Source: Parcubacteria group bacterium (lineage in GTDB: Bacteria > Patescibacteriota > Minisyncoccia > Moranbacterales > UBA11712). From it: a stretch of 64,000 bases of DNA. Position numbers and translations under genes: made by a program. The stretch spans positions 274,228-338,227 of the forward strand of contig JBAZYY010000001.1 of the NCBI GenBank assembly GCA_041659065.1, in the 5' to 3' direction. Positions 1-64,000 of the stretch are shown here, in pieces; positions within the stretch are counted from its first letter, which is position 1, and each line of letters starts with the position of its first letter. The notes below the pieces were generated by a model. The model did not search any database. It saw only the letters and a list, made by a program, of their open reading frames with translations, and was not told the origin of the DNA.

Positions 1-1497
1 AAGGATCGTTTTTGTTCGAACAGCAGCCCGGAATATTTCTTCCAGATCCAGCTCATAGCCGGCTCTTTGATGAATCACGCGTCCCGTGGGGTGGGAAATA
101 ATGTCCACGTGCGAATTTTCCATCGCGCGGACCAATCTTTTGGTCATTTCAGCCTTTGGCATTTTGAAATTCGAATGGATTGAACCCAACACAATATCAA
201 ATTTCGCGAGATACTTGTCAGCAAGCGCGATTGTTCCATCCGGATTGATATCTACTTCGCAACCTTTGAAAATCTTAATGCCTGCCAACTCTTTGTCGAC
301 TTTTTCAATCTCTCGCCATTGCCTTTCGATTGTCTTTACGTCCATTGCGCCCGCGATTTTCAGATGCCCTACGTGATCCGTGATCGCAATATATTTTCTG
401 CCCAGTTTTTTTGCCGCTTCCGCCATTTCCAAGACCGTATGCGCACCGTCCGAATAGGTCGTATGCATCTGGAGGTCCGCTATCACATCTTCATATCCGA
501 CTATATGGGGCAACTCGTGTTTTTGGGCGAGCTCGATTTCTCCCCGGTTCTCGCGCATTTCCGGCGGCATCCAATCCAGCCCCAACTTTTTATATATTTC
601 TTCCTCCGTTTTTCCGGCGATCAGTTTGCCCCGCGAATCAAACAGTCCGTATTCATTTAGCTTCCATCCTTTCTTGATGGCAATTTTTCGGAGTTCAATA
701 TTATGGTCCTTGTTTCCCGTAAAATATTGCATCGCCGCGCCAAAAGATTTTTCAGGAACAACCCGCAAGTCCGCGTCAATCCCGCTATCCAGCCGTACGC
801 TGGTTTTGGTGTCGCCTTTTGCGATAATTTTCTCAACATTCGGCATCGAGGAAAAATATTCCATAACCGCGGATGAGTCCTCGGCCTGAGCCAGGATATC
901 AATGTCGCCGACTGTTTCTTTCCGCCGCCGGAAAGATCCGCAAGTGATGATTTTTTCCGCGCCGGAAACAGAAGCTAGATTGCTTTCCATTTCGTGCGCG
1001 ATAGGGGAGACGTAGCCCAGAAGAAATCTTCCTTGGTGCTCGCGCGAAAGCTCAATGGAACGCAAAATATTCTCTTCCGATTTTTCGCCAAAGCGGGGGA
1101 GAGCGCGTATCTTCCCTGCCCTGGCCGCTTTTTCAAGGTCCTTTATATTTTTTATGCCAAGATTGTCATAAAGCGCCATCAGCATTTTCGGCCCGACACC
1201 TTCAACCGCGGAGAAGCTTTCGAGATCGAGGGGAGCTTCCTTTTTCAGCCCTTCAAACACTTTTATCTTCCCTGTCTTTATATATTCTTCAATGTGTTCA
1301 GCGAGACCCCTTCCTATCCCCTGAATTCCCATCAAGCCTTTCAATCCGTCTTTTTCATAGATTTTTTCAAGGTCATCCTCCATTCCATCGATAAGCCTGG
1401 CAGCCCGCTCATAAGCCCGGGGTCGAAATTTGTCGTTCTTCATCATGTAATACTGAGCCATCTGATTGAATATTTTCGCGATTTTGAGATTTAGCAT
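1..1497 (-). CDS. polX: DNA polymerase X family protein (Pol beta-like + PHP domain), 5' end beyond window start
   Basis: Minus-strand frame is open from 1497 (ATG) to position 1 and reads MLNLKIAKIFNQMAQYY...; it contains HhH/Pol beta-like and PHP (HTTYSDGAHT) motifs. The overlapping plus-strand ORFs are antisense artefacts. Confidence 0.75.
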   Translation of the reverse strand, partial: MLNLKIAKIFNQMAQYYMMKNDKFRPRAYERAARLIDGMEDDLEKIYEKDGLKGLMGIQGIGRGLAEHIEEYIKTGKIKVFEGLKKEAPLDLESFSAVEGVGPKMLMALYDNLGIKNIKDLEKAARAGKIRALPRFGEKSEENILRSIELSREHQGRFLLGYVSPIAHEMESNLASVSGAEKIITCGSFRRRKETVGDIDILAQAEDSSAVMEYFSSMPNVEKIIAKGDTKTSVRLDSGIDADLRVVPEKSFGAAMQYFTGNKDHNIELRKIAIKKGWKLNEYGLFDSRGKLIAGKTEEEIYKKLGLDWMPPEMRENRGEIELAQKHELPHIVGYEDVIADLQMHTTYSDGAHTVLEMAEAAKKLGRKYIAITDHVGHLKIAGAMDVKTIERQWREIEKVDKELAGIKIFKGCEVDINPDGTIALADKYLAKFDIVLGSIHSNFKMPKAEMTKRLVRAMENSHVDIISHPTGRVIHQRAGYELDLEEIFRAAVRTKTIL

Positions 1498-1531
1498 GGT
1501 ATTTTTCTTTATTACAAAATGACTCCCGCTT

Positions 1532-4348
1532 TTATTTACCATTTCCCGCTTTTCTGGCTTCTTCAAAAATAAACACTGTCAATGTTGCGCCGACTACAAC
1601 CATCCAATCCCAAAAATCAATCGGCGCCATATGCAGGCTCTTCTGAAAAAATGGCACATACATGAATGAAATCAACATTCCCACCGAAATGACTATGGCT
1701 CCGATAGCGTATTTATTTTTGAAAAATCCAATTTTGAAAACCGAAAGTTTTTCCGACCTGGCTTGCATCAGGTTTGCCATCTGGGTCATCGCCAGTACCG
1801 CATAGGTTGTCGCGGTAGATTTGATGTAAAGTGCCGAGTTAAAGTCTATTTTTTGTCCGAAATCCCAGCCTCCCCGTTTCATTGACCATAAAAAGGCAAA
1901 AATAGCTCCGACTGTCATGATAAACCCGACGTAAATCAGTCTCAGAAACCCACCCGAACCGATAAGGCGTTCCTTGGGATCAAAAGGCTTCTTTTTCATA
2001 ATTCCCGGTTCAGCCGGCTCCAAACCCAAAGCAAGCGATGGAAAAATATCAGTACCCAAATCAATAGCCAAAATCTGAACTGCCGTGATAGGGGATGGGA
2101 TTGAGAGCAGAGTCCCGAATATCACCGTGAGAAATTCGCTGGAATTCGAAGAGAACACGTAATATATGAATTTTCTTATGTTCTGATAAATAGTCCGTCC
2201 TTCTTTGATACCGGCGACAATTGAGGCGAAGTTGTCATCAAGTAGGATCATGTCCGCGGCTTCCTTGGAAACGTCAGTTCCGATCTTCCCCATCGCGACA
2301 CCGATATCCGCCCGCTTAAGCGCCGGCGCGTCATTTACACCGTCTCCGGTCATCGCTATCACAGCTCCGGATTTTTTTAGGGCGCCGGCAATTCTCAATT
2401 TTTGCTCAGGCGTGATGCGGGCAAAAACAGAAACGCCGTTTCTTATCCTTTTTATAATCTCGCTATCCGACAAGGCATTTAGCGTTCTTCCATTTATAAC
2501 AAAATTATTTTTGTCATTTATGTTTTGGATTTCATTTGAAATTTTATCGGATATTTGGGATTGGGAATTAGTATCCAGTAAACCGACTTGTTTTGCAATT
2601 GCTGCCGCAGTCACTTCATAGTCTCCCGTGATCATAATTACTTTTATGCCGGATTCTTGACACTCCCTTATCGCCTTGGCGACATCCGATCTTGGAGGAT
2701 CGATCATAGCCATCATTCCGACCCAGATTAAATCTTTCTCGGCATCACCGATTGAAATTTTTTGCGAGCCTGTCTTATCAAGGCTGGAAATTTTGACAGG
2801 CCGATAGGCGAAAGCTAAAACTCGAAGCGCCTCAGCCGACATTCGGTCATAAATTTCTTTTATTTTCTTTTTTTCGCCATCAGAGAAGGGGACTATCCCC
2901 TTTTCAGTTAATTTTTTGGGGGAGAGGCCCAGCAGCGCGTCCGGCGAGCCTTTAACAAAGGAAAACAGCCCTTTTTTGCCGGCTTGCTTATTTTCAAAAA
3001 CAACGCTCATGCGCATCCTTTCAGATTCGAAGGGATTTTCATCAATCTTGGTCTCCCCTGTTTCGTAAAATTTTTCGTCAGAATTATATTTTCTGGCCGC
3101 CACAACCAGCGCTCCCTCCGTGGGGTCGCCGATAATCTTATAGTTTTCACCCTCTTTTACTAAACTCGCGTCGTTGCAGAGCGCCCCGATCTTAAGAATA
3201 AAATCAAGATTCATTATATCTTTCGGATCTGCCGGCGCCCCCTGCAATAAAAATTTGCCAACCGGGCTATACCCTTCTCCGCTTACTTCAATTTCTTTTT
3301 CATCTAAAATAATTTTCGTTACCATGAGCTCGTTTTTTGTGATCGTCCCGGTCTTATCTGTGCAAACTATGTTCACCGAGCCTAAGGTCTCAACTGCGAT
3401 TAATTTTTTTACGAGCACCTTGACCTTTAATAATTTTTTCATTCCCAGCGAAAGAGCAATGGAAAGCGCGGCCGGTAGCCCTTCCGGCACCACTGAAACG
3501 GCCACGGCCAGGGCAAAAAGGAAATTTTGATACCATGACAGCTTATGAAACCCTCCTGCCACCACCACCGCAAGCGCGATTAAAGCCGCGAGAATCGAAA
3601 CGTCTCTGCCAAGTGTCCGCATTTTTTTCTGGAGCGGAGTAAGTTCATCCGTAATCTCCGTAGCAAGCTGGGCGATCTTGCCAAGTTCCGTCCTCATTCC
3701 CGTTCCTGTTACGATAAATTTTGCCTCCCCCATTGTTATCTGTTCCCCTGTGAAAACCATATTGCTGATATCCGCAATCGGCAAATTTTTTTCAGCGCAA
3801 ATTTCAGCCCCTTTTTTTTCGGGCTTTGATTCCCCCGTGAAAATAAAGCTATTCGTGTGAAAGTTGTAGCTTTCAACGATGTACCCGTCTGCCGGCACGC
3901 TATCCCCACTAGCAACAAAAACGATATCCCCTGGCACGATTTTTGAAGCTTCGATTTCATATTTTCTTCCATTTCGGAAAACAGTCGCTTTATCCGACGC
4001 CAAATTTTGTATCCGATCCATGATTCTTTCCGCCTTCCATTCCTGCGTGAATCCAATAATCGCGTTTAAAAAAACGATAATCAAAATTATCGTAACATCG
4101 CGATATTCTCCGAATAAAAGCGCCAGAATCGCCGCGACTAAAAGAATCCACACTAAGGCGTCGTTAAATTGATGCCCGGCTAATTTAGCCCAGCGCCATC
4201 TTTGTTTTTTTTCAATCCTGTTCGGACCGTATTCTTTTAACCTTTCACCGGCTTCCTTATCCAAAAGGCCATCCAGGCTGGTAGAAAATTTTCGAAATAT
4301 CTCTTTTGGAGAAAGATTGTATATATTTTGCTTCGCTTGCGCGGCCAT
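1532..4348 (-). CDS. P-type (E1-E2) cation-transporting ATPase, P2/Ca2+-ATPase-like
   Basis: Carries the CTDKTGTITKNELMV phosphorylation motif and the GDGVNDAPALKRADIGVAMG hinge, with 10 TM-like segments. The probable start is MAAQAKQ at 4348; the ORF extends to 4414. Confidence 0.85.
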   Translation of the reverse strand: MAAQAKQNIYNLSPKEIFRKFSTSLDGLLDKEAGERLKEYGPNRIEKKQRWRWAKLAGHQFNDALVWILLVAAILALLFGEYRDVTIILIIVFLNAIIGFTQEWKAERIMDRIQNLASDKATVFRNGRKYEIEASKIVPGDIVFVASGDSVPADGYIVESYNFHTNSFIFTGESKPEKKGAEICAEKNLPIADISNMVFTGEQITMGEAKFIVTGTGMRTELGKIAQLATEITDELTPLQKKMRTLGRDVSILAALIALAVVVAGGFHKLSWYQNFLFALAVAVSVVPEGLPAALSIALSLGMKKLLKVKVLVKKLIAVETLGSVNIVCTDKTGTITKNELMVTKIILDEKEIEVSGEGYSPVGKFLLQGAPADPKDIMNLDFILKIGALCNDASLVKEGENYKIIGDPTEGALVVAARKYNSDEKFYETGETKIDENPFESERMRMSVVFENKQAGKKGLFSFVKGSPDALLGLSPKKLTEKGIVPFSDGEKKKIKEIYDRMSAEALRVLAFAYRPVKISSLDKTGSQKISIGDAEKDLIWVGMMAMIDPPRSDVAKAIRECQESGIKVIMITGDYEVTAAAIAKQVGLLDTNSQSQISDKISNEIQNINDKNNFVINGRTLNALSDSEIIKRIRNGVSVFARITPEQKLRIAGALKKSGAVIAMTGDGVNDAPALKRADIGVAMGKIGTDVSKEAADMILLDDNFASIVAGIKEGRTIYQNIRKFIYYVFSSNSSEFLTVIFGTLLSIPSPITAVQILAIDLGTDIFPSLALGLEPAEPGIMKKKPFDPKERLIGSGGFLRLIYVGFIMTVGAIFAFLWSMKRGGWDFGQKIDFNSALYIKSTATTYAVLAMTQMANLMQARSEKLSVFKIGFFKNKYAIGAIVISVGMLISFMYVPFFQKSLHMAPIDFWDWMVVVGATLTVFIFEEARKAGNGK

Positions 4349-4448
4349 ATCTGAATTATAGCCCAAACAAAGCCTAAAACAAAATCTAGGGCGAATAATC
4401 ATCGCCCTAGACAACTCAATAAAATATAGCTTGCCTGTTTGCCTTATC

Positions 4449-5729
4449 TTACTGTCTTGCTTCCAGCGTTATCTGGACCGTTTTTGTGTCTCCCTTGTGC
4501 CAAATGGTAAGCGTAACGGTGTCACCAACATTGTATTGCCCCAAAAGGCTTGCGAGCGAATGGTCGACATTAACCTTCACTCCGTTCACCTCAAGAATGA
4601 TGTCGTTTTCAACAATTCCCGCTTTATCCGCCGGGCTTCCGGGAATAACGGCGAAGTCCGTCACGGTCTGGCCGCGAACGACCAACGCGCCGTAATCAAA
4701 AGGCAGATTATTGTCTTTCTGGATTTGCTGATCAATAGGCATATAACGCACGCCGATATAAGGCTGGGTAATTTTCCCTTGGCTGTTCACGCTTTCAATG
4801 TCTTTTTTCACTAGGTTGACTGGAAGCGCAAAACCGATGTTTTCCGCGCCCTGCGCCATAGCTACATTGACCCCAATGACTTTTCCTTGGATGTCGAGAA
4901 GAGGTCCGCCTGAATTGCCGGGGTTAATTGCCGCATCCGTCTGAATAACTTGGCTTAGCTGTTCAGATTGGCCGAATCCGGAACCCGCCGAGACATTTCG
5001 CTTCAACCCCGAGATCACACCCTTACTTACCGTATTTCTGAATTCTCCCAACGAATTTCCGATCGCTATTACAGTTTGGCCGATTTGTAAATTTGAAGAA
5101 TCACCCAACTCCAAAACGGGCAGATTAGCCGCGTCTATTTTCAAAACACCTAAATCATTCGCGGGATCGATTGCCTGAACTTTTGCGTCATATTTTTTCC
5201 CATCGCTTGTCATCACGGTATAGTCGGCATTTTGATCGGATATAACGTGTTTATTGGTCACCACTAAACCGTCGCTCGAAACAATAAATCCCGACCCAGC
5301 TCCGACTTCCTGCTTTTGACTTCCGTTACTCCCTTGTCCTTGATTTTGACTCGGCGCTTGCTGCTGAAAGCCGAATGGATCAAAAAAAGGATCGGAAAAA
5401 AAGTCCGTCGCTTGCGGCACGTTCTTGGAAATGATAATGCTCACCACCGCCGGGGAATCCTTTTTTACCGCCTGGATTACCGCTGATTCTTCGTCAGGAA
5501 CACTTATGGTCTGAGTATTGGATTTGCTACTGGAAGAGGATCCTTTATTTTTGAAACCGGGAATTACACTTTCGATTTTCGGCAAAATCTTACTTTGACT
5601 CAAGCCTGCCGCCATAAACCCAAATAATGCTCCAAAAAAAGAAGAAAGGAGAAGGGAAACCAAAACTACAATGACAATTATCTTGTTAATATCACTCTTC
5701 GGCTTATTATTATTTTCGTTTTCACTCAT
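4449..5729 (-). CDS. htrA: HtrA/DegP-family serine protease with PDZ domain
   Basis: Has an N-terminal TM segment, the trypsin-like GNSGGPLLD motif and a C-terminal PDZ domain. Confidence 0.85.
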   Translation of the reverse strand: MSENENNNKPKSDINKIIVIVVLVSLLLSSFFGALFGFMAAGLSQSKILPKIESVIPGFKNKGSSSSSKSNTQTISVPDEESAVIQAVKKDSPAVVSIIISKNVPQATDFFSDPFFDPFGFQQQAPSQNQGQGSNGSQKQEVGAGSGFIVSSDGLVVTNKHVISDQNADYTVMTSDGKKYDAKVQAIDPANDLGVLKIDAANLPVLELGDSSNLQIGQTVIAIGNSLGEFRNTVSKGVISGLKRNVSAGSGFGQSEQLSQVIQTDAAINPGNSGGPLLDIQGKVIGVNVAMAQGAENIGFALPVNLVKKDIESVNSQGKITQPYIGVRYMPIDQQIQKDNNLPFDYGALVVRGQTVTDFAVIPGSPADKAGIVENDIILEVNGVKVNVDHSLASLLGQYNVGDTVTLTIWHKGDTKTVQITLEARQ

Positions 5730-5796
5730 CGATAAAATTGCTGTCCACTAATCATAGTCGATATCAATGGTTAATGGCCAATACTATATTAACTTA

Positions 5797-6027
5797 TTAT
5801 TTTTCGAGGGAGATCGCATTTACGGGGCAGCTACTCACGACCTCAGCACAATCACAGTCGCCGCAATCCTCCGCGATGACATGCGATTTTCCATCTTCAA
5901 TTTTAAATGCTTTTGGGCAAAGAGCTTCGCATGTCCCGCATCCAATGCAAAGTTCTTCATCTACTTTGGGTTTTGCCATATTTTTCTTACGCTTATTTAT
6001 TACGCTATTATTGAAATATTTTTTCAA
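5797..6027 (-). CDS. 4Fe-4S ferredoxin
   Basis: Contains CIGCGTCEALCP and CGDCDCAEVVSSCP cluster motifs; sits immediately downstream of porB. Confidence 0.75.
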   Translation of the reverse strand: MKKYFNNSVINKRKKNMAKPKVDEELCIGCGTCEALCPKAFKIEDGKSHVIAEDCGDCDCAEVVSSCPVNAISLEK

Positions 6028-6037
6028 GACTCGGCTT

Positions 6038-6949
6038 TTATACCTCCGCTAAATTCACCAGTTCTTCCCAATTATTGCGTATTTCCTTTTGAATTTCCTT
6101 AATTACTTCCTCGTTTCCTGGTTTGAATAAATGTTTGAACCGGCCCTGTGTTTTGATAAATTCCTCAATCGGTTTCGGATTCTCAGTTGCCCAATTTATC
6201 TTATATTTGCCATTTTCGTATTCATAAAGCGGCCAAAAATTTGTTTCAGTCGCGAGCTTCCCTATTCGCACATATTCGGACGTGGGATATTTCCAAAGAT
6301 TCGTGCAAGGCTGAAGAACCAGCAAAAAACTTGGCCCTTCCGCCTCAAATGCTTTTTTCGCTTTCATTTCAAGGTCACGAAGATAGGCGGCATTCGATTG
6401 CGCCGCATAGCGGATATGGTGAGCAATCACGATCGACATCAAGTCTTTTCTTTTTTCCCCTTTTCCAAAACTGATTCTCCCGGCCGGAGTGGTTTCCGTG
6501 TCCGCGCCATAGGGCGTTGCGCCGCTCCTCTGCCCTCCAGTATTCATATAACCCTCATTATCATAACAAACATAGAGAAACTGATGCCCGCGCTCCAGCG
6601 CTCCGGAAAGACTTTGCAGCCCGATATCGTAGGTTCCACCGTCTCCGCCGAATGCAACGAATTTTATTTTTTTCCTTTTCGGAATTTTCCCGCGCTTTAC
6701 CAGTGCCTTGTAGGCTGTTTCCACGCCGGAAGCAGTCGCTCCGGCATTTTCAAACGCATTGTGGATAAAAGGCACCTTCCAGGATGAATATGGATATAGG
6801 GTCGAGGTTACCTCAAGGCAGCCCGTTGCGTTGATAACGACCACGGGATCATCCGTCGCGCCCAGCACTGTTCGCACAATTGCTGGAATTCCGCAGCCCG
6901 CGCAGGTGGAATGTCCGGGAGCAAATTTATTGGTTAGATTTTTGTTCAT
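6038..6949 (-). CDS. porB: pyruvate:ferredoxin oxidoreductase beta subunit (TPP-binding)
   Basis: Has the TPP-binding GDGG motif and the conserved GCLEV N-terminal region; position is consistent with the por operon order. Confidence 0.85.
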   Translation of the reverse strand: MNKNLTNKFAPGHSTCAGCGIPAIVRTVLGATDDPVVVINATGCLEVTSTLYPYSSWKVPFIHNAFENAGATASGVETAYKALVKRGKIPKRKKIKFVAFGGDGGTYDIGLQSLSGALERGHQFLYVCYDNEGYMNTGGQRSGATPYGADTETTPAGRISFGKGEKRKDLMSIVIAHHIRYAAQSNAAYLRDLEMKAKKAFEAEGPSFLLVLQPCTNLWKYPTSEYVRIGKLATETNFWPLYEYENGKYKINWATENPKPIEEFIKTQGRFKHLFKPGNEEVIKEIQKEIRNNWEELVNLAEV

Positions 6950-8113
6950 TTATTTAAGTCCGATATATTTTACTTTTTCCTTGCTCGTAACCTTTAGATC
7001 TTCATAAACTTTTTTAATGTCTTTTGCGAATATTTCTCTTCCGCCCAAGCCATAAATATAAGAATGAATTGAGAATGGAGAACTGAGAATTGAGAATAGG
7101 CTATTTACTATTTCGCCATAGAGGGGCGCTACGCTTCCAAATGAAATTGAGCGGTCAAGAACAGCAATGCTTTTCGCCTTTTTTAAGGCATCCCCTATTT
7201 TTTCAAAAGGAAATGGCCTGAACAATTTTACTTTTAGCAAGCCCACCTTCTCTCCTTGCTCCCTTAGTTCATCCACAACAACTTTCACCGTTCCAGCCGT
7301 GGAACCCATTACGACGACAACTCTGTCCGCGTCCTCCAGCCGGTAACCTTCAAAATAATCATGCGCTCTTCCACTGATCTTCTGAAATTCCGCCGCAACT
7401 TCTCCATAATTCATCAGAGATTCTTTCATCGCTTCCGCTTCTTGGCGCTTAAACTCAAAAAAGGAATTCTGGAGACTGACAGGCCCGAAAATAACCGGAT
7501 TATCAGTATCCAACAAAAATTGTTCCGGACTATACTCACCGATATATTTTTTAATTTCAGCGGTCTCGATAATCTCGAGATTTTCTACGCTGTGCGAAGT
7601 TATAAAGCCATCCATAATAACCATGGCGGGAAGCCGGCTTTTTTCCGCGAGCTTCAGGGCGATAAACATATTATCGTAAACTTCCTGCGCGTTTTCAGAA
7701 AATATTTGGATCCAACCCAAATCGCGGACCGCCATAACATCTTCGTGATCCCCATGGATGTTTATCGGGCCTGAAATAGCCCGCGCGCTTACTGCCATAA
7801 GAACCGGCAAGCGCGAACCGGAAACAATCGGCAATACCTCACTCATAAGCATAATCCCCTGCGAGCTGGACGCGGTTACTGTTCGCGCCCCGGCCGCCTG
7901 AGATCCCATTGCCGCGCTCATGGCGCTATGTTCTGATTCCACCTGAATTATTTCCGTATCGGCTTCTCCATCAGCTACAAACTTGGCAAAAGTTTCAATG
8001 ATCGGCGTTTGCGGCGTAATGGGATAAACCGGCATCACATCCGGATTGATCTGCTTCAAGGCTTCCGCCGCCGCAGCCCCACCAGTAAGAGCAATTTTTT
8101 TAAAATTATTCAT
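6950..8113 (-). CDS. porA: pyruvate:ferredoxin oxidoreductase alpha subunit
   Basis: Resembles the PorA/VorA family. The ORF runs to 8152, but the probable start is MNNFKKIALTGG at 8113. Confidence 0.8.
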   Translation of the reverse strand: MNNFKKIALTGGAAAAEALKQINPDVMPVYPITPQTPIIETFAKFVADGEADTEIIQVESEHSAMSAAMGSQAAGARTVTASSSQGIMLMSEVLPIVSGSRLPVLMAVSARAISGPINIHGDHEDVMAVRDLGWIQIFSENAQEVYDNMFIALKLAEKSRLPAMVIMDGFITSHSVENLEIIETAEIKKYIGEYSPEQFLLDTDNPVIFGPVSLQNSFFEFKRQEAEAMKESLMNYGEVAAEFQKISGRAHDYFEGYRLEDADRVVVVMGSTAGTVKVVVDELREQGEKVGLLKVKLFRPFPFEKIGDALKKAKSIAVLDRSISFGSVAPLYGEIVNSLFSILSSPFSIHSYIYGLGGREIFAKDIKKVYEDLKVTSKEKVKYIGLK

Positions 8114-8126
8114 GATATAAAAAATT

Positions 8127-8822
8127 TTACAGTCTCCTAGAAAAATCAACAAAGTCTAATATGTTATTTGCCAGATCAGTGAATGTTATCTTGATTTTTT
8201 TCTCCCTATGATCGATAAGCACCTTATAATTCATCATGCCAGGATTAATATTATAACCAAACACTTCTGAGAGATGATTACACACTTCATCAACATAATC
8301 AGATATTTTCCATCTTCCACTAATTTCCGACATGTTTTCGTTAAAATTTTTTCCCGGAATCCAGCTTCTTATCCATGAGCCAACCTGGTTATTTTTTTCA
8401 ATTAAGATACCGCATTGAGAAACAGAAAATTCTGGCGAATATTCCATTTTTTCAATTTTTATTTTTTTATTTAGGGGATTAATATTTTTGACTAGATATT
8501 TTTGTACGTCTCTCATGACCTCGTAATATTCTTTCAGAACAGGAACTAAGTCCTTCTTCTTTTTTAACCTTCGTTCTAGATTGTCATAAACTTTTACAAG
8601 CTGGGTTCGATCTTCAAAACCCTCCAGTTTCACCAGATAAACCGTCGAATCCTTTCCCGCATTTAAACTGTGGGTGCTAGAAATTTTATCTCTGAATCCC
8701 TCCAAGTATTTCTCGGCTTCAGATGACATGCTAAATTGCATTCCCTTCTGAGATGCTAACTGCATTTCTGGAATCTTCTTTTCTAACTCGGAATAAATTA
8801 AACTTTTTTTTCTTTCAATCAT
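8127..8822 (-). CDS. hypothetical protein inserted between porD and porA
   Basis: The ORF extends to 8987 and overlaps porD. The start is placed at MIERKK (8822), 10 nt after the porD stop. No motif recognised. Confidence 0.4.
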   Translation of the reverse strand: MIERKKSLIYSELEKKIPEMQLASQKGMQFSMSSEAEKYLEGFRDKISSTHSLNAGKDSTVYLVKLEGFEDRTQLVKVYDNLERRLKKKKDLVPVLKEYYEVMRDVQKYLVKNINPLNKKIKIEKMEYSPEFSVSQCGILIEKNNQVGSWIRSWIPGKNFNENMSEISGRWKISDYVDEVCNHLSEVFGYNINPGMMNYKVLIDHREKKIKITFTDLANNILDFVDFSRRL

Positions 8823-8832
8823 GCACGGAGCA

Positions 8833-9105
8833 TTATGTATTTTTTCCCATTCTAATTGCTTTTTTGGGACAAACTGTCGCGCAAACTCCGCAGCCTTTGC
8901 AAAAATCATAATCAATATCCGCTTTTCGTTCAGAATCGTAATCAATTGCGGCTTCGGGGCAGAAAGGCATGCACTGCCCGCATCCAATGCAGGATTTTTT
9001 GTCGACGGTTGGCTTCATATATCTCCAATTGCCCGTAATCGGCGCTTTTTTGATATCATGCTTAATCACTGCGCCTTCTTCAATTGTTTTCCATTCCTCG
9101 CTCAT
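8833..9105 (-). CDS. porD: pyruvate:ferredoxin oxidoreductase delta subunit (2x[4Fe-4S])
   Basis: Contains CIGCGQCMPFCP and CKGCGVCATVCP motifs in a 90-aa protein. Confidence 0.85.
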   Translation of the reverse strand: MSEEWKTIEEGAVIKHDIKKAPITGNWRYMKPTVDKKSCIGCGQCMPFCPEAAIDYDSERKADIDYDFCKGCGVCATVCPKKAIRMGKNT

Positions 9106-9151
9106 AATTTTGCTTATTGTTTCAGATTTCTAATCATCGATCTTCGGAAGA

Positions 9152-9721
9152 CTAATAGCTATCGTAGGCTTTTTCAATCGCTGAAATATTTTTTTCTGTT
9201 TTTTCTGATCCTATTTTTTCCGCGTATTTTTCCCGAAACGAGTCCGTCAAACTCTCGAGTTTCACAATCTCTGAGATCTTTATGATTTTTCCCAGTATCG
9301 CTGTATTCGGCCTAGGCTCGCCAATAATTTCCATCGAGAGACCCGTCGCATCTATCGGATAAATATTTCCGACGTAGCCCGTCTTTTGCGAAATTGTACC
9401 TCTATCTTGAGTCGTGTTGACTATGAGAGTTTCATTTTCATCGAGATTATTGGAAACATTCGCGATTCCAAGCAATGTTTCATCGAGAACGGCCACCATA
9501 TCCGGATCTACCACCGGTTCGTGGGTGCGGATTGGCTCATCGGAAATCCTAACATAAGTACGCACAGGCGCACCGCTTCTTTCGGGACCAAAGTCCGGAA
9601 ACGCTTGTACAAATTTTCCTTCCGCGAGCGCCGCCTGCGCTAAAAGCTCAGCAGCAGTCTTGGCTCCTTGTCCGCCTCGAGCGTGAAAAATAATTTCAAA
9701 AATTTTTTTCCCAATTTTCAT
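9152..9721 (-). CDS. porC: pyruvate:ferredoxin oxidoreductase gamma subunit
   Basis: Has the HARGGQGAKTAAELLA motif. The ORF runs to 9796, but the probable start is MKIGKK at 9721. Confidence 0.8.
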   Translation of the reverse strand: MKIGKKIFEIIFHARGGQGAKTAAELLAQAALAEGKFVQAFPDFGPERSGAPVRTYVRISDEPIRTHEPVVDPDMVAVLDETLLGIANVSNNLDENETLIVNTTQDRGTISQKTGYVGNIYPIDATGLSMEIIGEPRPNTAILGKIIKISEIVKLESLTDSFREKYAEKIGSEKTEKNISAIEKAYDSY

Positions 9722-9811
9722 AAAAATATTATAGCATAGAAGTACAATTACAAAAAGAAATCGGGCGATTAAACCCGATTTCCCAAAAACTCTCAAATCT
9801 CTATCTTAACT

Positions 9812-10921
9812 CTAATTCGCCAATTGCGCGTCAATCGACTGCTTTAGCTCTTCATAGCTCACTACGCCGCCAAAGAATTGATCATTGACGAAGAATGAAG
9901 GAGTTCCGGAAATCCCGAATTCCTGAGCTTGAGCTTGGTCCGCGGCAATCTGATCTTTGTATTTAGACTCATCCATGCATTGGTTGAATTTAGCTGTGTT
10001 TAATCCCAATTGCGCGGCATATGTCTTGAATTTTGCTGTCCCATCAGTATTGCCCCAATCAGCTTGGGTTGCGTATAGTTTATCTGACATTTCCCAAAAC
10101 TTACCCTGTTCTTGAGCACATTCACCAGCCATTGCTGCATTCATCGCTTGCTTATGGAAGTCCAGCGGAACGTGCTTAAACACGAAAAGCACCCGATCTT
10201 TATATTCGTTTATTGCTTGCTTGTAAGTGTCATAAAAAGTTTTACAGTACGGGCATTGAAAATCGCTGAATAGGACCACCTTTACTTTAGCGTCTTTCGG
10301 GCCAACTTGGGCATCGTCATCGGATACTGTCGGAGTTTCCAGAAATTTACCTGATTTTATTCCAACTTGTTCGGTATCCATAAGATATCCATCGCCAACT
10401 TTTGTGAAAATTCCTTGAGCTTGAGCGTAGACATCCGTCTTGGTGACATTTTCGTCGAACACAAAAGCCGGAATGCTTTTTACTTTGAACTCTGAAAGCA
10501 TCGCCTGCCCCTCAGGGGAATCCACTTCAACTTTGCTAGCAAGCAGCGTCGGAACCACTCTCTTTAGCCATTTTAATGGTTCGGTTGGATCACATTCCGC
10601 GCATTTGCTGTCTGTAAGAACTCTAACATTCACGACAGGTTCATTGTAGGCAACCCAGGTTTTCCCCTCAAAAGGGACAACATCAACATTTTTTAAAGCT
10701 CGCGGTGAAAAACCTTGCTTGCTGAAAAATTGAGCAACGTCCACGAAAATGCTGCCCAGAAGAAGTCCGGCTAACAAAATAATGATGGAGACGTAATTTT
10801 TCATCCTCTTTTTGTAATCTTTTTTGGGCTCATCGGTCCCATGTTCTTTTTTTTCATTCACTTCCGTGTCCGGCTGTGAATTTTCTTTTTCCTCCTTGAT
10901 ACTTGTGTCTTTTTCTTCCAT
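9812..10921 (-). CDS. DsbA-family thiol:disulfide oxidoreductase (membrane-anchored, two thioredoxin-like domains)
   Basis: Has an N-terminal TM segment, a CAEC motif and a canonical FQCPYCKTFY thioredoxin motif. Confidence 0.75.
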   Translation of the reverse strand: MEEKDTSIKEEKENSQPDTEVNEKKEHGTDEPKKDYKKRMKNYVSIIILLAGLLLGSIFVDVAQFFSKQGFSPRALKNVDVVPFEGKTWVAYNEPVVNVRVLTDSKCAECDPTEPLKWLKRVVPTLLASKVEVDSPEGQAMLSEFKVKSIPAFVFDENVTKTDVYAQAQGIFTKVGDGYLMDTEQVGIKSGKFLETPTVSDDDAQVGPKDAKVKVVLFSDFQCPYCKTFYDTYKQAINEYKDRVLFVFKHVPLDFHKQAMNAAMAGECAQEQGKFWEMSDKLYATQADWGNTDGTAKFKTYAAQLGLNTAKFNQCMDESKYKDQIAADQAQAQEFGISGTPSFFVNDQFFGGVVSYEELKQSIDAQLAN

Positions 10922-10951
10922 TTAATTAAAATAAAACTAATTACGTTTAGT

Positions 10952-11269
10952 CTACTGAGCAACGGGTGTCGGCACCTCGCCCGTGCTTTCCGGCTGGGTT
11001 TGCACATCCCCGTTTGTCGGTGGTTGCTGGCTGTCACCGCTGTCGTTAACGCTCTGAGCTGGAGCGGGCGTTTTCTCCATCAGATTAAACCCTTGCTTCA
11101 TCTGTGAAGCCGTATAGTCATCATAGCCGATAGTTATTCTTTTCTTTGCTTCGGTTTTAACCGCGACCCCGATTAAAAATCCGAGGATAAGAATCAGCAA
11201 AGAGTTGACTAAATTCTCCGTAATTCTAAACTTTTTCCACAAATTAGGCTTTTCTTTATTTGTATCCAT
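10952..11269 (-). CDS. small membrane protein, hypothetical
   Basis: One TM helix followed by a disordered Pro/Gln/Thr-rich tail. Confidence 0.5.
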   Translation of the reverse strand: MDTNKEKPNLWKKFRITENLVNSLLILILGFLIGVAVKTEAKKRITIGYDDYTASQMKQGFNLMEKTPAPAQSVNDSGDSQQPPTNGDVQTQPESTGEVPTPVAQ

Positions 11270-11350
11270 GAGCTTGTTTTTTTAATTACTTGTTTATAGA
11301 TTTTTTATGCACGCCCAGTCTAGCAAACCGCTGAAATTTAGGCAAGCGGA

Positions 11351-11806
11351 TTATTGCCTGATGGAGTCATTAACGCTAATCATATTTTTGTCGCAAAAAC
11401 CTTCTGGAACTTCAAGCACCGAACTGGAGGGCGCGGGTGAAGTGAAAATCCTGTCATCCTGAGGTGAGATGTTTTTTTCACATCCCGTCACCTTATCCTG
11501 CGAAATCCAAATGATATCGATGGAAAATTGCATGCCTTTCATCCAGAATTTCTGATAATCCGAATTCGGCATCAAAAACAGCATCCCTCTCCCAGGCGAA
11601 ATACTCGCGCGCCCGGCAAGGCCTTTTTCTATTTTTTCCTTTGAGTTGACTACCTCAACTTTCACCGGTACGTTTTTGACGTAAATATTTTTTATGGGAT
11701 TACCGTCACTAGAGTATATCTCAGAACGAATGTAATTCATGGCTATAAAAATAAGAACCACGATGATAGCAATTATAAAAATCACGAGGCCCGTTTTTTT
11801 ATTCAT
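11351..11806 (-). CDS. DUF192 domain protein
   Basis: Signal/TM segment, then the GRGMLFLMP...IDIIWIS...VLEVPEGF pattern typical of DUF192. Confidence 0.65.
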   Translation of the reverse strand: MNKKTGLVIFIIAIIVVLIFIAMNYIRSEIYSSDGNPIKNIYVKNVPVKVEVVNSKEKIEKGLAGRASISPGRGMLFLMPNSDYQKFWMKGMQFSIDIIWISQDKVTGCEKNISPQDDRIFTSPAPSSSVLEVPEGFCDKNMISVNDSIRQ

Positions 11807-12774
11807 ATGTTTTCGATCTTAGCCTTTAGTTTGCTAATTGTAAAAAAATACAAAAATGAAAAAATAACCATGAGGAATATTTTCCCGCTTGCGGACAGCG
11901 CTAAAGATGCCGCGCCTATCAATAAAGTCAAAAAACATAAAAATAATACGACCTTAACTTCGCCTATCCCGAATTTTAGCAACTTGAAGTGAAGATGTCG
12001 ATCATCTTTTGAAAAGATGGATTGTCCCTCGCGATACCGCTCCAGAATCACCCAAATAAAATCAAGAACCGGAATCAGAACGGCTATCAAGGTCGTTGCA
12101 ATTTTCGCTCCGGCAAAAATCGACAGGGCGGCAAGCGCAAAACCAAAAAACCACGCACCAGACGTTCCTGCAAAAATCCTGGCAGGCGAAAAATTAAAAA
12201 TTAGAAATGCCAGAATAGTTCCACCCAGAATTGAGCATAAAATGGCCACGGCAGGCTGATTCACTTCAGGCTTGAAACTCAGCAGAAATATCACCACAAG
12301 AGCTACGAACGCGACTCCCCCGCTTAATCCGTCAACGCCATCAAGCCAGTTCAGAGAATTTATAAAAACCAAAAAGTATGCAGTAAAGAGCGCGAAGTAG
12401 ATTATGGGATTTCCCAGATTTATCAGCCCGCCTAGAGGACCGGCGATATATCCACTTCGAACACCGAAAAATATGACCGTCACAGCTATTATTATTTGGA
12501 ACAACAGCTGCCACTTCCAATTCAAATTTTTTAGATCGTCCCAGAGCCCAAAAATAAATATTAATGCGCCCCCGATAATTATTCCCCAAATTGGCCCTGT
12601 AATGACCAGATTTTTATCCGCCAAGACAAAGGCTATAAATACCAAGATAATAACCAAGCCTCCGAATCGTTTGATCGCAGAATAGTTATACTTTTTTTTG
12701 AGCCATATCAAAAAATAAATCGTCACAACCGTAGTCCCCAGCGAATATAAGAAAGGCAAAAGAAATTTTGTCAT
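11803..12774 (-). CDS. MraY/WecA-family polyprenol-phosphate glycosyl-1-phosphate transferase
   Basis: Contains NSLNWLDGVDGLSGG (the NxxNxxDGxDGL motif) and about 10 TM segments. At 323 aa with a DGVDGLSGG motif it is WecA/TagO-like. Confidence 0.75.
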   Translation of the reverse strand: MTKFLLPFLYSLGTTVVTIYFLIWLKKKYNYSAIKRFGGLVIILVFIAFVLADKNLVITGPIWGIIIGGALIFIFGLWDDLKNLNWKWQLLFQIIIAVTVIFFGVRSGYIAGPLGGLINLGNPIIYFALFTAYFLVFINSLNWLDGVDGLSGGVAFVALVVIFLLSFKPEVNQPAVAILCSILGGTILAFLIFNFSPARIFAGTSGAWFFGFALAALSIFAGAKIATTLIAVLIPVLDFIWVILERYREGQSIFSKDDRHLHFKLLKFGIGEVKVVLFLCFLTLLIGAASLALSASGKIFLMVIFSFLYFFTISKLKAKIENI

Positions 12775-12859
12775 ATTTTATTTTTCCACTCGAGGTTTAT
12801 TCGAGGTGAAACCTCGAATAGGTTTTATTAGATACCAGGCGCTAAATACAAAATACGAG

Positions 12860-14557
12860 CTACTTTTTCCTTACTTTTTCCGTCACCCAGAATTCGCCAA
12901 AATATTTTCCGAGCATGATGCGAGTTTGAGCGTCAATCGCGGGCATGGCTCCCAAAAACGGTGCCGTAATCGGAACTAGAAACCACTGAAGAAACATATA
13001 GATATATTTTTTTCGGGAATATTTAGCCGGACGCGGCGGAAGCAACATTAAACTCAAAAACATGGAAACAATTAATCCAAGAAGAGCGAGATTCATCAAA
13101 TATCTGGTTATATAAGGTAAATTATGTGCAAGCACGCTTTCGTTAAATTTCGGCCCCCCGATAATTACTGGGAGCCACCCCAAAAGAGCAACGATGAAAG
13201 AGTTGGTTGCCCAAGACCAATGACCTTCAAGCATGATATAAAGATGCCGCGCCTTTTTCCAAATCGAAATTTTTTTGTTACCCCAAAAGGCCCTCACGAG
13301 CAGCGGAAAATTTTCGATTCCGTATGCCCAACGCCTTTTCTGCTTATATTGATTGACAATTGTCTTCCAATAGCTCTTCGCGAGTACCGCATCGAGAGAA
13401 ACAGGCAAATAAATCGGCTTCACTTCGTATTTTCCGTCGAAATAATCATAACCTTTCCAAAAAATGACGCTATCTTCCGAAATAACGTTCACCGGCCAAT
13501 AGTTAACATCGATAATCGTCTTCAACGGTTCGGAATGGGAAGAAAAAGTCACCATATGCTCCGGACGCATCGCCTCGACCATATGCCAAAAAGACGAGCC
13601 GGTAACGATAATCCGGACAAAAGCATTCGTATCCCAAATGTTATTGTGATACATCGGGATCGGCTGATACGCGAATTTTAGGCGATTGGGATCCGAGATA
13701 TACTTAAACGTAAGCGCGGAAAAATATTGTGGATGGACGCAAGTGTCGCAATCGAAATTTGAGAGCACCACATTTTCAAAGGATATATCTTTTTCTTCAA
13801 GATATTTTTTGAGCTCCTTGACGGCGTAAGTGGTATTGGATGATTTCATTTTCATTTCTCCCGGCGCTACAACATGCTCCGTCACGATAAAATCAAAAAA
13901 CACATCTTTGAACTTGTCTCTCAGATAATCGACCTTCTCCATTCTTCGTCCTTTTTCTTCCCGCTCTTCGGTAGCCAGCAAAATAATAAACTTTTTATTT
14001 GGAAAAGCCGAATCGGCTACGGATTGTATTGCTGGCTCTATGATTTCAGGCCCTTCGTTAGCCGTCGGCAGCATAACAACATGATAAATATCCGCCCAAT
14101 TCAGCACCTCATTTTTATGCTTCAGAACCAACTTCACTTCCTTCTTGAGATCCTTGACTGACTGCAATTTTCGCTTCAGTGCCTTTTTCTTCTTGGAAAA
14201 AAAACTGCTCCAGGACCCTCGGTATTCTTTCCCGGCCTCGTTCACTTTCTTTTCAATTTTTTCAAGAAACAGCTCTGTCTTCCCGATATTTTCGCAAACT
14301 TCCTGCCAATCTATGCCTTCATACCGGCGCATCTTGCGAAAAGCCAGGATGGAATAAAAGGCTATGTATACCGTTCGATACAGCCAATAAATGTCGAAGG
14401 CGATAATAAAAACCGCCACCCAGACAGGAAATAGGAACGAAAAGACAAACATTCCAATTAAAGTAAACCAGGTTATAAAACCCGGAATTATTTCGAAAAT
14501 TCTCTGAAAAATATGCGCCTTTGAATTTTTTGTGCGCGGGTCAGGATATTGAAACAT
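12860..14557 (-). CDS. family 2 glycosyltransferase, processive synthase-like (QxxRW)
   Basis: Has the QKRRWAYG motif, an N-terminal TM segment and C-terminal TM segments; resembles cellulose/chitin synthase. Confidence 0.7.
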   Translation of the reverse strand: MFQYPDPRTKNSKAHIFQRIFEIIPGFITWFTLIGMFVFSFLFPVWVAVFIIAFDIYWLYRTVYIAFYSILAFRKMRRYEGIDWQEVCENIGKTELFLEKIEKKVNEAGKEYRGSWSSFFSKKKKALKRKLQSVKDLKKEVKLVLKHKNEVLNWADIYHVVMLPTANEGPEIIEPAIQSVADSAFPNKKFIILLATEEREEKGRRMEKVDYLRDKFKDVFFDFIVTEHVVAPGEMKMKSSNTTYAVKELKKYLEEKDISFENVVLSNFDCDTCVHPQYFSALTFKYISDPNRLKFAYQPIPMYHNNIWDTNAFVRIIVTGSSFWHMVEAMRPEHMVTFSSHSEPLKTIIDVNYWPVNVISEDSVIFWKGYDYFDGKYEVKPIYLPVSLDAVLAKSYWKTIVNQYKQKRRWAYGIENFPLLVRAFWGNKKISIWKKARHLYIMLEGHWSWATNSFIVALLGWLPVIIGGPKFNESVLAHNLPYITRYLMNLALLGLIVSMFLSLMLLPPRPAKYSRKKYIYMFLQWFLVPITAPFLGAMPAIDAQTRIMLGKYFGEFWVTEKVRKK

Positions 14558-14558
14558 C

Positions 14559-14954
14559 TTAGAAGTTTATGATTATCACGCTAATAATTCCGATCACCAT
14601 CAGCAACTGCAAAATAAGAGCCGACGCAGAAAACAAATATGCCAGAAGACGCTCTTTGTAATAAAAAAAACGGGAGAGCACCAAATTAATAAGTAGGAGC
14701 GCCAGGGCCAATCCGGGCATAAAAAAAACATTTTTCCAACTTCCGATAGCATCCACTCCGAAATAAATGTTGTAGTGCAAGATAATGTCTCTATCTGTGG
14801 GCTCAATAGTAATAAAAAGAGCCACCCATAGGGCAATGTTTACTATGACTGCAGGAACGATCGAAAAAAAGACAACCGGATCAGACCAGAATCCATGCCA
14901 AAAAAACCTTCTCAATCGATCTCGAATTTGACTCCACCAGCCGTTTGTTTCCAT
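14559..14954 (-). CDS. small integral membrane protein
   Basis: Three or four TM helices; 2-nt gap from the GT2 gene. Confidence 0.5.
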   Translation of the reverse strand: METNGWWSQIRDRLRRFFWHGFWSDPVVFFSIVPAVIVNIALWVALFITIEPTDRDIILHYNIYFGVDAIGSWKNVFFMPGLALALLLINLVLSRFFYYKERLLAYLFSASALILQLLMVIGIISVIIINF

Positions 14955-14982
14955 GCAATTAAAATAAAATTAATAGGGTGGG

Positions 14983-16065
14983 TTAAATCTTGACTTCGCC
15001 TTTCTCTATTAGCTTTGATTCCTCAGGCTCATCGAGCTCCTTGGCTTTGGATTTTTCAAGCCTATTCTCAAAGCGATCCAATCTTTTTTCGGTGTCGGAA
15101 TATTTTTTTGCCGCGTTGTTTAAATGGCTTCCAAGCAGCACAAAATCACTCCTTACTTTCCCGAATTCAATCTCGAGCCGCTTTAAATTTTCCAAAATTA
15201 CCTTGGCATTTTCTTCAATCTGGAGCCCTTTGAGTCCCTTACTGATAGTTCCAAGATAAGCGTAGAACGAGTTTGGGGAAACCGGTATCACTTTTTTTTC
15301 AAAAGCATAATCAAATATGTTAATGTTCCCGAAATTATGACTTATTATTTCGTAGTAAACATTTTCTGCCGGAATGTACATTAACGCAAAATCCATAGTG
15401 CCTTCGTCCGGCAGTATGTATTTCTGTGAAATGGAGTTTATGTGCTTCTTTACATCCATGGCAAACTGTTTTTTCAAGCCTTTCTTTTCTTCTTCATCTT
15501 GAGATTCAGTCGCTTTTTTGAAATTTTCGAGTGGAAACTTCGAATCAACCGAGATCAGATAGTTTTGTAGCCGGATAACCGCGTCAACTTTTTCCCCGCT
15601 CTTGAAAGAGTGTTGGGACTCGAAGTGGTCTCGCGGGAGCATTTGGCTCAACAGCTTATCAAGCCAAATCTCTCCCATAACCCCTCTTACTTTTGGCGCC
15701 CGTAATATTTCATGAAGGCTGGATATATCCTTCCCGACTTCATGCACCCGTTTTACTTCTCCCTGGAGATGGGCCAGCTGCTTCTGGACCTCACCATAGG
15801 AACGGGCGGCATTGTCCAGCCTATTAGTGTTTTCCCCGAGCCGCTGATCGACGCTTTTTTGGATCGTACCGAGATTTTGAGAAAAATTTTGCGAAAGAAT
15901 CTGAATCTGGTTGCTTATGTTGCTTACAATATCACTGCCGTTGGTTTTTGCTTCCTGCTCCCTTTTCCGAAAATCCTCCAATTTATTCCTCATATTTAAA
16001 ATTAACCCGGCCAGCGCCAGGATAAAGATAACCAAAATACCGACAGAAATGTAGGATATTAGCAT
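14983..16065 (-). CDS. rmuC: DNA recombination protein RmuC
   Basis: N-terminal TM segment, coiled coil, and the conserved FALMYIPAENVYYE region. Confidence 0.75.
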   Translation of the reverse strand: MLISYISVGILVIFILALAGLILNMRNKLEDFRKREQEAKTNGSDIVSNISNQIQILSQNFSQNLGTIQKSVDQRLGENTNRLDNAARSYGEVQKQLAHLQGEVKRVHEVGKDISSLHEILRAPKVRGVMGEIWLDKLLSQMLPRDHFESQHSFKSGEKVDAVIRLQNYLISVDSKFPLENFKKATESQDEEEKKGLKKQFAMDVKKHINSISQKYILPDEGTMDFALMYIPAENVYYEIISHNFGNINIFDYAFEKKVIPVSPNSFYAYLGTISKGLKGLQIEENAKVILENLKRLEIEFGKVRSDFVLLGSHLNNAAKKYSDTEKRLDRFENRLEKSKAKELDEPEESKLIEKGEVKI

Positions 16066-16095
16066 AATTATTTCTATTTATTTCCTCAGGCAGAT

Positions 16096-16698
16096 CTATT
16101 TTTTGCGTTGATTCACGATTTGCTTCAAATTCGGAATCTTATTTATGATCTCCTCATAAGGCGCCTCCAAAAACTCCATCACGAACTTGTCCAACATGTC
16201 GGTCCGATACTTAAACTCCGTCGAATTCATTATTGAATAGTTTATTTCTTTTCCAACCTCAGCTTCGAGATTTTCCAAAAGGTGCTTTAATTTGGCACGG
16301 CTCAATTCATCGCCGACAATAAAAATGTCTGTGCGGCTTTTGGGAAAATTCAAAAAAACCCCGGAGATTAACGCTAGCTTAACTTTACCCAAGCTGTTGA
16401 TGCGGTTCAGACTTCGGCATTCCGGCAATGTATTGGATTTGATGACGAGACTTTTGAGCTCAGGATAGAAGACAAAATCTTCATTAGTCCTGAAATATTT
16501 TTTCCCTTTTTTTATTTTTTGCGTAACCAGCTTCATTTTTTCGAATCGCGCCATTTCTCTTGCGACTTGCGCCGAAACCAACTTATTTTTTCTGACCACC
16601 ACATCCTGGGAATACTCATGCTTGTCATTCAACATAAAAAATTTCAAGAGCCTCGCCCTCACCTTTGAATCGAATAACTGGGAAAATATCTCCGACAT
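16096..16698 (-). CDS. hypothetical protein (possible N-terminal wHTH)
   Basis: Open reading frame only; N-terminus has a helix-turn-helix-like RLLKFFMLN...AQVAREM stretch. Confidence 0.4.
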   Translation of the reverse strand: MSEIFSQLFDSKVRARLLKFFMLNDKHEYSQDVVVRKNKLVSAQVAREMARFEKMKLVTQKIKKGKKYFRTNEDFVFYPELKSLVIKSNTLPECRSLNRINSLGKVKLALISGVFLNFPKSRTDIFIVGDELSRAKLKHLLENLEAEVGKEINYSIMNSTEFKYRTDMLDKFVMEFLEAPYEEIINKIPNLKQIVNQRKK

Positions 16699-16768
16699 AT
16701 TTGAAAACCAGCTTAAAAATTACTTTTTTACACCCTATAGTATAAAACCTGGCTGAAAAAATGTCCAA

Positions 16769-16797
16769 TTGTAAATTTCCGTTTATTATTCTACAAT
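16769..16797 (+). promoter_or_regulatory. sigma70-like promoter TTGTAA-17-TACAAT for the 16799 gene
   Basis: TTGTAA at 16769-16774 and TACAAT at 16792-16797 with a 17-nt spacer, in a divergent intergenic region. Confidence 0.4.
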
Positions 16798-16798
16798 A

Positions 16799-18877
16799 GT
16801 GACCAATAAGACATTTATGCCCATTTCACACAGAAAAAAAGCCATATCCTATCCCAGAGCCGTCTTTAGACAGGTATTCATTAGCGAAAAGAGCTCCTTG
16901 GCGCCTTTTGGGGAAGTTTTTGCGTTTTCTCCCGAAAACTATGAGGAGCAAAAATTAGGGCATATTTTCGGAGTCATTAAAATAGATGATCACTCATCGG
17001 ACTCGTCTTATGTCGTGAATCTCCTCACTTCAGTAATAAAAAAAGAGTATTTTTCCAAACCGGACCGGACCGCTGAAGAAAGTTTCGAGGCTAGCCTCCG
17101 AAAAGCGAATTTAGCTCTTGCGGAACTTGCCCGCCACGGAGTCGTCAGCTGGACGGGAAAAGTTAACTTTGCCGCCGGATCGCTAGAGAGAAACAACTTG
17201 CATTTTTCGCAACTTGGGAATACCCACATCTTACTAATCAGAGCCGGACAAATTGCGGATATCGCTGAAGATCTGAATGCCCAAAAAGAGGCTGAGCCAC
17301 ATCCTCTGCGAACATTTTCCAATATCTCAAGCGGAAAACTGGAAAAAAATGACAAGCTGATTTTTACTACGGATGATCTCTTGGAAATATTTTCACCCGA
17401 AGAGATCCGCCAGAACGCAACTTACTTTGACTGGCAAGAATTTCCAAGTTTTATCGAAGCATCCTTAAAAACGAACACGAGCCTTGCTGGAACAATTGTT
17501 ATGGACTTCCGGGAAGAGCTGCCGAAAATTCAAAAAATTACGAAAAAAGTCCCCATGTATGAGCATCTGCAGCCAGCCCTTAAATCGGACGAAGAAATCA
17601 GGATTCAAGAAGAACCCATCCGTGAGAGTATTCCGGCTTTGAATATCGCCGCGCCACCAAGCCCGCAAAATGAATCCCTCTACATAGTTGAAGGCACGGA
17701 AGCGCCCGAGAGAACCAAATATATTAATGTAATTTTATCTTGGCTTAGCAGTAAAACTGTTAAATTAGCTAGTCTCTCGAGAAAATATCTCACTAGGTCA
17801 TTATCTGCTCTGAAAAACATAAAACTGCCCCAAAAAAAATTCCCCTCACGACTTAGCGGGTCTGCCGAAAATATATTTGCCAAGATCAAACTATCGAGAT
17901 CCGACCTGGGAAAAAGAATAAGCGCAAATATTCCGACTGAGAAAAAGCATCTCAAATACGCGAGTATATTTGCAGCCGCTTTATTGATCATAATCCTGGG
18001 AATATTTTCTTTTCAAAAAATTTCCTCGAAAAAATCTGCACCGCCGGCCGAAAACAGCGCATCGGAAACCAGCACGGCCCCCGCTCCCTTGAATGACATC
18101 TCCGTAAAAGAAATAAGCAGCCTGGAGAGCGTGGCCAGCCTTCCGCAAAACGCGAATAACGTTGTTTTGATGAATGATACTCTTTATGCCATAACGGAGC
18201 CGACCTCAATTGTCAAAATCGATCCGGCAAATGGCCAAACTGAAGAGACCAGAAGTACCTTGAATTCCGGAAACTTCTCTTTGCTAGCGGCTATGCCCGA
18301 CCTCAACACCCTCTTTATTCTCACTGAAGATAACAAGATTATCTCTTACACCCCAATAAATAAAAATTTTCAGGATAACCAAATCTCGCTCCCTGAAAAC
18401 TTCAAGGCGGCGGACATGAAAACCTATCTGACTTATCTGTACGTTCTGGACGCATCCGCAAACCAAATCTATCGTTTTCCGCGCGCCGAGGGCGGTTTCA
18501 GTGAAGCCCAAAAATGGTTGAAGAGCGGTCAAGATTTGAGAGGGGCGAATAGATTTGCCATTAATGATGACATATTCACAGCCAACGATATAAACATAAT
18601 CCCTTTTTTGCAGGGTAAAACCGACACATCTATTGATTTCCAAAAGCCCCAGGTGCCACTGCGCATAAACGCTATTTTTACGGCCCCCGGACTTAGCAGT
18701 ATCTACGTGCTCGATAACGCGAATCAAAGAGTAGTCCAATATTCAAAAGACGGTAAAATATCGAATCAATTCTGGAACGACCAGATAAGCGGTTTTGAAA
18801 GCCTCGTTGCGGATGAAAAAAATAGCACGGTTTATCTCGGGAAAGAAAACGAACTTTTGAAATTCTCAATCAACTGA
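16799..18877 (+). CDS. large hypothetical membrane protein (N-terminal PP2C/SpoIIE-like fold?, central TM, C-terminal repeat/beta-rich domain)
   Basis: 692-aa ORF that starts with GTG at 16799 or ATG at 16817. Has a TM helix (IFAAALLIIILGIF) in the middle. The internal minus-strand ORFs look spurious. Confidence 0.55.
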   Translation: MTNKTFMPISHRKKAISYPRAVFRQVFISEKSSLAPFGEVFAFSPENYEEQKLGHIFGVIKIDDHSSDSSYVVNLLTSVIKKEYFSKPDRTAEESFEASLRKANLALAELARHGVVSWTGKVNFAAGSLERNNLHFSQLGNTHILLIRAGQIADIAEDLNAQKEAEPHPLRTFSNISSGKLEKNDKLIFTTDDLLEIFSPEEIRQNATYFDWQEFPSFIEASLKTNTSLAGTIVMDFREELPKIQKITKKVPMYEHLQPALKSDEEIRIQEEPIRESIPALNIAAPPSPQNESLYIVEGTEAPERTKYINVILSWLSSKTVKLASLSRKYLTRSLSALKNIKLPQKKFPSRLSGSAENIFAKIKLSRSDLGKRISANIPTEKKHLKYASIFAAALLIIILGIFSFQKISSKKSAPPAENSASETSTAPAPLNDISVKEISSLESVASLPQNANNVVLMNDTLYAITEPTSIVKIDPANGQTEETRSTLNSGNFSLLAAMPDLNTLFILTEDNKIISYTPINKNFQDNQISLPENFKAADMKTYLTYLYVLDASANQIYRFPRAEGGFSEAQKWLKSGQDLRGANRFAINDDIFTANDINIIPFLQGKTDTSIDFQKPQVPLRINAIFTAPGLSSIYVLDNANQRVVQYSKDGKISNQFWNDQISGFESLVADEKNSTVYLGKENELLKFSIN

Positions 18878-18969
18878 ACCTCCGCTGCATTACAGGAATG
18901 AAAATAGGCCGGCAATTTTGTCGACCTATTTTTTATGTTTTCGCTTCAGTAGCGGGTATTAGCAATATC

Positions 18970-20409
18970 CTAAAATCTATTCCAAAGCATCTGATTTGTC
19001 ACTTCATGATGATAGATGACTTCGGAAATTTTGATTGTGTTCCCCAATTCTTTAGGGCTGCGATTAGCCACCGCGATTTTCGGTAGAAGATATTTTTCTT
19101 TCGTTTCTTTTCCCAGAATATCACCCGTAAAATCGCTGGTCTTGAAAATTTTTATCGAGTCGTTTATGTTGTCCGGAAGAAATCTCATGCGATCCCGCTT
19201 ATCTTTGTCTTTCTTGAGCTTTTTTCCTTCAAAAACGGCTTTAAGAATCGAATAAAAAGCAAGGTATGGATTGGCATCCGGCGCAACGGAGCGAATCTCA
19301 ACGCGAGTCGTCTTTTCATTGCCAATCGGCATTCTAATCATTGATCCCCTGTCCTCAAAAGAGGCTTTTATCTGGTTAGGAGCTTCATATTTGGGATCCA
19401 AGCGGCGATAGGCATTAACGCTCGGATTGAATATCAGACATAACTCCGGCGCATGGTTTAGTAGCTTGGATATGGCATCCCAGGCCAAGCTGGAAATACT
19501 GTTTTTGCTTTTTTTATCAAAAAAAACATTTTTATCTTTGGCGCTTAAAGAAAAATTGAGATGCATCCCGCTCCCATTAATTTGAACAGTCGGCTTAGGC
19601 AGGAACGTTGCCGTCATTTCGAGGTTATTGGCAACTTGCCGGCAAACCAATTTGTACAGCTGAATCTGATCGCAAATTCTCAATACTTCGCCATAGGAAA
19701 AGTTAAGTTCAAACTGGGACGGAGCAACCTCTGGATGGTCTTTTTCATTTTTGAATCCCATCGCTCGTTGAGCCTCTGCCACTTTATCAATAAATATTTT
19801 TAGCCTGCCCAGGGGCAGCGAGTGGTAATAGCCTCCGCTCGAAATTAGCTTGAAACGATTCGCTTCGCTGTATTTTTGTTCGGCCTGCCGCCCATCCACC
19901 AAAAAACCTTCCACTTCAGCCGAAGCATTAACAGTTATCCCCTCTTTCTTCTTCAGCCCGGCTGCATACCGCCAAAGTCGCCCTCTAAAGTCCGAGGGAT
20001 ATAATTCCCGACCGCGGTCTTCAACAAAAGCAAAGAGGATTACCTTGCCGGGGCCGAAGACATCGGACGGCAGCCAACGAATGCTGGTCCAATCAATTTC
20101 GAGGCGCAGATCAGACTCTTGTTGCGTGCTGAAACCGCGGATAGACGACCCATCGAAGGTGAGATTTGCTGCTGATTCCAGCAAAAAGTTTTTGTCGTAA
20201 TCAAGGATATGGAGCCGGCCCTCGATGTCGGAAAAACAAACCGTCACGGCCTTAATTCTTTTTTCTTTTTTTAGATATTCCCTATATTCTTTTTCTAATT
20301 GCTCGGGAGTTTCTTTGCGTGCCTTTTCAGCCGCCTTAAGATTCATTTCTTCAAGCTGGTCGTAGGGAATCTCCAAGAAATTTCTTAAATTTTGATTGTT
20401 TTCTTCCAT
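18970..20409 (-). CDS. glnA: glutamine synthetase family protein (GlnA-like)
   Basis: Contains the NGSGMHLNFSL ATP-binding signature at about 470 aa. Confidence 0.75.
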   Translation of the reverse strand: MEENNQNLRNFLEIPYDQLEEMNLKAAEKARKETPEQLEKEYREYLKKEKRIKAVTVCFSDIEGRLHILDYDKNFLLESAANLTFDGSSIRGFSTQQESDLRLEIDWTSIRWLPSDVFGPGKVILFAFVEDRGRELYPSDFRGRLWRYAAGLKKKEGITVNASAEVEGFLVDGRQAEQKYSEANRFKLISSGGYYHSLPLGRLKIFIDKVAEAQRAMGFKNEKDHPEVAPSQFELNFSYGEVLRICDQIQLYKLVCRQVANNLEMTATFLPKPTVQINGSGMHLNFSLSAKDKNVFFDKKSKNSISSLAWDAISKLLNHAPELCLIFNPSVNAYRRLDPKYEAPNQIKASFEDRGSMIRMPIGNEKTTRVEIRSVAPDANPYLAFYSILKAVFEGKKLKKDKDKRDRMRFLPDNINDSIKIFKTSDFTGDILGKETKEKYLLPKIAVANRSPKELGNTIKISEVIYHHEVTNQMLWNRF

Positions 20410-20508
20410 GGCTTAAGTTTTTTAAATATTTAATATTGTTTTTGATAATTCTGGCAGGGCTGACGTTGTCTTCCCTGCCCCCTGGCACTGTTTTGCCAGG
20501 TATAATAG

Positions 20509-20736
20509 TTACGCCTCCGAACCAGCGAATATCGCCCGATAAATATCCTCCGCGCTGCCCCATTCAGGAGCAACACTAACAATCAGGTGTTCTTTCTTCT
20601 CATTAAAAGGTTGCGGTTTGTCGTTTGCCATCGTTAGGGGACAAGGATTCTCTTCCCATCCCCAGCTCCCCAGCTCGCATGGTCCTTTGCCTGGAATCAG
20701 ATGCGAGCAATCTAGGCACATTGCATTGTATGCCAT
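20509..20736 (-). CDS. small Cys-containing hypothetical protein
   Basis: 75 aa with a CLDC...PCE...PCP pattern, 100 bp upstream of glnA on the same strand. Confidence 0.35.
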   Translation of the reverse strand: MAYNAMCLDCSHLIPGKGPCELGSWGWEENPCPLTMANDKPQPFNEKKEHLIVSVAPEWGSAEDIYRAIFAGSEA

Positions 20737-20845
20737 TGAGTCACCTCTGCTTTGGGGTTTATTTTTAATATTATTATAATTTATCTTTATTTTATGTCAA
20801 ATTATAATAATATTATATCATTTTATATTTGTAGATTATATTACA

Positions 20846-20878
20846 TTAAAAAAACAGAGCAATTCAGCCCTGTTTTTT
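20846..20878 (-). terminator. putative intrinsic terminator after rplL
   Basis: A-run, then AACAG...CTGTT stem, then T-run; 25 nt beyond the rplL stop. The stem is weak (5 bp). Confidence 0.3.
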
Positions 20879-20903
20879 CAATAAAAATCTTTGAATTTGA
20901 AAT

Positions 20904-21350
20904 TTACTTCAAGTTCACAGTTGCTCCGGCATCTTCCAGTTTCTTCTTGATTTCTTCCGCTTCAGCCTTGGGAGCCTTTTCTTTGATAACCTTTGGAGCC
21001 GCGTCAACTAAATCTTTGGCGTCCTTAAGCCCTTGTCCGGTAACTTCCCGAACAACCTTGATAACATTGATCTTCGCGTCACCTGAGGAAACAAGCTCAA
21101 TATCGAATTCGCTCTTCTCGGGAGCTGCTTCCGCCCCGCCGTCTCCGGCAGCTGGAACACCAGCTACAGCCATCATAGGCGCAGCCGCGCTCACTCCAAA
21201 TTTTTCTTCAAGCACCTTAACCAGCTCTGAAAGCTCAAGAACAGACATCTTTTCGACTTGCTCAACTAGAGCTTTGAACTTTTCAGGAACCTCAACTTCT
21301 TTTTTCTCTGAAGCTTCGGCACCCTCTTCTTTTTTTACTTCTTCAGCCAT
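20904..21350 (-). CDS. rplL: 50S ribosomal protein L7/L12
   Basis: [19 protein letters not shown], an Ala/Gly hinge, and a C-terminal domain ([26 protein letters not shown]). Has an N-terminal Glu/Lys-rich extension of about 33 aa. Confidence 0.9.
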
Positions 21351-21439
21351 GGTCTTAAAAAAATTAATTATTGATTAAAAAAATGTTAGATTTTAGTTAG
21401 TTTGCTTAAGAAATCTAATACTTTCGACACTAGACTACT

Positions 21440-21955
21440 TTAAGCTTTTTCCGCGATGGCTTTCAATACCCCGACCAAATTCCGCAAATTTCCAGCCAGG
21501 ACATTTACAAACCCTGAAACCGGTGCGTTGATTGTGCCAACTAATTTAGCCAGAAGTTCTTCTTTGGACGGCAGTATAGCCAAAGCTACGACATCTTTGT
21601 CGGATAGCACTTGATTTCCCAGAACTCCCCGCAAAATTTTGAAATTCTTATTCGCCTTTGCAAATTTATGCAGGATTCTAGCAGCCGAAACTTCATCCTG
21701 CTGTCCAACCGTAAGGCCGATTTGCCCTTCCAGACCCAACGAATCCGCTTCGATTCCCGCTTCCTTAAATGCCCGATCGAATAATTTCTTTTTGCTGACC
21801 TTATATGTCGCTTCCGCCTGTCTCAGCTCCCGTCTCAGCTCCTGCATTTTAGCAACCGAAGTTCCCGTAAAATCAGTGAAAATTGAAACTTTACTGGATT
21901 TAATCTGATTGGTTAAATCCTTCACTAAAGCCTTTTTTTGATCTTTGTTAAGCAT
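21440..21955 (-). CDS. rplJ: 50S ribosomal protein L10
   Basis: L10 family sequence lying upstream of rplL. Confidence 0.85.
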   Translation of the reverse strand: MLNKDQKKALVKDLTNQIKSSKVSIFTDFTGTSVAKMQELRRELRQAEATYKVSKKKLFDRAFKEAGIEADSLGLEGQIGLTVGQQDEVSAARILHKFAKANKNFKILRGVLGNQVLSDKDVVALAILPSKEELLAKLVGTINAPVSGFVNVLAGNLRNLVGVLKAIAEKA

Positions 21956-21974
21956 AAAATCACAAAAAAATATT

Positions 21975-22005
21975 AAAAAATCCTGCTTTTCCGCAGGCTT
22001 GCAAT
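21975..22005 (-). promoter_or_regulatory. hairpin + U-run in rplJ 5' leader (possible L10 leader attenuator)
   Basis: CCTGCGGAAAAGCAGG on the minus strand followed by ATTTTTTAATATTTTTTT, about 25 nt upstream of the rplJ ATG. Confidence 0.3.
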
Positions 22006-22145
22006 AGCAACAAGAATCACTATTTGTTTCCTAATTAGGACTTACTTTATTGCCTAATTTCTGCGGAAAATACTTATCTAGCTTGTAACGCCAATTTTAT
22101 ACCGATTACTAAATAATGTCAATAGATCACTAATAACCATGATCT

Positions 22146-23165
22146 CTATAAGCCATATTTTACCTTATTCGCTTCGTGCTCTTCGATAGTCTTCGAGAAA
22201 ATCGTTTTTCCCGTTTCCGGATCCGTCAAAAAGTAAGTATAATCCGTCTTTGTCGGATAAATCGCGGCCTCAATCGCGTTCAGTCCGGGATTATCAATCG
22301 GACTCGGCGGGAGGCCTTTATTAAGATAGGTATTATAAGGCGACGGCGTCCTTGTATCATCGAAAGAATATTGCTTCTTTTCCTTCCCCAAAACATATGC
22401 GACTGTAGCGCAGCTTTGAAGCGGCATACCCGCGCTAATCCTGTCCCAAAAAATTCCACTCGCGATTTTCATATCTTCGGGGGTTCTTACCTCCTTCTCC
22501 AAAATGCTGGCCATGGTAACAACCTCATACACACTTTTACCCTCGTTTTCTATATCGCTCTTCATTTTTTCGGTTATTTTCTCGTCGAAATTCAGAACCA
22601 TTCTGTCAATAATATCTTGGCTCGTGGCATCTTTGAAAAAAATATACGTATCTGGAAACAAAAACCCTTCCAAGTTTGCATCCCGGGCGTCTTGAGACAG
22701 AAAATCATAATCCGTATTAATTCCGCATTTGCATTTAAGCTTGCTTAAAAAATCGTCACCCTTAAACCCTTTTTGCCCCAACACTTCTGCCATATCCTTG
22801 GAATTCATGCCCTCCGGAAAAGTTACTTTGATCTCATTTGGGATTATCTCCCCCAAGGATAGCACCTGCACAATCTCAGGGATCGTAAGGGATCCCTTCA
22901 ATTCGTATTCTCCGGCTTTTATTTTGCTCTTGCTGCCGTTTTTCCAGATATAGTAGTCAAAATAGTATTTATTTTTTATTAAGCCGGCTTTTTCAAGTTC
23001 CGATGCGATCTCCTTGACTCCCTCTCCTCTTTTTAGTTCAAAAGTTTGCGTTATATTTCCCGGACCATGCGAAAAATAAACCTGGCGGCTAAAATAATAA
23101 TAGGCCACGCCAAGCAGCACAAAAAAAGCAATAAGAATAGTTAGCAGCTTTCTCATAGAATACAA
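22146..23165 (-). CDS. mltG: endolytic murein transglycosylase MltG (YceG-like)
   Basis: N-terminal TM segment, YceG domain, LQSCATVAYVLG motif. Confidence 0.8.
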   Translation of the reverse strand: MYSMRKLLTILIAFFVLLGVAYYYFSRQVYFSHGPGNITQTFELKRGEGVKEIASELEKAGLIKNKYYFDYYIWKNGSKSKIKAGEYELKGSLTIPEIVQVLSLGEIIPNEIKVTFPEGMNSKDMAEVLGQKGFKGDDFLSKLKCKCGINTDYDFLSQDARDANLEGFLFPDTYIFFKDATSQDIIDRMVLNFDEKITEKMKSDIENEGKSVYEVVTMASILEKEVRTPEDMKIASGIFWDRISAGMPLQSCATVAYVLGKEKKQYSFDDTRTPSPYNTYLNKGLPPSPIDNPGLNAIEAAIYPTKTDYTYFLTDPETGKTIFSKTIEEHEANKVKYGL

Positions 23166-23203
23166 TTATACTACATTTCGATTATTTGCAAAAGATTTTA
23201 AAC

Positions 23204-24940
23204 TTACCAGCTACCGCCTCCTCCGCCGCCAAAACCGCCTCCTCCGCCGCCGCCAGAAAAGCCCGACCCTCCACTGGCAGCGGAAGATGGCTGGCTCGCC
23301 ATTGTCGTCACTGCAGAACTGGAAAAGTCAGAAACTATACTACCAAGTATTACCGCGTTGAAAACACGACCGGAGGAATCTTCATACCAGCTTGGCTGTT
23401 GTTTATATATTTCCTCAAACTGCTTCGCCCACTCTTTTTCAACGCCTAAAACCATCGCGTATGGCAAAAATTTCTCGAACATTTGGGGATTTTTTTTCGG
23501 CGCATTATGGAATTTCAGGCGGTCTTTTTCCGTAACGGAAAGAAAATCCTTGAAACCCAAGATGTGCTCCTTGAGTTTAGCGCCGCGCATGGTCACCGCC
23601 GGCATCAAATAGCCGAAGACCAGAATAATAACTCCCGAAAGCATTCCGCTCCCAATTCCCCAACCTCCCTGGAACATTCCGAATATGACAGCCAAAAAGG
23701 CTCCGCCCACGATCGCAATTGCTATCCACGTTCCGAATACCGTATTCGGGTTTTTGGCATAATACCCCTTTTGCGTCACGTCTTCGTAGAGCTGGCTTTT
23801 GACAACCGAAAGGGTTTTATAAAATTTGCTCTTAAGATCCGCAAGCTTTTTTTCCTTGCCTCCATCAAAAATTCCCTTCATTATTTCTTTTTCAAAATCC
23901 CGCTCCGGCTCTTCGTCTTTCAGCCTTATAAAAGTATATTCCGCACTTGTCTTCCCGAAAAAACCCTTTTCTTCGGTCCTTTTTATTTTGAGAAAACCCC
24001 GAATAGCAAGGTCGATGATCGTCGATGAAACGTCCTTATTATCCGCGGAACCGTCCATCATCGTGCCAACTTCTGCTGGAGCCAGCCCATCCGGCGCTTC
24101 GTATTGGGCAATGATCGTTCCCCGCCCCTTCGGATCACGACCCTTCTTGCTCCAAAGTCGGAACATCAGGACAAAAACAATAATCGGAACAAGGAGCGTC
24201 CAATTGTCGCGCACGGTGTCGAATATTTTCTGAAACATTGTCGGCTCGGGCGTGATGCCCTTGGGCCATCCGGCGACGATTGTTATCCCTTCGCCGGGAG
24301 ACAGCGCGCCATTCGCGGCATATTCAATTATATTTCCGCTCACGTTTGATACGCACTCATCCGTGCTTCCATATACCCCCTGGTAGCATTTGGCCTGTAA
24401 ATTATTGCCAGCTCCGTTAGGCAAAATAATTTTCACCGATGCGTTTTCTATCGGAATTTGCCACTGATCTCCCGTAAAATTCCAATATAGCTCGTCATGA
24501 TCGGGAAAATAGTTAACTGCCCGACGGACAACATAGCTTATTTCATAATTCTTTTGACCGCTAACATATTCATCCGCATCTCCAATTTTTATTTCAACGT
24601 TATCCTCGGGGTAAGTTAAGGTGAAATTTTGTGGCGCGCCGGTTTCATCCACCACCTTGATGTCCGATAGCCGCAGGTTATAATTCCCACCCCGAGCCTT
24701 ATACTTTACGGGAATAAACCGAAAAATGCCATGTTTTTGCTGCGCACCAAAATCATACTGAATATCTTCCTTGACGTTAATCGTGCTGTCAGCATTAATT
24801 TTTATTTCACCAGTAAAACTTATAATCTTTTCTTCACCAATAGGACTCTGCGCGTGGGTAAAGCTAAAAGCTAAGAGCGAAAAGATAAAAATAACAGCTG
24901 AGACATAAAAGCTTTTGGATTTCAGTCTTTGTTTTTCCAT
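23204..24940 (-). CDS. DUF2207 domain membrane protein with Gly-rich C-terminal tail
   Basis: Signal peptide, beta-rich ectodomain, TM helices, and a C-terminal GGSGFSGGGGGGGFGGGGGGSW tail. Confidence 0.65.
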   Translation of the reverse strand: MEKQRLKSKSFYVSAVIFIFSLLAFSFTHAQSPIGEEKIISFTGEIKINADSTINVKEDIQYDFGAQQKHGIFRFIPVKYKARGGNYNLRLSDIKVVDETGAPQNFTLTYPEDNVEIKIGDADEYVSGQKNYEISYVVRRAVNYFPDHDELYWNFTGDQWQIPIENASVKIILPNGAGNNLQAKCYQGVYGSTDECVSNVSGNIIEYAANGALSPGEGITIVAGWPKGITPEPTMFQKIFDTVRDNWTLLVPIIVFVLMFRLWSKKGRDPKGRGTIIAQYEAPDGLAPAEVGTMMDGSADNKDVSSTIIDLAIRGFLKIKRTEEKGFFGKTSAEYTFIRLKDEEPERDFEKEIMKGIFDGGKEKKLADLKSKFYKTLSVVKSQLYEDVTQKGYYAKNPNTVFGTWIAIAIVGGAFLAVIFGMFQGGWGIGSGMLSGVIILVFGYLMPAVTMRGAKLKEHILGFKDFLSVTEKDRLKFHNAPKKNPQMFEKFLPYAMVLGVEKEWAKQFEEIYKQQPSWYEDSSGRVFNAVILGSIVSDFSSSAVTTMASQPSSAASGGSGFSGGGGGGGFGGGGGGSW

Positions 24941-24963
24941 TTTAGATTTACGCTTTTAGATTT

Positions 24964-25329
24964 TTAGAATCTCGCGTTTTCATCGATCACCATTTTCTTT
25001 TTGAGTGACAGCCCTCCGCGCCGCCTTAAAGTCATAATCTTGTCCTTATCCCTGTCAATTTGCGATTCCATGCTTTCGTACACATTATCGATTGAGCCTT
25101 CGATTGATTCAGTTGTATCCTCACTGCGATAATCCTGGTAAGGCGTATGGAGCATTACCTCTACGCGGAATTTGCCTTTTTTATCAAGGTCTATTTCAAC
25201 TTCAGCCGTCACAACCGCATCCTCGCTGTAGGATTGAAAGAATTTTCCCAATTTTTCAACTTTCTCCGTGACATAGTCCTGAGTGCGACTATCGATTTTT
25301 ACTTCCTTGAATAAATAGCGGATATTCAT
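24964..25329 (-). CDS. hpf: ribosome hibernation promoting factor (HPF/RaiA)
   Basis: YfiA/HPF fold; MNIRYLFKEVKIDSRTQDYVTEKVEKL. Confidence 0.8.
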   Translation of the reverse strand: MNIRYLFKEVKIDSRTQDYVTEKVEKLGKFFQSYSEDAVVTAEVEIDLDKKGKFRVEVMLHTPYQDYRSEDTTESIEGSIDNVYESMESQIDRDKDKIMTLRRRGGLSLKKKMVIDENARF

Positions 25330-25374
25330 GGATTATTTCTTAAAAATTAAATTTAATCCTTTTTATTTAATACT

Positions 25375-26631
25375 TTACCAAGCGAGTTCTTTTTTCCTTA
25401 CCTTCACTGTAATGCTTTTTGTTGAAAAAACAAGCAGAATTATGGATAGTAATGCTCCCGCCAAACCCAAGACTGAAAATGCTTCCGAAAAGCCGACTAA
25501 ATCAGCCAGGAGTCCCGCGATTATAGGACCGACAATATAGCCTATGTTGTTAAAAAAATCCTCGAGAGATTCTATTTCACCTTCAACGACCGGCGTTTCA
25601 TTTATATAATCGGCGTAAGCTCCGTTGATTGCCGGAAACGCGAAATCGAGAAAAAACGCCGCAATAAAAGTTATTACGATGGGAATAATTGGACCGCTCC
25701 CAAAAGAAAATCCGACGAGCGCTAGCGACCCGATCAAAAGTCCAAGATAAGCAGTTTTTTTCTTACCCATCTTTCGGGTTAATGAACCGACGAACCAACC
25801 GACCATAAGGGTTGGAATAGAATAAGCAACCAGTAAAATTCCGCCGAATTGTTCAAGCCCCAATCCTTCCGAAAAAATAGGGCCGATTGTCCAAAAAAAG
25901 GCATCCACAATATACAGGAACATAGTCAGGATCAAAACCGGGAATATGGTTCTTCCAACTTTTCTCCAAAGCCTCAGCTCGATCAGGATTTTTTTATTCC
26001 GGCAAACTTCGTTTTTTTTGGAAACCTTGAACTTATTCTTATTATAAAAAAGCAGACTCATAAACAAAAGAAAGGCAATCAGCAGAAAGATCCAACCGAT
26101 AGAATAGGCTTTCCAGTCCACAAACTCAATGATAACCAAACCCGCGACCAGCGGAGCGATTATTTCCGCGAGCGACCTAAAGACGGAAACGACACCAAAA
26201 CTGGAGGCGTGCTCATCCTCTTTCGTAAATCTCCCTACAAAATCAAATACCCCAAAATTAAAAAGGTCGTAATACACACCCCAAATAGCCATGGCGATCA
26301 GAAATATCCAGATAGTTTTGGCCTGGGATAAAATCAGAGGAAATACAAAGCATATGGCGAACATGATCAGAAAAAGCCTGCGGAAAAAAAAGTTTTTTAC
26401 TATCCGGCAAATAAAAAAATCAAACAGCGCTCCGGATATTGATGAACTGCCGATAATAATTCCCATGGCTGTATTTGAAAACCCAGCCTGGGTAATCGCA
26501 ATAGGCGCGATAAAAGACATTATGCCGTCGAAAGTCGCCCAAAAAAGTATCATTATCGACAGAAAATAGAGGGGCCTGTGATTATCGCCGTATTGCTTGA
26601 AATGTGTCACTAGATGCCTGATAGTTGGCAC
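25375..26631 (-). CDS. MFS transporter
   Basis: 12 TM-like segments with an MFS-type motif arrangement. Confidence 0.7.
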   Translation of the reverse strand: MPTIRHLVTHFKQYGDNHRPLYFLSIMILFWATFDGIMSFIAPIAITQAGFSNTAMGIIIGSSSISGALFDFFICRIVKNFFFRRLFLIMFAICFVFPLILSQAKTIWIFLIAMAIWGVYYDLFNFGVFDFVGRFTKEDEHASSFGVVSVFRSLAEIIAPLVAGLVIIEFVDWKAYSIGWIFLLIAFLLFMSLLFYNKNKFKVSKKNEVCRNKKILIELRLWRKVGRTIFPVLILTMFLYIVDAFFWTIGPIFSEGLGLEQFGGILLVAYSIPTLMVGWFVGSLTRKMGKKKTAYLGLLIGSLALVGFSFGSGPIIPIVITFIAAFFLDFAFPAINGAYADYINETPVVEGEIESLEDFFNNIGYIVGPIIAGLLADLVGFSEAFSVLGLAGALLSIILLVFSTKSITVKVRKKELAW

Positions 26632-26697
26632 AGTTTTGTATTTATGTTTTTAGAATTGCTCTCTATCTGACTTATTGTTTTTCCCGTCTGGCTGGCC

Positions 26698-27669
26698 TCA
26701 GAAACCAACCATCCGGACCTCCTCTTTCAACTGTATGCCAAAATGATTTCTGACTTTTTGCTTGATTAGGCTGGCTAGAATTATCACGTCTTCGGCTTTT
26801 GCGTTTCCGATATTAACGATGAAATTTCCATGTCTCTCGCTAATCATCACTCCGCCAATTTTTTTACCGCGCAGTCCCAGCCGATCAATCAGATAACCAG
26901 CGGGGATGACGCCGCCTTTAGCCTCTTTTCCCGTATCCTCTTTGAAATCCGCTAGCAGCTTTTCCCTATTTGTGTCTGCGTTTTTGAAAAAACTTCCGGA
27001 ACTCGGGAGATCATACGGCTGCAACGCTTTTCGCTGTTGCATGATATCCGCGACCATCTGCTGGCTTTTTTTGCCATCTCCCTTTTTGAGGCGCAACGCG
27101 CATGACAAAATTATTAAATTTGGATTTTGTTTAAAAACACTGTCCCGATAACCAAATCTGCATTCCCCCGATTCATAGCTCTCGACTTTTGCATCTTCAT
27201 CGGCATTAATCTTTTCCGTATCCAAAACTTCCACTCTTTCCACTATTTCTGCCATGCTGGCTCCAAATGCTCCCGCGTTTCCCGCAACCGCCCCGCCAAT
27301 TGTGCCAGGAATACCCGCCGCCCACTCGAGGCCTGTTAAGCCGTACTTTACTGATTCCGACACAACTTTAGCTAAAGGGCATCCTGCGCCACATTCTACT
27401 TTAGCATCTAGTCTGCCTGCCGGCGAGGCAGGTATACGGCATTTAGTATTTAGTATTTTTATGATTAATCCGTCATATCCCTGGTCACTGACAAGAATAT
27501 TGCTGCCTCCGCCCAAAATGAAAACCGGCAAACTTTTTTCTTTTGCGTATTTTACAGCTTCGATTATTTCATCTTCTCTCTCGGCCTCAATAAAAAACTT
27601 CGCCGGTCCGCCGATTTTAATCGTTGTATATTGCGCTAAAGAAATATTTTGCTTGACTTCTACACTCAT
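26698..27669 (-). CDS. murB: UDP-N-acetylenolpyruvoylglucosamine reductase
   Basis: FAD-binding domain plus MurB C-terminus (FKNADT...LRGKKIGG). Confidence 0.85.
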   Translation of the reverse strand: MSVEVKQNISLAQYTTIKIGGPAKFFIEAEREDEIIEAVKYAKEKSLPVFILGGGSNILVSDQGYDGLIIKILNTKCRIPASPAGRLDAKVECGAGCPLAKVVSESVKYGLTGLEWAAGIPGTIGGAVAGNAGAFGASMAEIVERVEVLDTEKINADEDAKVESYESGECRFGYRDSVFKQNPNLIILSCALRLKKGDGKKSQQMVADIMQQRKALQPYDLPSSGSFFKNADTNREKLLADFKEDTGKEAKGGVIPAGYLIDRLGLRGKKIGGVMISERHGNFIVNIGNAKAEDVIILASLIKQKVRNHFGIQLKEEVRMVGF

Positions 27670-27720
27670 CTCAAAGATTTATTCCATTACAACTTAAACC
27701 GAAACTTTTCACTTTTAATT

Positions 27721-29097
27721 TTAATCTTTTAACTTCTCCACTACTTCCCATACATTTCCCGCGCCCATGGCAATAATCACATCTTCCTTGCTAATTTTAT
27801 CGGATAAAAATTCCACAGTTTCGCCGATCGTTGGCACATATTCCACGCTCTTATGGTACCTCGATGCCTCCGCGACTAAATCCTTTGAATGCACTCCGCC
27901 CTGCGTTTCTCGGGCACTGCCATAAATATCAAGAATTATAACTCGATCCGCATCCGAAAAGCTCTGGGAGAACTCAGAAAGAAGCGCTTTGGTCCTTGAA
28001 AATGTGTGGGGATGGAAAACGCACCAAATCCGACGCTTGGGAAAAAATTCACGCGCAGCGGCCAAGGTTGCCTTTATTTCTTCCGGGTGATGAGCGTAGT
28101 CATCAAGCAAAATCGCTCCATTTCTCTCGCCGATATAGTCGAATCTTCTTGATGTGCCCTCAAACTCCGCCAGAGCCTGCCTCACTTTTTCCATCTTGGC
28201 GTTGAATTGATGGCTCATTGCGATCGCGGCTGCCGCGTTCAGCACGTTGTGTTTTCCGGGAAGCTCAAGATCGAATTCGCCAAGCTTCTTATCCCCCGCC
28301 CAAACATCGAAAAATTGTTTCCCTTCCCTGATCTTATGGTTTTTTATTCTGACATTATTGTCTTTTCCAAATCCGTATGAGATCACCTTGCATTTGGCTT
28401 CTTTTGCAATCTCGAGCGTTTCGCTCCTATCGCCGCAAACCACCAAGAAGCCATGCAGCGGAATTTTTTTAACGAATTTCACGAAAGTTGATTTATATTC
28501 TTCGAAGCTGGGGAAAAAATCCGGATGGTCCCAATCAGCGCTTGTGAGAATCGCAGCCTTAGGGTTATAATAGTCGAATTTACCTTGATATTCATCAGCT
28601 TCAATCACCATGAATTCACTCCGGCCGAAAAGTGCCGCGCTCCTCCACTGCTTCACAAGCGACCCGACAACCGCGGTTGGGTCAAATTCGGCTTTCCTCA
28701 TAATTTCCGCCAGCATAGCTGTCGTCGTAGTTTTGCCATGCGTGCCGCAGACCGCTATTCCGAATTTCTGGTCAAACAGTTCACCCAAAAGTTGCGGATA
28801 GGAGGCCATTTGTAATCCTTTTTTGACAGAAATCCTGAATTCCTCATTATTATCTTCGTTATAAGCCGTGGAATAAACAACCAGGTCAATGTCGTCAGTG
28901 ATGTGCTCCGCGCTGAAACCTTCATAAAACTTAATACAAAGCCTTTTTTTGAGAATATTCTCCGTAAAAAATTTTTCAGTCGTGTCGGATCCTCCAATCT
29001 CAAATCCAAGCCTGTGTAATATTTCAACTAGAGCAACCATTCCGCTGCCTTTGATGCCGATAAAATAAATTTTTTTTATTTTTGAGAATTCAATCAT
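27721..29097 (-). CDS. murC: UDP-N-acetylmuramate--L-alanine ligase
   Basis: IYFIGIKGSGMVALVEIL N-terminus; Mur ligase with GTHGKTTTT. Confidence 0.9.
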   Translation of the reverse strand: MIEFSKIKKIYFIGIKGSGMVALVEILHRLGFEIGGSDTTEKFFTENILKKRLCIKFYEGFSAEHITDDIDLVVYSTAYNEDNNEEFRISVKKGLQMASYPQLLGELFDQKFGIAVCGTHGKTTTTAMLAEIMRKAEFDPTAVVGSLVKQWRSAALFGRSEFMVIEADEYQGKFDYYNPKAAILTSADWDHPDFFPSFEEYKSTFVKFVKKIPLHGFLVVCGDRSETLEIAKEAKCKVISYGFGKDNNVRIKNHKIREGKQFFDVWAGDKKLGEFDLELPGKHNVLNAAAAIAMSHQFNAKMEKVRQALAEFEGTSRRFDYIGERNGAILLDDYAHHPEEIKATLAAAREFFPKRRIWCVFHPHTFSRTKALLSEFSQSFSDADRVIILDIYGSARETQGGVHSKDLVAEASRYHKSVEYVPTIGETVEFLSDKISKEDVIIAMGAGNVWEVVEKLKD

Positions 29098-29163
29098 ATT
29101 TAAAAAGAGGAGATAAATTTGAACTTCCGTTTATTTCCTCTAAATTCATCCAATGATTTTCAA

Positions 29164-30273
29164 TTATCTGCTTAGGTTTATGAGTTCATCCGCGATTACT
29201 CTCGCTGCCTCCGGATTATAAAATTTTTTCACCCGTTGGCTCATTTCAAACCTCAATTCTTCATTTCCGAGTATTTCCTCAATCTTTTCGAAAAGTATAT
29301 TCTCTCCCAAATTATTTTGCTCAAGAGTTATGGCCGCCCCGGCTTGAGAAAAGACAAAGGCGTTTTGCTCCTGGTGATTATTGGCCGCCCCATCGAGCGG
29401 TATGAGAATCGAGGGCTTGGCATTTGCCGCGATTTCGGTCATCACATTGGCTCCCGCGCGACTAATAATAAGGTCGGCTAAGGCAAATACATGCGGCAAC
29501 TCTTCCCCTAGGAAAGGAACCGCGATATATCCCTCGTGTCCGGCTTTTATTCCAAGCTCTCCCACTTGGTGGATTACTGATTCGTACTCCCCTTTGCCGA
29601 TAATATGGATGATCTGGTAACTTTTCAGCAATCTTTTCAAAATTCCAATCACAGCATGGTTGATTGCGCGCGAGCCTTGGCTGCCCCCAATAATCAAGAT
29701 TGTCTTTTTGTCCGGCGAGAGAGAAAATTTTTTCATAGCTTCCTCCCTATTCCCTTCCGTAAGCTCTTTTCTGATTGGATTTCCGGAAAGAAAAGTTTTC
29801 TTCTCCGAGAAAAAACTCAACGACTCCGGAAAAGAGATTGCCACTCTTGCGGCCAATCTTGATAATATCTGGTTGGCAAGTCCCGGCATGACATCCGACT
29901 CATGGATTAGGATGGGAATTCTATAGATATACGCCGCTATTGCCACCGGGACACAGGCAAAGCCGCCCTTGGCAAAAATTGCGTCAGGCATAAAAGCCAG
30001 CAGCCGGAAAAGTGATTGGATAATTCCCACGGGAATTTTGAAAACATCAATAAAATTTTGAACCGAGAAATAGCGCCTAAATTTTCCGCTAACAATTTTT
30101 TTGGCGGGAATTAGCTCCTTTTCCATCACTTCCTTTTCCAGCTCTCCTTCTGTACCCAGAAAAAGAAGCTCCAGATCCTCCTTTTCACCTATTTCTTCTT
30201 TTAGTGCGCGAGCTACCGATAAAATCGGAAAAATATGCCCCCCAGTCCCGCCACCCGTCAATACAATCTTCAT
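29164..30273 (-). CDS. murG: undecaprenyldiphospho-muramoylpentapeptide beta-N-acetylglucosaminyltransferase
   Basis: LTGGGTGGHIFP glycosyltransferase family 28 signature. Confidence 0.9.
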   Translation of the reverse strand: MKIVLTGGGTGGHIFPILSVARALKEEIGEKEDLELLFLGTEGELEKEVMEKELIPAKKIVSGKFRRYFSVQNFIDVFKIPVGIIQSLFRLLAFMPDAIFAKGGFACVPVAIAAYIYRIPILIHESDVMPGLANQILSRLAARVAISFPESLSFFSEKKTFLSGNPIRKELTEGNREEAMKKFSLSPDKKTILIIGGSQGSRAINHAVIGILKRLLKSYQIIHIIGKGEYESVIHQVGELGIKAGHEGYIAVPFLGEELPHVFALADLIISRAGANVMTEIAANAKPSILIPLDGAANNHQEQNAFVFSQAGAAITLEQNNLGENILFEKIEEILGNEELRFEMSQRVKKFYNPEAARVIADELINLSR

Positions 30274-30379
30274 AAAAACTTAAAGCTAAGAGCGAAAAAC
30301 TCAAAACAATAATCTATTATCCTATTTTTTCGCTTTTAGTTATTTCTTTTACATTTTAGCTTTTCACTTTTCCTTTCTT

Positions 30380-31486
30380 CTATATTCTTTCACATTTTTT
30401 GGATATATTCAACAATATTCCGACTCCTACCATGACGAAGACAATCGAGGTCCCGCCGTAGCTGATAAAGGGAAGAGTCACGCCCGTCAGGGGCATTAAA
30501 CCTGTTATTGCGGATATGTTTATAAGCGCCTGAAATATTATCCAGGAGGTCACGCCTACCGCGACTAATTTGCCGAACATATCAGGAGCATTTCTGGCGA
30601 TCTTAAGGCCCCTCATTGCCAGAGCCAGGAATAAAAGGATGAGAACTATCGCGCCTATCATACCGATTTCCTCGCACACAATGGCAAAAATTGAATCTCC
30701 GACCGGCTCAGGCAGATAATTGAATTTCTGCCGGCTGTGCCCTAATCCTAAGCCCCAAAAACCCCCCGACCCGATTGCCAGAAGCGCTTGGTTGATTTGA
30801 TAGCCAATTCCTCTCGGGTCCAATTCCGGATGCATAAAAACCAGCAGCCGGTTCATTCTGTATGATTCGAATTTAACCAGCATGTAAAAAGCAAGCGATC
30901 CCAGGCCGAACATCGACGCCAGATGCGATATTTTTGCGCCGGATACGAAATATATAGCCAATGATATAATTAAAATAATACCCAGCGTTCCCATATCCGG
31001 CTGTTTGATGATCAAAAATCCCACCATGCCGATTATCGCCAAAAAGGGGATGAATCCCTCAAAAAGATCCGTCCTTTTTTCATTTCTTCCTTCCAGCCAA
31101 GCCGCCAGATACAGAATCATCGTAAGCTTCAACATTTCCGAAGGCTGAAAAGAGAAAAATCCCAGCCGAATCCAGCGACTCGCCCCTTGAAAGTTAAGTC
31201 CGGCTCCCGGAATAAAAACCAGTATCAAAAACAAGATGTTGACCGCAAACAGGACAAGCGCAAACTTTTTCCAGAAATGATAGTCTATTTTTTGCACTAT
31301 AAACATCAGTAAAAGCCCCGGCATGACTCCATAGAAAAGCTGGTGCTTAAAAAAATAGTACGGATCCCCAAACCTGTTTTGGGAATAGGCGATACCCGCC
31401 GATGATAAAATCACCAAACCAAAAACGATCAGCGCGAACACCGAGATTATTAAAATTTGATCCGGTTTTTTTTCCTTGGATTTCAT
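30380..31486 (-). CDS. ftsW: SEDS-family peptidoglycan glycosyltransferase FtsW/RodA
   Basis: Ten TM segments, SEDS family, position upstream of murG. Confidence 0.8.
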   Translation of the reverse strand: MKSKEKKPDQILIISVFALIVFGLVILSSAGIAYSQNRFGDPYYFFKHQLFYGVMPGLLLMFIVQKIDYHFWKKFALVLFAVNILFLILVFIPGAGLNFQGASRWIRLGFFSFQPSEMLKLTMILYLAAWLEGRNEKRTDLFEGFIPFLAIIGMVGFLIIKQPDMGTLGIILIISLAIYFVSGAKISHLASMFGLGSLAFYMLVKFESYRMNRLLVFMHPELDPRGIGYQINQALLAIGSGGFWGLGLGHSRQKFNYLPEPVGDSIFAIVCEEIGMIGAIVLILLFLALAMRGLKIARNAPDMFGKLVAVGVTSWIIFQALINISAITGLMPLTGVTLPFISYGGTSIVFVMVGVGILLNISKKCERI

Positions 31487-31500
31487 GAGTTGAAAGAATT

Positions 31501-32178
31501 CTAAATTCTATTTATTTTTTTACTGTATTTCTCCCGCCATTTTTCAATTTCCTTGTGATTTCCGCCCATCAAGACCTCCGGCACTTTCCAATTTTGAAAC
31601 TCCGCCGGCTTTGTGTATTGCGGATATTCGAGATAATTTTTCCGGGAAAAAGATTCTTCTTTTGGAGATTCGGCGTTCCCCAGCGCGCCTGGAATAAGCC
31701 GCGTAATCGAATCCACCACTGCCATAGCCGGAATTTCCCCGCCAGTCAATACATAGTCGCCAATCGAAATTTCTTCGTCCACCAAATATTTTGCCACTCG
31801 TTCATCCACGCCTTCATATCGCCCGCAAATCATAATTAGATTATCATATTTTTTCAGTCTCTTTACATCGCTTTGAGTATATCTTTTCCCCTTGGCGGAA
31901 AAAAGGATAACCCTAGTCTTCCTTAATTTTGAATTTTTAACTTTTAACTTTGAATTTAGAGATTGAAGGCAATCGTAGATTGGTTCAATCTTAAGCACCA
32001 TTCCCGCCCCGCCCCCATACGGCGTATCATCCACTGTCTTGTGTTTGTCAGTCGTATAATCCCGTAGATTGTGAATCTTAATATCGATTATTTTTTTCTC
32101 GCGCGCACGCTTAACAATGCTCTCACTGAAATAAGAATCAAAAATTTTCGGAAAAATTGTGATGATGTGAAAATTCAT
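31501..32178 (-). CDS. trmD: tRNA (guanine37-N1)-methyltransferase
   Basis: MNFHIITIFPKIF...TPYGGGAGMV. The ORF extends to 32205. Confidence 0.85.
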   Translation of the reverse strand: MNFHIITIFPKIFDSYFSESIVKRAREKKIIDIKIHNLRDYTTDKHKTVDDTPYGGGAGMVLKIEPIYDCLQSLNSKLKVKNSKLRKTRVILFSAKGKRYTQSDVKRLKKYDNLIMICGRYEGVDERVAKYLVDEEISIGDYVLTGGEIPAMAVVDSITRLIPGALGNAESPKEESFSRKNYLEYPQYTKPAEFQNWKVPEVLMGGNHKEIEKWREKYSKKINRI

Positions 32179-32182
32179 ATTT

Positions 32183-32707
32183 TTATCTGTAAATTCTGTA
32201 TTCAACTTCCCTCATTGGCTTTCCCTTGGCGTTTTTGCCTTCAAATTCCTGAATCACAACGCCGCCCAAACGTTCCGGTATTTTTCTGCTTGCGATATTA
32301 TCGACCACGACCGGATATTTAAGATAGTCATAATCCAGGTTCTCATCGGCCCATTTTTTTATGGCCGCGATGGCTTCTTGACCGTATTTATTTCCATGCG
32401 CGGATTTTTTCAGCCAAATTCCCAGTTCCGGATTTTTTTTATTAAGATCATGCAGGCCGGCACAGCCGAGAAACTCTTTGCTATCCCCCAGCAATACGAC
32501 AAACTGCAGATTGCTTCCGCTTTTCATTTCCTTCAGAGATTTGTTTATGAAATCTTGAGTCTCCGCGATCTCCGCGGGTGACTGAGGAAACATGTGGATA
32601 GCAATTTCATCAGTAAACTCCCTGAAAATAATTTCGGCGTATTCCAAAGATATTGGTTCCAGTAATAGTCTGCCAGTTTTTAGCTTAATTTTCAATAGAT
32701 CTTTCAT
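32183..32707 (-). CDS. GNAT-family N-acetyltransferase
   Basis: GNAT fold (RimJ/RimL-like). Confidence 0.6.
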   Translation of the reverse strand: MKDLLKIKLKTGRLLLEPISLEYAEIIFREFTDEIAIHMFPQSPAEIAETQDFINKSLKEMKSGSNLQFVVLLGDSKEFLGCAGLHDLNKKNPELGIWLKKSAHGNKYGQEAIAAIKKWADENLDYDYLKYPVVVDNIASRKIPERLGGVVIQEFEGKNAKGKPMREVEYRIYR

Positions 32708-32792
32708 TTTTCTTTTTTTCTGGTCTTAAATACATCTAAGGTTGTTTCTGATTTATTTCAGTCTTGGATTTCAATCCTCTGCGGAAATGATT

Positions 32793-33254
32793 TTATGTTT
32801 TTTCCCAGCCATATTCACTGTAGAAAATATTTTTTCGGATGCAATTGATTGCTTGCCTGACGCACGGAATAGTGTTTTCGGGAAGTTTATCCAGCGGAAA
32901 CCATTTTAGATCGTCACATCTATGCGGCTCCAGGTTGCAAGGCTCGCCTTTCCATTTTTGGGCTCTTATAAAAACATCCACTCTTTCTTTCAGTTCGACG
33001 GGATTTGCCTTTTCATATCGATTCATCAAGTGAACGACTTTCATGTCTCCCTTTCTTATTTCCAGACCGGCTTCTTCTTTTGCCTCACGGGCAAGGGTTT
33101 GCCTGAAGGTTTCATTGCCATCGAGGTGTCCCGCTACCAGGCTGTAATTGCCGTCGTTATACCCAGTATTGAATCGCCGAAGCAAAAGGATTTTATCGTC
33201 CTTAAACAGGATGAGATATGCGGCGGGAACAATTCTAAATCTGTCTTTGCTCAT
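32793..33254 (-). CDS. NUDIX hydrolase
   Basis: Nudix box GHLDGNETFRQTLAREAKEEAGLEI. Carries the island-type upstream module. Confidence 0.8.
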   Translation of the reverse strand: MSKDRFRIVPAAYLILFKDDKILLLRRFNTGYNDGNYSLVAGHLDGNETFRQTLAREAKEEAGLEIRKGDMKVVHLMNRYEKANPVELKERVDVFIRAQKWKGEPCNLEPHRCDDLKWFPLDKLPENTIPCVRQAINCIRKNIFYSEYGWEKT

Positions 33255-33265
33255 AGGTTTTTTTA

Positions 33266-33350
33266 TCCCCCGCCGAAATTACGTATTTCCTGTCCGCCTA
33301 TGGATGAAAATACGTATTTTTCTCTCCTAAAGTTCGAGTTTAGGAAAGCT
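33266..33350. repeat. short (deletion-derivative) copy of island intergenic module: CCCCCGCCGAAATTACGTA...AAAATACGTATTTT + 3' hairpin
   Basis: Shares the 5' box and the CCGCCTATGGA..TACGTA tail with copy A. The hairpin TCCTAAAGTTCGAGTTTAGGA lies at 33324-33344. Confidence 0.7.
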
Positions 33351-33376
33351 TAGGAACGCCTGAGAACCATCGATTT

Positions 33377-33925
33377 TTATGTCTTATATTTTTCTTTTTT
33401 TTCGTCGATTTTTTTCTTCATTTCTTTCAGCCGGCCTTCACAGCGCGCGAGCGTTGGAGCCACACCATAGGCTACTCTCAGAGCATTGAAATGATTCAGG
33501 ATCACGTGGGCGTCCATCACCTTGGGATCTTCGACCTCGTGTTTTAAATTATTCACCCGGTAAATTTTATTATTCTCTCCCACCAAGAACGTATAAAGTT
33601 TTTCTCCTACGGCCCTTGATTTCCCGATTTTGATATTAAACCCTTTCCGGTTGGCCAAAAGGCATGTCATCGCAGATACCGTAAAACAATTCCAGTTGGC
33701 TAATTTGCTGCCGTTGAAAAGCGCCTGGATATTTTCTTTTTCATCGCGCATAAAGTGCTTGATCTTATCAAACAGTTCAGCTTCGTCGACGTTTTCTATC
33801 CCGCCCTTTCCAAGGTATTCATCAAAATTATTCTCCAATTCGTCGATAATCGGACCGATACTTAATCCATCCTCAAGTTGTTCGGAATATGTTTTTTCTT
33901 CGAGAGTTTCTTTTATTTTTTCCAT
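33377..33925 (-). CDS. hypothetical protein
   Basis: 182-aa ORF preceded by repeat module copy A and followed by hairpin H1. Confidence 0.5.
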   Translation of the reverse strand: MEKIKETLEEKTYSEQLEDGLSIGPIIDELENNFDEYLGKGGIENVDEAELFDKIKHFMRDEKENIQALFNGSKLANWNCFTVSAMTCLLANRKGFNIKIGKSRAVGEKLYTFLVGENNKIYRVNNLKHEVEDPKVMDAHVILNHFNALRVAYGVAPTLARCEGRLKEMKKKIDEKKEKYKT

Positions 33926-33943
33926 ATTTTAGAAAATTATTTA

Positions 33944-34170
33944 TCCCCCGCCGGAAATACGTACCTAAATACGTATTAAAAATCCGCCGTTTTTCTTTTT
34001 ACCCCAACATTGAATGTTGGTAGAGGTTGCATATCCCCACTGTGTCATAATCATACGGCCGTGTTTAAGTGATACATTTTCGTTTTGGATATTTGTCTTT
34101 ATTCATTCCTGCCGGAATTATATAATTCTTACCCGCCTATGGAGGAAGTTACGTAATTATATTTTTATTC
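33944..34170. repeat. long intergenic repeat module copy A (~225 bp)
   Basis: About 90% identical to 38924-39150. Starts with TCCCCCGCCGGAAATACGTA and ends with CCTGCCGGAATTATATAATT...GTTACGTAATT. Internally contains GTATCA...TATAAT(minus)...TGATAC. Confidence 0.85.
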
Positions 34171-34533
34171 CGACAAAGAATCGGTGGCCAAATTTGGGGC
34201 CCTGCTCCTCTCTGATTATTTCTAGATCATTTTCCGATTCTAAATAACTTTTTACGTTTTCGATATCATCGCCCTTTGGCAGAACATCAACCATGATATC
34301 AGTCATTTCATGCGGAGAATTCTCCATATCAATGACAAAGATTGAATCGGTGACTAAGACTTTCAGCTCTTCTCTTAGTTTTAAAATATTTCTCGCTTCT
34401 CTTCCTTGATTGTTTGTTGAGCCGTCTCAATATCTTTTGACGTGTCGTCTTCGCCAGTCAAGCCTTTTATCCTTTCGGCTTCCTGCAGAGATTTTTCGAG
34501 TGAATATTGTTCCATATAATTTTTTGTTAATTA

Positions 34534-34584
34534 TCCCCCACCGGAAGTACCTGCCCGAAATGCTTTTCAAGGCAGGCGGGCGTA
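34534..34584. repeat. 51-bp direct repeat (left) flanking Fic module
   Basis: TCCCCCACCGGAAGTACCTGCCCGAAATGCTTTTCAAGGCAGGCGGGCGTA; 48/51 identical to 36842-36892. Contains an internal CCTGCC..GGCAGG stem. Confidence 0.85.
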
Positions 34585-34602
34585 TTTGAATGCGTAATCG
34601 CA

Positions 34603-34625
34603 TTCCTAAAGTTCGACTTTAGGAA
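34603..34625. repeat. conserved 3' hairpin TTCCTAAAGT-TCGA-ACTTTAGGAA (overlaps Fic stop codon)
   Basis: 10-bp perfect inverted repeat with no U-run. Same family as 33324, 37655, 39128 and 39264. Confidence 0.8.
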
Positions 34626-35554
34626 TGTTTAAAAGCTTTATTTAACTCCCTGGAAAATTCTCTGACAGCTTCAATATTTAGATTGAGGCTGTGGCCCAAG
34701 ATATCCCTTGTCATCTGCGCTCTCAACTCTTTTTTCTTCTTCTCAAGATTGTTTTTGATATTGTCAGGCAATTCACTTTGTTTCATCAGCATACCATTGT
34801 TATCCATTGGATGACCATATAGTTTTCTTTCTTCTGGTGACATCAGGTCATATGCAGCCAGAAATCCAATTGAATCCAGGTCAAATCCCCACGACTCGCC
34901 TTCCAGCCGGACATTAAATTCATTGTTAACAAAAGCCAAGCTCAGACCTCTTCCTCTGAGCTGATTCGCAAACCAGCCGTAATTGACCACGTCGTGATAG
35001 GTATCTATCTTCATATTCCTTTCGATCAAAATATTTTTGAGATCCTGTTGAAGCGAAGCAGCTTCTTTTTGAATGTCTGGAGAAAACAAAAAATATACCA
35101 GCCTTGCTGTTCTCCCATTTCCATCCGCAAAAGGATGCGTATATATAATCAAGTTATACATTGTGAGGGCAATGGCTTCATTTTTATTGGGATGATCTCC
35201 ATTTGCGATCACTTTCATTTTCTCAAATGTTTCCCGAAAAATTTCATTTTTGTCTTCCATGTCTGGCGGCATGAGATTCACCAAATCGTCGTACCAACCA
35301 TCTACCAGCTTTACCTTTTTGTTTAGAATTTCTCTCTTTGGTGGCTCAATGTCGTTTATTATTCCATTCGTTCTTTTCATGAGATCCAGAAACCGCTCAA
35401 AATCAGAATTCCGAATCAGCTCGATATATACTTCGCTGCTACCCATGTCCCGTTCTCCAACGGATCTTTTCATGAATGTATAAATTTTGTCCGCCCCCCG
35501 ATTTTTCCTGTCTGCAGACTCCTGCTGCTGCTCTTGAAAGTCCTCCAATAACAT
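34619..35554 (-). CDS. Fic/Doc-family protein (AMPylase-type toxin-like)
   Basis: Canonical Fic motif HPFADGNGRTARL (HxFx[D/E]GNGRxxR). Confidence 0.8.
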   Translation of the reverse strand: MLLEDFQEQQQESADRKNRGADKIYTFMKRSVGERDMGSSEVYIELIRNSDFERFLDLMKRTNGIINDIEPPKREILNKKVKLVDGWYDDLVNLMPPDMEDKNEIFRETFEKMKVIANGDHPNKNEAIALTMYNLIIYTHPFADGNGRTARLVYFLFSPDIQKEAASLQQDLKNILIERNMKIDTYHDVVNYGWFANQLRGRGLSLAFVNNEFNVRLEGESWGFDLDSIGFLAAYDLMSPEERKLYGHPMDNNGMLMKQSELPDNIKNNLEKKKKELRAQMTRDILGHSLNLNIEAVREFSRELNKAFKHS

Positions 35555-35611
35555 GTCAATTGAAATTTAATTATCTAATAACGAAAGCAAGGAAATCTTA
35601 TGCTGATATAC

Positions 35612-36493
35612 TCATCCCGTCGCGATCGGCTTCAAGGGTACAATATAATAACTTAGTTTTTCATGACCAATATCCTCATCTTCGATTCTTGTATCAATCG
35701 TGCGCCTCATCTGACTGATTTCAAGGCGAATTGCCTCTCTTATCCTTTCTGGTGTCGCGTGTTTTAAAACAGACAGGCGAAGTTTCTCTTCATCTTCATT
35801 TGAAAAATCAAGTTCTTCCTTTGAAATCTTGTTGAGCACTTGAAACCACAATGCAATTTCCTTTATTGGCGAATCATCTGATGATCTTTCAGGATGCTCC
35901 AACCTTATGACAACAGCTTCATCGTGCCTCGCGTATTTTTTCCAGTACTTTTCAAAAAAAGCTAGGATAGCTTGCTCTTCTTGTGGTTGCAAATTTTTGC
36001 GTCCGTATTTCAATTCCTCTTCGCTTCTGTTTTTCCATTTTTCTATCCGCATTTTCAAATATTTGAGAGCATCTTCATAATTTCTGTTTCTGAAAGACTG
36101 CTCGTGTGAAAATTTCGAAGTAAACTGGTCAAACCATTCAGGTGAACCTTCGGCATAGCTATAAGCGGCTTCCGCATCTCCCGTAACAAATATCTTGTCC
36201 TCACTATTCAGCTTATACCACCCGAAAGTCTGCTCACTTTCACCGATTCGCTTCATTATTGAAATCATTTCTTCAATTTCGTTGCACTCAAAATCTCTTC
36301 TCTCTCTGCTTAATCCATGCTCCCTGATGCCCTCAAGCGCACTGAGATTCGTTCCGTGAAAATAAATTTCCATCACGCTTTGCAAAATGCGTTCTGCGAT
36401 GACCAATGATCCTTCAATATTTTCACCGAATTTATTTCCTATGATCCGCTCTGCAAGTTGGATATATACATCCGTAAGCCCGTAGCTATTCAA
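35612..36493 (-). CDS. hypothetical protein, co-operonic with Fic
   Basis: 293-aa ORF, 57 bp upstream of Fic. Confidence 0.5.
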   Translation of the reverse strand: MNSYGLTDVYIQLAERIIGNKFGENIEGSLVIAERILQSVMEIYFHGTNLSALEGIREHGLSRERRDFECNEIEEMISIMKRIGESEQTFGWYKLNSEDKIFVTGDAEAAYSYAEGSPEWFDQFTSKFSHEQSFRNRNYEDALKYLKMRIEKWKNRSEEELKYGRKNLQPQEEQAILAFFEKYWKKYARHDEAVVIRLEHPERSSDDSPIKEIALWFQVLNKISKEELDFSNEDEEKLRLSVLKHATPERIREAIRLEISQMRRTIDTRIEDEDIGHEKLSYYIVPLKPIATG

Positions 36494-36822
36494 GCCTTCG
36501 CTTTTTCCGCCCCATTTGGATATTCTCGAAATTGCGTCTTTTTATTGAAATTGATATTCCCAATGACATCAGGGATATAAGCGGACTCCTTTCCATCCCC
36601 GGTTATGGAAAGTGCGCTCAAGCAGGCTGAAACGGCATGCCTCAGGGCAAGCTTATCCTCACATCTCAAAAATATACCCTGAAACTCCTTCTTCTTCAAG
36701 ATGAGGGGATCTCTGATTGAGTCATTTGAATTTTTCTCTCCTTGATTTGAAGATCCACTTTCTTTTTTCTTCACAGTAGGAGCTCTTGACAGACTTTCTT
36801 TTTTATCAAAAATGTTTCCCAT
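36490..36822 (-). CDS. hypothetical protein (first gene of Fic operon)
   Basis: 110-aa ORF overlapping the next gene by 4 nt (translational coupling); island module lies upstream. Confidence 0.45.
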   Translation of the reverse strand: MGNIFDKKESLSRAPTVKKKESGSSNQGEKNSNDSIRDPLILKKKEFQGIFLRCEDKLALRHAVSACLSALSITGDGKESAYIPDVIGNINFNKKTQFREYPNGAEKAKA

Positions 36823-36841
36823 AATTGTTGCAATAAAAATG

Positions 36842-36892
36842 TCCCCCGCCAGAAATACCTGCCCGAAATGCTTTTCAAGGCAGGCGGGCGTA
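36842..36892. repeat. 51-bp direct repeat (right) flanking Fic module
   Basis: TCCCCCGCCAGAAATACCTGCCCGAAATGCTTTTCAAGGCAGGCGGGCGTA. Confidence 0.85.
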
Positions 36893-36924
36893 ATTAATTA
36901 GGTGATTTTTTTGATTCGTAACAT

Positions 36925-36975
36925 TTAGCTTAGAGAGCATTTATTGTGTCATAATCATACGACCGTATTATTGTG
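36925..36975. repeat. partial copy D of long repeat (GTGTCATAATCATACGACCGT...)
   Basis: Aligns to the TGTATCATAATTATACGGCCGTGTTTA core of copies A, B and C. Confidence 0.6.
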
Positions 36976-36981
36976 ATGCAA

Positions 36982-37539
36982 TTATCTTTTGAAAAAATGC
37001 CCTTTAAGGGTGGCTTCATTGTCGATGCTTGTGGTAGTGACTATCCTGACGTAGGGACCGGCCGAATAGAGCGAAACCAATTCCTGAATGGGTTTTTCGA
37101 ACGGATATGGTGAAACAAAGACGCTATGCTGGAGCTTCAAAAATTTGAGTGTCCGCAAATGCTCGCGCAAAATATCACGGAACAGCCGATTTTTCTCAGG
37201 AATGTCAAAAAGGACAAGTCGCCATTTTCCGTCCCAGCGCTTCGGTTTTTTGAATCTAATGGAACTCCCCAGGAGACTCAATATCTTTGCCTCTCGTCTG
37301 CCTCTTGTCGTCAGAACCAATCTAAAAGATCCGTCAGGCAACTTCTTCTCTTCAAGCAGCTTCTCTAAAGACAAACGGCGCAAAGAACGGTTGAAATTGC
37401 GCTGGTCTATTTTTTTCCATTCTGACCGCAGCATGCGCAACGTCCGATAATATTGCCGGGGAGACCGGGAAAAACCAAGGGCGAATCCGCCTGAAAGGCT
37501 GAGGAGTATTTTCTTTTGCACCGGGCCGAATTTATACAT
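36982..37539 (-). CDS. PaaX-like putative transcriptional regulator (wHTH + Cas2-like-fold C-terminal domain)
   Basis: KRWDGKWRLVLFDIPE...LRTLKFLKLQHSVFVSPYP resembles PaaX_C. The N-terminus is basic and wHTH-like. Confidence 0.45.
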   Translation of the reverse strand: MYKFGPVQKKILLSLSGGFALGFSRSPRQYYRTLRMLRSEWKKIDQRNFNRSLRRLSLEKLLEEKKLPDGSFRLVLTTRGRREAKILSLLGSSIRFKKPKRWDGKWRLVLFDIPEKNRLFRDILREHLRTLKFLKLQHSVFVSPYPFEKPIQELVSLYSAGPYVRIVTTTSIDNEATLKGHFFKR

Positions 37540-37542
37540 ATT

Positions 37543-37650
37543 CTCATTGTATCATAATTATACGGCCGTGTTTAGATGATACATTTTTGTTTTGGATATT
37601 TGCCTTCACTCATTCCCGCCGGAATTACGTAATTGGTTACGTAATTCCCC
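37543..37650. repeat. long repeat copy C (3' two-thirds), with two AATTACGTAATT-type palindromes
   Basis: CATTGTATCATAATTATACGGCCGTGTTTAGATGATACATTTTTGTTTTGGATATTTGCC...CCCGCCGGAATTACGTAATTGGTTACGTAATT. The minus strand gives TATAAT 17-22 nt upstream of the PaaX-like ATG. Confidence 0.8.
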
Positions 37651-37654
37651 TGAA

Positions 37655-37675
37655 TCCTAAAGTCCGATTTTGGGA
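37655..37675. repeat. 3' hairpin TCCTAAAGTCCGATTTTGGGA (degenerate copy)
   Basis: Same family; lies immediately after the stop of the PRTase-like gene. Confidence 0.6.
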
Positions 37676-37688
37676 ATAACTAGGTTAC

Positions 37689-38495
37689 TTATTTCCGTGG
37701 TTTTTGGATTCCTAAAGATCTCAATGTCGCCAAGATTTTTTTCTTTATCTCAGCGACTGTCTTGAATTCCAGTCTGAAGTCATTCTCGTCTTTTCTATCT
37801 TTATTTCCATAAGCCGTATTGTGGCGAGTATGTATATTGCCTCTTGATCCCGTATCGTGAACATACAAATGCGACCAGGCATGTGAAAAGAGTTGCGTTG
37901 CCACAATGTCGAAATGGATTTTGAAATTTTTGTCATTTTTTATTTTTTCCAGCATCATTTGATGATGATCGTCGCTGCCTGCTGCATTATTGCCAGCGCA
38001 TGACAACGCAAAATAAAATATATTATCAAATCCCTGACGGCAATCCTTAATCATTTTGAGCGTCGCCGCTCCTTCACCATCGGATATTGTTTCATCGACG
38101 AAAAAAACTTTTTTATTCGCCAAATGGCCGACATTATTCTCGATCAAGGATTCATTTAATAAGGTCATGTTTATGTACGCCATTTTTAGATTTTCATCAT
38201 TAAAAAACTGAATTTCAGGCATTTTCTGCAAATTCATTTCCTGGAGATATTTTTTCATGGGAGTTCCGAACATGCGCGCGCCTTTATCCAAAAAGACAAT
38301 TACGTCCGGTTGCTCCTTAAAAATATTAACAACTAAGTCCTTAAGAGCTGGCCGAATAAGCTCCAGATCGGATTCGGCCTCTTTGATTGCATCCTCGTAC
38401 AGATTTGCCAGCAGTTCCTGTTTTTTTTGATCAGTTAAGGTGTTTTTTCTTTCTATTGCGTTTCCTTCCATAGCTATGTATCGATTTTTATACAA
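37689..38495 (-). CDS. phosphoribosyltransferase-like domain protein
   Basis: KKVFFVDETISDGEGAAT resembles a PRTase PRPP-binding loop. Weak call. Confidence 0.35.
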   Translation of the reverse strand: MYKNRYIAMEGNAIERKNTLTDQKKQELLANLYEDAIKEAESDLELIRPALKDLVVNIFKEQPDVIVFLDKGARMFGTPMKKYLQEMNLQKMPEIQFFNDENLKMAYINMTLLNESLIENNVGHLANKKVFFVDETISDGEGAATLKMIKDCRQGFDNIFYFALSCAGNNAAGSDDHHQMMLEKIKNDKNFKIHFDIVATQLFSHAWSHLYVHDTGSRGNIHTRHNTAYGNKDRKDENDFRLEFKTVAEIKKKILATLRSLGIQKPRK

Positions 38496-38571
38496 GCGAG
38501 TCTTTTACCCACTTTAGGAATTCCAGATTTTCATAGAATTTTCTAACATTAAATGTGAGAACGGGTTACTC

Positions 38572-38904
38572 CTAAATAACATTGTACGGTCCTCCGATGT
38601 TGAGTAGATCCGCAAAAAATACAAGAATTGGGGTCAAAATAAAATATAGGCCGAGCAGCCAAAAAATCCACCGCAAAATGTGTCCTTTTCCACCTTCTTT
38701 ATAAATTATCCAGTATATCCTTACGCAAAGAATAAGGATAAACAAAACCGCCAATTCGATCGCTGCGTTCGGGCCATGGATGGTCATGAAACATGCCGCA
38801 CAAAGCATTATGGAAAAGATATAAGTATAGAAAATGGCCACTATATAAAACAAGACAAGCGTTAGCAGCGCATAGCCGATAAATCTTAGGATTGGTTTCT
38901 TCAT
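38572..38904 (-). CDS. small integral membrane protein
   Basis: Three TM helices; repeat copy B lies upstream. Confidence 0.5.
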   Translation of the reverse strand: MKKPILRFIGYALLTLVLFYIVAIFYTYIFSIMLCAACFMTIHGPNAAIELAVLFILILCVRIYWIIYKEGGKGHILRWIFWLLGLYFILTPILVFFADLLNIGGPYNVI

Positions 38905-38923
38905 ATTTTTTGTTTAAAAATTT

Positions 38924-39150
38924 CCCCCCCGCCGGAAATACGCAATCGAATACGTAATAAAAAATCCGTCGTTTTTCTTTTTACCCCGACATTGAATATT
39001 GGTAGAGGTTACATATTCCCATTGTATCATAATTATACGGCCGTGTTTAGGTGATACATTTTTGTTTTGGATATTTGTCTTTATTCATTCCCGCCGGAAT
39101 TACGTAATTAAATATGTATTTCTTTTATTCCGAAGTTTGACTTTAGGAAC
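38924..39150. repeat. long intergenic repeat module copy B + hairpin TTCCGAAGTTTGACTTTAGGAA (39128-39149)
   Basis: About 90% identical to copy A over about 200 bp. Contains the AATTACGTAATT perfect palindrome. Confidence 0.85.
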
Positions 39151-39263
39151 GGTTAAGCCATTCTACGCGCTTTTGCAAATAGTGTTTGTCGTAAAGGCCA
39201 GTTTCTGCGATTTTATCTGCCAATGATTTTAGTTTCTCTAATATATAACTGTGTGTTTTTTTA

Positions 39264-39286
39264 TTCCTAAAGTCGGACTTTAGGAA
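39264..39286. repeat. 3' hairpin TTCCTAAAGT-CGGA-CTTTAGGAA
   Basis: Perfect 9-10 bp inverted repeat, the last copy at the island/R-M boundary. Confidence 0.8.
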
Positions 39287-39568
39287 TGATTAATACTGTG
39301 AAACCTCGCAAAGGAATTGATAATCTGACACCTATGGAGAAACTGATTGAATATTTTTATCCGACGGAATTGTAAACAACGCTCTTAATTCTTACAGATT
39401 ATATCTTATGTTTAATCTAATTATAGCCTTTTTATAAACAAAAACCAGTCCTTTCGAGCTGGGAAAACTTCGCGCTATTGGACTGTTTTTCATCCACGTC
39501 CCCGTCTGCCAATTTAGGAGAAAAAGCTGGAAAATCACGCTTTGTTTTTTTGTCATGCGACAACTGTA

Positions 39569-39736
39569 TTATCTGTCACGCCAAACATATATATAGCCGG
39601 GAGGCGCCGGGGGCTTAGGTGGTTTTGGAGGTTTGGGCGGCCGCGGTGGACGAGGTGGTCTTGGTGGTCGCGGAGGCTTTGGCGGTTTTGGCGGAACCAA
39701 TGGACCCCGTGGATCTTTTGTTAATTTCCATGGCAT
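39569..39736 (-). CDS. 55-aa proline-rich (PP[KR])n repeat peptide
   Basis: MPWKLTKDPRGPLVPPKPPKPPRPPRPPRPPRPPKPPKPPKPPAPPGYIYVWRDR. AAGAAAGGAGGTGA Shine-Dalgarno sequence lies 8 nt upstream of the ATG. Not in the ORF track because it is under 60 aa. The listed plus ORF 39542-39724 is its antisense artefact. Confidence 0.6.
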   Translation of the reverse strand: MPWKLTKDPRGPLVPPKPPKPPRPPRPPRPPRPPKPPKPPKPPAPPGYIYVWRDR

Positions 39737-39796
39737 AATTATTTCTCACCTCCTTTCTTAATCATTTTTTCAACTTTATCTGTTTATACGGATAAA

Positions 39797-39955
39797 TCAT
39801 TCTTCAATATATTTCGGATTGTCACAATCGCTTTTATATACTGGCATAGTATCGCCGGCTTCATCCACAGCATCAAAAAGTTCATATGCTACCCAATACT
39901 CCGGCACAGTCGTCATTTGACCATAACTTTTGTGTTCGAATTTTACAAATGGCAT
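39797..39955 (-). CDS. 52-aa acidic small protein
   Basis: MPFVKFEHKSYGQMTTVPEYWVAYELFDAVDEAGDTMPVYKSDCDNPKYIEE. Starts 14 nt after the hsdS stop, with the Pro-rich gene 60 nt downstream. Confidence 0.4.
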   Translation of the reverse strand: MPFVKFEHKSYGQMTTVPEYWVAYELFDAVDEAGDTMPVYKSDCDNPKYIEE

Positions 39956-39969
39956 AAGATTTGAAAAAA

Positions 39970-41415
39970 TTATTTAATCGCCTTTTCAATAATCTCATCA
40001 ATCTTTTTCCTCTCCACTTCGATTTTTTTCTTCATTTCCTCTTGCTTGTCCAGCTCCGCTTTGATTTCATCAACGATTTTTTGCTGTCGCTTTATGTCTG
40101 GAATTGGTAACTCGAAATCATATAATTCTTTCGAAGAGATTTTTACCATTGTTTGGTTTTTTCCTTTAGCGGAATACTTGAAATAAATTCTTCCAATAAT
40201 AGAGTTGAACGCATATGCTATATATTCTTTATTTATCTCATTTTCATCAAATTTTATTTTTATCATTAGATCTGGATAAATAAATTCTTTGTCTTCACTT
40301 TCAACTTTTGCCACAGCTGCTAATGCAACTAGCCCTAGCGTGTTCCCTCGACTTACAAAAAAATCACCGTTTTGGACAAAAAAATCTCGGCTATTATTTC
40401 TTGTTTGTTGTGTATATTTAGGATTGCCAAACGTCATTTTCCCATTTTTCTGAATTGAATCTATTCCAAGAATCGCCTGCCCACCTTCATCCTCATTGCA
40501 TTCAGGTGACCATCCATTTTTTGTGCTTTTAATAAATTTTCCCAAAAAATCAATACTATCATTGTTTTTGTAAAGTTCACCCTGAACTCGTTCAAGCTGA
40601 CTCCATCTGTAGCTAGATCTCAAATTGTTGTTTTTAAAATCGAGCAGTGACAGATCAATATAAAATTTTCTATCATTATCAATCTTATGAATTTTTTCCA
40701 AATCAAACCCAAACTCGCGAGCAAAGACCTTGTTCATAGCTTCCTGCGCAGGAGAAATTTGATTTTTCAGCTCCTTGATTTTATTCTCAATCGGTTCAAT
40801 CTGAGAAATAATTTCATTTTCGAGTTTCTCCAGCTTATCAATAGCAGCCTTACTAAATTTCAAATAAAATAAATCATCTTCCTTGAGAGTCGGATAGCCT
40901 TTCCCCTGTCTTGAAATCGCCATTAAGTCATTATAGAATATTGTTCTGAAAGCATAATAGAATATTTTGTTTAATTTCCTTGGTTTCAAGTTGATAAAAG
41001 CGGTTGTGTAAAAATAATCTTTATTTTTCTCATCAACAAAGACATATTTCCTTAAATTCGGTCTGACTTTTGCCAATAGGATGTCATTCTCGTTGGATTT
41101 TTGTATGTCTCCCTTCTCTATTTTTTTGAAATAATCAGCGACCAACTCATTTATATTGGAAAAGTTCAATTTTTCCGGCTCAACGTCTCCCTGTTTTGTC
41201 ACATTTCCGATTTCGGCATAATAAAAATCATCATCTAGGTGGTCTATCAAATCCATTCTTTCTTTTTTGGTTGAGTTTACTATTTCAAATAAATCCCTGA
41301 ATGAGTATCTTTCTTGCCTCTCATTTTTATTAAAATCGGCAAAATCAACGTCGAATCTATTCGACGCTTCTTTCGCTAATTCCAGAAAATCAATTGCGAA
41401 TTGTTTTAGCGGCAT
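39970..41415 (-). CDS. hsdS: restriction-modification specificity subunit (HsdS-like, two TRDs)
   Basis: Two variable TRDs separated by conserved coiled-coil regions; the C-terminal RQQKIVDEIKAELDKQEEMKKKIE is typical of HsdS/BcgIB. Confidence 0.8.
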   Translation of the reverse strand: MPLKQFAIDFLELAKEASNRFDVDFADFNKNERQERYSFRDLFEIVNSTKKERMDLIDHLDDDFYYAEIGNVTKQGDVEPEKLNFSNINELVADYFKKIEKGDIQKSNENDILLAKVRPNLRKYVFVDEKNKDYFYTTAFINLKPRKLNKIFYYAFRTIFYNDLMAISRQGKGYPTLKEDDLFYLKFSKAAIDKLEKLENEIISQIEPIENKIKELKNQISPAQEAMNKVFAREFGFDLEKIHKIDNDRKFYIDLSLLDFKNNNLRSSYRWSQLERVQGELYKNNDSIDFLGKFIKSTKNGWSPECNEDEGGQAILGIDSIQKNGKMTFGNPKYTQQTRNNSRDFFVQNGDFFVSRGNTLGLVALAAVAKVESEDKEFIYPDLMIKIKFDENEINKEYIAYAFNSIIGRIYFKYSAKGKNQTMVKISSKELYDFELPIPDIKRQQKIVDEIKAELDKQEEMKKKIEVERKKIDEIIEKAIK

Positions 41416-41417
41416 AA

Positions 41418-43007
41418 TTATTTCTCAATAAAATCAATGAATTCTTTCTTCTTATCTTCTGTTAATTTTCCTGATTTCAATTGGTTAAGAATTTCCAGTG
41501 GTTTATCTCTTTCCTTTTCATCGAACTCAACATATCTTTCCAATGTATCTGGAAATTTTTTAATATCAATAGTAAAAATATTTTTATCATCAAATATTTC
41601 TTTATTCCTTTCTTTGTGTTCTTCGTTTTTGTCGCCATCCCCATCAAATAAAACACTATGTTTAATACCAAATTCCAAACATAGACTCATAAACCTTGGT
41701 ATATTCCACTTGCCGCCACAATCAATAATATAAACATTCGCGTCTACATTAAAATTTTGAATTAGATAGTTAAGAAAAACTTTGTCAGTTGAACCTTCAA
41801 CTAATATAACCTTATCAACAAAAAACATTGTATTTCTATCCGGATTTAGCCAAAGAACAAAACTAAAGATGTCTTCCTCTGTCTTGAGCTGATCTAAAAA
41901 ATTTTGACTGGCTTTGAATATTTCCGTTTCAGTATTTTCTTTCACATAGCGAAAGATGCTGAAAAGTGCGTTGCTCTTCGTGGTAATAAGATTTGGTGAA
42001 TGTGTACACAAAAATATTTGACTAGATCCAGATTTTGCTATTTCTTCTAAATTTTTAAGGAGTTTCTTTTCCTGGTCATAGTGAAGCAATGATTCGGGCT
42101 CCTCATATAGCAATAAAGTAAGATCTCCACTGAATATTTTTTTACTAGCTTTCTTTTTTTTACTTTCAACTTGAGCCCATAATAGCAACAGGCTGTTGAC
42201 GATTGACCTTTGCGCACCTGATCCAAGGGTCAGGGGGTCTTCCTCTTGACCCGTATCCTCAGACAAAAGTTTTAATTTTGAGCCTGAAATAATTATATCC
42301 TCCGGTGTTGGCGGTGAAATATCAATTTGAGATCGCAATCGCCAAGACGAAAGCATTTCCGTTAAACTTTCTTCGATTTCATGCACACTCTTTAAGTTGC
42401 CTTCTCCGCTATCCTTTATAGGACTTTTCAAATCATTCGTAAATTTTTTCACTTCCCTAACCAAATCATTCCATGAATCTAATTCTACTAAAGCTTCAGA
42501 AAGTATTCTGCTTATGAGTTTTGTAAAGATTGAAGATTTTGTTTTCTTTAACTCTTCGCTCAGATCTTTTACTGCTGGAATGTATATTATGTCGCCCAAC
42601 TTTCCCACAGGAACATTCTTATCCCCAAAAAATTCACTCTCTCTTTCCTTTATGATTCCACCTTTAATTTCAAACCCATGAAATTCACCTTTTAATTTTT
42701 CCTTGGTAAATCTCTTAACGACTTTTAGCCTATTATTTGGTAATTTATAAAATTCTGGCAACTGTGAAAACTCTTCTTCATGAAGCTCATATTCTAGGGT
42801 AATTTCGATAGGCGCAGAACTGCAGCTTCGACAAAAATCCTCAACAGTCACATTATAATCAGCATAAAATGCTCGAATAGCATGAATGACTGAAGATTTT
42901 CCCGCATTATTTTGACCGATAAATGTCCAAATATCATCTGTTGGACCACTCAAATTTGCGCTTTTGATGGATCGAAAATTTTTTATTTCAATTTCCTTTA
43001 TCTTCAT
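41418..43007 (-). CDS. OLD-family ATP-dependent endonuclease (ABC-type ATPase + TOPRIM; class 1 OLD / fused PARIS-like)
   Basis: Walker A GQNNAGKSS; Walker B LLLYEEPE; TOPRIM VILVEGSTDKVFL...FDGDGD (E...DxD). Confidence 0.7.
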   Translation of the reverse strand: MKIKEIEIKNFRSIKSANLSGPTDDIWTFIGQNNAGKSSVIHAIRAFYADYNVTVEDFCRSCSSAPIEITLEYELHEEEFSQLPEFYKLPNNRLKVVKRFTKEKLKGEFHGFEIKGGIIKERESEFFGDKNVPVGKLGDIIYIPAVKDLSEELKKTKSSIFTKLISRILSEALVELDSWNDLVREVKKFTNDLKSPIKDSGEGNLKSVHEIEESLTEMLSSWRLRSQIDISPPTPEDIIISGSKLKLLSEDTGQEEDPLTLGSGAQRSIVNSLLLLWAQVESKKKKASKKIFSGDLTLLLYEEPESLLHYDQEKKLLKNLEEIAKSGSSQIFLCTHSPNLITTKSNALFSIFRYVKENTETEIFKASQNFLDQLKTEEDIFSFVLWLNPDRNTMFFVDKVILVEGSTDKVFLNYLIQNFNVDANVYIIDCGGKWNIPRFMSLCLEFGIKHSVLFDGDGDKNEEHKERNKEIFDDKNIFTIDIKKFPDTLERYVEFDEKERDKPLEILNQLKSGKLTEDKKKEFIDFIEK

Positions 43008-43015
43008 GATATTTC

Positions 43016-43330
43016 CTATTTATAAACCACACTGCTCCGCAGTTCAAACGCATCTACCCCCAAAATAATCGCCGCGAAATCAATCAGCCAATGATAGATC
43101 CGTCCATAGGTTGCATTGAAACCGCCGAGTTGCCTATTTTTGTATTCATCAATGAAATTCCACAGTTCTTTTTCCAAATCAATCCCTTTTTGCAAAATCT
43201 TCTCGGCAAACTCCGGCAAAGCTTCGCGAAAATATTTTTCCCGCTCCGGCGTATGTCCATATTGATCAAAAAACTGCTGATTGAAATTCTGGATTTCTTT
43301 TCCCATTTTTGTTTTTGCCTCCTCGGTCAT
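43016..43330 (-). CDS. hypothetical protein
   Basis: 104-aa ORF packed between the GIY-YIG and OLD genes. Confidence 0.45.
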   Translation of the reverse strand: MTEEAKTKMGKEIQNFNQQFFDQYGHTPEREKYFREALPEFAEKILQKGIDLEKELWNFIDEYKNRQLGGFNATYGRIYHWLIDFAAIILGVDAFELRSSVVYK

Positions 43331-43359
43331 ATTTTTTTGTTAATTTTTATTTTGCGGTT

Positions 43360-43614
43360 TTACCCTATTAAGTAAGATTTGAGCCTGTTTTTTATGTATC
43401 TCTTGTCGTAAATTGTTTTAAGATATTTCTCTCTTTTGGTGGCATCTTGTTGATTTAGACAAGCTTCATAATAAACAAGGTTTAATGGCCTTCTGTCTTT
43501 AGTAGAATCCACTAGCCCTTTGTTATGTTGCTCAAATCTTAATTTTAAATTTTTAGTATAACCAACATAGTTTTTGTTATCTTTTAAGCTTCGCAAAACA
43601 TAAACGTATCGCAT
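43360..43614 (-). CDS. GIY-YIG nuclease superfamily protein (stand-alone, YhbQ-like)
   Basis: MRYVYVLRSLKDNKNYVGYTKNLKLRFEQHN matches the GIY..YIG..R..H core. Confidence 0.7.
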   Translation of the reverse strand: MRYVYVLRSLKDNKNYVGYTKNLKLRFEQHNKGLVDSTKDRRPLNLVYYEACLNQQDATKREKYLKTIYDKRYIKNRLKSYLIG

Positions 43615-43655
43615 GCTAGCTTGGCAAAAATTTAAAATTTACTTAATAGGGTGAA

Positions 43656-46010
43656 TCACCACTCGATTTTTCGCATATAATCCAACGCGGTTTCCATTTT
43701 TCCATCATCCACCAAGACCTTCCCATCTTTGTCGATTCGATAGAGCTCGTTCGGCATTGGTTTTTCGCCGCGCTTGGTACGCTTGTAACCGACGTTTTCC
43801 ACTTCCGCCATGAAAATTTTGTAGTTGAGCTCGCGGGCCACTTCGCCAAAAACCCACCAGGTGTTCACGAAGCCAAAAACATCTTTCGTATCGTTGTCAT
43901 ACTTGCAAAGATCTTCGAGTTCCGAGGCGTATTTTTTTGCCAATTCTCTCGCAGCAAGCTTCTGATCATCTTTCTCGACGTAATTTTTGAGCATCCTGGA
44001 GAGAACTTCTTTTTCTTCTTTTTCCTTCAATCCTTTGACTGACGGTAATTTATTCCTATTTTTTCCGTTCAAATATACTTCGGCCAAATTTTCACACCTA
44101 GTCCTAAGATTTCCCCATTCGTTTCCATATTTTTTCCAAAGTTCGTCCCATTTTTCAATTTCCGATTTGGCTTTCTTCTCGGCGAAGAGCAAGCTCGTTT
44201 TGGTCGAAGTGAATGGTTCAAAGGTAACTTGCGGGAGTGACACCACCGCTTTGACTTTGAAATATTTGTAGATAAAAAGACGGATATATTTGTTTTCTGT
44301 CGTGTCGAAAACGCTTTCCGGCAAAACCGCGCCCAACCGGCCGCCATCTTTGAGCAGTTGATACCACCTTTCCACAAAAAGATTCTCACTATTTTTCTTG
44401 CCGCCGAAAATAAATTCTTCTTTGACATTGTCTTTGGTGTCTTTATCCAAATCGACGCTAAATGGCGGATTGGTCACGATAATGTCAAATTGCTCATTCA
44501 CCTCTTTGTCAAAATATTTCTTGTCACTTTTTGATTGTTGCAGCTTGTTGGAATAGAAATTGAAAGGCAAAAGCCCGTCTTTCACATAGATATTGGCCGA
44601 GCCATCGCCATGCAAAATCATATTCACTTTTGTAGCTGTCCCCAAATTGAAATTTATATCCGTTCCATAAATATATTCCTCCGCCCATTGATTTTCCAGA
44701 TTATCGGGATAGAACCAGCTTTGCATCTTGTTTTCAATATTTCTGGAATTTTCTATTCCATCCTTGAATCTGCGCTTGATGTTTTCAGTGATAAACTTCA
44801 TGTATTCAATCAGAAAAGTTCCACTGCCGGCGCTCGGATCAATTATGTAAGGAAGTTTTTGATTATTATTGATGTTGGAAATGGCCAGTTTGTCCGCCTG
44901 CAAGCCCCACAGCAAAAACCTCACCACATTTATATGGGTAAAAAATTGTCCTTTTGTTTGTTTGAATCCGTCGCGAATTATTCCCTCAAAGAAATCTCCC
45001 AGAATATCTTTTCCGTTAAAACTATTCTTCCCGTCCACGAAGGAATAGCCCTCTAGTTGCGACACTGCGTACTTAAGTTTAGAGAGAGGAAATTTGTTTT
45101 CATCGACGATATAGGATTTTTTTAATTTGACTTCGTCCGTGATTCCCAGCCTCTCCTGCAACGCTCTTCTGTAAATCTCGTTTATTCTTTCAAAAAGCTG
45201 TTCGTTGGTTTCAAAACTTTTTCCGTCTTCAAAAGAAAATATTTGAAATCCATATTTTTCTCCTTGTCTTCGCTCACTCTCATCCTGGATTTTGGCCAAA
45301 ATGATATTGACCAGCGAAGAAAAAATATCATTATCATCCGTGCCGCCGCCGCCCCAAAGCACATTGTGCAAATTCTTACTCAGAGAATCAAGATTTTCGT
45401 GAGTAAAGCTTGTTTCCAAATCTTTCTCTCCTCCTTTCACATACGGCTCTTTTTGTGCTTTGCCATATCTGACCGGCAGCTCGTCCGCAAAATCGCGCAC
45501 TTCCTTCCAGGAGCTGAAGGAGGAAAATTTTTCATAGTCAATCAAAATGCACTTGTCTTTTATTTCATTTTCTATTATTTCAAAAGTATAGAGCGTGAGA
45601 TATTTAACTTTCTTTCCTTGGCCTTGTTCTTGTGAAGCTAGATTAAAAAGCTGTTTTTCAATAACCTCATCTTTGTCTTTTTCATAGTCTTGAGGACTTT
45701 TGAGTTCAACATACAAAAATGCGTCGCCTTTGTCATCCCTGACAATGATATCAATTCTCGGTTTGTTTACTTTTGGTCTTCCGATATCGTATTCTTTTTC
45801 AAGTTCGATGTTTTCCGGTTTATATCCGAGTTCATTTACTAATTTAGCAAGAATATATGCTCGAACAATTTCCTCGTCGCCTTTGAATTTTTCGATTTTC
45901 CAACCCTTTATTTTTTCGGAATATTTGACTTTTTTATTTTTAAAATCATAGGCTTCAACAACCTTTATTTTTTGACTATCGAGACATTTTTCAATTAATT
46001 GTGTATTCAT
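43656..46010 (-). CDS. hsdM: gamma-class N6-adenine DNA methyltransferase (HsdM-like) with N-terminal HsdR_N-like PD-(D/E)xK domain (BcgIA/type IIG-like architecture)
   Basis: Motif I IIDPSAGSGTFL; motif IV IVTNPPFSV. The N-terminal RIDIIVRDDKGDAFLYVELKSP resembles the HsdR_N nuclease motif. The ORF extends to a GTG at 46055; the first ATG is at 46010. Confidence 0.7.
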   Translation of the reverse strand: MNTQLIEKCLDSQKIKVVEAYDFKNKKVKYSEKIKGWKIEKFKGDEEIVRAYILAKLVNELGYKPENIELEKEYDIGRPKVNKPRIDIIVRDDKGDAFLYVELKSPQDYEKDKDEVIEKQLFNLASQEQGQGKKVKYLTLYTFEIIENEIKDKCILIDYEKFSSFSSWKEVRDFADELPVRYGKAQKEPYVKGGEKDLETSFTHENLDSLSKNLHNVLWGGGGTDDNDIFSSLVNIILAKIQDESERRQGEKYGFQIFSFEDGKSFETNEQLFERINEIYRRALQERLGITDEVKLKKSYIVDENKFPLSKLKYAVSQLEGYSFVDGKNSFNGKDILGDFFEGIIRDGFKQTKGQFFTHINVVRFLLWGLQADKLAISNINNNQKLPYIIDPSAGSGTFLIEYMKFITENIKRRFKDGIENSRNIENKMQSWFYPDNLENQWAEEYIYGTDINFNLGTATKVNMILHGDGSANIYVKDGLLPFNFYSNKLQQSKSDKKYFDKEVNEQFDIIVTNPPFSVDLDKDTKDNVKEEFIFGGKKNSENLFVERWYQLLKDGGRLGAVLPESVFDTTENKYIRLFIYKYFKVKAVVSLPQVTFEPFTSTKTSLLFAEKKAKSEIEKWDELWKKYGNEWGNLRTRCENLAEVYLNGKNRNKLPSVKGLKEKEEKEVLSRMLKNYVEKDDQKLAARELAKKYASELEDLCKYDNDTKDVFGFVNTWWVFGEVARELNYKIFMAEVENVGYKRTKRGEKPMPNELYRIDKDGKVLVDDGKMETALDYMRKIEW

Positions 46011-46047
46011 AATTTTTTTATGCAAAGTCCTAGGGCAGCGTGGTAAT

Positions 46048-46080
46048 ACTATCACTATATCACTATTATTATATCACTGC
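46048..46080. promoter_or_regulatory. three TATCACT direct repeats upstream of the MTase gene (candidate operator)
   Basis: TATCACT at 46050, 46058 and 46072, between the AbrB-like gene and hsdM. Confidence 0.35.
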
Positions 46081-46101
46081 AAGCTTTTTCCTGTGGATAA
46101 A

Positions 46102-46278
46102 TTACTTTTTCCAATCCCTAATCACCACCCCGCCTTTAATTTTTTTGACCACCACTTTCTGCTTCTCCCGCCAGCCGAGTTCGCGAACAAGTTCAATCGG
46201 CAAGGTGAGGCCGATTGATTTTTTGCCAATCTTCGTCAACTTGCGGATGTTTGTTTCGCCAGCTTTTTTAGTCGGCAT
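46102..46278 (-). CDS. AbrB/MazE/SpoVT-family DNA-binding protein (antitoxin-like or controller)
   Basis: GKKSIGLTLPIELVRELGWREKQKVVVKKIKGGVVIRDW matches a swapped-hairpin AbrB domain. ATG at 46278. Confidence 0.6.
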   Translation of the reverse strand: MPTKKAGETNIRKLTKIGKKSIGLTLPIELVRELGWREKQKVVVKKIKGGVVIRDWKK

Positions 46279-46346
46279 ATTTTTTGAAGTAAGCAATTAA
46301 TTACTTAATTCCTTGAGTTCTTCAAATATTAAGCTCGTCCATAAGC

Positions 46347-46745
46347 CTATTTCCAATTCATTTGCGTGATCGTCAGTTGGAGGATTGTCGCGAAGATGAC
46401 CCACAAAAGATATGGGATGTTTACCAGCGCAATCCATTTTGCATGGGGATAGATCGCGACCATCGCCCAGATAAGCGTTCCGAGGACGAGCAAAATATCA
46501 ACCGCTGCGAGGAGATTATTTTGGAGCCGGAATTGGATGGGCGAAAAGGCGAGATTGAAAACGAGGTTCAGGATAAACGGCAAAAGGACGAGAAAAGTTA
46601 TCCGGCCTTGGAAATACAAATAGCCGGCCGCGCCGAACGAAACGGCAATGACTGCGTATAAAACCGACCACACCGGGCCAAAAAGCCACGCCGGCGGCGC
46701 CCAGGAGGGTTTCGAAAGATTTTGATACCAAGTTTGAGTATCCAT
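46347..46745 (-). CDS. tspO: TspO/MBR tryptophan-rich sensory protein
   Basis: WYQNLSKPSWAPPAWLFGPVWSVLY N-terminus with five TM segments. Confidence 0.8.
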   Translation of the reverse strand: MDTQTWYQNLSKPSWAPPAWLFGPVWSVLYAVIAVSFGAAGYLYFQGRITFLVLLPFILNLVFNLAFSPIQFRLQNNLLAAVDILLVLGTLIWAMVAIYPHAKWIALVNIPYLLWVIFATILQLTITQMNWK

Positions 46746-46787
46746 TTTTTGTATATTTGCGCCTTTATTCTATCCCAAAACCCGCTT

Positions 46788-46835
46788 TTTTTCAAATAAA
46801 AAAGGCCTCTCTACTTTGAGGCCGGTGGTGGTTTT
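46788..46835. terminator. bidirectional intrinsic terminator (GGCCTCTCTACTTTGAGGCC hairpin flanked by A- and T-runs); member of the TTTCAAATAAAAAAGGCCTCTCTACTT repeat family
   Basis: Hairpin at 46804-46823; A-run at 46794-46803; GGTGGTGGTTTTTT downstream. Confidence 0.55.
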
Positions 46836-46871
46836 TTCCAGTTGGTTTAATGAGCAAAGTTGCGAGCCTCC

Positions 46872-47159
46872 TTAATACCCAGATCGTTTTCCTTTTTTAG
46901 GCAGGCCCTGTCGAATCTCTCGGGCAAGGTCGAAGATTTGTCGCTGGATATGGCTTTTGCCTGCCGTTTCAACGCTGAGCGTCTCGAGCTTTTTCAGCGC
47001 ACTCTTCAGGGAATTCAAACTCGGACTCGGACTCGCAAGGGTCGTAGTTACATGATCCATCAGTTGGGCTAACTCTTCCCTTTTGGGCGATGCATAGTTT
47101 TCCTCAATGAGGACTCTGACGCCTTTGGCACTACTAGCTAAGTCTGGGTTAATTTGCAT
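46872..47159 (-). CDS. hypothetical protein
   Basis: 95-aa ORF, GC-richer than its surroundings. Confidence 0.4.
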   Translation of the reverse strand: MQINPDLASSAKGVRVLIEENYASPKREELAQLMDHVTTTLASPSPSLNSLKSALKKLETLSVETAGKSHIQRQIFDLAREIRQGLPKKGKRSGY

Positions 47160-47177
47160 CAGGAACTCCTTTTTTCG

Positions 47178-47360
47178 CTAGAGCCGCATTAACGAACAGT
47201 CTCCAAGCCTCATTTCACATTCTTCGCAAGGTGCTCCCTGCCTGGATCTCTCGGGGGTATTAGGACCTCCGCAAAATGGACAGCGTCGACGATGCCAGGT
47301 GCCTTTTCGACCTCCGCGAGACAACCGCATTCTTGGAGACAGTTGCTCTTTTTTTGCCAT
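47178..47360 (-). CDS. small zinc-ribbon protein (CPFCGG...CEEC)
   Basis: 60 aa with a GGGAGG Shine-Dalgarno sequence 8 nt upstream of the ATG. Confidence 0.45.
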   Translation of the reverse strand: MAKKEQLSPRMRLSRGGRKGTWHRRRCPFCGGPNTPERSRQGAPCEECEMRLGDCSLMRL

Positions 47361-47464
47361 CGTGGCCCTCCCATCACTTGAAATAGAAAATTCTGGCTAT
47401 TGGGTTTAGACGCTATTCCGGACTCTATTATCTTGGCTTGAAATTAGTTTAGCTTATAATGCCC

Positions 47465-47518
47465 TTTTTTTCAAATAAAAACCCCTCGGGCGGTTATGCC
47501 TCCGGGGCGTCATTTTTT
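47465..47518. repeat. variant copy of TTTCAAATAAAAA terminator-like repeat with GC-rich imperfect palindrome
   Basis: TTTTTTCAAATAAAAACCCCTCGGGCGG..CCTCCGGGGCG..TTTTTTT. Confidence 0.35.
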
Positions 47519-47848
47519 TCCTTTCGATGCTGCAAGCTTCATCCAGCCTCTGAAAGTTTCGCTGAGGAAAAAACTGGCAGCTTTTTCAGGATCGATGCTG
47601 TGACCCCATTCCCAGGCCTCGTTTTCATTAAAGAAAGGAGGGTTATCCTTCAGAAAAAATCTGAAAGAGGGTCGCTTTTGGCAGCATTTAGCGATTAATG
47701 TCGAAAGAAACATGTCTCTCCATCGAGTGGCGCTGGCTTTGTCGGAAAAATAGCTGGCGCTGACATAAGCAAAAAAGGCGCCATTGTAGAATTCAGCGAT
47801 GAGAACCGCCTTCCAGAAAAACTCCTCTCCTACCCGCAGAACTTTCAT
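47510..47848 (-). CDS. hypothetical protein
   Basis: 112-aa ORF. Confidence 0.4.
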   Translation of the reverse strand: MKVLRVGEEFFWKAVLIAEFYNGAFFAYVSASYFSDKASATRWRDMFLSTLIAKCCQKRPSFRFFLKDNPPFFNENEAWEWGHSIDPEKAASFFLSETFRGWMKLAASKGKK

Positions 47849-47904
47849 TTTTTCCTCTCTGAAGGTGTTTGGGCTTAATGTTACAAACGAACTGTTTCAT
47901 TTTT

Positions 47905-48300
47905 TTATTCATCGTCCATCATTATTCTCTTTATTAGCGCTGCTATGCGTCCGTTGGTCGATAAAGACAGCGTGACCGCTAAGTACCGCTTGGCAATACG
48001 TCTCGGATCGCCAGGCTCGATGAACTCGTCATTAATCAGATCAAGGTCATCATCTATAACGCTACTTGGCTGACAGTCATCAATATTCGGATAGGCCAGG
48101 CTGGCTTCGAGAATCCCCTCGAGAAATTCGATAGTCCATGCGTTAAGAGTTTCTTTCGAATAAAAAGGGCCGACATTTATCGCTATGCAGTCGTAGCTGC
48201 CATCGCGATAGATGATATTAAAGGCAAGTATTGCCTGCTTCGGATTTAAGAAAAATAGCTGTCCCACGATCTCCTCCTTTTTCAGGCAGATATTTTCCAA
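47905..48300 (-). CDS. hypothetical protein
   Basis: 131-aa acidic ORF. Not RimM-like despite lying between khpA and trmD. Confidence 0.4.
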   Translation of the reverse strand: MENICLKKEEIVGQLFFLNPKQAILAFNIIYRDGSYDCIAINVGPFYSKETLNAWTIEFLEGILEASLAYPNIDDCQPSSVIDDDLDLINDEFIEPGDPRRIAKRYLAVTLSLSTNGRIAALIKRIMMDDE

Positions 48301-48337
48301 TAAGTTCCCTAAAATAAACTAGCAATAATCCTCTTAT

Positions 48338-48364
48338 TTTTCAAATAAAAAAGGCCTCTCTACT
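48338..48364. repeat. third copy of TTTCAAATAAAAAAGGCCTCTCTACTT
   Basis: 27/27 identical to 46786-46812. Confidence 0.7.
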
Positions 48365-48469
48365 TCCGCGGTAACCGCCCTTTATTTTTAAGAAAATTAA
48401 ATTTTAACTCTTTAGAAATGATTTTATAAAAGATTCCATTTCGCTATTTTCTTTTTTTTCCTGATCATT

Positions 48470-48516
48470 TTAAAAAACCCAAACAAAAACCGCGCATATT
48501 TGATAGCACGGTTTTT
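48470..48516 (-). terminator. putative intrinsic terminator after khpA
   Basis: ACCGCGCATATTTGATAGCACGGT imperfect hairpin with A/T runs on both sides. Confidence 0.4.
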
Positions 48517-48549
48517 GCGTAAGATAAAGTCCAAAAAAAGACTTATAAG

Positions 48550-48864
48550 CTACATTTTGATGTCATTGACAACGTCGTCAATGCTCTTCTTGGCTTCGCT
48601 TCTTTCGCCTCTTTGGCTTCCTTCCGGTTCGTTAATCTTGAGATTAACGCGAGCATTGTTCTTAGCACCAACCACGCGTAGAAGAGTCCGGATGGCTTTC
48701 GCCGTGGCTCCTTCTCGACCGATGACCATGCCCATATCCTTTGAATCAACGTCCAAAGTGATTAGCACGCCTCTTTCGTCGATAGTGCGTTCGGTCTTTA
48801 CGGCATCTGGAGTGTCAACCAGAGCCTTGACTACAAATTCTACAAATTCCTGATCTCTTTCCAT
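48550..48864 (-). CDS. khpA: KH-domain RNA-binding protein KhpA
   Basis: KH motif MVIGREGATAKAIRTLL. The ORF extends to 48903; the probable start is MERDQEF. Has a C-terminal extension. Confidence 0.75.
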   Translation of the reverse strand: MERDQEFVEFVVKALVDTPDAVKTERTIDERGVLITLDVDSKDMGMVIGREGATAKAIRTLLRVVGAKNNARVNLKINEPEGSQRGERSEAKKSIDDVVNDIKM

Positions 48865-48974
48865 CTTTTTCAATCTTAAGCTGATAATTTCGGAATTTGG
48901 CATTTCGGCATCGACCTTCTGCCCGCCACTTCCGCTTATTTCGTATTATACAAAAAAACTATAGTTTGTCAAAC

Positions 48975-49445
48975 CTATTTTTCCTCAGTTTTCTCAGACT
49001 TTTCTTCAGGTTTGGTTTCTGCCGGCACTTCGCCGCTGTCTTTTTTTATTTCCTCTTCCGCCTTTGCAGGTTCAACCGAGGTTTGCTCGCTAGCAGTCTC
49101 CTTCTTTTCTGCCGGGACGTCTTCTTTCTTTACTCCCCCGCCTGCCTCGTTTTTTGAAGCGTCTTGGGCAGGAACCGGTTTCTTCTTGATTTTGATGGCT
49201 CGCTTGGAACCTTTTATAATTCCGGCTTTGATCAAAAGATTATGAGCGCTGTCTGAGCATTGCGCCCCTTTTTCTATCCAGTATTTTACGCGATCTGTTT
49301 TGAAATCCCGTTCTTTTGTCTTGGGGTTGATAAACCCCAGCACTTCAATAAATTTTCCTTTAATAGGAGCTGTATGCTCTGTCACGACCATGCGGAAAAA
49401 AGCACTATTTTTCTTGCCCCGGCGAGTTAATCTGATTTTTAGCAT
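48975..49445 (-). CDS. rpsP: 30S ribosomal protein S16 with Lys/Glu-rich C-terminal extension
   Basis: MLKIRLTRRGKKNSAFFRMVV...GFINP. Confidence 0.9.
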   Translation of the reverse strand: MLKIRLTRRGKKNSAFFRMVVTEHTAPIKGKFIEVLGFINPKTKERDFKTDRVKYWIEKGAQCSDSAHNLLIKAGIIKGSKRAIKIKKKPVPAQDASKNEAGGGVKKEDVPAEKKETASEQTSVEPAKAEEEIKKDSGEVPAETKPEEKSEKTEEK

Positions 49446-49485
49446 AAATTAATAAAACTTAATCTGTGTATTAAGGCACTGGGAT

Positions 49486-49514
49486 ATAGTAATAATTTTT
49501 GGGGTTTTTGTCAA
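49486..49514 (-). promoter_or_regulatory. sigma70-like promoter TTGACA-17-TACTAT for rpsP
   Basis: Reverse-complement TTGACA at 49509-49514 and TACTAT at 49486-49491 with a 17-nt spacer, about 40 nt upstream of the rpsP ATG. Confidence 0.45.
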
Positions 49515-49551
49515 CTGCAATGGATAAATATATCCCTTCTCCTTGCCATTA

Positions 49552-51855
49552 TCACTGTATTTCCCCTTTTTCGCCTACTTGGTCCAATTTCACTGACAAT
49601 ACTTTGGAGACGCCGTCCGAGCCCATCGTAACGCCGTAAAGAGCTGAAGCCTGTCGCATGGTTTCTCGGTTATGCGAGATCAGTATGAATTGAGTGTGAG
49701 TTGAAAGCTCTTGCAAGATCCTGCCGAATCTTTTCGAGTTGGCCTCGTCGAGCGCCGCTTCAACTTCGTCCATTACCGCGAATGGAGGGGGGTTGTTGGA
49801 TATTATCGAGAATAGCAGAGCCTGGGACGTAAGGGTTCTTTCGCCTCCTGAAAGCATAGTGAGCCCGCTGATTCTTTTGCCGGGCGGACAGGCCTTGATC
49901 TCAATCCCCAGCTCTTTCTGTTTTACATTCTCTTCCTTTTCTTCGTCTTCCATTTCTTGATCATCGAGCTGGCTTTTGCTCGTGTGCCTGCCCTCTATTT
50001 GGACACGGGTTAGCTCCGCGCTGCCACCTCCAAATATTATTTTGAAATATTTGGAAAATTCCTGGTTAACCCTTTTGAACGTTTCTTCAAATGCGCCCCG
50101 AATTTTAAGATCCATTTCTTTGATGATATCAGCCAGAGTTACAATCGCCTTCTCAAGGTCTTCCGACTGGCTGCTCAGAAAGTCATATCTTTTTTGAGTT
50201 TCCTCATATTCCTCAACGATCATTGGATCGATTGCCCCGATCTGCTCGGACAATACCTTAAGCCTTCCTATTTCCCTTTCCAGCTGTTCGATGTCTAAAT
50301 TTTCACCGCTCGTATCGCTACTAAGCGCCTCATCCGGGTTACTTATATTCAGATCCAGTTTGATTCTTTGCCCGAGGTCCTCTTCCCTGACTTCAACTTT
50401 GGCCAGCCTTATTTTCACTTCATTGCTGCGATCACGATATCCGTTGAGCGTTTCCCGCAGTTTTCTCAGCTCGCTTTCCAGTTCAAAATACTCCCGGCGC
50501 GCTTTTCGGTCATCGGCAATTAATTTTTCCATGGAAGACCTGTTTTCTTCCGATTTTTTTTGCATTATCTGCAATTTGTCGGAAAATTCTTTTTTTCTTC
50601 TCTCCAAATCTCCGACTACCCTCAAATCAACCGTATGCTGTTGAGTTTCATGCGTTTCCTCGATTTTCCCATCGTTAATCTCCTGATAGAACTTGTTTAT
50701 TTTTGCTTTGAAGTCGGCTAGATCCGCTTTCAACGCCTCAAGGCCGTCCAAGCTGGTTATTTCGTTTGCTCTCTTTTCGATTTCCTGGTATTTTGCCAGA
50801 ATTTCCTTCACCTTATTTTTAACATACGGGAGATCGACTGGAATCTGGCTTACAAGTTTAAGATTTTTTGCTTTTTCTTTTTCAATTTCTATCTTTGCTT
50901 CGACGACGGAAATTTCCCTCTGCAGGGTATTAATGCCGGAAAAAATCTCCGCCCTATCTTTTTCAAGCGCGTCTCTTTTGTTCTCAAAATCGAAATTAAC
51001 GTTACTTTCCTTTTTTAGCCTTATTTCCAGATCATCGACTCTTCGCTGCAGTTTCATTTCTTCTCTCCCGACTCCTTCCTTTTCTTCATCAATCTTATGC
51101 TTTTCATTTTTTATCCTCGTCCAAAGAAAACTGAATAACGCTTGCTGTTTTTCTTTTAGAGACTCCGAGACTTCCTCGCCGCGTCTCGCTTTTTCGGACT
51201 GGCGCCGGAGCACCCTGAGATGCGGTTCAATTTCTTTGATAAGATCGCTTGCCCTTTGCAGATTATTTCTGGTAGAGTCCAATTTCCTCAGCGATCGTTC
51301 CTTTTTTAGTTGAAACGGCTTTACTCCGGCCGCTTCTTCCAGGATGACCCTTCTTTCGATCGGCGTGGCGTTCAAAACGGCGTCTGCCATGCCCTGGTTG
51401 ATGATGCAGTAACTGCGCTGCCCGATTCCTGCTTTTGCCAGCAAATCCGTGACGTCTATTAATCTGACTTTACTGCCATTTATGGCGTACTCTCCTTCGC
51501 CGCTCCTGTGAACTTTTCTTGAAACCACCACTTCCTCATACTCGATCGGGATTTTTTTATCCGAATTGTCAAAAAAAAGAGAGACCTTGGCGCTGCCGAG
51601 CTGGGCTTTTTTGCCCGATCCGGCAAAAATTACGTCCTCCGTTTTTTTGCCCCGCAGGTTTTTGAGGGACTGTTCGCCCATTGCCCATTTCATGGCATCG
51701 GCGACATTACTCTTCCCGCTTCCGTTAGGCCCGACAATGGCGGTTATCCCGCATAATTTACCCTTGCTTTCAATGCTGCAGGACGGCAAAAAATCCAAGA
51801 CAGTCTTGGTTGCAAAAGATTTGAATCCGGTTATTTCGATGCGTTTTAAATACAA
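49552..51855 (-). CDS. smc: SMC-family ATPase, short (767 aa) with no recognisable hinge domain
   Basis: N-terminal Walker A GPNGSGKSN; C-terminal signature LSGGERTLTSQALLFSI, Walker B/D-loop AVMDEVEAALD and H-loop ILISHN. About 430 aa of coiled coil with no Gly-rich hinge and no CxxC hook. Confidence 0.7.
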   Translation of the reverse strand: MYLKRIEITGFKSFATKTVLDFLPSCSIESKGKLCGITAIVGPNGSGKSNVADAMKWAMGEQSLKNLRGKKTEDVIFAGSGKKAQLGSAKVSLFFDNSDKKIPIEYEEVVVSRKVHRSGEGEYAINGSKVRLIDVTDLLAKAGIGQRSYCIINQGMADAVLNATPIERRVILEEAAGVKPFQLKKERSLRKLDSTRNNLQRASDLIKEIEPHLRVLRRQSEKARRGEEVSESLKEKQQALFSFLWTRIKNEKHKIDEEKEGVGREEMKLQRRVDDLEIRLKKESNVNFDFENKRDALEKDRAEIFSGINTLQREISVVEAKIEIEKEKAKNLKLVSQIPVDLPYVKNKVKEILAKYQEIEKRANEITSLDGLEALKADLADFKAKINKFYQEINDGKIEETHETQQHTVDLRVVGDLERRKKEFSDKLQIMQKKSEENRSSMEKLIADDRKARREYFELESELRKLRETLNGYRDRSNEVKIRLAKVEVREEDLGQRIKLDLNISNPDEALSSDTSGENLDIEQLEREIGRLKVLSEQIGAIDPMIVEEYEETQKRYDFLSSQSEDLEKAIVTLADIIKEMDLKIRGAFEETFKRVNQEFSKYFKIIFGGGSAELTRVQIEGRHTSKSQLDDQEMEDEEKEENVKQKELGIEIKACPPGKRISGLTMLSGGERTLTSQALLFSIISNNPPPFAVMDEVEAALDEANSKRFGRILQELSTHTQFILISHNRETMRQASALYGVTMGSDGVSKVLSVKLDQVGEKGEIQ

Positions 51856-51869
51856 TTTTTGTTTTTGAA

Positions 51870-51939
51870 GAATTTAGAATTGTGAATTTAGAATTCTGAA
51901 TATAAATATTGAGTCTGGAATGCCAAATTCTAAATTCAC
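51870..51939. repeat. 14-bp perfect inverted repeat GTGAATTTAGAATT(30 nt)AATTCTAAATTCAC plus an extra direct copy of GAATTTAGAATT
   Basis: Located in the rnc-smc intergenic region: 51882-51895 versus 51926-51939, direct copy at 51870-51881. Confidence 0.7.
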
Positions 51940-51949
51940 GATTCGACTT

Positions 51950-52642
51950 TTACCATCCTTTTGCGTCCAGCGCGGCTTTTGCCGCTTCGCGCTGAGCTTC
52001 TTGTTTGGATGCTCCCTCTCCCTCGGCAACTTCGGCATCGCCAAGAAAGACTCCAATCACGAATCGCTTGTCGTGATCCGGTCCGGATTCAGAAACAACT
52101 TTATAGTTCGGGGTAATGCCGACCATCTCTTGAGCAGCTTCCTGAAAATGAGATTTAGGGTCAAGATACAGCCTGTTTTTTATAACTTCATCCAGATGTA
52201 TTAATATATTCTCCTTAATAAATGTGCTGGGAGCCTCATATCCGGCATCCAGGTACATCGCTCCGATAATCGCTTCGAGAGCGTTCGCCAAAAGATAATC
52301 CCTGGCCCGTCCGACATCTTTTGACTCGCCTCGGCTCATTAAAAGAAAATCTTCCACGCCCAGTCCCCTGGATACCCTGGCCAGCATGTCTTTATTAACG
52401 AGAGCCGCCCGCCAATTCGTCAGTTCTCCCTCAGGATTTGGAAAGTTTTTATAGAGATGATCAGTCACTACCAATTCTAAAACAGCGTCACCTAAAAATT
52501 CCAAGCGTTCATTGTGATCCAGCTTATAGCTTCTGTTTTCGTTCAGATATGAACGATGCGTAATAGCCATCTTGAGCAGATCCGAATTTTTGAATTTTAT
52601 TTTTATTTTATCTTCTAACCCCTCTATACCTTGAACAGCCAT
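51950..52642 (-). CDS. rnc: ribonuclease III
   Basis: ERLEFLGDAVLELVV signature with a C-terminal dsRBD. The ORF extends to a TTG at 52672; the ATG is at 52642. Confidence 0.9.
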   Translation of the reverse strand: MAVQGIEGLEDKIKIKFKNSDLLKMAITHRSYLNENRSYKLDHNERLEFLGDAVLELVVTDHLYKNFPNPEGELTNWRAALVNKDMLARVSRGLGVEDFLLMSRGESKDVGRARDYLLANALEAIIGAMYLDAGYEAPSTFIKENILIHLDEVIKNRLYLDPKSHFQEAAQEMVGITPNYKVVSESGPDHDKRFVIGVFLGDAEVAEGEGASKQEAQREAAKAALDAKGW

Positions 52643-52802
52643 ATATTTGCAAATCCTAAGTCCAAAGCTCAAATGTCAAATCAAGTTTGAAACCCGAAGC
52701 CCAAATTTAATGATTAGGCGTCTGGATTTAATTTGTCATTTGGATTTTGAAATTTGGATCTATGAAAATATTAAATAATTATTTGTTAATTTAATAAGTG
52801 TT

Positions 52803-53279
52803 TTACTCCTTCTGATCATTTTTAGCAGCTTCTTCTCCCTTTTTATCCTCTTTCATCGGCTCTCCCATCTCGCGATAGATTGTCCCCAGCACGCCGTTTA
52901 CAAATCTGCCGGAAGATTCCCCTCCATATGTCTTCGCGAGCTCTATCGCCTCATTAATGGCCACCTTGGGCGGAACTTCCTCGTAATTCCCGAAGACCAG
53001 CTCATAAATTCCCATTCTCAAGACATTTCTGTCAACTATGGTCACTTGCTCCAGTGGCCATTCCGGCGCGCATTTTTCAATCAATTTATCAATTTTATCG
53101 CGATGTTTCAATACTCCTCTCACGAGGGAGTGGATGAATGAATCATCGTCTATGCCTGGGCCAAATTCTTTGATATTATGCAAAATAATCTCTTCCGTCA
53201 GCTTATCGTTCTTGTCACGGAAGTCCCATTCATAGAGACATTGCATGGCAATGGAACGGAGTAGGTGTCTGTTAGCCAT
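52803..53279 (-). CDS. nusB: transcription antitermination factor NusB
   Basis: NusB fold; [12 protein letters not shown]...[14 protein letters not shown]. Confidence 0.8.
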
Positions 53280-53302
53280 AAATTATATCAAAAATAAAAG
53301 AT

Positions 53303-54520
53303 TTATTTTAAAATTATTTTACTAAAATGCAATTTACCAACTTTAATTACTTTATTATTATAATCTTTTTTGTTTAATTCAAGCTTATAATCACTTATTT
53401 TTTTATCATCAATACTAACTCCGCCTTGTTCAATTTTTCTTCTGGCATCAGAAATGCTCTTTGCGCTTCCGGAGCGAACCATGAAATCAGTCAGCTTTAT
53501 TTTTGCGACATTAATTTTGACGGAACTGACCTTATCCGGCGACTCTCTCTTTTGAAAAACTCTCACAAAATTATCTTCAGCTGACTTAGCTTTTTCCGCG
53601 CCATGATACAATTCAACAATCATCCCGGCCAGCTTCATTTTTGTGTCACGCAGGCTGATTTTCCCACTTTTCACATCGCCCCGAAGAGCATCCAGTCCTT
53701 TTTTGTCGATATCTGTCGCCAGCTCAAAATATTCCTCCATCGCATCATCCGGAAGCGACATTATCTTTCCATACATTTGATCCGCATTGTCTGTCACTCC
53801 GACATAGTTATCGAGAGATTTGCTCATTTTTTCTTTTCCGTCCAGCCCAACCAGGAGTTTCATGATCACAAGCGTTTGAGGATCCTGCTGAAATTTTTCC
53901 TGGTAATGCCGGCCGAACAGCTCGTTGAATTTTTGGTCACTACCCAGAAGCACTACGTCATTTTTAAGTTCCACGCTGTCATAACCTTGCATGACAGGAT
54001 AAACCAGCTCATGCAGCCCGATATCTCTTCCACTCTTCATTCTTTCTTGGAACATATCTCTTTCGAGGATTCGCGCGGCGGTTGTCATGGTCATCAGATT
54101 CAAAAATTCATAAAAACTCATCTTGGAATACCACTCGGAATTAAAGCGAATTTCGAGTAAATTCTTGTCGAGCTTCAAAATTTTCGAAACTTGCTTGATG
54201 TAGGTCTCGGCATTTTTCTTTATTTCAGCCTCACTCATAACCGGACGGGTTTTATCTTTTCCGGTCGGATCTCCAATCTTAGTCGTGGCATCCCCGATGA
54301 GAAACAAAACTTTATGTCCCAATTCCTGAAATTCCCTAAGCTTTCGAAAGACGACCGCGTGGCCCAAATGCAAATCAGGCCGAGTGGGATCGGCGCCGAA
54401 TTTAATTTTTATTTTTTTCCCAGAAATGAGCTTCTTTTCTAAATCTTTGCGGCCGATAACCTCAGCGATTCCGCCCTCTTCAAGAAGTTTTCTGATCATT
54501 TCTTTTTTCGCGATCATTAC
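53303..54520 (-). CDS. tyrS: tyrosine--tRNA ligase
   Basis: HIGH (DPTRPDLHLGHAV) and KMSKS motifs with a C-terminal S4 domain. The ORF extends to 54562. Confidence 0.85.
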   Translation of the reverse strand, partial: VMIAKKEMIRKLLEEGGIAEVIGRKDLEKKLISGKKIKIKFGADPTRPDLHLGHAVVFRKLREFQELGHKVLFLIGDATTKIGDPTGKDKTRPVMSEAEIKKNAETYIKQVSKILKLDKNLLEIRFNSEWYSKMSFYEFLNLMTMTTAARILERDMFQERMKSGRDIGLHELVYPVMQGYDSVELKNDVVLLGSDQKFNELFGRHYQEKFQQDPQTLVIMKLLVGLDGKEKMSKSLDNYVGVTDNADQMYGKIMSLPDDAMEEYFELATDIDKKGLDALRGDVKSGKISLRDTKMKLAGMIVELYHGAEKAKSAEDNFVRVFQKRESPDKVSSVKINVAKIKLTDFMVRSGSAKSISDARRKIEQGGVSIDDKKISDYKLELNKKDYNNKVIKVGKLHFSKIILK

Positions 54521-54701
54521 TCGGTTATAATAGCATTTTACCCCACATATAGCAATAAACAAGCCTGAAATCCATTATTTCGCTCCTAGTCTGCCCCTGA
54601 AAAATCAACTTCATTACTGTTTACAGCCGTCCTTTTGACTGCAGTTTCCGCACCAACATGCGCTGGACACAGTTGACTCCTTTTCCTTCGCGGCAGGGCG
54701 G

Positions 54702-55487
54702 TTATTTTTCCAGTTTCTCGATCTGAGCCTGGAAAGATTCAATTTTTTTCTTGTCCAGATCAATAATATAATAGCTTCCCAGCTTACTTCCCAAAGTTAA
54801 GGGATTTCCAATCGCATACCGGACTTTCCGGTATTTTTTGGAAAATTCAAAATGCCAGTGCCCGGCCAGAACTATCTCAACTTTCCCATCGTTGCTAAAT
54901 GCACTTTCCATGTCTCTGTAGCTTTCATATATATCGCTATCTTGTTTATCAAAAATCGGGTGATGCATGACAACCAAAATCGGCTCTTCTGTATCCTCAA
55001 TCAAATCTTCAGCCCAGTTTTTTTGGGCAGGGCCCATTCCACCCGTTACCGCCGCTAGCTTTTCACTGGTATCAAGCACGACTATTCTCCATCCATAGCG
55101 ATCCAGATAATAGTAGTTTTCCTCCGTTTTCATGAATCTTTTTACCAAGCTCTTGTCATCGTGATTTCCGCGTGCCCAAATCAGCTCAAGTCCATTCCGT
55201 CTGGCAATACTCCTGATTCGTTTGGCGTAGCGAACTTGTTTTCCATAATCGGTAGAGTCCCCGGAGATAACCAATGTTTTGATGCCCTGGCTTTTAAGTT
55301 CGCGCGAAACCTCAAGAAAATATTTCCGAAAATATCTGGGATAAAAGACATTAATTTTACTCTTTTTCTTTTTTTCAGCATTCCCGGCATGAATATCCGT
55401 TACCCAGCCTATCTTTTCCGCGGATGCCAGACTGGGAATCATCAGGCAAAGGAAAATTAAAATTGCAATAAATCGCCTAATTTGCAC
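54702..55487 (-). CDS. calcineurin-like metallophosphoesterase (secreted)
   Basis: Signal peptide; GDSTDYG and GNHD motifs. Confidence 0.7.
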   Translation of the reverse strand: MQIRRFIAILIFLCLMIPSLASAEKIGWVTDIHAGNAEKKKKSKINVFYPRYFRKYFLEVSRELKSQGIKTLVISGDSTDYGKQVRYAKRIRSIARRNGLELIWARGNHDDKSLVKRFMKTEENYYYLDRYGWRIVVLDTSEKLAAVTGGMGPAQKNWAEDLIEDTEEPILVVMHHPIFDKQDSDIYESYRDMESAFSNDGKVEIVLAGHWHFEFSKKYRKVRYAIGNPLTLGSKLGSYYIIDLDKKKIESFQAQIEKLEK

Positions 55488-55663
55488 TAACTTTATCTGA
55501 AAAATTATATTCAGCTAGGCTTAGTATAACAGCTTACTATCGGCTAAGTAAACACATCCCCGAATAAATTTTGCGGTAAAAATAAAGAGCCCGCTTGGAT
55601 GGAAGGCTTTTCATCTCGCGACATCGATTCCAGTTCATTAGAGAATAGCAATGTGCGCCAAAA

Positions 55664-55936
55664 TTACAATCCTAATTTTTCTTTGGCAAGTTTTGCCTGT
55701 TCGTCTGTCAATTGGCCGGTCGCTTTCATTTGCTCTATGGTTTCAAGAATTTTATCCTTGTTTTTAGCGATATTTTCGGGAGTGAGCGCTTTTTGCATCA
55801 GTTTCTCGCGCTCTTTGGGATCCATCGACATTACTTTTTTCATCGCCAGACGCTGAAGCATGCCCATCTTCTGCTTTCCCTGGCCATCATCGTCATTTTT
55901 CTTGCTCCAAAACATACTTTTCTGACAAAACTTCAA
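55664..55936 (-). CDS. small Lys-rich hypothetical protein
   Basis: 90-aa ORF with no motif. Confidence 0.35.
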   Translation of the reverse strand: MKFCQKSMFWSKKNDDDGQGKQKMGMLQRLAMKKVMSMDPKEREKLMQKALTPENIAKNKDKILETIEQMKATGQLTDEQAKLAKEKLGL

Positions 55937-55990
55937 TACTACGTAGTATTGAAGTTTTGTTTTAGTTTATTTATATAATATTGGTAATTA

Positions 55991-56032
55991 AAAATTTAAA
56001 AAAATAAAGATTAGAGGGCGCAAGCGCCCTCG
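55991..56032 (-). terminator. intrinsic terminator GAGGGCGCTTGCGCCCTC + U-run after the 56055 gene
   Basis: Perfect 7-bp GC stem at 56015-56032 followed on the minus strand by TAATCTTTATTTTTTT. Confidence 0.55.
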
Positions 56033-56054
56033 CTATCCCCCTTGAATCCCCTTC

Positions 56055-56654
56055 TTACTTTTTCTTTTTTTTCACAAACTTCTGTCGCGCTTTGCCTATC
56101 CTTATCCACCCGAATTCCCCATCAAGCATCGTAGAATCAACAGGTCTCTGCTGATTCAATACTCCGCAGAGATTAACCCGCAGGCAAATTAAATCGCCAC
56201 TCAGGTTATCAACCTTAGTTATCGAGTATCGGCCTATTATGGTTAAAGCAACGGGCAGCATAAAGAGCCTGGGAAGATATTTGCCCTCAATGACATAGTA
56301 ATAATCTTTCCCCTGACTCCATATCTCACCGAGAGCCGGCTTTTTTCCTTTTTTACCCTGAATGATAGCAAGTAATTCCGCCTCCGTCTCGGGAACCTTA
56401 TTCTTATTATGCAGCAGTGGTTCAATATGAATCAGTTTCTCGTTGCCTAAATCAATGTAGGTATTGAATACCAGGACGTTATTACCCTGTCGAGTATTAA
56501 ATAACCCCCGCAGAGTTATATAGTCGACCTCGTAAAAAAGATGCCCATATAGTTCTCCGCGATTATTAACATGCCCCGGAAAACTGGCTACAAGGCCATT
56601 GGAGAACTCGCCAACCGGCTCGACAAACAATGACCAAGGATTTCTTGGCTTCAT
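56055..56654 (-). CDS. hypothetical protein
   Basis: 199-aa ORF with a C-terminal poly-Lys. Confidence 0.45.
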   Translation of the reverse strand: MKPRNPWSLFVEPVGEFSNGLVASFPGHVNNRGELYGHLFYEVDYITLRGLFNTRQGNNVLVFNTYIDLGNEKLIHIEPLLHNKNKVPETEAELLAIIQGKKGKKPALGEIWSQGKDYYYVIEGKYLPRLFMLPVALTIIGRYSITKVDNLSGDLICLRVNLCGVLNQQRPVDSTMLDGEFGWIRIGKARQKFVKKKKK

Positions 56655-56724
56655 AGCGCCCTCCCCGCGCGAATTATTTCCAAAGAACTGCCCTCTAGAT
56701 TTAAATTTCCAAAGTCCAGATCGG

Positions 56725-57135
56725 TCAATCGATTAGATTATCCGACTTAAGCTTGGGAATTGCTTCATGCTCAAAAATTGAGCCAACCTTCATATCTTTG
56801 GGGATTCCTGATGATATCCACCTTATTTCTTCTATTTCAGCTGATGGCACAGGATCGTTTCTCCAATCCTCAACTGTAAACACATCCATTCGTAGCATAT
56901 TATCTTCGTTTCCAGCCGCTTGTGCATAAAAAGTTCCAAATTCTTTAATATTTTTTCTTTTAATTTCAATTCCAAATTCTTCCTTGAGTTCTCTTTGAAG
57001 CGTTTCGAACGCACCTTCTCCTGATTCAACTTTTCCGCCCGGCGCAACAAAAACATCCTTATTCCTTGACCTCGACACCAATAATTTCCTGTTCTTAATT
57101 AATACTCCACCGATTTTATGGATATTATAATTCAT
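56725..57135 (-). CDS. NUDIX hydrolase
   Basis: Nudix box GGKVESGEGAFETLQRELKEEFGIEI. Confidence 0.8.
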   Translation of the reverse strand: MNYNIHKIGGVLIKNRKLLVSRSRNKDVFVAPGGKVESGEGAFETLQRELKEEFGIEIKRKNIKEFGTFYAQAAGNEDNMLRMDVFTVEDWRNDPVPSAEIEEIRWISSGIPKDMKVGSIFEHEAIPKLKSDNLID

Positions 57136-57167
57136 ATTTTATAAATTTAGGCTTCCAAAAATCAAGG

Positions 57168-57695
57168 TCACATTAAACCCGACAGCTCCAATAAATTTAA
57201 TGCTGTGATCGTAGGGCCATCTTTAATTTTTCCAACTCTTATCATCTCTCGAAGTTCTGTTAAAGTAACTTTCTTTATCTCCATGCCTTCCTCTGTCTCC
57301 TCGCGATTAAATTTGCCTTCAGAAAGATCGGTGGCAAAAAATACAAAACATTCTTGGCCGATTGCGCCCGGACCTATCCAAAATGATCCGATTTTTTTGA
57401 TTGTTTTCGCCGTTTGCCCTGTTTCTTCCTGGAGCTCTTGACTCGCAGTTTGTTTGATGGAATTGTGCTCGTAATGCCCCTGCGGAAATCCCCACGAAAA
57501 TGAATTAACGAAATAACGATACTCACCCACCAGAGTAAATTTTTCGCCATCCCAGGGAATAGTCAGGGCAAATGGTTTCTTATGCACCACTCCGTAAGTA
57601 AGTCTTTTGCCGGATTCAGTTTCGACTTCATCTTCCGTTACCCGCATAAAGCGATTGCGATATACTTCTTCGGATGAAATTTTTTTCCAAGCCAT
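57168..57695 (-). CDS. NUDIX hydrolase (ADP-ribose pyrophosphatase-like)
   Basis: Nudix box GFPQGHYEHNSIKQTASQELQEETG. Confidence 0.75.
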   Translation of the reverse strand: MAWKKISSEEVYRNRFMRVTEDEVETESGKRLTYGVVHKKPFALTIPWDGEKFTLVGEYRYFVNSFSWGFPQGHYEHNSIKQTASQELQEETGQTAKTIKKIGSFWIGPGAIGQECFVFFATDLSEGKFNREETEEGMEIKKVTLTELREMIRVGKIKDGPTITALNLLELSGLM

Positions 57696-57713
57696 AATTT
57701 TTGGTCAAGTTTG

Positions 57714-58187
57714 TCAAATTTCAGAGACTTTTGTTAAGTCGGCAACTTTGCAACGCAGTTTTTTATCCAGGTCGCTGGCGTTGAACTCTAATCCATAGAG
57801 ATGGTTTCCTGAGCCGCAATTTATTACGTCGAGTGCTAGCACATTTTTATCCGTAAACAAACTAACATTCAACATAAATGGGCAGACCGCGCCTGGATCC
57901 ACGCCAGAGGCTTCTTTAACCTGTTTCTCATTTGCAATGGCCATTTCTTCTCCCAGAATGTTCTTTAGGGCCGAAAAGCTGACCTTATCTCTTCCTTTCA
58001 GAAAAACCGCTATGTTTTTTCCGCTTTTTTTGCCTCGCAAGATTATTGTCTTGCAGATTTCATCCGAATTTATTTCTTCATCTGAATATTTTATCACATC
58101 CTCAACTGTGTAGGCCTTGCGAGTAAGCTTAATCAGCCTGTACTTAACCTGCCTTTCGTCCAATATTTTTTCGACTTGTAGTTTCAT
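57714..58187 (-). CDS. ybaK: YbaK/ProX-family aminoacyl-tRNA deacylase
   Basis: YbaK fold (TIILRGKK...VDPGAVCPF). The ORF extends to 58220. Confidence 0.7.
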   Translation of the reverse strand: MKLQVEKILDERQVKYRLIKLTRKAYTVEDVIKYSDEEINSDEICKTIILRGKKSGKNIAVFLKGRDKVSFSALKNILGEEMAIANEKQVKEASGVDPGAVCPFMLNVSLFTDKNVLALDVINCGSGNHLYGLEFNASDLDKKLRCKVADLTKVSEI

Positions 58188-58221
58188 AATTTTAACTCTA
58201 TTTTCCACTGCTTTTTGCAAA

Positions 58222-58668
58222 TTATAAATATTCTTTAGATAAATAATCTTTTACCAATCGTCTGGCTAGATTTGAAAAATTATAATTTTCCAAATTTTCA
58301 TTTTTAGAAAAATAAAAGATACTCTTTCCTTCTTTAAGCTTCAGCTTTTCGGGATTTATATTTCGCGCCATATAAGCGAAAACAAATGTTTCTTCATCTC
58401 GATAATTCTTATCTTTGTAGTTTCCAAAAAAATCCAGGTCTTCTTCTTTAAGCTTGATCATTAACTCCTCTTCAATTTCACGCAAGGCTGCTTCCAGGGG
58501 TTTTTCACCTGTTTCAATTTTACCCCCAAAAGTCGTAATCTTACCAGAGTTATTAATTTTAAAGCCTTTATCTTTTTGCTGAAAGATTAATTTACCATCG
58601 GTAGTGAATAAAATAATAGACGTATATTTATCCATAATACACCGGATTTTATTTACTTTCCGCAACAC
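58222..58668 (-). CDS. NUDIX hydrolase
   Basis: Nudix box FGGKIETGEKPLEAALREIEEEL. Confidence 0.7.
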   Translation of the reverse strand: MLRKVNKIRCIMDKYTSIILFTTDGKLIFQQKDKGFKINNSGKITTFGGKIETGEKPLEAALREIEEELMIKLKEEDLDFFGNYKDKNYRDEETFVFAYMARNINPEKLKLKEGKSIFYFSKNENLENYNFSNLARRLVKDYLSKEYL

Positions 58669-58731
58669 TTCTTATGCGTTAAAAGTATAACATACATTGC
58701 GCTTTAGGACAATTCACTATATAATTTATAT

Positions 58732-59316
58732 ATGCCTAAATGTGTCGTCGCAAACTGCAAAAATTATACCCGTTTCATGAATACGAAGCAGAAGTATTGC
58801 ACCATGCATTTAGCGCGAATTAAAAGGCATGGCTACCCTGAGTTGAAAAAAGACGCTTATCAATCCTTAGAAAAAATGCCTCATGAATTTGTAGATGAAT
58901 TTATCAAGCAAAATTGCCATAAAATGTTCGACGAGGAAATTGCCGCTAAACTAAGTCAAAAAGGAATAAAAGGTATAAGCACTTGGAATGTAAAATATCG
59001 ACGCAGAAAATTAGGCATTAAGAAGTATTCATACGGAGAAATTCAAAAACATAAGGCATGGGTCAGATTACAGGCGATAAAAAAATACGGAAATAAATGT
59101 GAATTATGCGGATACGAACTTTCTATTGACATTCATCATATTAAACCTAAAAGCGAAGGTGGAGCTCATGATGCTAAAAATTTGATGGTAGTTTGTCCCA
59201 ACTGTCACTCATTAATAACAAGAAAAATATTATGGTTAGGGTGTAGAAAGGATATCCCTCGGATAAGAAAAGAAATAAAATTACATTTAAAGAACAATCA
59301 ACCAAATTTTGGATAA
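58732..59316 (+). CDS. HNH endonuclease with N-terminal Cys-rich (zinc-finger-like) region
   Basis: CELCGYELSIDIHHIKPKSEGGAHDAKNLMVVCPNCH. Lone plus-strand gene; its 3' end overlaps the secA stop region by 19 nt. Confidence 0.8.
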   Translation: MPKCVVANCKNYTRFMNTKQKYCTMHLARIKRHGYPELKKDAYQSLEKMPHEFVDEFIKQNCHKMFDEEIAAKLSQKGIKGISTWNVKYRRRKLGIKKYSYGEIQKHKAWVRLQAIKKYGNKCELCGYELSIDIHHIKPKSEGGAHDAKNLMVVCPNCHSLITRKILWLGCRKDIPRIRKEIKLHLKNNQPNFG

Positions 59317-61961
59317 CAACATTTCTTATACTTTACCGGTTTTCCAGTTGCTGGATCAGTTTTCCCGCAGGGGCAAGGATCATTGCGGCCGACCTCATCT
59401 TTATTCCTGATTGTCTGCTGAGCGGGTGCAGATTTTCCGGCCGAATCTTCTTTTGCCGCGGCAAATTGCGCGGGCTGCTCTTGGGCCCCCTGATAGCGGG
59501 CATCGGCCAGAATATTTTGCTGCGGAGCCGGCTCTTCTTTCACTATTCCAACCTTGTAAATCGTATTAACCACGACTCCGCGGATGCTGGCCAGAAGATT
59601 TTGAAACAACAGATATCCTTCTTTTTTGTATTCAACCAGCGGATCCCTTTGTCCGTAGCCACGCAGACCTATACCTTCGCGCATATACTCCATATCATCC
59701 AGATGATTCATCCAAAAAGAATCAATCGCTCTGAGATATACCGCCTTTTCAATTTGCCCAAATATTTCCGGCGTGATTTCCTTTTCTTTTCGGTTATAAC
59801 TCTCTTTAGCCAGCCCCTTCAAATATTCGATAATAGCCGAGACTTTTTGCGCGTCATTCATATGATCTTTTGATCTCTTGAGCTCCAGCAGTCTCTTGAA
59901 AGCATCTTCCGAGATCGGGAAAATGGAATTGAGCTTTTCCTTTATCTCACCCATATCCCAATCCCTATAATCCCCCGAGGTATGCAGACCGACGATCTGC
60001 TCAATCTCCTCTTCGATCATGGAGATGACGTCGTCCTTGAGATTTTCTTTCGTTAAAATTTCTTTTCTTTTCCGATATATTACTTCTCTTTGCTTATTCA
60101 TCACATCATCATATTCAAGGACGTGCTTTCTGATATCGAAATTGAATCCCTCAATTTTCGACTGAGCGCTTTCGATCGAGCGGGAAATCATCTTATTTTC
60201 AATCGGTTGGTCTTCCGGAAGACCGAGTCGATCCATGATATTTTTTACTTTATCGCCTCCAAAACGGCGCATCAATTCGTCTTCGAGTGAAACAAAAAAC
60301 TGAGTGGAGCCTGGATCGCCCTGTCGGCCCGCGCGGCCTCGCAGCTGATTATCGATTCGCCGCGCCTCATGCCGTTCTGTGCCAAGAATATGCAGCCCGC
60401 CAAGTTCCGCCACGCCTTCGCCCAACTTTATATCCGTTCCTCTACCAGCCATATTGGTTGCGATCGTCACGGAGCCTTTTTGCCCAGCCTTGGCGATTAT
60501 CAAGGCTTCTTTTTCATGATTTTTCGCGTTGAGCACTTCATGTTCAACACCCTCCCGTGAGAGCATTTCAGCTAGAACTTCTGATTTTTCAATGGCAATT
60601 GTCCCAACAAGCACCGGCTGTCCCGCTTCGTACCGCTTTTTGATATCATTGATCACCGCGCGAAATTTACCGTTCTCAGTCTTATAAATAATATCCGGAA
60701 GATCCTTCCTTATCATGGGTTGGTTCGTGGGTATAGGGACAACTTCCAGTTCGTAAACCTTATTAAATTCTTCCGCCGACGTGAGGGCCGTACCCGTCAT
60801 TCCCGCCAGCTTTTCATACATCCTGAAATAATTTTGAAAAGTGATGGTCGCAAGTGTCCGGCTTTCCTTCTGTACTTCCACGTTTTCTTTCGCCTCGATC
60901 GCCTGATGAAGCCCTTCGGAATAACGCCGACCAGGCATCAAGCGGCCCGTAAAATCATCAACAATAATCACCTCGCCTTCGCGGACAACATAATCCCTGT
61001 CTCTCTTAAAAAGAATATTCGCCTTGAGCGCTTGCTCCAATTGATGAACATAAGAAATTTTTGAAATGTCATAAATGTTTCCCACGCCCAGCATTTTTTC
61101 CACGTTGGAAATTCCTTCGTCCGTCAGCGACACGGCTCTCGCCTTTTCATCCACCGTAAAATCATCGTTTTCTTTGAGGCGAGGGACTAACTGGGCAAAA
61201 GTCTTATAGAGCTTGGTTGATTCCATATCCGGCGCGCTGATAATAAGTGGGGTCCTCGCTTCATCAATAAGAATGCTGTCCACCTCATCCACGATGGCAT
61301 AATTCAATTCCCGCTGAACGCACTGTGAAATATGCTGGACCATGTTGTCCCGCAAATAATCAAAGCCGAATTCATTGTTCGTGCCATAGGTGATATCAAC
61401 CGCGTAGGCGTCTCGCCTCGAAACCGGTTTTAGATTCTCCATCTCTACGCTTACCTCGTCGCTATCCTTAATTTTTGGCTCATACACAAAAGACTGGTCA
61501 TGCTGAATGCATCCGGTTGAAAGGCCGAGAAAATGATATATTGGCCCCATCCAATTTGCGTCCCGGCGGGACAAGTAATCATTGACCGTCACTACATGAA
61601 CGCCCTTTCCGGAAAGCGCGTTAAGATACACCGCGGCCGTAGCCGTATGAGTCTTTCCCTCCCCGGTTTTCATCTCGGCAATTTTTCCCTGATGGAGCGC
61701 AATGGCGCCGATCAGCTGGACGTCGAACAGCCTTTTGCCGTCGACTCTTTTCACGGCTTCCCGGACAAGCGCATAAGCTTCGGGTAGGATATCATCCATA
61801 GGCTCACCATCTTTGACTCTTTTTTTGAATTCATCCGTTTTTCCTCGAATTTCCTCATCAGACAGCTTCTGCATTTCAGGCTCCAATTGGTTTATTTTAT
61901 CGACAATGGGTTTCAGCTTATTCGCTTCTTTTTCCGCTCCGCCAAAAAGTGCTTTTAATAT
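59298..61961 (-). CDS. secA: preprotein translocase ATPase SecA
   Basis: DEAD-like motor, preprotein-binding domain, and C-terminal zinc-binding tail CPCGK...KKCCYPKFG. The ORF extends to 62000. Confidence 0.95.
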   Translation of the reverse strand: MLKALFGGAEKEANKLKPIVDKINQLEPEMQKLSDEEIRGKTDEFKKRVKDGEPMDDILPEAYALVREAVKRVDGKRLFDVQLIGAIALHQGKIAEMKTGEGKTHTATAAVYLNALSGKGVHVVTVNDYLSRRDANWMGPIYHFLGLSTGCIQHDQSFVYEPKIKDSDEVSVEMENLKPVSRRDAYAVDITYGTNNEFGFDYLRDNMVQHISQCVQRELNYAIVDEVDSILIDEARTPLIISAPDMESTKLYKTFAQLVPRLKENDDFTVDEKARAVSLTDEGISNVEKMLGVGNIYDISKISYVHQLEQALKANILFKRDRDYVVREGEVIIVDDFTGRLMPGRRYSEGLHQAIEAKENVEVQKESRTLATITFQNYFRMYEKLAGMTGTALTSAEEFNKVYELEVVPIPTNQPMIRKDLPDIIYKTENGKFRAVINDIKKRYEAGQPVLVGTIAIEKSEVLAEMLSREGVEHEVLNAKNHEKEALIIAKAGQKGSVTIATNMAGRGTDIKLGEGVAELGGLHILGTERHEARRIDNQLRGRAGRQGDPGSTQFFVSLEDELMRRFGGDKVKNIMDRLGLPEDQPIENKMISRSIESAQSKIEGFNFDIRKHVLEYDDVMNKQREVIYRKRKEILTKENLKDDVISMIEEEIEQIVGLHTSGDYRDWDMGEIKEKLNSIFPISEDAFKRLLELKRSKDHMNDAQKVSAIIEYLKGLAKESYNRKEKEITPEIFGQIEKAVYLRAIDSFWMNHLDDMEYMREGIGLRGYGQRDPLVEYKKEGYLLFQNLLASIRGVVVNTIYKVGIVKEEPAPQQNILADARYQGAQEQPAQFAAAKEDSAGKSAPAQQTIRNKDEVGRNDPCPCGKTDPATGKPVKYKKCCYPKFG

Positions 61962-62175
61962 CATAAAATTAACAATCACAGATTGATGGTCAGTGATCAA
62001 AAAACATTATATTTAACTACCTTATCTTATATTAATCGGGCTCCAAAATCAACAGCAGCTTAATAATTCGCTGCTAATGCCCGGATTAACGGCTGATTAT
62101 ACAAATTAAAGACAGCCCAACCTTTAACAGTATGGACTGCCCTAAAAATCCCCTGCTAATTTTATACGTTAAATC

Positions 62176-62868
62176 CTACTCGTGTTTTTCAGAAATTTCG
62201 TGTCTGATTTTTTTGAGGATCATAGCCGCTTCATCCTTTCCACCCAAACCGAACGCAAGCCCTCCTGCGAGTGCCAGCATGGCGACAAGTCCGATAAACA
62301 AAGTATTGATGAGAGATGCTGCGATTCCAAGTTGAATCAACGCCGCCAAAAATCCAAAAATTACAATCGCCCATTTAGCAACAGTCGCAAGCAGCGTCGC
62401 TGAAACTATCCCGGCAACTTTTGTGCTGCCTCTGACAACCGCGTAAGCGAAATTCGCGACCAGGAAAGCTATGGCAAGTATTACGGCCGCAACTACTACA
62501 TTCGGGAGATATAGAATAATGCTGTTCAGAAAACTGGTCACCTGGACTAGTTTCAAAATATCAGTGGCTGCCATCAAGAAAACTAAAATCAAAAACCATT
62601 TCACAAGCCCACCAAGGAATTTGGCAATATTGATATTTACTCCGGCATTTTTGAATCTAGCTTTAGTCCCGGCTTTTTCAACGGCTTCGTCAACTTTTAG
62701 GACCTTAAAGATATGCTCCACTACCTTCCCCAAAGCCACAGCCACAATCCAACCGGCAACTAAAACCAAAACCGCCCCAACGAGCGCGGGCAGAAAACCA
62801 ACAAACCTATCCCAGAGACTGATCAAGGACATTGTAATCGCTTCTCCCCAAGTTTGAACTGGTTCCAT
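62176..62868 (-). CDS. membrane protein with repeated conserved TM helices (MscS-associated TM_helix-like)
   Basis: Five or six TM helices; weak call. Confidence 0.4.
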   Translation of the reverse strand: MEPVQTWGEAITMSLISLWDRFVGFLPALVGAVLVLVAGWIVAVALGKVVEHIFKVLKVDEAVEKAGTKARFKNAGVNINIAKFLGGLVKWFLILVFLMAATDILKLVQVTSFLNSIILYLPNVVVAAVILAIAFLVANFAYAVVRGSTKVAGIVSATLLATVAKWAIVIFGFLAALIQLGIAASLINTLFIGLVAMLALAGGLAFGLGGKDEAAMILKKIRHEISEKHE

Positions 62869-62962
62869 TCATTCACCTCCCTTCAAGTTTAATTTTATTT
62901 TACCCCTTTTCGCTTATTATAGCAGAAATTACCGCGTAAATCTTGGCGGGTGTGGATAACTT

Positions 62963-64000
62963 TTACTCAACTTCTTCCCAAGGAAATCCAGTTCTGCCGA
63001 AGTGGCCATAGGCTGCTGTTTTCCTGTAAATAGGCCGACGCAAATTTAACTTGTCGATTATTGAAAGGGGTTTGAAGTCATACTTCTTTGTCACCGCTTC
63101 GCTTATACTCTCTCCGCTTTCATTGATTACTTCAACCATCAGAGGCTCCGCCCTTCCAATGGCATATGAAACCGAAACCAAGCAACTTTTCGCGAGCCCG
63201 TTCGCGACAATATTTTTTGCCACAAACCGAGCCATATAAGCCGCCGACCGATCCACTTTGGTCGGATCTTTTCCGGAGAAACAGCCCCCGCCATGCGGAA
63301 TCAGCCCACCATAAGTATCGACCATGATTTTTCTTCCCGTGAGCCCCGCGTCTGCTTCAAAACCGCCTCTTGCAAACTTCCCTGTTGGATTGATCAATAT
63401 CTCAACGTCCTCAAATTTGGAAACCTGGTTTCCAAGAATCGGTTTTATGAGTTTTTCGATCAGTTCTTCTCGAATATTTTCCTGTTCCACAGATTCGTCA
63501 TGCTGAGTGCTGACTAAAACCGTTTTTATTTCATCGCCCGCGATCGTAATTTGAGCTTTGCCATCCGGCTTGAGCCACCCCACTTCTCCGCTTTTTCGCA
63601 AGTTTTCAAGCCCTTGCGTAAGTTTATGCACCAGCGAAACGCCTTTAGGCATGAATTCCGACGTTTCGTCGGTCGCATAGCCATACATAATCCCTTGGTC
63701 GCCCGCACCGCCCGTATCCACCCCCTGCGCGATATCCGGAGACTGCGTGACAATATTAGTGATAATTTTTATTTCATCAGTATGTCCGATTTCCCGATAA
63801 ACTTCCCTCGCAATATTCTCAAAATCAATTTCCGCCTTAGTCGTAATTTCCCCGCCAATGACAAGCAGCCCATGGCTTCCAAAAGCTTCCGCGCCCACGC
63901 GACTCATCGGATCCTGCTCAAGACATGCATCCAGAATCGCATCCGAAATCTGGTCGCAAACTTTGTCCGGGTGCCCGGACGTTACACTTTCAACTGTGTA
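62963..64000 (-). CDS. metK: S-adenosylmethionine synthetase, 5' end beyond window
   Basis: GGGAFSGKDPTKVDRSAAY signature. The frame stays open through 64000 (…SGHPDKVCDQISDAILDA). Confidence 0.9.
   Translation of the reverse strand, partial: YTVESVTSGHPDKVCDQISDAILDACLEQDPMSRVGAEAFGSHGLLVIGGEITTKAEIDFENIAREVYREIGHTDEIKIITNIVTQSPDIAQGVDTGGAGDQGIMYGYATDETSEFMPKGVSLVHKLTQGLENLRKSGEVGWLKPDGKAQITIAGDEIKTVLVSTQHDESVEQENIREELIEKLIKPILGNQVSKFEDVEILINPTGKFARGGFEADAGLTGRKIMVDTYGGLIPHGGGCFSGKDPTKVDRSAAYMARFVAKNIVANGLAKSCLVSVSYAIGRAEPLMVEVINESGESISEAVTKKYDFKPLSIIDKLNLRRPIYRKTAAYGHFGRTGFPWEEVE

Follow-up and report, generated by a model that had tools for sequence, protein, structure and literature searches.

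A 16.3-kb patchwork of same-strand accessory and anti-phage genes separates khpA from trmD in the genome of a tiny uncultured CPR bacterium (Moranbacteria-like). This insert, which lies in the 64,000-nt stretch of DNA that we analyzed (i.e., the window), is an ordinary kind of genomic island; islands with R-M systems were previously reported in Patescibacteria (PMC12455944). It runs from the khpA 3' hairpin to the trmD ATG, and it was probably built stepwise from at least three blocks (A, B, and C) plus nested insertions rather than delivered as one integrative element.

Limits of the island and its flanking genes

48975 to 49445, minus strand: rpsP (Pfam)
48550 to 48903, minus strand: khpA, backbone (KH_KhpA-B, E = 4e-22)
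48487 to 48514, minus strand: khpA 3' hairpin/terminator, AAAAACCGTGC-N10-GCGCGGTTTTT (RNA fold, conservation)
32185 to 48477, minus strand: whole island, ~16.3 kb (alignments to 11 relatives and the empty-site contig L092)
31501 to 32205, minus strand: trmD, backbone, probable ATG at 32178 (tRNA_m1G_MT, E = 2e-58)

The Pfam matches bear out the original identification of rpsP, khpA, and trmD. These three genes lie on the minus strand, a backbone orientation shared by all ORFs between khpA and trmD. The homology of 11 relatives ends at approximately 48478 to 48483 and restarts at 32178 to 32184, and contig L092 is an exact empty site in which the two island limits are 3 to 4 nt apart. An island had been predicted at 32793 to 48549; it is present, but its limits are approximately 32185 to 48477, and the predicted start omits a GNAT acetyltransferase gene (32183 to 32707). 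The stop codon of this gene is spaced 4 nt from the trmD ATG at 32178, where the alignments of the relatives begin (225-aa gene call in L084/L086).

The khpA hairpin (RNA fold, -26.6 kcal/mol; z = -5.2) was seen immediately 3' of khpA in 19 loci and has a single copy in the window. It is the right-hand anchor of the junction, as the inserts of the relatives all lie between the hairpin and the trmD ATG. Since this terminator hairpin is conserved even in empty-site genomes, the khpA-trmD "operon" was already loosely coupled. A perfect TTGACA-16-TATAAT match (48972 to 48945) is a putative khpA promoter; this call and those of promoters and terminators on the island are consensus matches only.

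Synteny in relatives and variability of the junction

The predicted separation of khpA and trmD by same-strand accessory genes holds, at 16.3 kb, against a gap of <350 bp in 56 of the 83 informative relatives (median in CPR relatives, ~109 bp). The absence of rimM had been regarded as a departure from the normal operon; however, it is the norm among the CPR relatives, and a Firmicutes locus was the only one with a verified RimM. The GNAT gene occupies the slot expected for rimM. As in the rpsP-khpA(ylqC)-rimM-trmD-rplS operon of model bacteria, rpsP lies next to khpA, with trmD coming next in the ancestral arrangement. Unlike in that operon, rimM is absent in the whole present lineage, a terminator hairpin of its own follows khpA, and the genes behind trmD are ftsW-murG-murC instead of rplS.

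Inserts occur at khpA|trmD in 17% of the relatives, and two thirds have an empty site, while inserts occur at the neighboring junctions rpsP|khpA and murG|murC in 26% and 33%, respectively. The junction is permissive but not uniquely hypervariable, and the earlier term "hypervariable hotspot" was too strong. The cargos of the relatives at this point (1 to 2.5 kb) are unrelated and include a PemK/MazF-like toxin, an S51 peptidase, NYN, AbiEii, DUF3800, a small SAM-methyltransferase, an EEP nuclease, and a PaaX-like gene. No relative examined shares a block A or C gene at the site. Only contigs of the same strain, at 100% identity, had the same island content, in agreement with the predicted insertion of accessory and defense genes.

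The island resembles defense islands at conserved junctions in that R-M, OLD, toxin-like, and regulator genes lie between core genes, the composition is partly atypical, and the cargo of relatives differs at the same place. It differs from them in being a patchwork of blocks with no integrase, tRNA, or flanking repeat, in occupying a junction no more variable than two neighbors, and in having last genes that abut, and probably drive, the essential trmD-ftsW-murG-murC genes.

Block B, a BsaXI-like Type IIB R-M operon

46347 to 46745, minus strand: TspO/MBR membrane protein, first block B gene (TspO_MBR, E = 1e-30)
46102 to 46296, minus strand: AbrB/MazE-like small DNA-binding protein (MazE_antitoxin, 22.8 bits, just below the cut-off)
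43656 to 46010, minus strand: BsaXI-like Type IIB RM subunit, 784 aa (PDB 8w0p_A, E = 1e-276)
43354 to 43654, minus strand: GIY-YIG mini-element, 301 bp (GIY-YIG, E = 1e-15; inverted repeat I13)
43016 to 43330, minus strand: h104, 104-aa helical protein, conserved alongside short BsaXI-like RM genes
41418 to 43007, minus strand: OLD-family ATPase-TOPRIM nuclease (AAA_15, 2e-30; OLD-like_TOPRIM, 1e-16; PADLOC Old, 3e-57; PDB 6p74)
39970 to 41415, minus strand: specificity (S) subunit, S.BsaXI-like, with two TRDs (PDB 8w0p_C, E = 2e-117, full length)
39797 to 39955, minus strand: h52, conserved 52-aa ORF that closes the RM block

Block B (~7 kb) has the order TspO, AbrB/MazE-like gene, RM, 104-aa partner, OLD (inserted), and S. 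The block from TspO to h52 recurs beside dnaA-dnaN on contig L167 (78 to 89% identity), where TspO holds an equivalent position (81% identity), a 79% identical ORF corresponds to h52 behind S, and the interblock homology stops at 39794 of our sequence. L167, L168, and L169 each have an AbrB/MazE-like homolog immediately upstream of RM, and this protein may control the RM gene. Directly after the RM gene, h104 is found in L167 to L171 (69 to 87% identity); its AF2 model (pLDDT, 88) is a five-helix bundle with no fold match in the PDB.

The predicted "R-M S/M pair" was correct as to S, but the "M" is a nuclease-methyltransferase fusion. Residues 4 to 761 of this RM subunit align to residues 6 to 775 of the 916 residues of 8w0p_A; an N-terminal PD..ExK nuclease precedes an N6-adenine methyltransferase, and the subunit retains intact catalytic motifs (D87..E-L-K, DPSAGSG, and NPPF). 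As in BsaXI (PDB 8w0p; PMC11997821, PMC9159934), the RM fusion subunit (PD-(D/E)xK nuclease, helical connector, gamma-type N6A methyltransferase, and knob region) is accompanied by a separate two-TRD S subunit, and both align over nearly their full length. The differences are the shorter RM chain (784 versus 916 aa) without the C-terminal paddle, the 104-aa helical protein after RM, the inserted genes that part RM from S, and the TRDs of S. Short and long classes of BsaXI-like RM subunits have been described, and the paddle of BsaXI holds residues needed for cleavage (PMC11997821); since this paddle is absent, the cleavage competence of the short subunit is uncertain. The RM homologs (784 to 800 aa) are 75 to 89% identical across contigs named Parcubacteria, Patescibacteria, and Peregrinibacteria in their sources, while TrmD of those groups is ~55% identical. 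The S subunit is only 31% identical to that of L167; conservation lies in the central and C-terminal regions. Block B probably represents a horizontally spreading BsaXI-like Type IIB R-M operon with an exchangeable slot before S.

That slot, between h104 and S, differs in L167, L170, and L172 (e.g., a 172-aa ORF, Abi_C, or a 319-aa ORF), and here it holds the OLD gene (GC, 33%; GC3, 28%). Like class 1 OLD proteins (P2 Old and Thermus scotoductus OLD, PDB 6p74), its product is a single chain of ~529 aa in which an N-terminal ABC-type ATPase (Walker A, GQNNAGKS) precedes a C-terminal TOPRIM domain, and no UvrD-like helicase is encoded next to it. Unlike them, it is distant in sequence (E = 6e-14, TOPRIM part) and set inside an R-M operon. 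PrrC in EcoprrI is another defense gene embedded within an R-M operon. TgvAB likewise sits inside the VPI-2 Type I R-M operon (PMC11411939). The present locus is similar in that OLD lies between modification and specificity genes in a slot that varies among homologous operons, but here a Type IIB rather than a Type I operon is the host, and its cargo is a class-1-like OLD. Judged from their sequences, the R-M and OLD genes are likely to act in defense, with OLD as a possible second layer.

The GIY-YIG mini-element consists of an 84-aa ORF (43360 to 43614) between 22-nt inverted repeats, directly behind the RM stop codon. It is a clean insertion, as the same site is empty in L167, L169, and L170, and three other elements have inverted repeats that covary. 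This ~0.3-kb element has invaded the R-M operon.

Blocks A and C

46830 to 48477, minus strand: block A, small orphan ORFs (no Pfam/PHROGs family)
47905 to 48300, minus strand: h131, block A orphan ORF
47510 to 47848, minus strand: h112, block A orphan ORF
47178 to 47360, minus strand: h60, block A orphan ORF with CxxC pairs
46872 to 47159, minus strand: h95, block A orphan ORF
46765 to 46802, minus strand: terminator-promoter cassette (repeat family D7; copies at 47444 to 47481 and 48314 to 48351)
39569 to 39736, minus strand: proline-rich peptide ORF, 55 aa, with a strong GGAGGTG Shine-Dalgarno (sequence read directly)
37689 to 38904, minus strand: transcription unit 1, h110b (38572 to 38904) and PRTase-like (37689 to 38495)
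36982 to 37539, minus strand: 185-aa regulator with a PaaX_M/Cas2-like domain and its own promoter/operator (PaaX_M, E = 9e-22)
34619 to 36822, minus strand: transcription unit 3, h110a (36490 to 36822), h293 (35612 to 36493), and Fic (34619 to 35554)
32183 to 33925, minus strand: transcription unit 4, h182 (33377 to 33925), Nudix (32793 to 33254), and GNAT (32183 to 32707), running into trmD
34041 to 34076, minus strand: promoter/operator module TGTATCA-N22-TGATACA around TATAAT/TATGAT (copies at 36945 to 36980, 37548 to 37583, and 39023 to 39058)
33325 to 33345, minus strand: hairpin TCCTAAAGT-N3-ACTTTAGGA, behind gene ends (copies at 34604 to 34624, 37655 to 37675, 39128 to 39148, and 39265 to 39285)

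No Pfam or PHROGs family was found for the block A ORFs, which were also called as genes in the independent assemblies L081/L082 and have a GC content of 45 to 53%. The small ORFs are GC richer, as predicted, but modestly so (44 to 53% versus 42.7% in the backbone). The cassette at 46765 to 46802 contains consensus matches to a terminator (46823 to 46804) and a promoter (TTGAAA-17-TAGAAT, 46795 to 46767).

The predicted Nudix (NUDIX, 5e-17), Fic (E = 1e-7), PaaX_M, OLD, GIY-YIG, TspO, and S genes were all recovered, while the PRTase-like (Pribosyltran, E = 6e-4) and AbrB-like matches are weak and below the cut-off. The GNAT match is to Acetyltransf_3 (2e-22), h110b is a membrane protein by its hydrophobic sequence, and the 55-aa peptide has no homolog in any locus retrieved. 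The Fic protein has an intact HPFADGNGRTAR motif, no inhibitory motif was found in it, and it has only two distant homologs among 5.8 billion proteins.

The repeated modules noted originally exist and do not occur outside the island (CATAATYATACGRCCGT, 4 copies versus 0.03 expected; CCCGCCGGAAWTACGTA boxes, 7 versus 0.2). The promoter modules and the TCCTAAAGT-N3-ACTTTAGGA hairpins occur only in block C. One module (37548 to 37583) sits just upstream of the regulator ATG, and others precede unit 1 (39023 to 39058) and unit 4 (34041 to 34076); the 153-nt module copies retain a decayed PaaX start codon (ATG TAA), and PaaX-like homologs in L003 and L141 bear their own palindromes. These features suggest that the PaaX-like protein regulates the block C units. 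The four units share the duplicated promoter/operator of a PaaX/Cas2-like regulator, from which orphan proteins (Fic, PRTase-like, Nudix, and GNAT) would be expressed. A consensus scan found no strong terminator between unit 4 and trmD, and trmD-ftsW-murG-murC are probably now transcribed from island promoters.

Composition and origin of the island

Block B alone is clearly foreign by composition, with a GC content of 35.6% (backbone, 42.7%; minimum of 6-kb backbone chunks, 39.5%) and a tetranucleotide distance of 0.0239 (backbone maximum, 0.0125); its OLD, S, and GIY-YIG genes are at 30 to 33% GC. The compositional difference expected of the island is thus present in the RM/OLD block, while blocks A and C are inside the backbone range or at its edge. 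Given this near-host composition and their orphan genes, it is synteny that argues for a foreign origin of blocks A and C. How many acquisition events there were, and in which order, was derived from composition and one homologous block and is correspondingly provisional.

Delivery as a single integrative element (i.e., a degraded prophage, ICE, or IME, or another integrase-borne element inserted at one attB next to khpA, with later loss of the integrase) would fit the co-orientation of all island genes and the adjacent, strongly conserved 28-nt hairpin, a conceivable recombination site. We consider it unlikely, as domain searches found no integrase, recombinase, or relaxase domain in any island ORF, PHROGs gave no phage match, and searches of the island for tRNAs, Rfam families, and att-like end repeats found none, leaving the suggested integrase or att remnants without a counterpart. 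Moreover, the composition is clearly mosaic, block B stands alone at another chromosomal site in L167, and the relatives hold unrelated cargos at the same point. A stepwise mosaic accommodates these observations, and its parts were probably acquired by recombination via the conserved flanks after DNA uptake, without a site-specific integrase. Ancestral content lost by the relatives from a deletion-prone region, with no insertion at all, is very unlikely: CPR genomes are streamlined and readily lose genes, and blocks A and C are near host composition, but the empty site, with the hairpin touching the trmD ATG, extends across deep branches, no relative has a block A or C gene there, and block B pairs foreign composition with an RM gene more conserved across phyla than housekeeping genes.

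Similarly improbable is an integron-like origin of block C, i.e., an array of promoterless ORFs and attC-like hairpins served by a recombinase encoded elsewhere. Same-strand small orphan ORFs, each followed by a conserved palindrome (5 copies) and preceded by a conserved box (5 to 7 copies), and a decayed cassette remnant between two hairpins (39150 to 39260) recall such arrays; however, an IntI-like gene is missing from the island, the hairpins, at 9+3+9 nt, are perfect but short palindromes that show neither the R''/L''-L'/R' architecture nor the attC GTTRRRY core, and the units have their own duplicated PaaX-derived promoters, which integron cassettes lack. Strain-level turnover of the mosaic island may occur, as judged from a single, possibly chimeric contig end (L081). 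A chimera of the island itself, with 16 kb of another organism joined by the assembler, is extremely unlikely. Although the sequence is a metagenome-assembled genome and block C repeats break up other assemblies, 100% matches to both junctions of island and backbone come from independent contigs of three further assemblies: L081 and L082 link smc-rpsP-khpA to block A and the RM start, and L084 to L086 link block C and GNAT to trmD-ftsW. In addition, L177 spans GIY-YIG-h104-OLD-S-h52.

Boundaries of the island between khpA and trmD

The backbone genes around the island were identified by Pfam matches. They are located as follows, together with a hairpin 3' of khpA:

51950-52672, minus strand, rnc
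49552-51855, minus strand, smc (short)
48975-49445, minus strand, rpsP
48550-48903, minus strand, khpA
48487-48514, khpA 3' hairpin, AAAAACCGTGC-N10-GCGCGGTTTTT, 13-bp stem
31501-32205, minus strand, trmD, followed by ftsW, murG, and murC

The separation of khpA and trmD by accessory genes, as claimed in the original prediction, was confirmed: the intervening DNA amounts to approximately 16 kb, and every gene in the island part of the window is on the minus strand. We set the limits of the island by aligning 11 relatives that share the rnc-smc-rpsP-khpA...trmD-ftsW-murG-murC backbone. Backbone homology ends at 48478-48483 and resumes at 32178-32184. One relative (L092) represents an exact empty site, in which the two homology endpoints lie 3 to 4 nt apart and the trmD ATG comes immediately after the conserved hairpin 3' of khpA. 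On the basis of these endpoints and the empty site, the island extends over approximately 32185-48477 (16.3 kb). Thus, its existence was correctly predicted, while the proposed start at 32793 left out a gene for a GNAT acetyltransferase (174 aa; Acetyltransf_3, E = 2e-22), which occupies the rimM position, with 4 nt between its stop codon and the probable trmD ATG.

The absence of rimM is not caused by the island. This gene was thought to lie normally between khpA and trmD, which is not so in the CPR relatives, where the median gap (~109 bp) is too small for it. Firmicutes-type loci have khpA-trmD gaps of 480 to 620 bp, and RimM was verified only in a Firmicutes locus (L054), where it fills the gap. 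In a collection of one genome per species, the closest relatives of TrmD belong to Candidatus Moranbacteria/Moraniibacteria and other Patescibacteria metagenome-assembled genomes (identity, at most 85%); the island proteins carry the source label "Parcubacteria group bacterium."

The khpA 3' hairpin (folding energy, -26.6 kcal/mol; z = -5.2) is found directly 3' of khpA in 19 loci and occurs once in the window. Its sequence is near-invariant across genomes whose proteins are just 60 to 80% identical, and in empty-site genomes the trmD ATG lies within a few bases of it. This exceeds the conservation that a plain terminator requires, and the hairpin could be a regulatory or processing site.

Assembly support and strain variation

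Three further assemblies contain contigs that match the window at 100% identity, spanning both junctions between island and backbone and a number of internal stretches; this agreement rules out a chimeric origin of the island in the window. Evidence of strain-level turnover is limited to one variant contig end (L081; sample 3300014208). The first 4387 nt of this contig, running from smc into the RM gene (the restriction-modification subunit of a BsaXI-like Type IIB system) as far as codon 28, match the window at 100% identity, and the contig departs from the window at 45928. The divergent part (L081 positions 4388-4780) begins with a small SAM-methyltransferase fragment, which is 54% identical to one located upstream of trmD in another locus (L093), and continues with a signal-peptide ORF. 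We rejected the idea that the first 28 codons of RM were borrowed from the small methyltransferase, since these residues align to the BsaXI N terminus. L081 is therefore either a derived, rearranged haplotype or an assembly artifact (i.e., a chimera).

Insertion frequency along the conserved cluster

We considered 83 informative relatives, in which KhpA or TrmD is at least 60% identical. Related genomes lack the island gene set at this site: khpA and trmD are less than 350 bp apart in 56 of the 83, and L092 is empty. Inserts of 0.35 to 2.5 kb were found in 15 relatives, while in 12 the partner gene was not within 3 to 10 kb; the insert in the window is the largest measured. The inserts of the relatives all fall between the khpA hairpin and the trmD ATG. 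Their small cargos are lineage specific (i.e., PemK/MazF-like toxins, an S51 peptidase, NYN nucleases, an AbiEii toxin, DUF3800, a small SAM-methyltransferase, an EEP nuclease, and a PaaX_M protein), and such differing cargos at one point indicate that the site has been used repeatedly. PemK-like toxins are present at this junction in L001, L093, and L095, and none is present in the window.

Inserts of at least 350 bp at each junction of the cluster
rpsP/khpA, 26%
khpA/trmD, 17%
trmD/ftsW, 4%
ftsW/murG, 0%
murG/murC, 33%

The description of the site as a hypervariable hotspot did not survive this census: the khpA/trmD frequency is lower than that of rpsP/khpA or murG/murC, and the junction is better described as permissive than as uniquely hypervariable. 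Cargo is accepted at several intergenic sites of the conserved cluster and almost never at trmD/ftsW or ftsW/murG. At rpsP/khpA and murG/murC, inserts reach 4.4 kb (loci L001 to L166). In L003, a PaaX_M homolog (62% identical) is located just downstream of murC.

Composition and mobility

The G+C content of the backbone is 42.7%. The island was divided into three blocks:

46011-48549, minus strand, block A (orphan ORFs), G+C content of 43.8%, inside the backbone range
39970-46010, minus strand, block B (RM, OLD nuclease, and S genes), G+C content of 35.6% versus a minimum of 39.5% among 6-kb backbone chunks
32206-39969, minus strand, block C (PaaX-like modules), G+C content of 39.9%, marginal versus the backbone range

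The tetranucleotide distance of block B is 0.0239 (backbone maximum, 0.0125), and the G+C content of OLD, S, and GIY-YIG is as low as 30 to 33%. The expected compositional contrast with the flanks is strong for block B, and blocks A and C fall inside the backbone range or at its edge; the island is a mosaic that is clearly foreign only in its R-M/OLD core.

No integrase or att remnants were found. In the island ORFs scanned, Pfam yielded no integrase, transposase, recombinase, or relaxase domains; no tRNA or Rfam family was detected anywhere in the window; and the island is not flanked by direct repeats. We rejected att sites at the island ends, as T-runs are the sole sequence shared by them. 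A phage origin was also rejected: ten orphan proteins had no match in PHROGs, and the GIY-YIG protein has no relatives in viral contigs. Putative acquisition in several steps, through recombination at an intergenic position that tolerates inserts, would be the most economical account.

A short BsaXI-like R-M operon

Of the predicted R-M S/M pair, the S gene was upheld, and the "M" gene turned out to encode a 784-aa nuclease-methyltransferase fusion (RM). The true start of RM is the ATG at 46010. Its residues 4-761 align with the BsaXI RM subunit (8w0p_A; E = 1e-276), and its PD..ExK (D87..E-L-K), DPSAGSG, and NPPF motifs are intact, such that both an N-terminal PD-(D/E)xK nuclease and an N6A methyltransferase are represented. 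The S protein (481 aa), with two TRDs and the conserved regions, aligns along its full length (residues 10-479) with residues 9-473 of the BsaXI S subunit (8w0p_C; E = 2e-117). The RM alignment stops at BsaXI residue 775 of 916, where the paddle begins; unlike BsaXI, the window RM has no C-terminal paddle. Truncation of RM by the adjacent GIY-YIG insertion was rejected, as more than 100 RM homologs are 784 to 800 aa long. On sequence grounds, we assign RM to the short, paddle-less BsaXI class. This class has been noted previously, and paddle residues of BsaXI are needed for cleavage (PMC11997821). Homologs of RM are 75 to 89% identical across contigs labeled Parcubacteria, Patescibacteria, and Peregrinibacteria; RM is more conserved than TrmD between these groups, which argues for horizontal spread of the short BsaXI-like RM. 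We rejected membership of RM in the MADS system (MAD2, 181 bits; cutoff, 720). A MazE/AbrB-like ORF (below the cutoff) neighbors the RM gene, and no MazF/PemK toxin partner forming a MazEF pair with it was found at the window locus.

Block B recurs next to dnaA-dnaN in another contig (L167), where TspO (81% identity to the window), RM (89%), a 104-aa ORF (h104; 87%), S (31%), and a 52-aa ORF (79%) are accompanied by a MazE-like ORF; the TRDs of S differ from those of the window. The h104 ORF follows the RM gene in five loci (L167 to L171), and its positions include the following:

43016-43330, minus strand, window
12392-12706, L167
11519-11830, L169
7443-7757, L170

The slot between h104 and S contains OLD in the window, a 172-aa ORF in L167, and a 62-aa ORF with Abi_C in L170. 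A further locus (L172) has no 104-aa ORF and carries a 319-aa ORF between RM and S. OLD is a single protein with AAA_15 (residues 1-341) and OLD-like_TOPRIM (residues 395-457) domains; Old (3e-57) is its top PADLOC model, and 6p74 is its top PDB match. A neighboring UvrD/PcrA helicase would make an OLD protein part of Gabija (class 2). No such helicase and no retron or AriB partner is adjacent to OLD, whose neighbors are h104 and S, and the protein is classified as class-1-like from its domains and neighbors.

A 301-bp insertion lies right after the RM stop codon. Its sole ORF encodes an 84-aa GIY-YIG protein between 22-nt inverted repeats, and it is missing from three homologous operons, indicating a clean insertion relative to empty sites. 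Comparable elements, in which a 78- to 92-aa ORF is bracketed by 14- to 20-nt inverted repeats, are located as follows:

43354-43654, ORF on the minus strand, window
4537-4806, L114
5064-5315, L160
5175-5453, L015

The repeats differ between copies yet stay complementary (e.g., CACCCTATTAAGTAA/TTACTTAATAGGGT versus CCCCGCCCTTTGAAATTATT/AATAATTTCAAAGGGCGGGG); by chance, approximately 10 matching bases are expected, as in L169. These elements may represent a family of small mobile elements, or their ends may pair to form a stem.

Promoter modules, regulator, and Fic protein of block C

Block C contains four promoter-like modules (TGTATCA-N22-TGATACA), each enclosing TATAAT or TATGAT:

39023, module preceding a membrane protein gene and a PRTase-like gene
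37548, module preceding the PaaX_M/Cas2-like regulator gene
36945, module preceding h110a-h293-Fic (two ORFs and the Fic gene)
34041, module preceding h182-Nudix-GNAT (h182, an ORF)

In addition, block C has five palindromic hairpins located 3' of gene ends and five to seven TACGTAWTTCCGGCGGG boxes ahead of start codons. Within the window, modules, hairpins, and boxes are all restricted to 33.2 to 39.3 kb. In the 153-nt module copies, the start of the regulator gene survives in decayed form (ATG TAA), so these copies represent duplicates of its promoter region. The regulator matched PaaX_M alone (E = 9e-22; 185 aa versus a 279-position profile), and the full PaaX architecture, which comprises an N-terminal wHTH, a middle domain, and a C-terminal domain, was not recovered (TIGR02277, 36 bits; cutoff, 264). 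PaaX_M homologs in L003 and L141 have their own palindromes directly upstream; exact TGTATCA-N20-24-TGATACA modules were found in none of 86 loci, where looser palindromes were present only beside the PaaX-like genes in L003 and L141. On the basis of the decayed-start copies and the palindromes of these two loci, we predict that the PaaX-like protein is an autoregulated repressor controlling block C. The khpA terminator and at least one terminator-like site within the island (46823-46804) suggest that the 34041 module most likely drives trmD-ftsW-murG-murC, by transcription across the GNAT gene.

The proteins of block C are near-orphans without PHROGs matches. The Fic protein (Fic311), tested against the consensus HxFx(D/E)GNGRxxR, has an intact active-site motif (HPFADGNGRTAR at residue 140), and no inhibitory helix motif, (S/T)xxxE(G/N), is present in Fic311, h293, h110a, or the small ORFs nearby. 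Only two distant Fic homologs were found among 5.8 billion proteins, and a conserved context was rejected, as both are in unrelated surroundings. A ComFC identity of the PRTase-like gene was rejected (no zinc-ribbon motif and no NCBIfam match). An integron cassette array was likewise rejected: no IntI/recombinase domain or attC features were found, and, as opposed to such an array, the block C hairpins are perfect palindromes of short length and its units have promoters of their own.

Two small features lie close to the 39023 module. A 55-aa ORF (39569-39736, minus strand) specifies a peptide rich in proline (…PPKPPKPPRPPRPPRPPRPPKPPKPPKPPAPPGYIYVWRDR), and a strong ribosome-binding site (GGAGGTG) lies 8 nt upstream of it; the ORF has no homolog among the fetched loci and could be a real proline-rich peptide or a stalling leader. 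An ORF remnant at 39150-39260 (minus strand), between two TCCTAAAGT-N3-ACTTTAGGA hairpin copies, looks like a decayed block C gene unit.

Nature of the island

The island exists and has clear limits; several points of its original interpretation had to be corrected. It is an ordinary defense island with a Type IIB R-M system and an embedded OLD gene. PADLOC recognized a cluster of defense genes in it (Type IIG/II/I MTase models, Specificity_I, and Old; weak SoFic/PDC-S04), and other R-M operons are known to harbor defense genes (PMC11411939). A more far-reaching reading, which we regard as rather unlikely, combines a modular "docking" R-M operon, GIY-YIG parasites, and PaaX-operator-dependent trmD-ftsW-mur genes. 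The operon would consist of an AbrB-like controller, RM, h104, a slot with interchangeable content (OLD in the window, Abi_C or unknown ORFs in other loci), and S. The slot gene may be functionally coupled to the R-M enzyme, and h104 may be a helical partner compensating for the missing paddle. The AlphaFold2 model of h104 is a compact five-helix bundle (pLDDT, 88) with no significant PDB fold match, which counts against h104 as a BsaXI paddle in trans; phmmer searches against PDB gave no BsaXI match up to E = 1, leaving this role unsupported. The operon may also be parasitized by a previously undescribed class of ~0.3-kb mini-elements, whose two terminal inverted repeats would covary between copies, and the essential trmD-ftsW-mur genes may depend on the promoter/operator of the PaaX/Cas2-like regulator.

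As an ordinary defense island, it opens no long-standing question. It does illustrate how an ultra-small CPR genome gains defense and accessory genes beside essential genes without an integrase, with an empty-site reference available. The short BsaXI-like Type IIB family appears widespread in the CPR; its small partner is conserved, its internal slot is exchangeable, and it bears on an open question of the BsaXI structure (i.e., how paddle-less homologs cleave DNA). The less ordinary leads are h104 with the slot, the GIY-YIG mini-elements whose ends covary, and the possible source of the trmD promoter.

Backbone proteins

Ribosomal protein S16 (48975-49445) is 156 aa long, with the S16 domain at residues 8-64 only. 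The S16 protein of a relative (L001) has a long Lys/Glu/Ala-rich C-terminal tail, and such an extension seems typical of the lineage. The SMC homolog (49552-51855) is 767 aa long, with the SMC_N profile split across residues 2-750. Since canonical SMC proteins have roughly 1,200 aa, its coiled coil is much shorter than the canonical one.

Follow-up and report, generated by a model that had tools for sequence, protein, structure and literature searches.

Integron arrays and CALINs, the latter being attC clusters without an integrase, are series of short accessory units that share one orientation and mostly hold a single gene; a conserved structured repeat of about 70 nt bounds each unit, some units are empty, and there are few promoters for many units. 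The REP/BIME sequences of enterobacteria are intergenic and lie at the 3' ends of genes, where a palindromic unit with compensatory changes follows a short conserved motif and sub-motifs form a mosaic of variable combinations. Repressors of the AbrB/MazE/SpoVT type and RM controller (C) proteins are autoregulated, and their small genes head RM or defence genes, with tandem palindromes directly upstream of their own start codons. The PaaX protein of E. coli recognizes TGATTC-N27-GAATCA and acts as a repressor of its own promoter (PMC9493321). An element with traits of all of these systems lies in the window, by which is meant the whole 64-kb stretch of DNA that was analyzed.

The module consists, in order, of a hairpin (H), a pair of dyads (P1P2), a G-rich box (G-box), an AT-rich leader and an ATG. 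Hairpin H, made of TAACC and a palindromic 10-bp stem, closes the upstream gene, and its consensus holds stop codons in all three frames. The stem covaries, with compensatory changes in eight of its 10 pairs, and none of 500 shuffles attained the observed score. P1P2 comprises two abutting 12-bp dyads, AAWTACGTAWTT, while the G-box, TTCCGGCGGGGGA, is invariant. The TACGTA dyads look like a protein-binding operator, each 12-mer having a dyad symmetry of its own (35/41 informative cells, vs. 31/41 for a single long hairpin). In other genomes the same dyads occur before the gene of a conserved DNA-binding protein.

The minus strand carries eight copies of the module, all of them within 33,265-39,290, and the window has none elsewhere (Table 1). 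The first-pass annotation had described a repeated module ahead of at least five genes or operons, and this description stands: the module is shared, non-random and in a single orientation, with all copies on the minus strand. A motif search of the rest of the window confined it to one island. Specifically, the G-box TTYCKGYRGGGGR was matched seven times against 2.75 expected in the 64 kb searched, and the five matches upstream of genes all fall within 33,266-38,937. In the same window WTACGTAW was found nine times (1.8 expected), eight of them in the island, and the hairpin TCCTAAAGTnnnACTTTAGGA five times (0.04 expected). An nhmmer profile of the dyads and box gave six matches with E <1e-5, all on the minus strand within 33,265-39,122, and no match in the rest of the 64 kb. 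The sequences AAAATACGTATTTT (33,307-33,320) and AATTACGTAATT (39,098-39,109 and 37,623-37,634) are perfect palindromes, as had been noted. The hairpin at the end of each gene, the lineage-wide conservation and the cassette-like hot-spot context were absent from that annotation.

Table 1. Coordinates of the module copies, the genes between them and the AbrB-type gene in the window.
Feature	Coordinates	Strand	Remarks
Possible decayed X-type module copy	39296..39362	-	Downstream of GGCTATAAT promoter-like site near 39,425; alignment score 32-36 vs. shuffle mean 13, sd 6
Hairpin H, first copy (TTCCTAAAGTCCGACTTTAGGAA)	39264..39286	-	Upstream end of array
Remnant small ORF (…EKLKSLADKIAETGLYDKHYLQKRVEWLNRS*)	39157..39262	-	ATG now ATA; stop codon inside next hairpin; 54% identity over 28 aa to post-module gene in L121
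Hairpin H, degenerate copy	39127..39150	-	
Long copy A	38923..39121	-	Two P1P2 pairs, first 39,098-39,121; box variant TTCCGGCGGGAATG 39,086-39,099; PAL with TATAAT 39,021-39,059; ATG directly before TAACC and hairpin H2, 38,984-39,005; second P1P2 38,936-38,959; G-box 38,923-38,937; 18 nt, then membrane-protein gene ATG
Membrane-protein gene, 110 aa (unit 1)	38572..38904	-	
Half hairpin, H 5' arm alone	38508..38520	-	Breakpoint at loop; between membrane-protein and PRT-like genes
Phosphoribosyltransferase (PRT)-like gene	37689..38495	-	Weak Pfam match
Copy B	37546..37676	-	H 37,654-37,676; P1P2 37,623-37,646; box variant 37,611-37,624; PAL palindrome ATGTATCATCTAAACACGGCCGTATAATTATGATACAAT 37,546-37,584; TGATACAAT, 6 nt, then PaaX-like ATG
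PaaX-like gene, 185 aa	36982..37539	-	Winged helix and PaaX_M (Cas2-like); no PaaX C-terminal domain
Copy D	36842..36981	-	Second PAL 36,943-36,981, immediately 3' of PaaX-like stop codon; remnant dyad ending TACG; 31-nt inserted hairpin 36,858-36,888; TATTTCTGGCGGGGGA (G-box 36,842-36,854); 19 nt, then ATG of hyp110-hyp293-Fic operon
Three-gene unit: hyp110, hyp293, Fic-domain protein	34619..36822	-	
Copy E	34534..34625	-	Hairpin H 34,603-34,625, overlaps Fic stop codon; dyads GATTACGCATTC/AAATACG; same 31-nt hairpin as copy D, 34,550-34,580; G-box TTCCGGTGGGGGA 34,534-34,546
Small ORFs, 44 aa and 56 aa	34157..34515	-	Probably one frameshifted gene
Long copy C	33944..34158	-	Dyad 34,147-34,158; X insert TTCCTCCATAGGCGGG 34,132-34,147; dyad TATATA 34,116-34,127; box variant 34,104-34,117; PAL 34,039-34,077; H2 34,002-34,023; P1P2 33,955-33,978; G-box 33,944-33,956; 18 nt, then hyp182 ATG
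hyp182 gene	33377..33925	-	Homologues behind same module in L058/L122
Copy F	33266..33359	-	Duplicated 5' arm 33,348-33,359; hairpin H 33,324-33,346; dyad 33,308-33,319; X insert 33,293-33,308; dyad 33,277-33,288; G-box 33,266-33,278; 11 nt, then Nudix ATG
Nudix gene, last unit	32793..33254	-	Followed by GNAT gene and trmD-ftsW-murG, without further module
AbrB/MazE/SpoVT-type gene, 58 aa	46,102-46,275 (feature 46102..46312)	-	First gene before RM methylase

The copies vary in detail. Over 153 nt, long copies A and C share 91% identity, and the TACG^TA of copies D and E is interrupted by an inserted 31-nt hairpin. The box had been placed consistently 17-23 nt before the ATG, which needs correction: the boxes beside genes end 18, 18, 18, 19 and 11 nt from the start codon, and three of the eight box copies have the variant form GGGAATGA and lie about 75 nt upstream of a palindromic promoter-like element, not beside a start codon. 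The suggestion that the G-box is an unusual RBS was rejected because the genome barely uses SD sequences (SD-like motifs in seven of the 62 window genes) and the distance from box to ATG varies from 6 to 34 nt across genomes. The label of promoter did not suit the module either, since no sigma-70-like -35/-10 pair was found in it at a fixed distance. Within the array, good promoter-like sites are limited to the palindromic TATAAT elements and a single position near 39,425. A canonical TATAAT lies just upstream of the module there and in L093, so at these places the module would fall in the transcribed leader.

The palindromic TATAAT element, here called PAL, has the form arms - ACGGCCGT - arms with TATAAT inside. 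The TATAAT between GTATCA and TGATAC arms described earlier was found as such in copies A and B, and as TATGAT and ...TGACAC variants in copies C and D. The arms covary, and in each of the five genomes examined PAL flanks the PaaX-like gene on both sides. The PaaX-like protein has its own predicted operator in this GTATCA…TGATAC palindrome centred on ACGGCCGT. The predicted structure of the protein is closest to that of E. coli PaaX (8a39), and both possess a wHTH and a PaaX_M core. In both, the protein's own promoter is overlapped by short inverted repeats spaced by about two turns of the helix, here around TATAAT, and the site here reads TGTATCA-N22-TGATACA. Unlike E. coli PaaX, the protein lacks the C-terminal effector domain (PaaX_C) and is accompanied by no paa genes, while its palindrome has the extra central dyad and a second copy 3' of the gene.

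The same architecture is present in at least 31 distinct copies on about 20 contigs of Moranbacteria/Parcubacteria. Between genomes, 33 nt of the element often match base for base, and the block AAATACGTATTTAAATACGTATTTCCGGCGGGG is identical at nine loci in genomes whose proteins are just 65-80% identical. It is usually found in the variable interval that separates rpsP-KH from trmD-ftsW-murG. The families that recur behind it in varied order, sometimes in arrays, are hyp182, TspO, Nudix, the MPIE and MQKQ small proteins and trmD.

The favored explanation, to which a probability of roughly 0.4 can be attached, is that the module belongs, as one family of copies, to a mosaic intergenic element which is specific to Moranbacteria-like CPR and punctuates small accessory units, with P1P2 as an operator of an AbrB-type protein gating transcription. 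P1P2 would be bound by a dimer of dimers of the AbrB/MazE-type protein encoded in the same variable region. The bound protein could then gate the transcription entering each downstream unit in one of two ways: it might cover a weak promoter located around the G-box and the AT-rich leader, or it might stop read-through as a roadblock. Such read-through would originate from the few sigma-70-type promoters in the array, which would be the separate PAL palindromes (arms - ACGGCCGT - TATAAT - arms). PAL itself may be the autoregulatory operator/promoter of the PaaX-like protein, also present in long copies A and C, both of which are "promoter-only" and carry no gene. The G-box would be a sequence-specific element, which in dyad-less relatives supplies the 3' arm to a small GC hairpin where the leader begins, and the units would collect at a hot spot of recombination that lies between rpsP-KH and trmD.

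The conserved 58-aa AbrB/MazE-type protein is a better candidate than the PaaX-like protein for binding the TACGTA dyads. It has 640 homologues, the top 120 being 69-84% identical, and is assigned to PF04014. TACGTA-type dyads lie 5-40 nt before its ATG in seven of 10 genomic contexts (two in L058, and L014, L140, L153, L062 and the window, where they are degenerate, AATTAAGTAATTAATTGCTTACTT, at ~46,283-46,306). The gene in L138 has a variant repeat upstream, and those in L142 and L150 lack dyads. As with known repressors and C proteins, the gene heads RM or defence genes (window, L138, L140, L150). Its putative link to the dyads is one of association. In contrast to those systems, the sites are reused before many unrelated small genes, the protein has no evident toxin partner and is conserved to a degree that is unusual in an antitoxin (~70-84% identity in the top 120 homologues), and its binding is putative.

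Several observations count against the operator model. Since dyads are also found beside PaaX-like units (window, L147 and L156), they may represent a generic junction element. About six copies, in L119, L127, L041, L124 and L125, have no gene behind them, and what follows is a terminator, a convergent gene or another hairpin; the lack of a fixed-distance promoter counts likewise. Identity over 33 nt exceeds what is usual for operators and better fits a recombining or mobile element. Hairpin H and the G-box are left unexplained by this model.

A live alternative, though a less likely one, is that H, P1P2 and the G-box form a recombination site bounding mobile single-gene cassettes, which gather at hot spots in arrays of one orientation, in the manner of integrons and CALINs. 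Exchange could be site-specific, or the element could serve as portable homology for homologous recombination, with the few PAL promoters in the role of Pc. Co-oriented, mostly single-gene units each bounded by the element are seen in the window, L122 (five units), L146 (five G-boxes in 4 kb) and L126, and their content of Fic, Nudix, small membrane and hypothetical proteins is like that of integrons. Empty units occur in L119, L127 and long copies A and C, and shared gene families stand in differing orders and contexts. The hot-spot interval between rpsP-KH and trmD measures 0.3 kb in L098 and ~16 kb here, and one GT|GT site is occupied either by a PaaX-like unit or by AbrB and DUF3800. The identical 33-nt junctions, the duplicated 5' arms of some copies, the 31-nt insertion exactly at the TACG^TA centre and the folding of the whole unit into two or three neighboring hairpins (z = -3 to -5) agree with such exchange, as do half-hairpins broken at the loop (38,508-38,520 in the window, and L034), which suggest that H takes part in recombination. 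However, the L034 evidence adjoins a scaffold gap, and neither the 64-kb window nor the surroundings of the arrays at other loci yielded an integrase, a transposase or any other recombinase. The junction also lacks the R''/L''/L'/R' layout and GTTRRRY core of attC, and its two or three hairpins are separate, unlike the single long imperfect one of integrons. Moreover, the element precedes the core gene trmD, the dyads occur alone before AbrB-type genes, and no presence/absence polymorphism was found between close strains, exact-protein look-ups giving the same arrangement throughout.

That the element is a selfish mosaic repeat akin to REP/BIME or a MITE, spreading in intergenic DNA without a regulatory role for its neighbors, is unlikely. 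H1/H2, the X insert, the Y spacer, the 31-nt hairpin, the dyads and the box do combine freely and nest; a conserved GTAA/GTAG-CC stands 5' of the hairpin, comparable to GTAG in REPs; assemblies break at copies; and the related genome L138 encodes a RAYT-like Y1 transposase. That RAYT has unrelated hairpins, however, and no cognate RAYT was found here. In contrast to the genome-wide dispersal of REP/BIME, the copies cluster at hot spots, with a single island in the window, and are strictly oriented to the downstream start codon, with an ATG within 6-50 nt of most full copies. The 24-bp dyad pair and invariant G-box, the lack of terminal inverted repeats or target duplications and the recurrence of the dyads before a DNA-binding protein gene are also unlike such repeats.

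An RNA-level element also seems improbable. H would be a 3' protective stem-loop of the upstream message, and the dyad hairpin and G-box stem a 5' leader structure of the downstream one, with roles in processing, stability or SD-independent initiation within polycistronic transcripts. Six of seven module RNAs fold better than shuffled sequences (z = -3.0 to -5.0), H abuts or overlaps stop codons, and the genome is SD-poor. In dyad-less relatives the G-box is a hairpin 3' arm with variable C-rich 5' arms in 11 of 15 copies, and window copies D and E hold a hairpin between CGCCCGCC and GGCGGGGG. The sense strand is stabler than the antisense in 10 of 15 dyad-less copies because of G·U pairs; yet H lacks strand bias, G·U and A·C mismatches being about equal. 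Furthermore, the 12-mer self-symmetry is a DNA-protein signature, the G-box is invariant beyond pairing, the stems are short and AT-rich, and no Rfam family matched the module even at E <1.

Finally, the first-pass proposal that the PaaX-like wHTH protein binds the TACGTA palindromes, AATTACGTAATT among them, and controls a five-unit regulon with CCGGCGGGGGA as operator or unusual RBS is very improbable: the protein does resemble PaaX and its gene lies inside the array, with TACGTA dyads upstream in copy B and in L147, but these dyads are absent beside the gene in L049, L146 and L149, a different palindrome brackets it in all five genomes, modules occur in loci with no nearby PaaX-like gene, and neither the SD usage nor the variable spacing suits an RBS.

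Overall, judging from sequence comparison, the element is a conserved combination of hairpin, double palindrome and G-rich box that delimits small accessory genes in a single lineage of the ultra-small CPR bacteria, and it is probably a shared control site.

The repeated module that the first-pass annotation described in front of at least five transcription units holds up as a genuine feature. It recurs on the minus strand within a row of co-oriented small genes, in the order remnant small ORF; 110-aa membrane protein, then PRT-like protein; PaaX-like protein; hyp110, hyp293 and a Fic-domain protein; frameshifted small gene; hyp182; and Nudix protein. The G-rich box of the module (G-box) is matched seven times against 2.75 expected, and the five matches standing in front of genes all lie inside this island, as do eight of the nine matches to the WTACGTAW dyad core (1.8 expected). 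The hairpin TCCTAAAGTnnnACTTTAGGA, absent from the first-pass annotation, occurs in five copies against 0.04 expected, and a profile of the dyads and box finds six matches with E < 1e-5, all on the minus strand within the island.

A full unit consists of (G)TAACC, a hairpin with a 10-bp stem and 3-nt loop (H), an A-rich linker, two abutting 12-bp dyads (P1P2, AAWTACGTAWTT), the G-box TTCCGGCGGGGGA, an AT-rich leader of 11-19 nt and the ATG. The copies in the window, A to F, depart from this plan in several ways. Specifically, copies F and C1 (the upstream part of long copy C) carry a 19-nt insert, TTCCTCCATAGGCGG, between their dyads, and in copies D and E a 31-nt hairpin, CCCGCCTGCCTTGAAAAGCATTTCGGGCAGG, sits exactly at the dyad center, TACG^TA. 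There is also a second hairpin flavor (H2, CCAACATTCAATGTTGG), as well as a box variant, GGCGGGAATGA, in copies A1 (the upstream part of A), B and C1. PAL, a separate 39-nt palindrome that contains TATAAT and has the layout ATGTATCAC-N6-ACGGCCGT-ATAATTA-TGATACAAT, follows the box variant after about 30 nt. In copy B, the TGATACAAT of PAL is followed by 6 nt and then the ATG of the PaaX-like gene, which is a leaderless-type geometry, while copy D has a second PAL after the stop codon of that gene. Over 153 nt, long copies A and C share 91% identity; in both, the same ATG runs immediately into TAACC and H2, which makes them promoter-only versions of the PaaX-like unit that lack PaaX. The two short ORFs behind copy E look like one gene split by a frameshift.

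Positions of features in the window and in comparison contigs (L-numbers) of other, mostly Moranbacteria/Parcubacteria, genomes
Feature	Contig	Position	Strand
Row of co-oriented small genes with modules between them	window	39,290-33,255	minus
31-nt GC-rich hairpin, identical in copies D and E	window	36858-36888; 34550-34580	
Partial hairpins	window	38508-38520; 33348-33359	
Partial hairpin	L034	about 5310-5330	
Partial hairpin	L125	about 673-700	
Partial hairpin	L041	about 4010-4050	
44-aa ORF and 56-aa ORF (weak DUF7072 match) behind copy E	window	34157-34515	minus
55-aa proline-rich peptide ORF (...PPKPPKPPRPPRPPRPPRPPKPPKPPKPPAPPGYIYVWRDR)	window	39569-39736	minus
AbrB/MazE-type gene	window	46102-46275	
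Restriction-modification (RM) genes	window	43656-46055	
Degenerate dyad copy at AbrB-type gene	window	about 46,283-46,306	
Accessory/defense gene hot spot	window	32,200-47,850	
474-aa AAA_14/DUF4143 ATPase gene inserted in trmD	L098	600-2340	
Module-trmD'-ATPase block, half hairpin, module, glycosyltransferase gene in place of trmD	L034	3650-5370	
PaaX-like and 178-aa genes between two glycosyltransferase genes	L147	6730-10540	
AbrB-type gene and DUF3800 at the same inter-glycosyltransferase site	L153	8865-12215	
RAYT-like Y1 transposase gene (related Moranbacteria)	L138	5850-6620	
5'-truncated PaaX-like gene, PAL, AATTACGTAATTAATTACTTACCTC, truncated TspO gene	L156	3001-3700	
Three more Nudix genes interleaved with a tRNA-editing-domain gene; HNH endonuclease gene on opposite strand	window	56725-58668; 58732-59316	

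The module is also found outside this genome. A scan of a genome collection with a 17-mer of the dyad-box junction returned 112 matches, of which about 100 were chance matches in unrelated phyla and only 11 CPR MAG loci were informative; a stricter pattern recovered 15 metagenome loci. The same architecture is present in all of the CPR and metagenome loci recovered, giving 31 distinct copies, 21 of which were aligned. Nine loci, from genomes whose proteins are only 65-80% identical, share the block AAATACGTATTTAAATACGTATTTCCGGCGGGG unchanged. Hairpin H shows compensatory changes at eight of its ten pairs (for instance CCTAAAGT/ACTTTAGG, CCTAACATT/AATGTTAGG, CCCAACATT/AATGTTGGG and CGCTAAGGTT/AACCTTAGCG), a score reached in none of 500 shuffles, and it has no strand bias, since G·U and A·C mismatches are about equally frequent. 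Each 12-mer dyad retains its self-symmetry in 35/41 informative cells, slightly more than the 31/41 obtained for one hairpin across the junction. No full module was found in viral contigs, and the palindrome-only matches there were unrelated AT-rich repeats; L156, an IMG/VR contig labeled viral that carries PAL, is perhaps a piece of cellular DNA and not phage. Literature searches on integrons, promoter motifs or regulators in Patescibacteria and Moranbacteria returned no relevant description, and the module is rated a lineage-specific mosaic boundary and operator element without a description found in the searchable literature.

The favored reading of the module, with a probability of roughly 0.4, is a composite boundary and operator element. 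Its anatomy, conservation, covariation and gene associations are observed; binding, transcript structure and the direction of control are inferred. Hairpin H would close the upstream unit. P1P2 would be the operator for a tetrameric AbrB-type protein, which, once bound, would control whether transcription enters the next unit, either through occlusion or by acting as a roadblock. The PAL elements of copies A, B, C and D, together with a site near 39,425, would supply the array with its sigma-70-type promoters, and the G-box would act as a sequence-specific leader element.

The first-pass annotation had proposed the PaaX-like winged-helix protein as the regulator acting on the TACGTA palindromes. 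Its family is conserved (529 homologs, the top 120 at 65-88% identity), and the protein combines an N-terminal wHTH with a central, Cas2-like PaaX_M domain (PF20803, E = 9e-22). An AF2 model, whose mean pLDDT of only 65 indicates low confidence, has an HHH-EE arrangement followed by a ferredoxin-like fold, and among PDB entries it comes closest to E. coli PaaX (8a39, E = 3.9e-5). At 185 aa, the protein has no match to PaaX_C, the C-terminal effector-binding domain, and no paa genes lie nearby. A sequence search against solved structures gave nothing useful for either this protein or the AbrB-type candidate. The proposed pairing with TACGTA is not supported by comparison among genomes, as the dyads are absent next to the gene in three of five, whereas a ACGGCCGT-centered palindrome brackets it upstream and downstream in all five (the window, L049, L146, L147 and L149). 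The arms of PAL also covary (TGTATCA/TGATACA, TACATAAT/ATTATGTA and AGCATTTTG/...ATGCT). The layout of the PaaX-like gene and PAL is analogous to that of E. coli PaaX, which recognizes TGATTC-N27-GAATCA and acts as a repressor of its own promoter (PMC9493321). Together, the bracketing, the missing dyads and this analogy make PAL, not TACGTA, the probable operator of the PaaX-like protein.

For the dyads, a 58-aa AbrB/MazE-type protein (PF04014) is the better candidate binder. In seven of ten contexts, TACGTA-type 12-bp repeats occur 5-40 nt before the ATG of its gene, and the family is highly conserved (640 homologs, the top 120 at 69-84% identity). These contexts are L058 (two contexts), L014, L140 (where three repeats stand 5 nt from the ATG), L153, L062 and, with a degenerate copy, the window; L138 has a variant repeat, TTCAGTAA, and no TACGTA-type repeats were found at the genes in L142 and L150. 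The same site thus lies upstream of the putative regulator's own gene, as in an autoregulated AbrB/MazE-type operator. The gene usually comes first before RM or defense genes, as in the window, L138, L140 and L150, with, for example, N6 methylases, ResIII, DpnI, GmrSD, Fic or DUF3800 behind it, an arrangement reminiscent of the controller proteins of RM systems. The case for this binder is one of association, and since some PaaX-like units (in the window, L147 and L156) have dyads next to them as well, the dyads could be a generic junction element.

The G-rich box had been considered as a possible unusual RBS. An SD-like motif precedes only 7 of 62 window genes, and the distance from box to ATG is variable, 11-19 nt here and 6-34 nt across genomes, compared with 5-10 nt for a Shine-Dalgarno site; the box is not an RBS. 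Canonical Shine-Dalgarno sequences are very rare in the window, and one of them, AAAGGAGGTG, precedes the proline-rich peptide ORF. TGnTATAAT stands 6-8 nt before the ATG in many window genes, and the pattern suggests that leaderless or very-short-leader mRNAs are widespread in this CPR genome. The module itself shows no sigma-70-type -35 and -10 elements at fixed spacing. In a promoter scan, PAL of copies A and B alone gave promoter-like sites (TAAACA-17-TACAAT with TG), the total site count was not above that of shuffles, and the ATAAT-like motifs after the box lie at variable distances.

Several other identities were also rejected. As an ECF-type promoter, the spacing from the hairpin-loop GAAC to CGTA (16-20 nt) is too variable; as a sigma-54 promoter, the module contains no GG-N10-GC; a Dif/Xer-like core would need a spacer of 6 nt, not 3; and copies of a DNA uptake sequence would be dispersed, not clustered. 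Hairpin H was rejected as an intrinsic terminator because its stem is AT-rich, an A-rich linker follows and a terminator scan did not report it; canonical terminators are present elsewhere in these genomes. Overall, the module fails the definitions of an integron attC site, an intrinsic terminator and a Shine-Dalgarno sequence, and probably that of a canonical promoter. In function its nearest counterpart is an operator common to a small regulon; in appearance, it is a REP/BIME-type mosaic or an integron-like junction.

The island sits within an accessory segment of about 16 kb that also carries TspO, the AbrB-type gene, an RM methylase, an OLD nuclease and a type I S subunit, and that is inserted between SMC-rpsP-KH and (Nudix-GNAT-)trmD-ftsW-murG-murC. 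This interval is a hot spot for accessory and defense genes, also seen in L098, L075 and L014/L120, and its size varies: in L098 it spans about 0.3 kb and a single insertion, in the window about 16 kb. The L098 interval reads KH, H, P1P2, box and trmD, with a single inserted ATPase gene. That gene has a perfect TTGACA-N17-TATAAT promoter and lies after the first 37 nt of trmD, which are duplicated. The corresponding block in L034 has a scaffold gap immediately upstream.

The main rival to the composite element, and a somewhat unlikely one, treats the junction as a recombination site or as portable homology through which cassettes are exchanged. As in integron arrays, co-oriented, mostly promoterless single-ORF units are each bounded by a repeat (the window, L122, L126 and L146). 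The array of L122 runs 131aa-H-M1-hyp188-H-M1-TspO-box-'MPIE' protein-H-M1-'MQKQ' membrane protein-dyads+H2-MsrA, L126 has two units in tandem, and L146 has five G-boxes within 4 kb around a PaaX-like gene. The order of gene families behind the module differs between genomes and the families themselves recur. About six copies lack a gene behind them and run instead into the next hairpin, a terminator or a convergent gene (L119, L127, L041, L124 and L125). Arrays, empty units and hot spots all speak for exchange, as do the 33-nt identity between genomes and the insertion at the dyad center. Some hairpins are partial, with only the 5' arm, only the 3' arm or a duplicated 5' arm, and their breakpoints, including those of the half-hairpins in the window (38,508-38,520) and L034, fall at the loop, as if exchange took place mid-palindrome. 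However, Pfam scans of essentially all ORFs of at least 100 aa across the 64 kb window detected neither an integrase, such as an integron integrase (IntI, a tyrosine recombinase) beside the array, nor any other recombinase or a transposase. Since CALINs also lack an integrase, a CALIN-like array remains compatible. In contrast to attC sites, the 31 junctions inspected have no GTTRRRY/RYYYAAC pair at their ends and no R''-L''...L'-R' layout. Moreover, no strain-level polymorphism was observed, as exact-protein look-ups for unit presence or absence returned only the identical arrangement, in contigs broken at the repeats. It is rather unlikely that Moranbacteria-like CPR bacteria carry integron-like, integrase-less cassettes, bounded by the H/dyad/G-box junction and exchanged and stacked at a few hot spots such as those between rpsP-KH and trmD and between two glycosyltransferase genes, with the junction serving as both recombination site and AbrB-type operator for the whole accessory pool.

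That the module is a selfish, REP/BIME-like repeat is improbable. Its covarying hairpin is preceded by GTAA/GTAG-CC; REP/BIME elements are palindromic units with a conserved 5' GTAG, dispersed genome-wide at gene 3' ends. However, within the window all copies lie in the 6 kb island. A cognate RAYT (Y1 transposase) is absent from the window. The RAYT-like gene of L138 is flanked by GTAG-AGACGC...GCGTCT hairpins unrelated to H.

Module RNAs fold better than shuffles in six of seven tested (z = -3 to -5), with a junction structure of two or three separate hairpins, and in copies D and E CGCCCGCC pairs with GGCGGGGG around the inserted hairpin. The G-box also occurs without dyads, as H - AAAA - CCCGnnCC - TCGAATT - CCGGCGGGGGA; in 11 of 15 dyad-less copies it supplies the 3' arm of a small hairpin whose C-rich 5' arm varies, and the sense strand is the more stable in 10 of 15. 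Rfam gave nothing at the gathering threshold for the whole window and just two spurious eukaryotic snoRNA matches in an E-value scan of the island, and no tRNA or tmRNA was found. A role in RNA-level processing is improbable. More than one of the operator, cassette, RNA and selfish-repeat readings may hold at once.

The genomes of CPR bacteria are tiny and encode few recognizable regulators, and no genetics is available for these organisms. To our knowledge, almost nothing is known of how they control or exchange accessory genes. The 33-nt junction, which matches base for base across genomes and is reused ahead of small genes that recur (TspO, Nudix, Fic, those for small membrane and acidic proteins, and the trmD-cell-wall operon), offers a concrete handle on these genes. 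In addition, two regulator-operator pairs are predicted, the AbrB-type protein acting on the TACGTA dyads (AAATACGTATTTAAATACGTATTT) and the PaaX-like protein acting on the ACGGCCGT palindrome, and a hot spot is identified where accessory and defense genes collect. A junction that is only an operator would define an ordinary lineage-specific regulon, though an unusually well conserved one. If it is a recombination site, it would represent a new way to build cassette arrays.

What the first reader, a model, noticed from the sequence alone, without database searches (positions are those of the whole stretch)
33324..39286. Conserved hairpin TTCCTAAAGT-N4-ACTTTAGGAA at the 3' end of each cassette
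Five copies lie at 33324, 34603, 37655, 39128 and 39264. Each sits within 0-25 nt of a stop codon; the copy at 34603 overlaps the Fic stop. None has a following U-run, so they are not classical intrinsic terminators. The combination of a gene, a 3' palindrome and a shared upstream element recalls cassette arrays with recombination sites (integron attC or Xer/pdif-like). The attC core GTTRRRY is not matched. Alternatives are RNase processing or protection sites, or factor-dependent terminators.
Basis: seen in the sequence. Interest (0 to 1): 0.6.

Follow-up and report, generated by a model that had tools for sequence, protein, structure and literature searches.

The report
REP-type palindromes in a CPR genome
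The hairpin repeated after several genes is a short REP-like palindrome that is scattered through Moranbacteria/Parcubacteria genomes and brackets its own HUH (RAYT-like) transposase gene: a known kind of element in a lineage where I found no description of it, and not an integron- or Xer-type cassette site.

Summary
The repeat is real, but it was mis-transcribed: it is ATTCCTAAAGT-N3-ACTTTAGGAAT, with a 3-nt loop, not 4. The window holds two perfect copies, three decayed copies and one truncated copy, all inside the 33.3-39.3 kb accessory-gene array and all in the same polarity as the genes. Only 3 of about 11 array genes are directly followed by a copy.

The palindrome is not specific to this array. 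Exact copies occur on about 90 contigs of Candidatus Moranbacteria/Parcubacteria. They are mostly intergenic: 41% lie within 30 nt after a stop codon, against 6% of random positions. About 30% carry a one-sided TAACC head.

In every locus holding a Y1/HUH transposase gene at least 65% identical to the L015 protein, the gene is bracketed by inverted copies of this palindrome and holds one more copy in frame. Paralogues at 58% identity or less are bracketed by other palindromes. The predicted fold best matches E. coli TnpA-REP bound to a REP hairpin (4ER8).

Best reading: REP-type elements cognate to a RAYT-like transposase, present here mostly as relics. Any stabilising effect on mRNA 3' ends is inferred by analogy only. 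No integrase, attC or dif features were found. Novelty: new member of a known kind.

The parts
34603..34625 (-). Perfect copy of the palindrome (TTCCTAAAGT-CGA-ACTTTAGGAA on the coding strand). The Fic ORF ends on the TAA inside its left arm.
   Evidence: ssDNA fold -10.7 kcal/mol, z -7.4.
39264..39286 (-). Perfect copy at the right edge of the array. A 34-codon ORF remnant ends on its internal TAA.
   Evidence: ssDNA fold -8.6 kcal/mol, z -5.9.
33324..33346 (-). Decayed copy (2 mismatches), 30 nt after the stop of the 182-aa ORF.
   Evidence: The ssDNA fold is not better than shuffles.
37654..37676 (-). Decayed copy (3 mismatches), 12 nt after the stop of the PRTase-like ORF.
   Evidence: The fold is not better than shuffles.
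39126..39154 (-). Decayed copy with a 1-nt indel, plus its TAACCG head (39149-39154). A 48-codon ORF remnant ends inside it.
   Evidence: (family D3).
38511..38521 (-). Truncated copy (one arm only, ATTCCTAAAGT on the coding strand), about 50 nt after the stop of the 110-aa membrane-like ORF.
34004..34027 (-). Copy of a second REP-type family (CCAACATT-S-AATGTTGG), with a degenerate CAACC head in place of TAACC, embedded in long spacer C. This family brackets the RAYT paralogue P0069 in another genome.
38986..39009 (-). Degenerate copy of the second family with a TAACC head in long spacer J, fused directly to a duplicated start of the PaaX-like gene.
32183..39300 (-). The accessory-gene array that holds all the copies: GNAT, NUDIX, unknown ORFs, Fic, a PaaX_M/Cas2-like protein, a PRTase-like protein and a small membrane protein. 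It lies between trmD/ftsW/mur genes and a type I RM + OLD nuclease cluster.

Best explanation
The hairpin is a REP-type (repetitive extragenic palindrome) element of Candidatus Moranbacteria/Parcubacteria. Its cognate enzyme is a RAYT-like Y1/HUH transposase, a family of about 221 aa.

Shown here: the palindrome is a dispersed, mostly intergenic repeat with a defined polarity (head TAACC-N, then an 11-bp stem and a 3-nt loop). It brackets, in inverted orientation, one particular clade of Y1 transposase genes, while sister paralogues are bracketed by other palindromes.

Inferred, by analogy with E. coli TnpA-REP and IS200/IS605: the transposase recognises the element as a folded single-strand DNA hairpin on the lagging-strand template, cleaves beside it and occasionally copies it to new sites. 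Copies survive where they do no harm, which is just after stop codons. The head plus hairpin carries stop codons in all three frames, so an insertion at a gene's 3' end only trims the protein.

In this window the copies have accumulated in a dispensable accessory-gene island, all in the gene orientation. Two are intact and four are decaying or truncated relics. A second REP family truncates duplicated gene leaders in the same spacers, so the 'cassette-like' look comes from mosaic (BIME-like) spacers, not from a dedicated cassette recombination system.

At the RNA level the intact copies would form stable 3' hairpins (-11.6 and -14.5 kcal/mol) that could slow 3'-exonucleases, as described for E. 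coli REPs. That is an untested side effect.
For: - Enrichment and clustering: 4 matches against 0.01 expected; all copies lie in the array.
- Dispersal: exact copies on 28 genome-contig loci, 23 of them Patescibacteria, including 11 copies on 7 loci of MAG RIFOXYB1_FULL_43_19; 69 further metagenome loci; none in viral contigs.
- Location: of 92 unique copies, 14% lie inside ORFs against 73% of random positions, and 41% lie within 30 nt after a stop against 6%.
- Polarity: TAACC sits in a fixed register on one side only in 31 of 105 copies. Of 27 polar copies with a nearby ORF, 25 follow a co-oriented gene. The head plus hairpin has stops in all three frames.
- Transposase: the L015 ORF hits Pfam Y1_Tnp at 32.5 bits (cut-off 23). 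Its only NCBIfam hit is 'REP-associated tyrosine transposase'. H-x-H and Y..N..H are invariant across 24 homologues. The AF2 model has pLDDT 89.5. Its best PDB match, and the only one with E <= 0.001, is 4ER8, TnpA-REP bound to a REP hairpin.
- Arrangement: in L015, L029, L031, L032, L034, L035, L070, L091 and L113 the gene has copies on its 5' side, one in-frame copy inside and one on its 3' side. Asymmetric variants show that the bracketing copies are inverted.
- Cognate pairing: every gene at 65% identity or more has the palindrome. Paralogues at 58% or less have none and are bracketed instead by CCAACATT..., CCCAACATCGG..., CCCTAGAGC... or GGAAGT...ACTTCC palindromes.
- Conserved synteny of the gene across genomes: pilin/PilX upstream in all five, ligA downstream in four.
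- Selection on the hairpin: at an orthologous site the flanks are about 74% identical, while the 40-nt hairpin stretch has one change, in the loop. The outer pair changes on both sides, T-A / C-G / A-T.
- The defining features of REP/RAYT systems match those given in PMC2817692, PMC5581495 and 10.1101/2021.07.10.451892.
Against: - No biochemical evidence; transposition and ssDNA recognition are inferred by analogy.
- The NCBIfam RAYT score is far below the equivalog cut-off (36 against 80 bits), and there is no sequence-level PDB match even with a family profile.
- The head is TAACC, not the GT(A/G)G of described REPs, and only about 30% of copies carry it.
- Copy number looks low (about 10-25 per roughly 1-Mb genome) compared with more than 100 in classic cases. 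Whole genomes could not be counted.
- The cognate RAYT was not found in the window and was not shown for the window's MAG. The MAG's one identified paralogue (P0105) uses a different palindrome, which is absent from the window.
- No clean filled-versus-empty orthologous site was obtained. Spacers B and C are paralogous, not orthologous.
- The strong co-orientation with genes would also be expected if the element were selected for a role in the transcript.
Confidence: 0.8

Rival explanations
1. The hairpins are cassette recombination sites, either integron attC-like or Xer/pdif-like. A tyrosine recombinase elsewhere in the genome excises and inserts gene cassettes at the hairpins.
For: Several hairpins sit at the 3' ends of co-oriented accessory genes, with shared spacer modules between the genes. 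attC sites are also recognised as folded single strands (established knowledge).
Against: - The palindrome is dispersed genome-wide beside unrelated core and accessory genes, and also lies inside ORFs.
- Only 3 of about 11 array genes are followed by a copy, and 3 of the 5 copies are decayed.
- No integrase was found among 30 window ORFs.
- It is a symmetric 23-25 bp perfect stem with no R''/L''/L'/R' organisation, no GTTRRRY core and no extrahelical bases. The arms are identical with a 3-nt centre, unlike the asymmetric 11-6-11 dif.
- The loops differ between copies.
- The associated enzyme is an HUH transposase.
Confidence: 0.03
2. The element is primarily an RNA element: a 3'-end hairpin selected to stabilise or process upstream mRNAs, or to act as a factor-dependent terminator. 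Its association with the transposase would be incidental.
For: - Copies lie just after stop codons and are co-oriented with the upstream gene, 25 to 2.
- The sequence is conserved at an orthologous site.
- Perfect copies form stable RNA hairpins (-11.6 to -16 kcal/mol).
- REPs in E. coli are known to protect 3' ends (established knowledge).
Against: - The arm sequence, not only the pairing, is identical across divergent genomes.
- The same palindrome brackets one transposase clade and sits inside it, while sister clades have their own palindromes. An RNA stabiliser alone does not explain that.
- Several copies lie next to canonical intrinsic terminators, on either side of them.
- Neither strand folds consistently better in the degenerate copies.
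- There is no Rfam match.
- Three of the five window copies no longer fold.
Confidence: 0.1
3. The hairpins are the ends, or solo ends (a MITE/PATE), of an autonomous IS200/IS605-type insertion sequence whose transposase still moves itself, rather than a domesticated RAYT system.
For: - The protein has the Y1_Tnp fold and is flanked by hairpins.
- Fragments of the gene are joined to a head plus hairpin in L001, L007, L011 and L020, and in several metagenome loci.
- Copy number is low.
Against: - The gene sits in the same neighbourhood in genomes that differ by 16-33% in protein sequence: pilin/PilX upstream in all five, ligA downstream in four.
- Paralogues within one genome are only 45-58% identical, and each has its own palindrome.
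- Solo hairpins greatly outnumber genes.
- No IS200/IS605 NCBIfam model was hit; only the RAYT model was.
- The best fold match is TnpA-REP rather than IS608 or ISDra2.
Confidence: 0.06
4. The palindrome is a double-stranded operator bound by a dimeric transcription factor that regulates the neighbouring genes.
For: It is a perfect inverted repeat with conserved arms and a variable centre. One copy lies 5-8 nt upstream of the transposase start codon.
Against: - Most copies lie at gene 3' ends, not at promoters, and some lie inside ORFs.
- A one-sided head and polarity are not expected of a symmetric operator.
- The neighbouring genes are functionally unrelated.
Confidence: 0.02

Closest known systems
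REP/BIME sequences and TnpA-REP (RayT/YafM) of E. coli; REPIN-RAYT systems of Pseudomonas and Stenotrophomonas (Nunvar 2010, PMC2817692; Bertels & Rainey 2011, PMC3116915; Bertels 2017, PMC5581495)
   Same: - A short extragenic palindrome dispersed in the genome.
- A Y1/HUH transposase gene bracketed by inverted copies of it.
- One cognate palindrome per paralogue.
- The gene sits in a conserved chromosomal position.
- Compensatory changes keep the stem.
- Spacers are built as mosaics of several palindrome families.
- The best fold match is 4ER8.
   Different: - The host is Patescibacteria (CPR) rather than Proteobacteria.
- The stem is AT-rich, 11 bp with a 3-nt loop, rather than GC-rich.
- The head is TAACC-N, not GT(A/G)G, and is present in only about 30% of copies.
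- Copy number is apparently tens, not hundreds.
- Copies are mostly singlets with strong co-orientation to genes.
- The protein is about 221 aa, with an extra segment that carries an in-frame copy of the palindrome.
- The NCBIfam RAYT score is below the cut-off.
IS200/IS605 family (IS608, ISDra2) and their palindrome-associated derivatives
   Same: The Y1 HUH fold; subterminal hairpins recognised as ssDNA; the strand and orientation bias expected from use of the lagging-strand template (established knowledge).
   Different: The gene is not multi-copy or mobile as a unit. The same hairpin lies on both sides of the gene, rather than distinct left and right ends. Solo hairpins outnumber genes. 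No tnpB is present.
Rickettsia palindromic elements (RPE)
   Same: A palindromic repeat that can sit in frame inside protein-coding genes, adding a peptide segment. Here that is the UppP loop (L010) and the transposase itself.
   Different: RPEs are about 100-150 bp with no known transposase. Here the element is 23-29 bp, mostly intergenic, and has a cognate Y1 gene.
Integron attC sites / Xer-dif (pdif) modules
   Same: They lie at the 3' ends of co-oriented accessory genes. attC sites are also read as folded single strands.
   Different: There is no integrase and there are no R/L boxes or extrahelical bases. The element is too short and too symmetric, is not confined to an array, and has variable loops.

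Membership tests
REP-RAYT system | The associated protein is a Y1/HUH transposase with an HUH motif and a catalytic tyrosine | tested here: met
   Pfam Y1_Tnp 32.5 bits against a cut-off of 23. H90-x-H92 and Y150..N154..H158 are invariant in 24 homologues. AF2 model pLDDT 89.5. Top PDB fold hit 4ER8_A at E 2.5e-5, followed by IS608, ISDra2 and IS200 TnpA.
REP-RAYT system | The protein reaches the curated RAYT equivalog threshold (NCBIfam NF047646) | tested here: not met
   36.1 bits against a cut-off of 80, although it is the only NCBIfam hit. No PDB sequence hit with the single sequence or the family profile. The protein is a distant relative, not an equivalog.
REP-RAYT system | [quoted passage not shown] | tested here: met
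   Copies lie on the 5' and 3' sides of every gene at 65% identity or more wherever the contig allows. Asymmetric variants in L032, L034 and L035 show that the 5'-proximal and 3' copies are reverse complements.
REP-RAYT system | Each RAYT paralogue has its own cognate palindrome | tested here: met
   The L015 clade pairs with TTCCTAAAGT..ACTTTAGGAA; P0069 with CCAACATT.AATGTTGG; P0037 with CCCAACATCGGATGTTGGG; the L010 paralogue with CCCTAGAGC..GCTCTAGGG; P0105 with GGAAGT...ACTTCC.
REP-RAYT system | The flanking palindrome is over-represented and dispersed in extragenic space of the same genome (classically more than 100 copies) | tested here: inconclusive
   It is dispersed and extragenic: 11 exact copies on 7 loci of one MAG, and 14% inside ORFs against 73% of random positions. 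Only loci, not whole genomes, could be read, and the numbers seen are tens rather than hundreds.
REP-RAYT system | A conserved GT(A/G)G head 5' of the palindrome (PMC2817692) | tested here: not met
   The head is TAACC-N in a fixed register, in 31 of 105 copies. It is also found on 12 of 34 copies of the CCAACATT family. A head exists, but its sequence is different.
REP-RAYT system | The RAYT is single-copy per type, vertically inherited and in a conserved location (PMC5581495) | tested here: inconclusive
   The neighbourhood is shared in genomes at 67-84% protein identity: pilin/PilX upstream, and ligA downstream in four of the five. There are no complete genomes and no phylogeny. Gene fragments occur elsewhere.
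REP-RAYT system | The enzyme binds and cleaves the REP as single-stranded DNA | not testable with these tools
   Only the predicted ssDNA folding of intact copies is available (-8.6 and -10.7 kcal/mol).
Integron (attC array) | An IntI tyrosine recombinase with attI next to the array | tested here: not met
   No Phage_integrase-type hit among 30 ORFs of the window, including all ORFs flanking the array. The rest of the genome was not seen.
Integron (attC array) | An attC of 57-141 nt with R''-L''...L'-R' boxes, a GTTRRRY core and extrahelical bases | tested here: not met
   The element is a 23-25 nt perfect stem with a 3-nt loop. There is no consistent RYYYAAC/GTTRRRY pair in the flanks.
Xer/dif-like (pdif) modules | A 28-bp site with two different 11-bp arms around a 6-bp centre, flanking modules in alternating orientation | tested here: not met
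   The arms are identical, the centre is 3 nt and varies between copies, and all five window copies are in direct orientation.
Intrinsic (Rho-independent) terminator | A G+C-rich stem followed by a U-run | tested here: not met
   None of the hairpins was called as a terminator. The flank after the hairpin is A-rich. Canonical terminators lie beside several copies in other loci.
IS200/IS605 insertion sequence | Several near-identical copies of the whole unit (transposase plus distinct left and right ends) at different loci | tested here: inconclusive
   The gene shows conserved synteny and the paralogues are divergent, which argues against this. Truncated gene fragments joined to hairpins exist.

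The most novel reading that the evidence does not exclude
A CPR-specific branch of the RAYT family may work differently from the described REPIN systems in three ways. (1) Its palindromes are polar singlets with a TAACC head and stop codons in all three frames, placed at gene 3' ends on the coding strand. (2) The transposase gene carries an in-frame copy of its own target; this is seen in two clades, with two different palindromes, which hints at self-regulation or self-targeting. (3) The elements may actively remodel accessory-gene islands, truncating genes and duplicating leaders as in spacers C and J. If so, REP-bounded 'cassettes' would be a real, HUH-driven route of gene shuffling in ultra-small genomes.
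Probability: 0.15. Interest if true: 0.6.

Novelty: new member of a known kind. Interest (0 to 1): 0.38.

Why it matters
REP-RAYT systems have been described almost entirely in Proteobacteria. Nunvar et al. proposed an origin within the Gammaproteobacteria, and Bertels et al. link only RAYT Groups 2 and 3 to REPINs.

This result points to a large family in the streamlined, roughly 1-Mb genomes of Patescibacteria: about 2,000 proteins, with at least five co-diversified palindrome/transposase pairs. That would extend the phylogenetic range of these systems. It would also provide a compact setting for studying how they persist.

Practically, it explains why assemblies of these MAGs break at such spacers, and it warns against reading such arrays as integrons. 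For the window itself the finding is ordinary: most copies are decaying relics.

Tried and rejected
- The literal N4 pattern gave no match.
- Strand of folding from G-T wobbles: the degenerate copies disagree (33324 folds better on the - strand, 37654 on the +), so there is no strand signal.
- Rfam at a permissive threshold gave only two sub-threshold snoRNA chance hits, neither at a hairpin.
- The promoter/terminator scan found nothing at the hairpins.
- A literature search for the motif found only unrelated primers and similar sequences. Searches combining RAYT/REP with Patescibacteria, Parcubacteria or Moranbacteria found no paper linking them.
- PDB sequence searches with the protein and with a family profile found no relevant hit.
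- Cassette order in relatives: exact-protein look-ups returned only short contigs of the same population in the same order.
- Cognate RAYT in the window's MAG: there is none in the window. P0105, from the same samples, uses another palindrome that is absent from the window. P0003 and P0004 come from other samples.
- Filled-versus-empty test at uppP: the segment is a hypervariable loop of similar length in all orthologues, so it is not a clean insertion site.
- Spacer E against spacer G as with/without: G may hold a decayed relic (13 of 23 positions), so this is not clean.
- DNA-uptake-sequence idea: rejected, because the 9-mer occurs only in the array and not about once per kb.
- Phage origin: 0 hits in viral contigs.

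Full report
OBSERVATION

The pattern as written, with a 4-nt spacer, does not occur in the window even with three mismatches. Reading the sequence shows that the element is ATTCCTAAAGT-N3-ACTTTAGGAAT. With the corrected spacer there are four matches at up to 3 mismatches (33324, 34603, 37654, 39264) against 0.01 expected. The repeat finder adds a fifth copy, with an indel, at 39126 (family D3). Only 34603 and 39264 are perfect. A truncated one-arm copy lies at 38511-38521.

All genes in the region are on the - strand. The array (32183-39300) encodes GNAT, NUDIX, Fic, a PaaX_M/Cas2-like protein, a PRTase-like protein and several unknowns. It lies between trmD/ftsW/murG/murC/murB and a type I RM + OLD nuclease cluster.

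On the coding strand the Fic ORF ends on the TAA inside the hairpin. Two other genes end 12 and 30 nt upstream of a copy. The last two copies follow only 48- and 34-codon ORF remnants. Of about 11 array ORFs, only three are directly followed by a copy, so 'each cassette' is an overstatement. No U-run follows any copy. In the 64 kb, every copy and every associated spacer module lies within the array.

NOT ARRAY-SPECIFIC

An exact-match scan of one genome per species found the palindrome on 28 loci. Of these, 23 are from Candidatus Moranbacteria, Parcubacteria or the Patescibacteria group, often on several contigs of one MAG: 11 copies on 7 loci of RIFOXYB1_FULL_43_19. The metagenome scan added 69 loci. 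Viral contigs gave none.

Among 92 unique copies with enough flank, 14% lie inside ORFs of at least 80 aa, against 73% of random positions in the same loci. 41% lie within 30 nt downstream of a stop codon, against 6%. The neighbouring genes are unrelated to one another: Nramp, EcoRI methylase, RhuM, L21, radical SAM, an M23 peptidase, PIN, Fic. Several copies lie beside canonical GC-stem/T-run terminators, so the hairpin is not the terminator.

At an orthologous site in two genomes (L003 and L012) the flanking coding DNA is about 74% identical, while the 40-nt stretch holding the hairpin differs at one loop base.

POLARITY

In 31 of 105 unique copies, TAACC sits in a fixed register, one base before the stem, on one side only. 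When the head is placed 5', 25 of 27 copies with a nearby ORF follow a co-oriented gene, and in four cases the TAA of the head is that gene's stop codon. The head plus hairpin has stop codons in all three frames. All five window copies carry TAA or TAG in that same register on the coding strand, so they share one orientation.

THE TRANSPOSASE LINK

In L015 a 221-aa ORF bracketed by copies hits Pfam Y1_Tnp above its cut-off. Its only NCBIfam hit is 'REP-associated tyrosine transposase', at 36 bits against a cut-off of 80. The ORF has YHIYNRG, an HUH motif (NHYH) and a C-terminal Y..N..H, all invariant in 24 homologues. The family has about 2,000 members of about 221 aa, and those with organism names are Moranbacteria, Parcubacteria or the Patescibacteria group. 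JGI names them 'REP element-mobilizing transposase RayT'.

The AF2 model is confident (pLDDT 89.5). Its best PDB match, and the only one with E <= 0.001, is 4ER8, E. coli TnpA-REP bound to a REP hairpin. IS608, ISDra2 and IS200 transposases follow. Sequence-only PDB searches find nothing.

In five further loci from other genomes (67-84% identity) the gene lies in the same neighbourhood: pilin/PilX genes upstream in all, and ligA downstream in four of the five. The architecture is the same in each:
- one copy with a TAACCG-type head about 105 nt upstream, followed by a small terminator-like hairpin;
- a second copy 5-8 nt before the ATG;
- one copy in frame at codons 66-73 (FLKLNFRK);
- one copy 3-10 nt after the stop.

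Asymmetric variants in L032, L034 and L035 show that the copies bracketing the gene are reverse complements of each other. The outermost pair changes on both sides between genomes: TTCC..GGAA, CTCC..GGAG, ATCC..GGAT.

Across all loci fetched, every gene at 65% identity or more to the L015 protein has the palindrome on its 5' side (where the contig reaches), inside, and on its 3' side. In one case a GCTAAGGT..ACCTTAGC variant replaces the 3' copy. Every paralogue at 58% identity or less has none. Those paralogues are bracketed by their own palindromes:
- P0069: TACCAACATT-S-AATGTTGGTA
- P0037: CTCCCAACATCGGATGTTGGGAG
- L010 paralogue: TACCCTAGAGC..GCTCTAGGGTA
- P0105: ATGGAAGT-YSR-ACTTCCAT

THE WINDOW'S SPACERS ARE MOSAICS

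On the coding strand the spacers read as follows:
- the hairpin;
- tandem TACGTA palindromes plus a CCGGCGGG box;
- optionally, a roughly 150-nt module with TATAAT inside a TGTATCA..TGATACA inverted repeat;
- a second TACGTA/CCGGCGGGGGA box;
- about 20 nt;
- the ATG.

Aligning spacers H, J and C shows that the roughly 150-nt module is the leader of the PaaX-like gene. In H it runs into that gene. In J and C the same ATG is followed by a TAACC-type head (CAACC in C) plus the CCAACATT palindrome, which is the REP of the P0069-type paralogue. The long spacers are therefore duplicated leader remnants truncated by a second REP family. Spacers B and C share the TACGTA..CCATAGGCGG module with and without the hairpin, which shows the hairpin is an independent module. 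Gene fragments of the transposase joined to a head plus hairpin in L001, L007, L011 and L020 show the same kind of junction.

As ssDNA the two perfect window copies fold at -10.7 and -8.6 kcal/mol (z about -6 to -7). The three degenerate copies are no better than shuffled sequence. That fits decaying relics rather than sites needed at each gene end.

THE WINDOW'S ORGANISM

The proteins belong to a MAG labelled Parcubacteria group bacterium (WC858 tags; 339,200-bp contig). A RAYT paralogue with a neighbouring accession (P0105, MFA5872011.1) occurs in the same two samples. It is bracketed by GGAAGT..ACTTCC palindromes, holds two further in-frame copies, and that palindrome is absent from the window. 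Whether this MAG also has the L015-type gene is unknown: the window has none.

MECHANISM

Shown: the element is a dispersed, polar, mostly extragenic palindrome that is cognate to one clade of Y1/HUH transposase genes.

Inferred from the established biochemistry of TnpA-REP and IS200/IS605: recognition as a folded single strand, cleavage guided by the head, and occasional copying. The orientation bias could come from use of the lagging-strand template, since all genes here are co-oriented and the GC skew has a uniform sign. Selection would then leave copies just after stop codons. An RNA-level effect, 3'-end protection, is plausible by analogy but untested.

RIVALS

- Integron or Xer sites are rejected on anatomy, distribution and the absence of a recombinase.
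- Intrinsic terminators are rejected.
- A purely RNA role does not explain the cognate pairing with the transposase.
- An autonomous IS200/IS605 is disfavoured by the conserved synteny and the divergent paralogues, but complete genomes are needed.

NOVELTY

No paper in the searched library links REP or RAYT to Patescibacteria, and the motif itself is not reported. The kind of system is well known, so I rate this as a new member of a known kind. The unusual details are the TAACC head, the AT-rich stem, the polar singlets, the in-frame copy inside the transposase gene and the low copy number.

Noticed in passing
window 33255-33290, 33926-33975, 34516-34560, 36823-36870, 38905-38965 (- strand); also L009 ~3228, L021 ~5496, L022 ~3125: A separate upstream element: (A/T)TTCCGGCGGGGGA lies 7-23 nt before the ATG (mostly about 20). 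In the window and in L009 it is preceded by two TACGTA-core palindromes. The genes behind it have no GGAGG Shine-Dalgarno, although the organism uses one elsewhere (for example AAGGAGGTGA before the ORF at 39736). It recurs in other Moranbacteria genomes before unrelated genes. It may be a regulated promoter for short-leader mRNAs.
   Followed up: partly
L015 1309-1331; L029, L031, L032, L034 and L035 at 2699-2721; L110 ~2116-2165: The RAYT-like genes carry their own cognate palindrome in frame. In the L015 clade it encodes FLKLNFRK; in P0105 two copies encode GSSTSIMEVELP. The position is the same variable segment between the first strand/helix and the HUH strand. The FLKLxFR peptide is partly conserved even in paralogues that use other palindromes. 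I know of no described RAYT with this feature.
   Followed up: partly
L010 4431-4479 (GW2011_GWC2_40_12): A tandem pair of the hairpin lies in frame inside uppP and encodes the loop VPKVKLSEQFLKFNFRKE. Three close orthologues share it, and others have unrelated loops of similar length. This recalls the in-frame Rickettsia palindromic elements. L014 1880-1926 holds another tandem pair inside a 564-aa ORF.
   Followed up: partly
window 38975-39110 and 33990-34130, compared with 37540-37690: Long spacers J and C are duplicates of the PaaX_M/Cas2-like gene's leader, including its ATG, fused to a TAACC-type head (CAACC in C) plus the CCAACATT palindrome. A fourth, more diverged copy of the leader overlaps the 3' end of that gene (36945-37004, family D2).
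   Followed up: yes
L006 2215, L026 7318 and 7420, L027 5140: The same 23-nt palindrome, extended to TGAGT-TTCCTAAAGT-N3-ACTTTAGGAA-ACTCA, occurs in high-GC Planctomycetota and Flavobacteriales MAGs. No RAYT-like gene lies within those loci. It may be an unrelated family or a case of transfer.
   Followed up: no
L001, L007, L020, L029 (e.g. L029 3190-3215): A sister palindrome family, GCTAARGT-N3-ACYTTAGC, has the same core architecture. It replaces the hairpin at the 3' side of the transposase gene in L029/L030. No copy occurs in the window.
   Followed up: partly
window 39569-39736 (-): A 55-aa ORF with a perfect Shine-Dalgarno site encodes a proline/lysine-rich repeat (…PPKPPKPPRPPRPP…), just outside the array.
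   Followed up: no
window 35612-36493 with 36490-36822 (-), and 34157-34327 with 34381-34515 (-): Two pairs of adjacent ORFs without Pfam hits: a 4-nt overlap in the first pair and a 53-nt gap in the second. They may be two-gene modules (toxin-antitoxin-like) or split genes. The same pairs occur on short contigs of the same population.
   Followed up: no
L036, L037, L038, L111: Independent assemblies of the same population break into 1.5-3.6 kb contigs within this array and at the P0105 locus. This fits repeat-induced assembly fragmentation.
   Followed up: no
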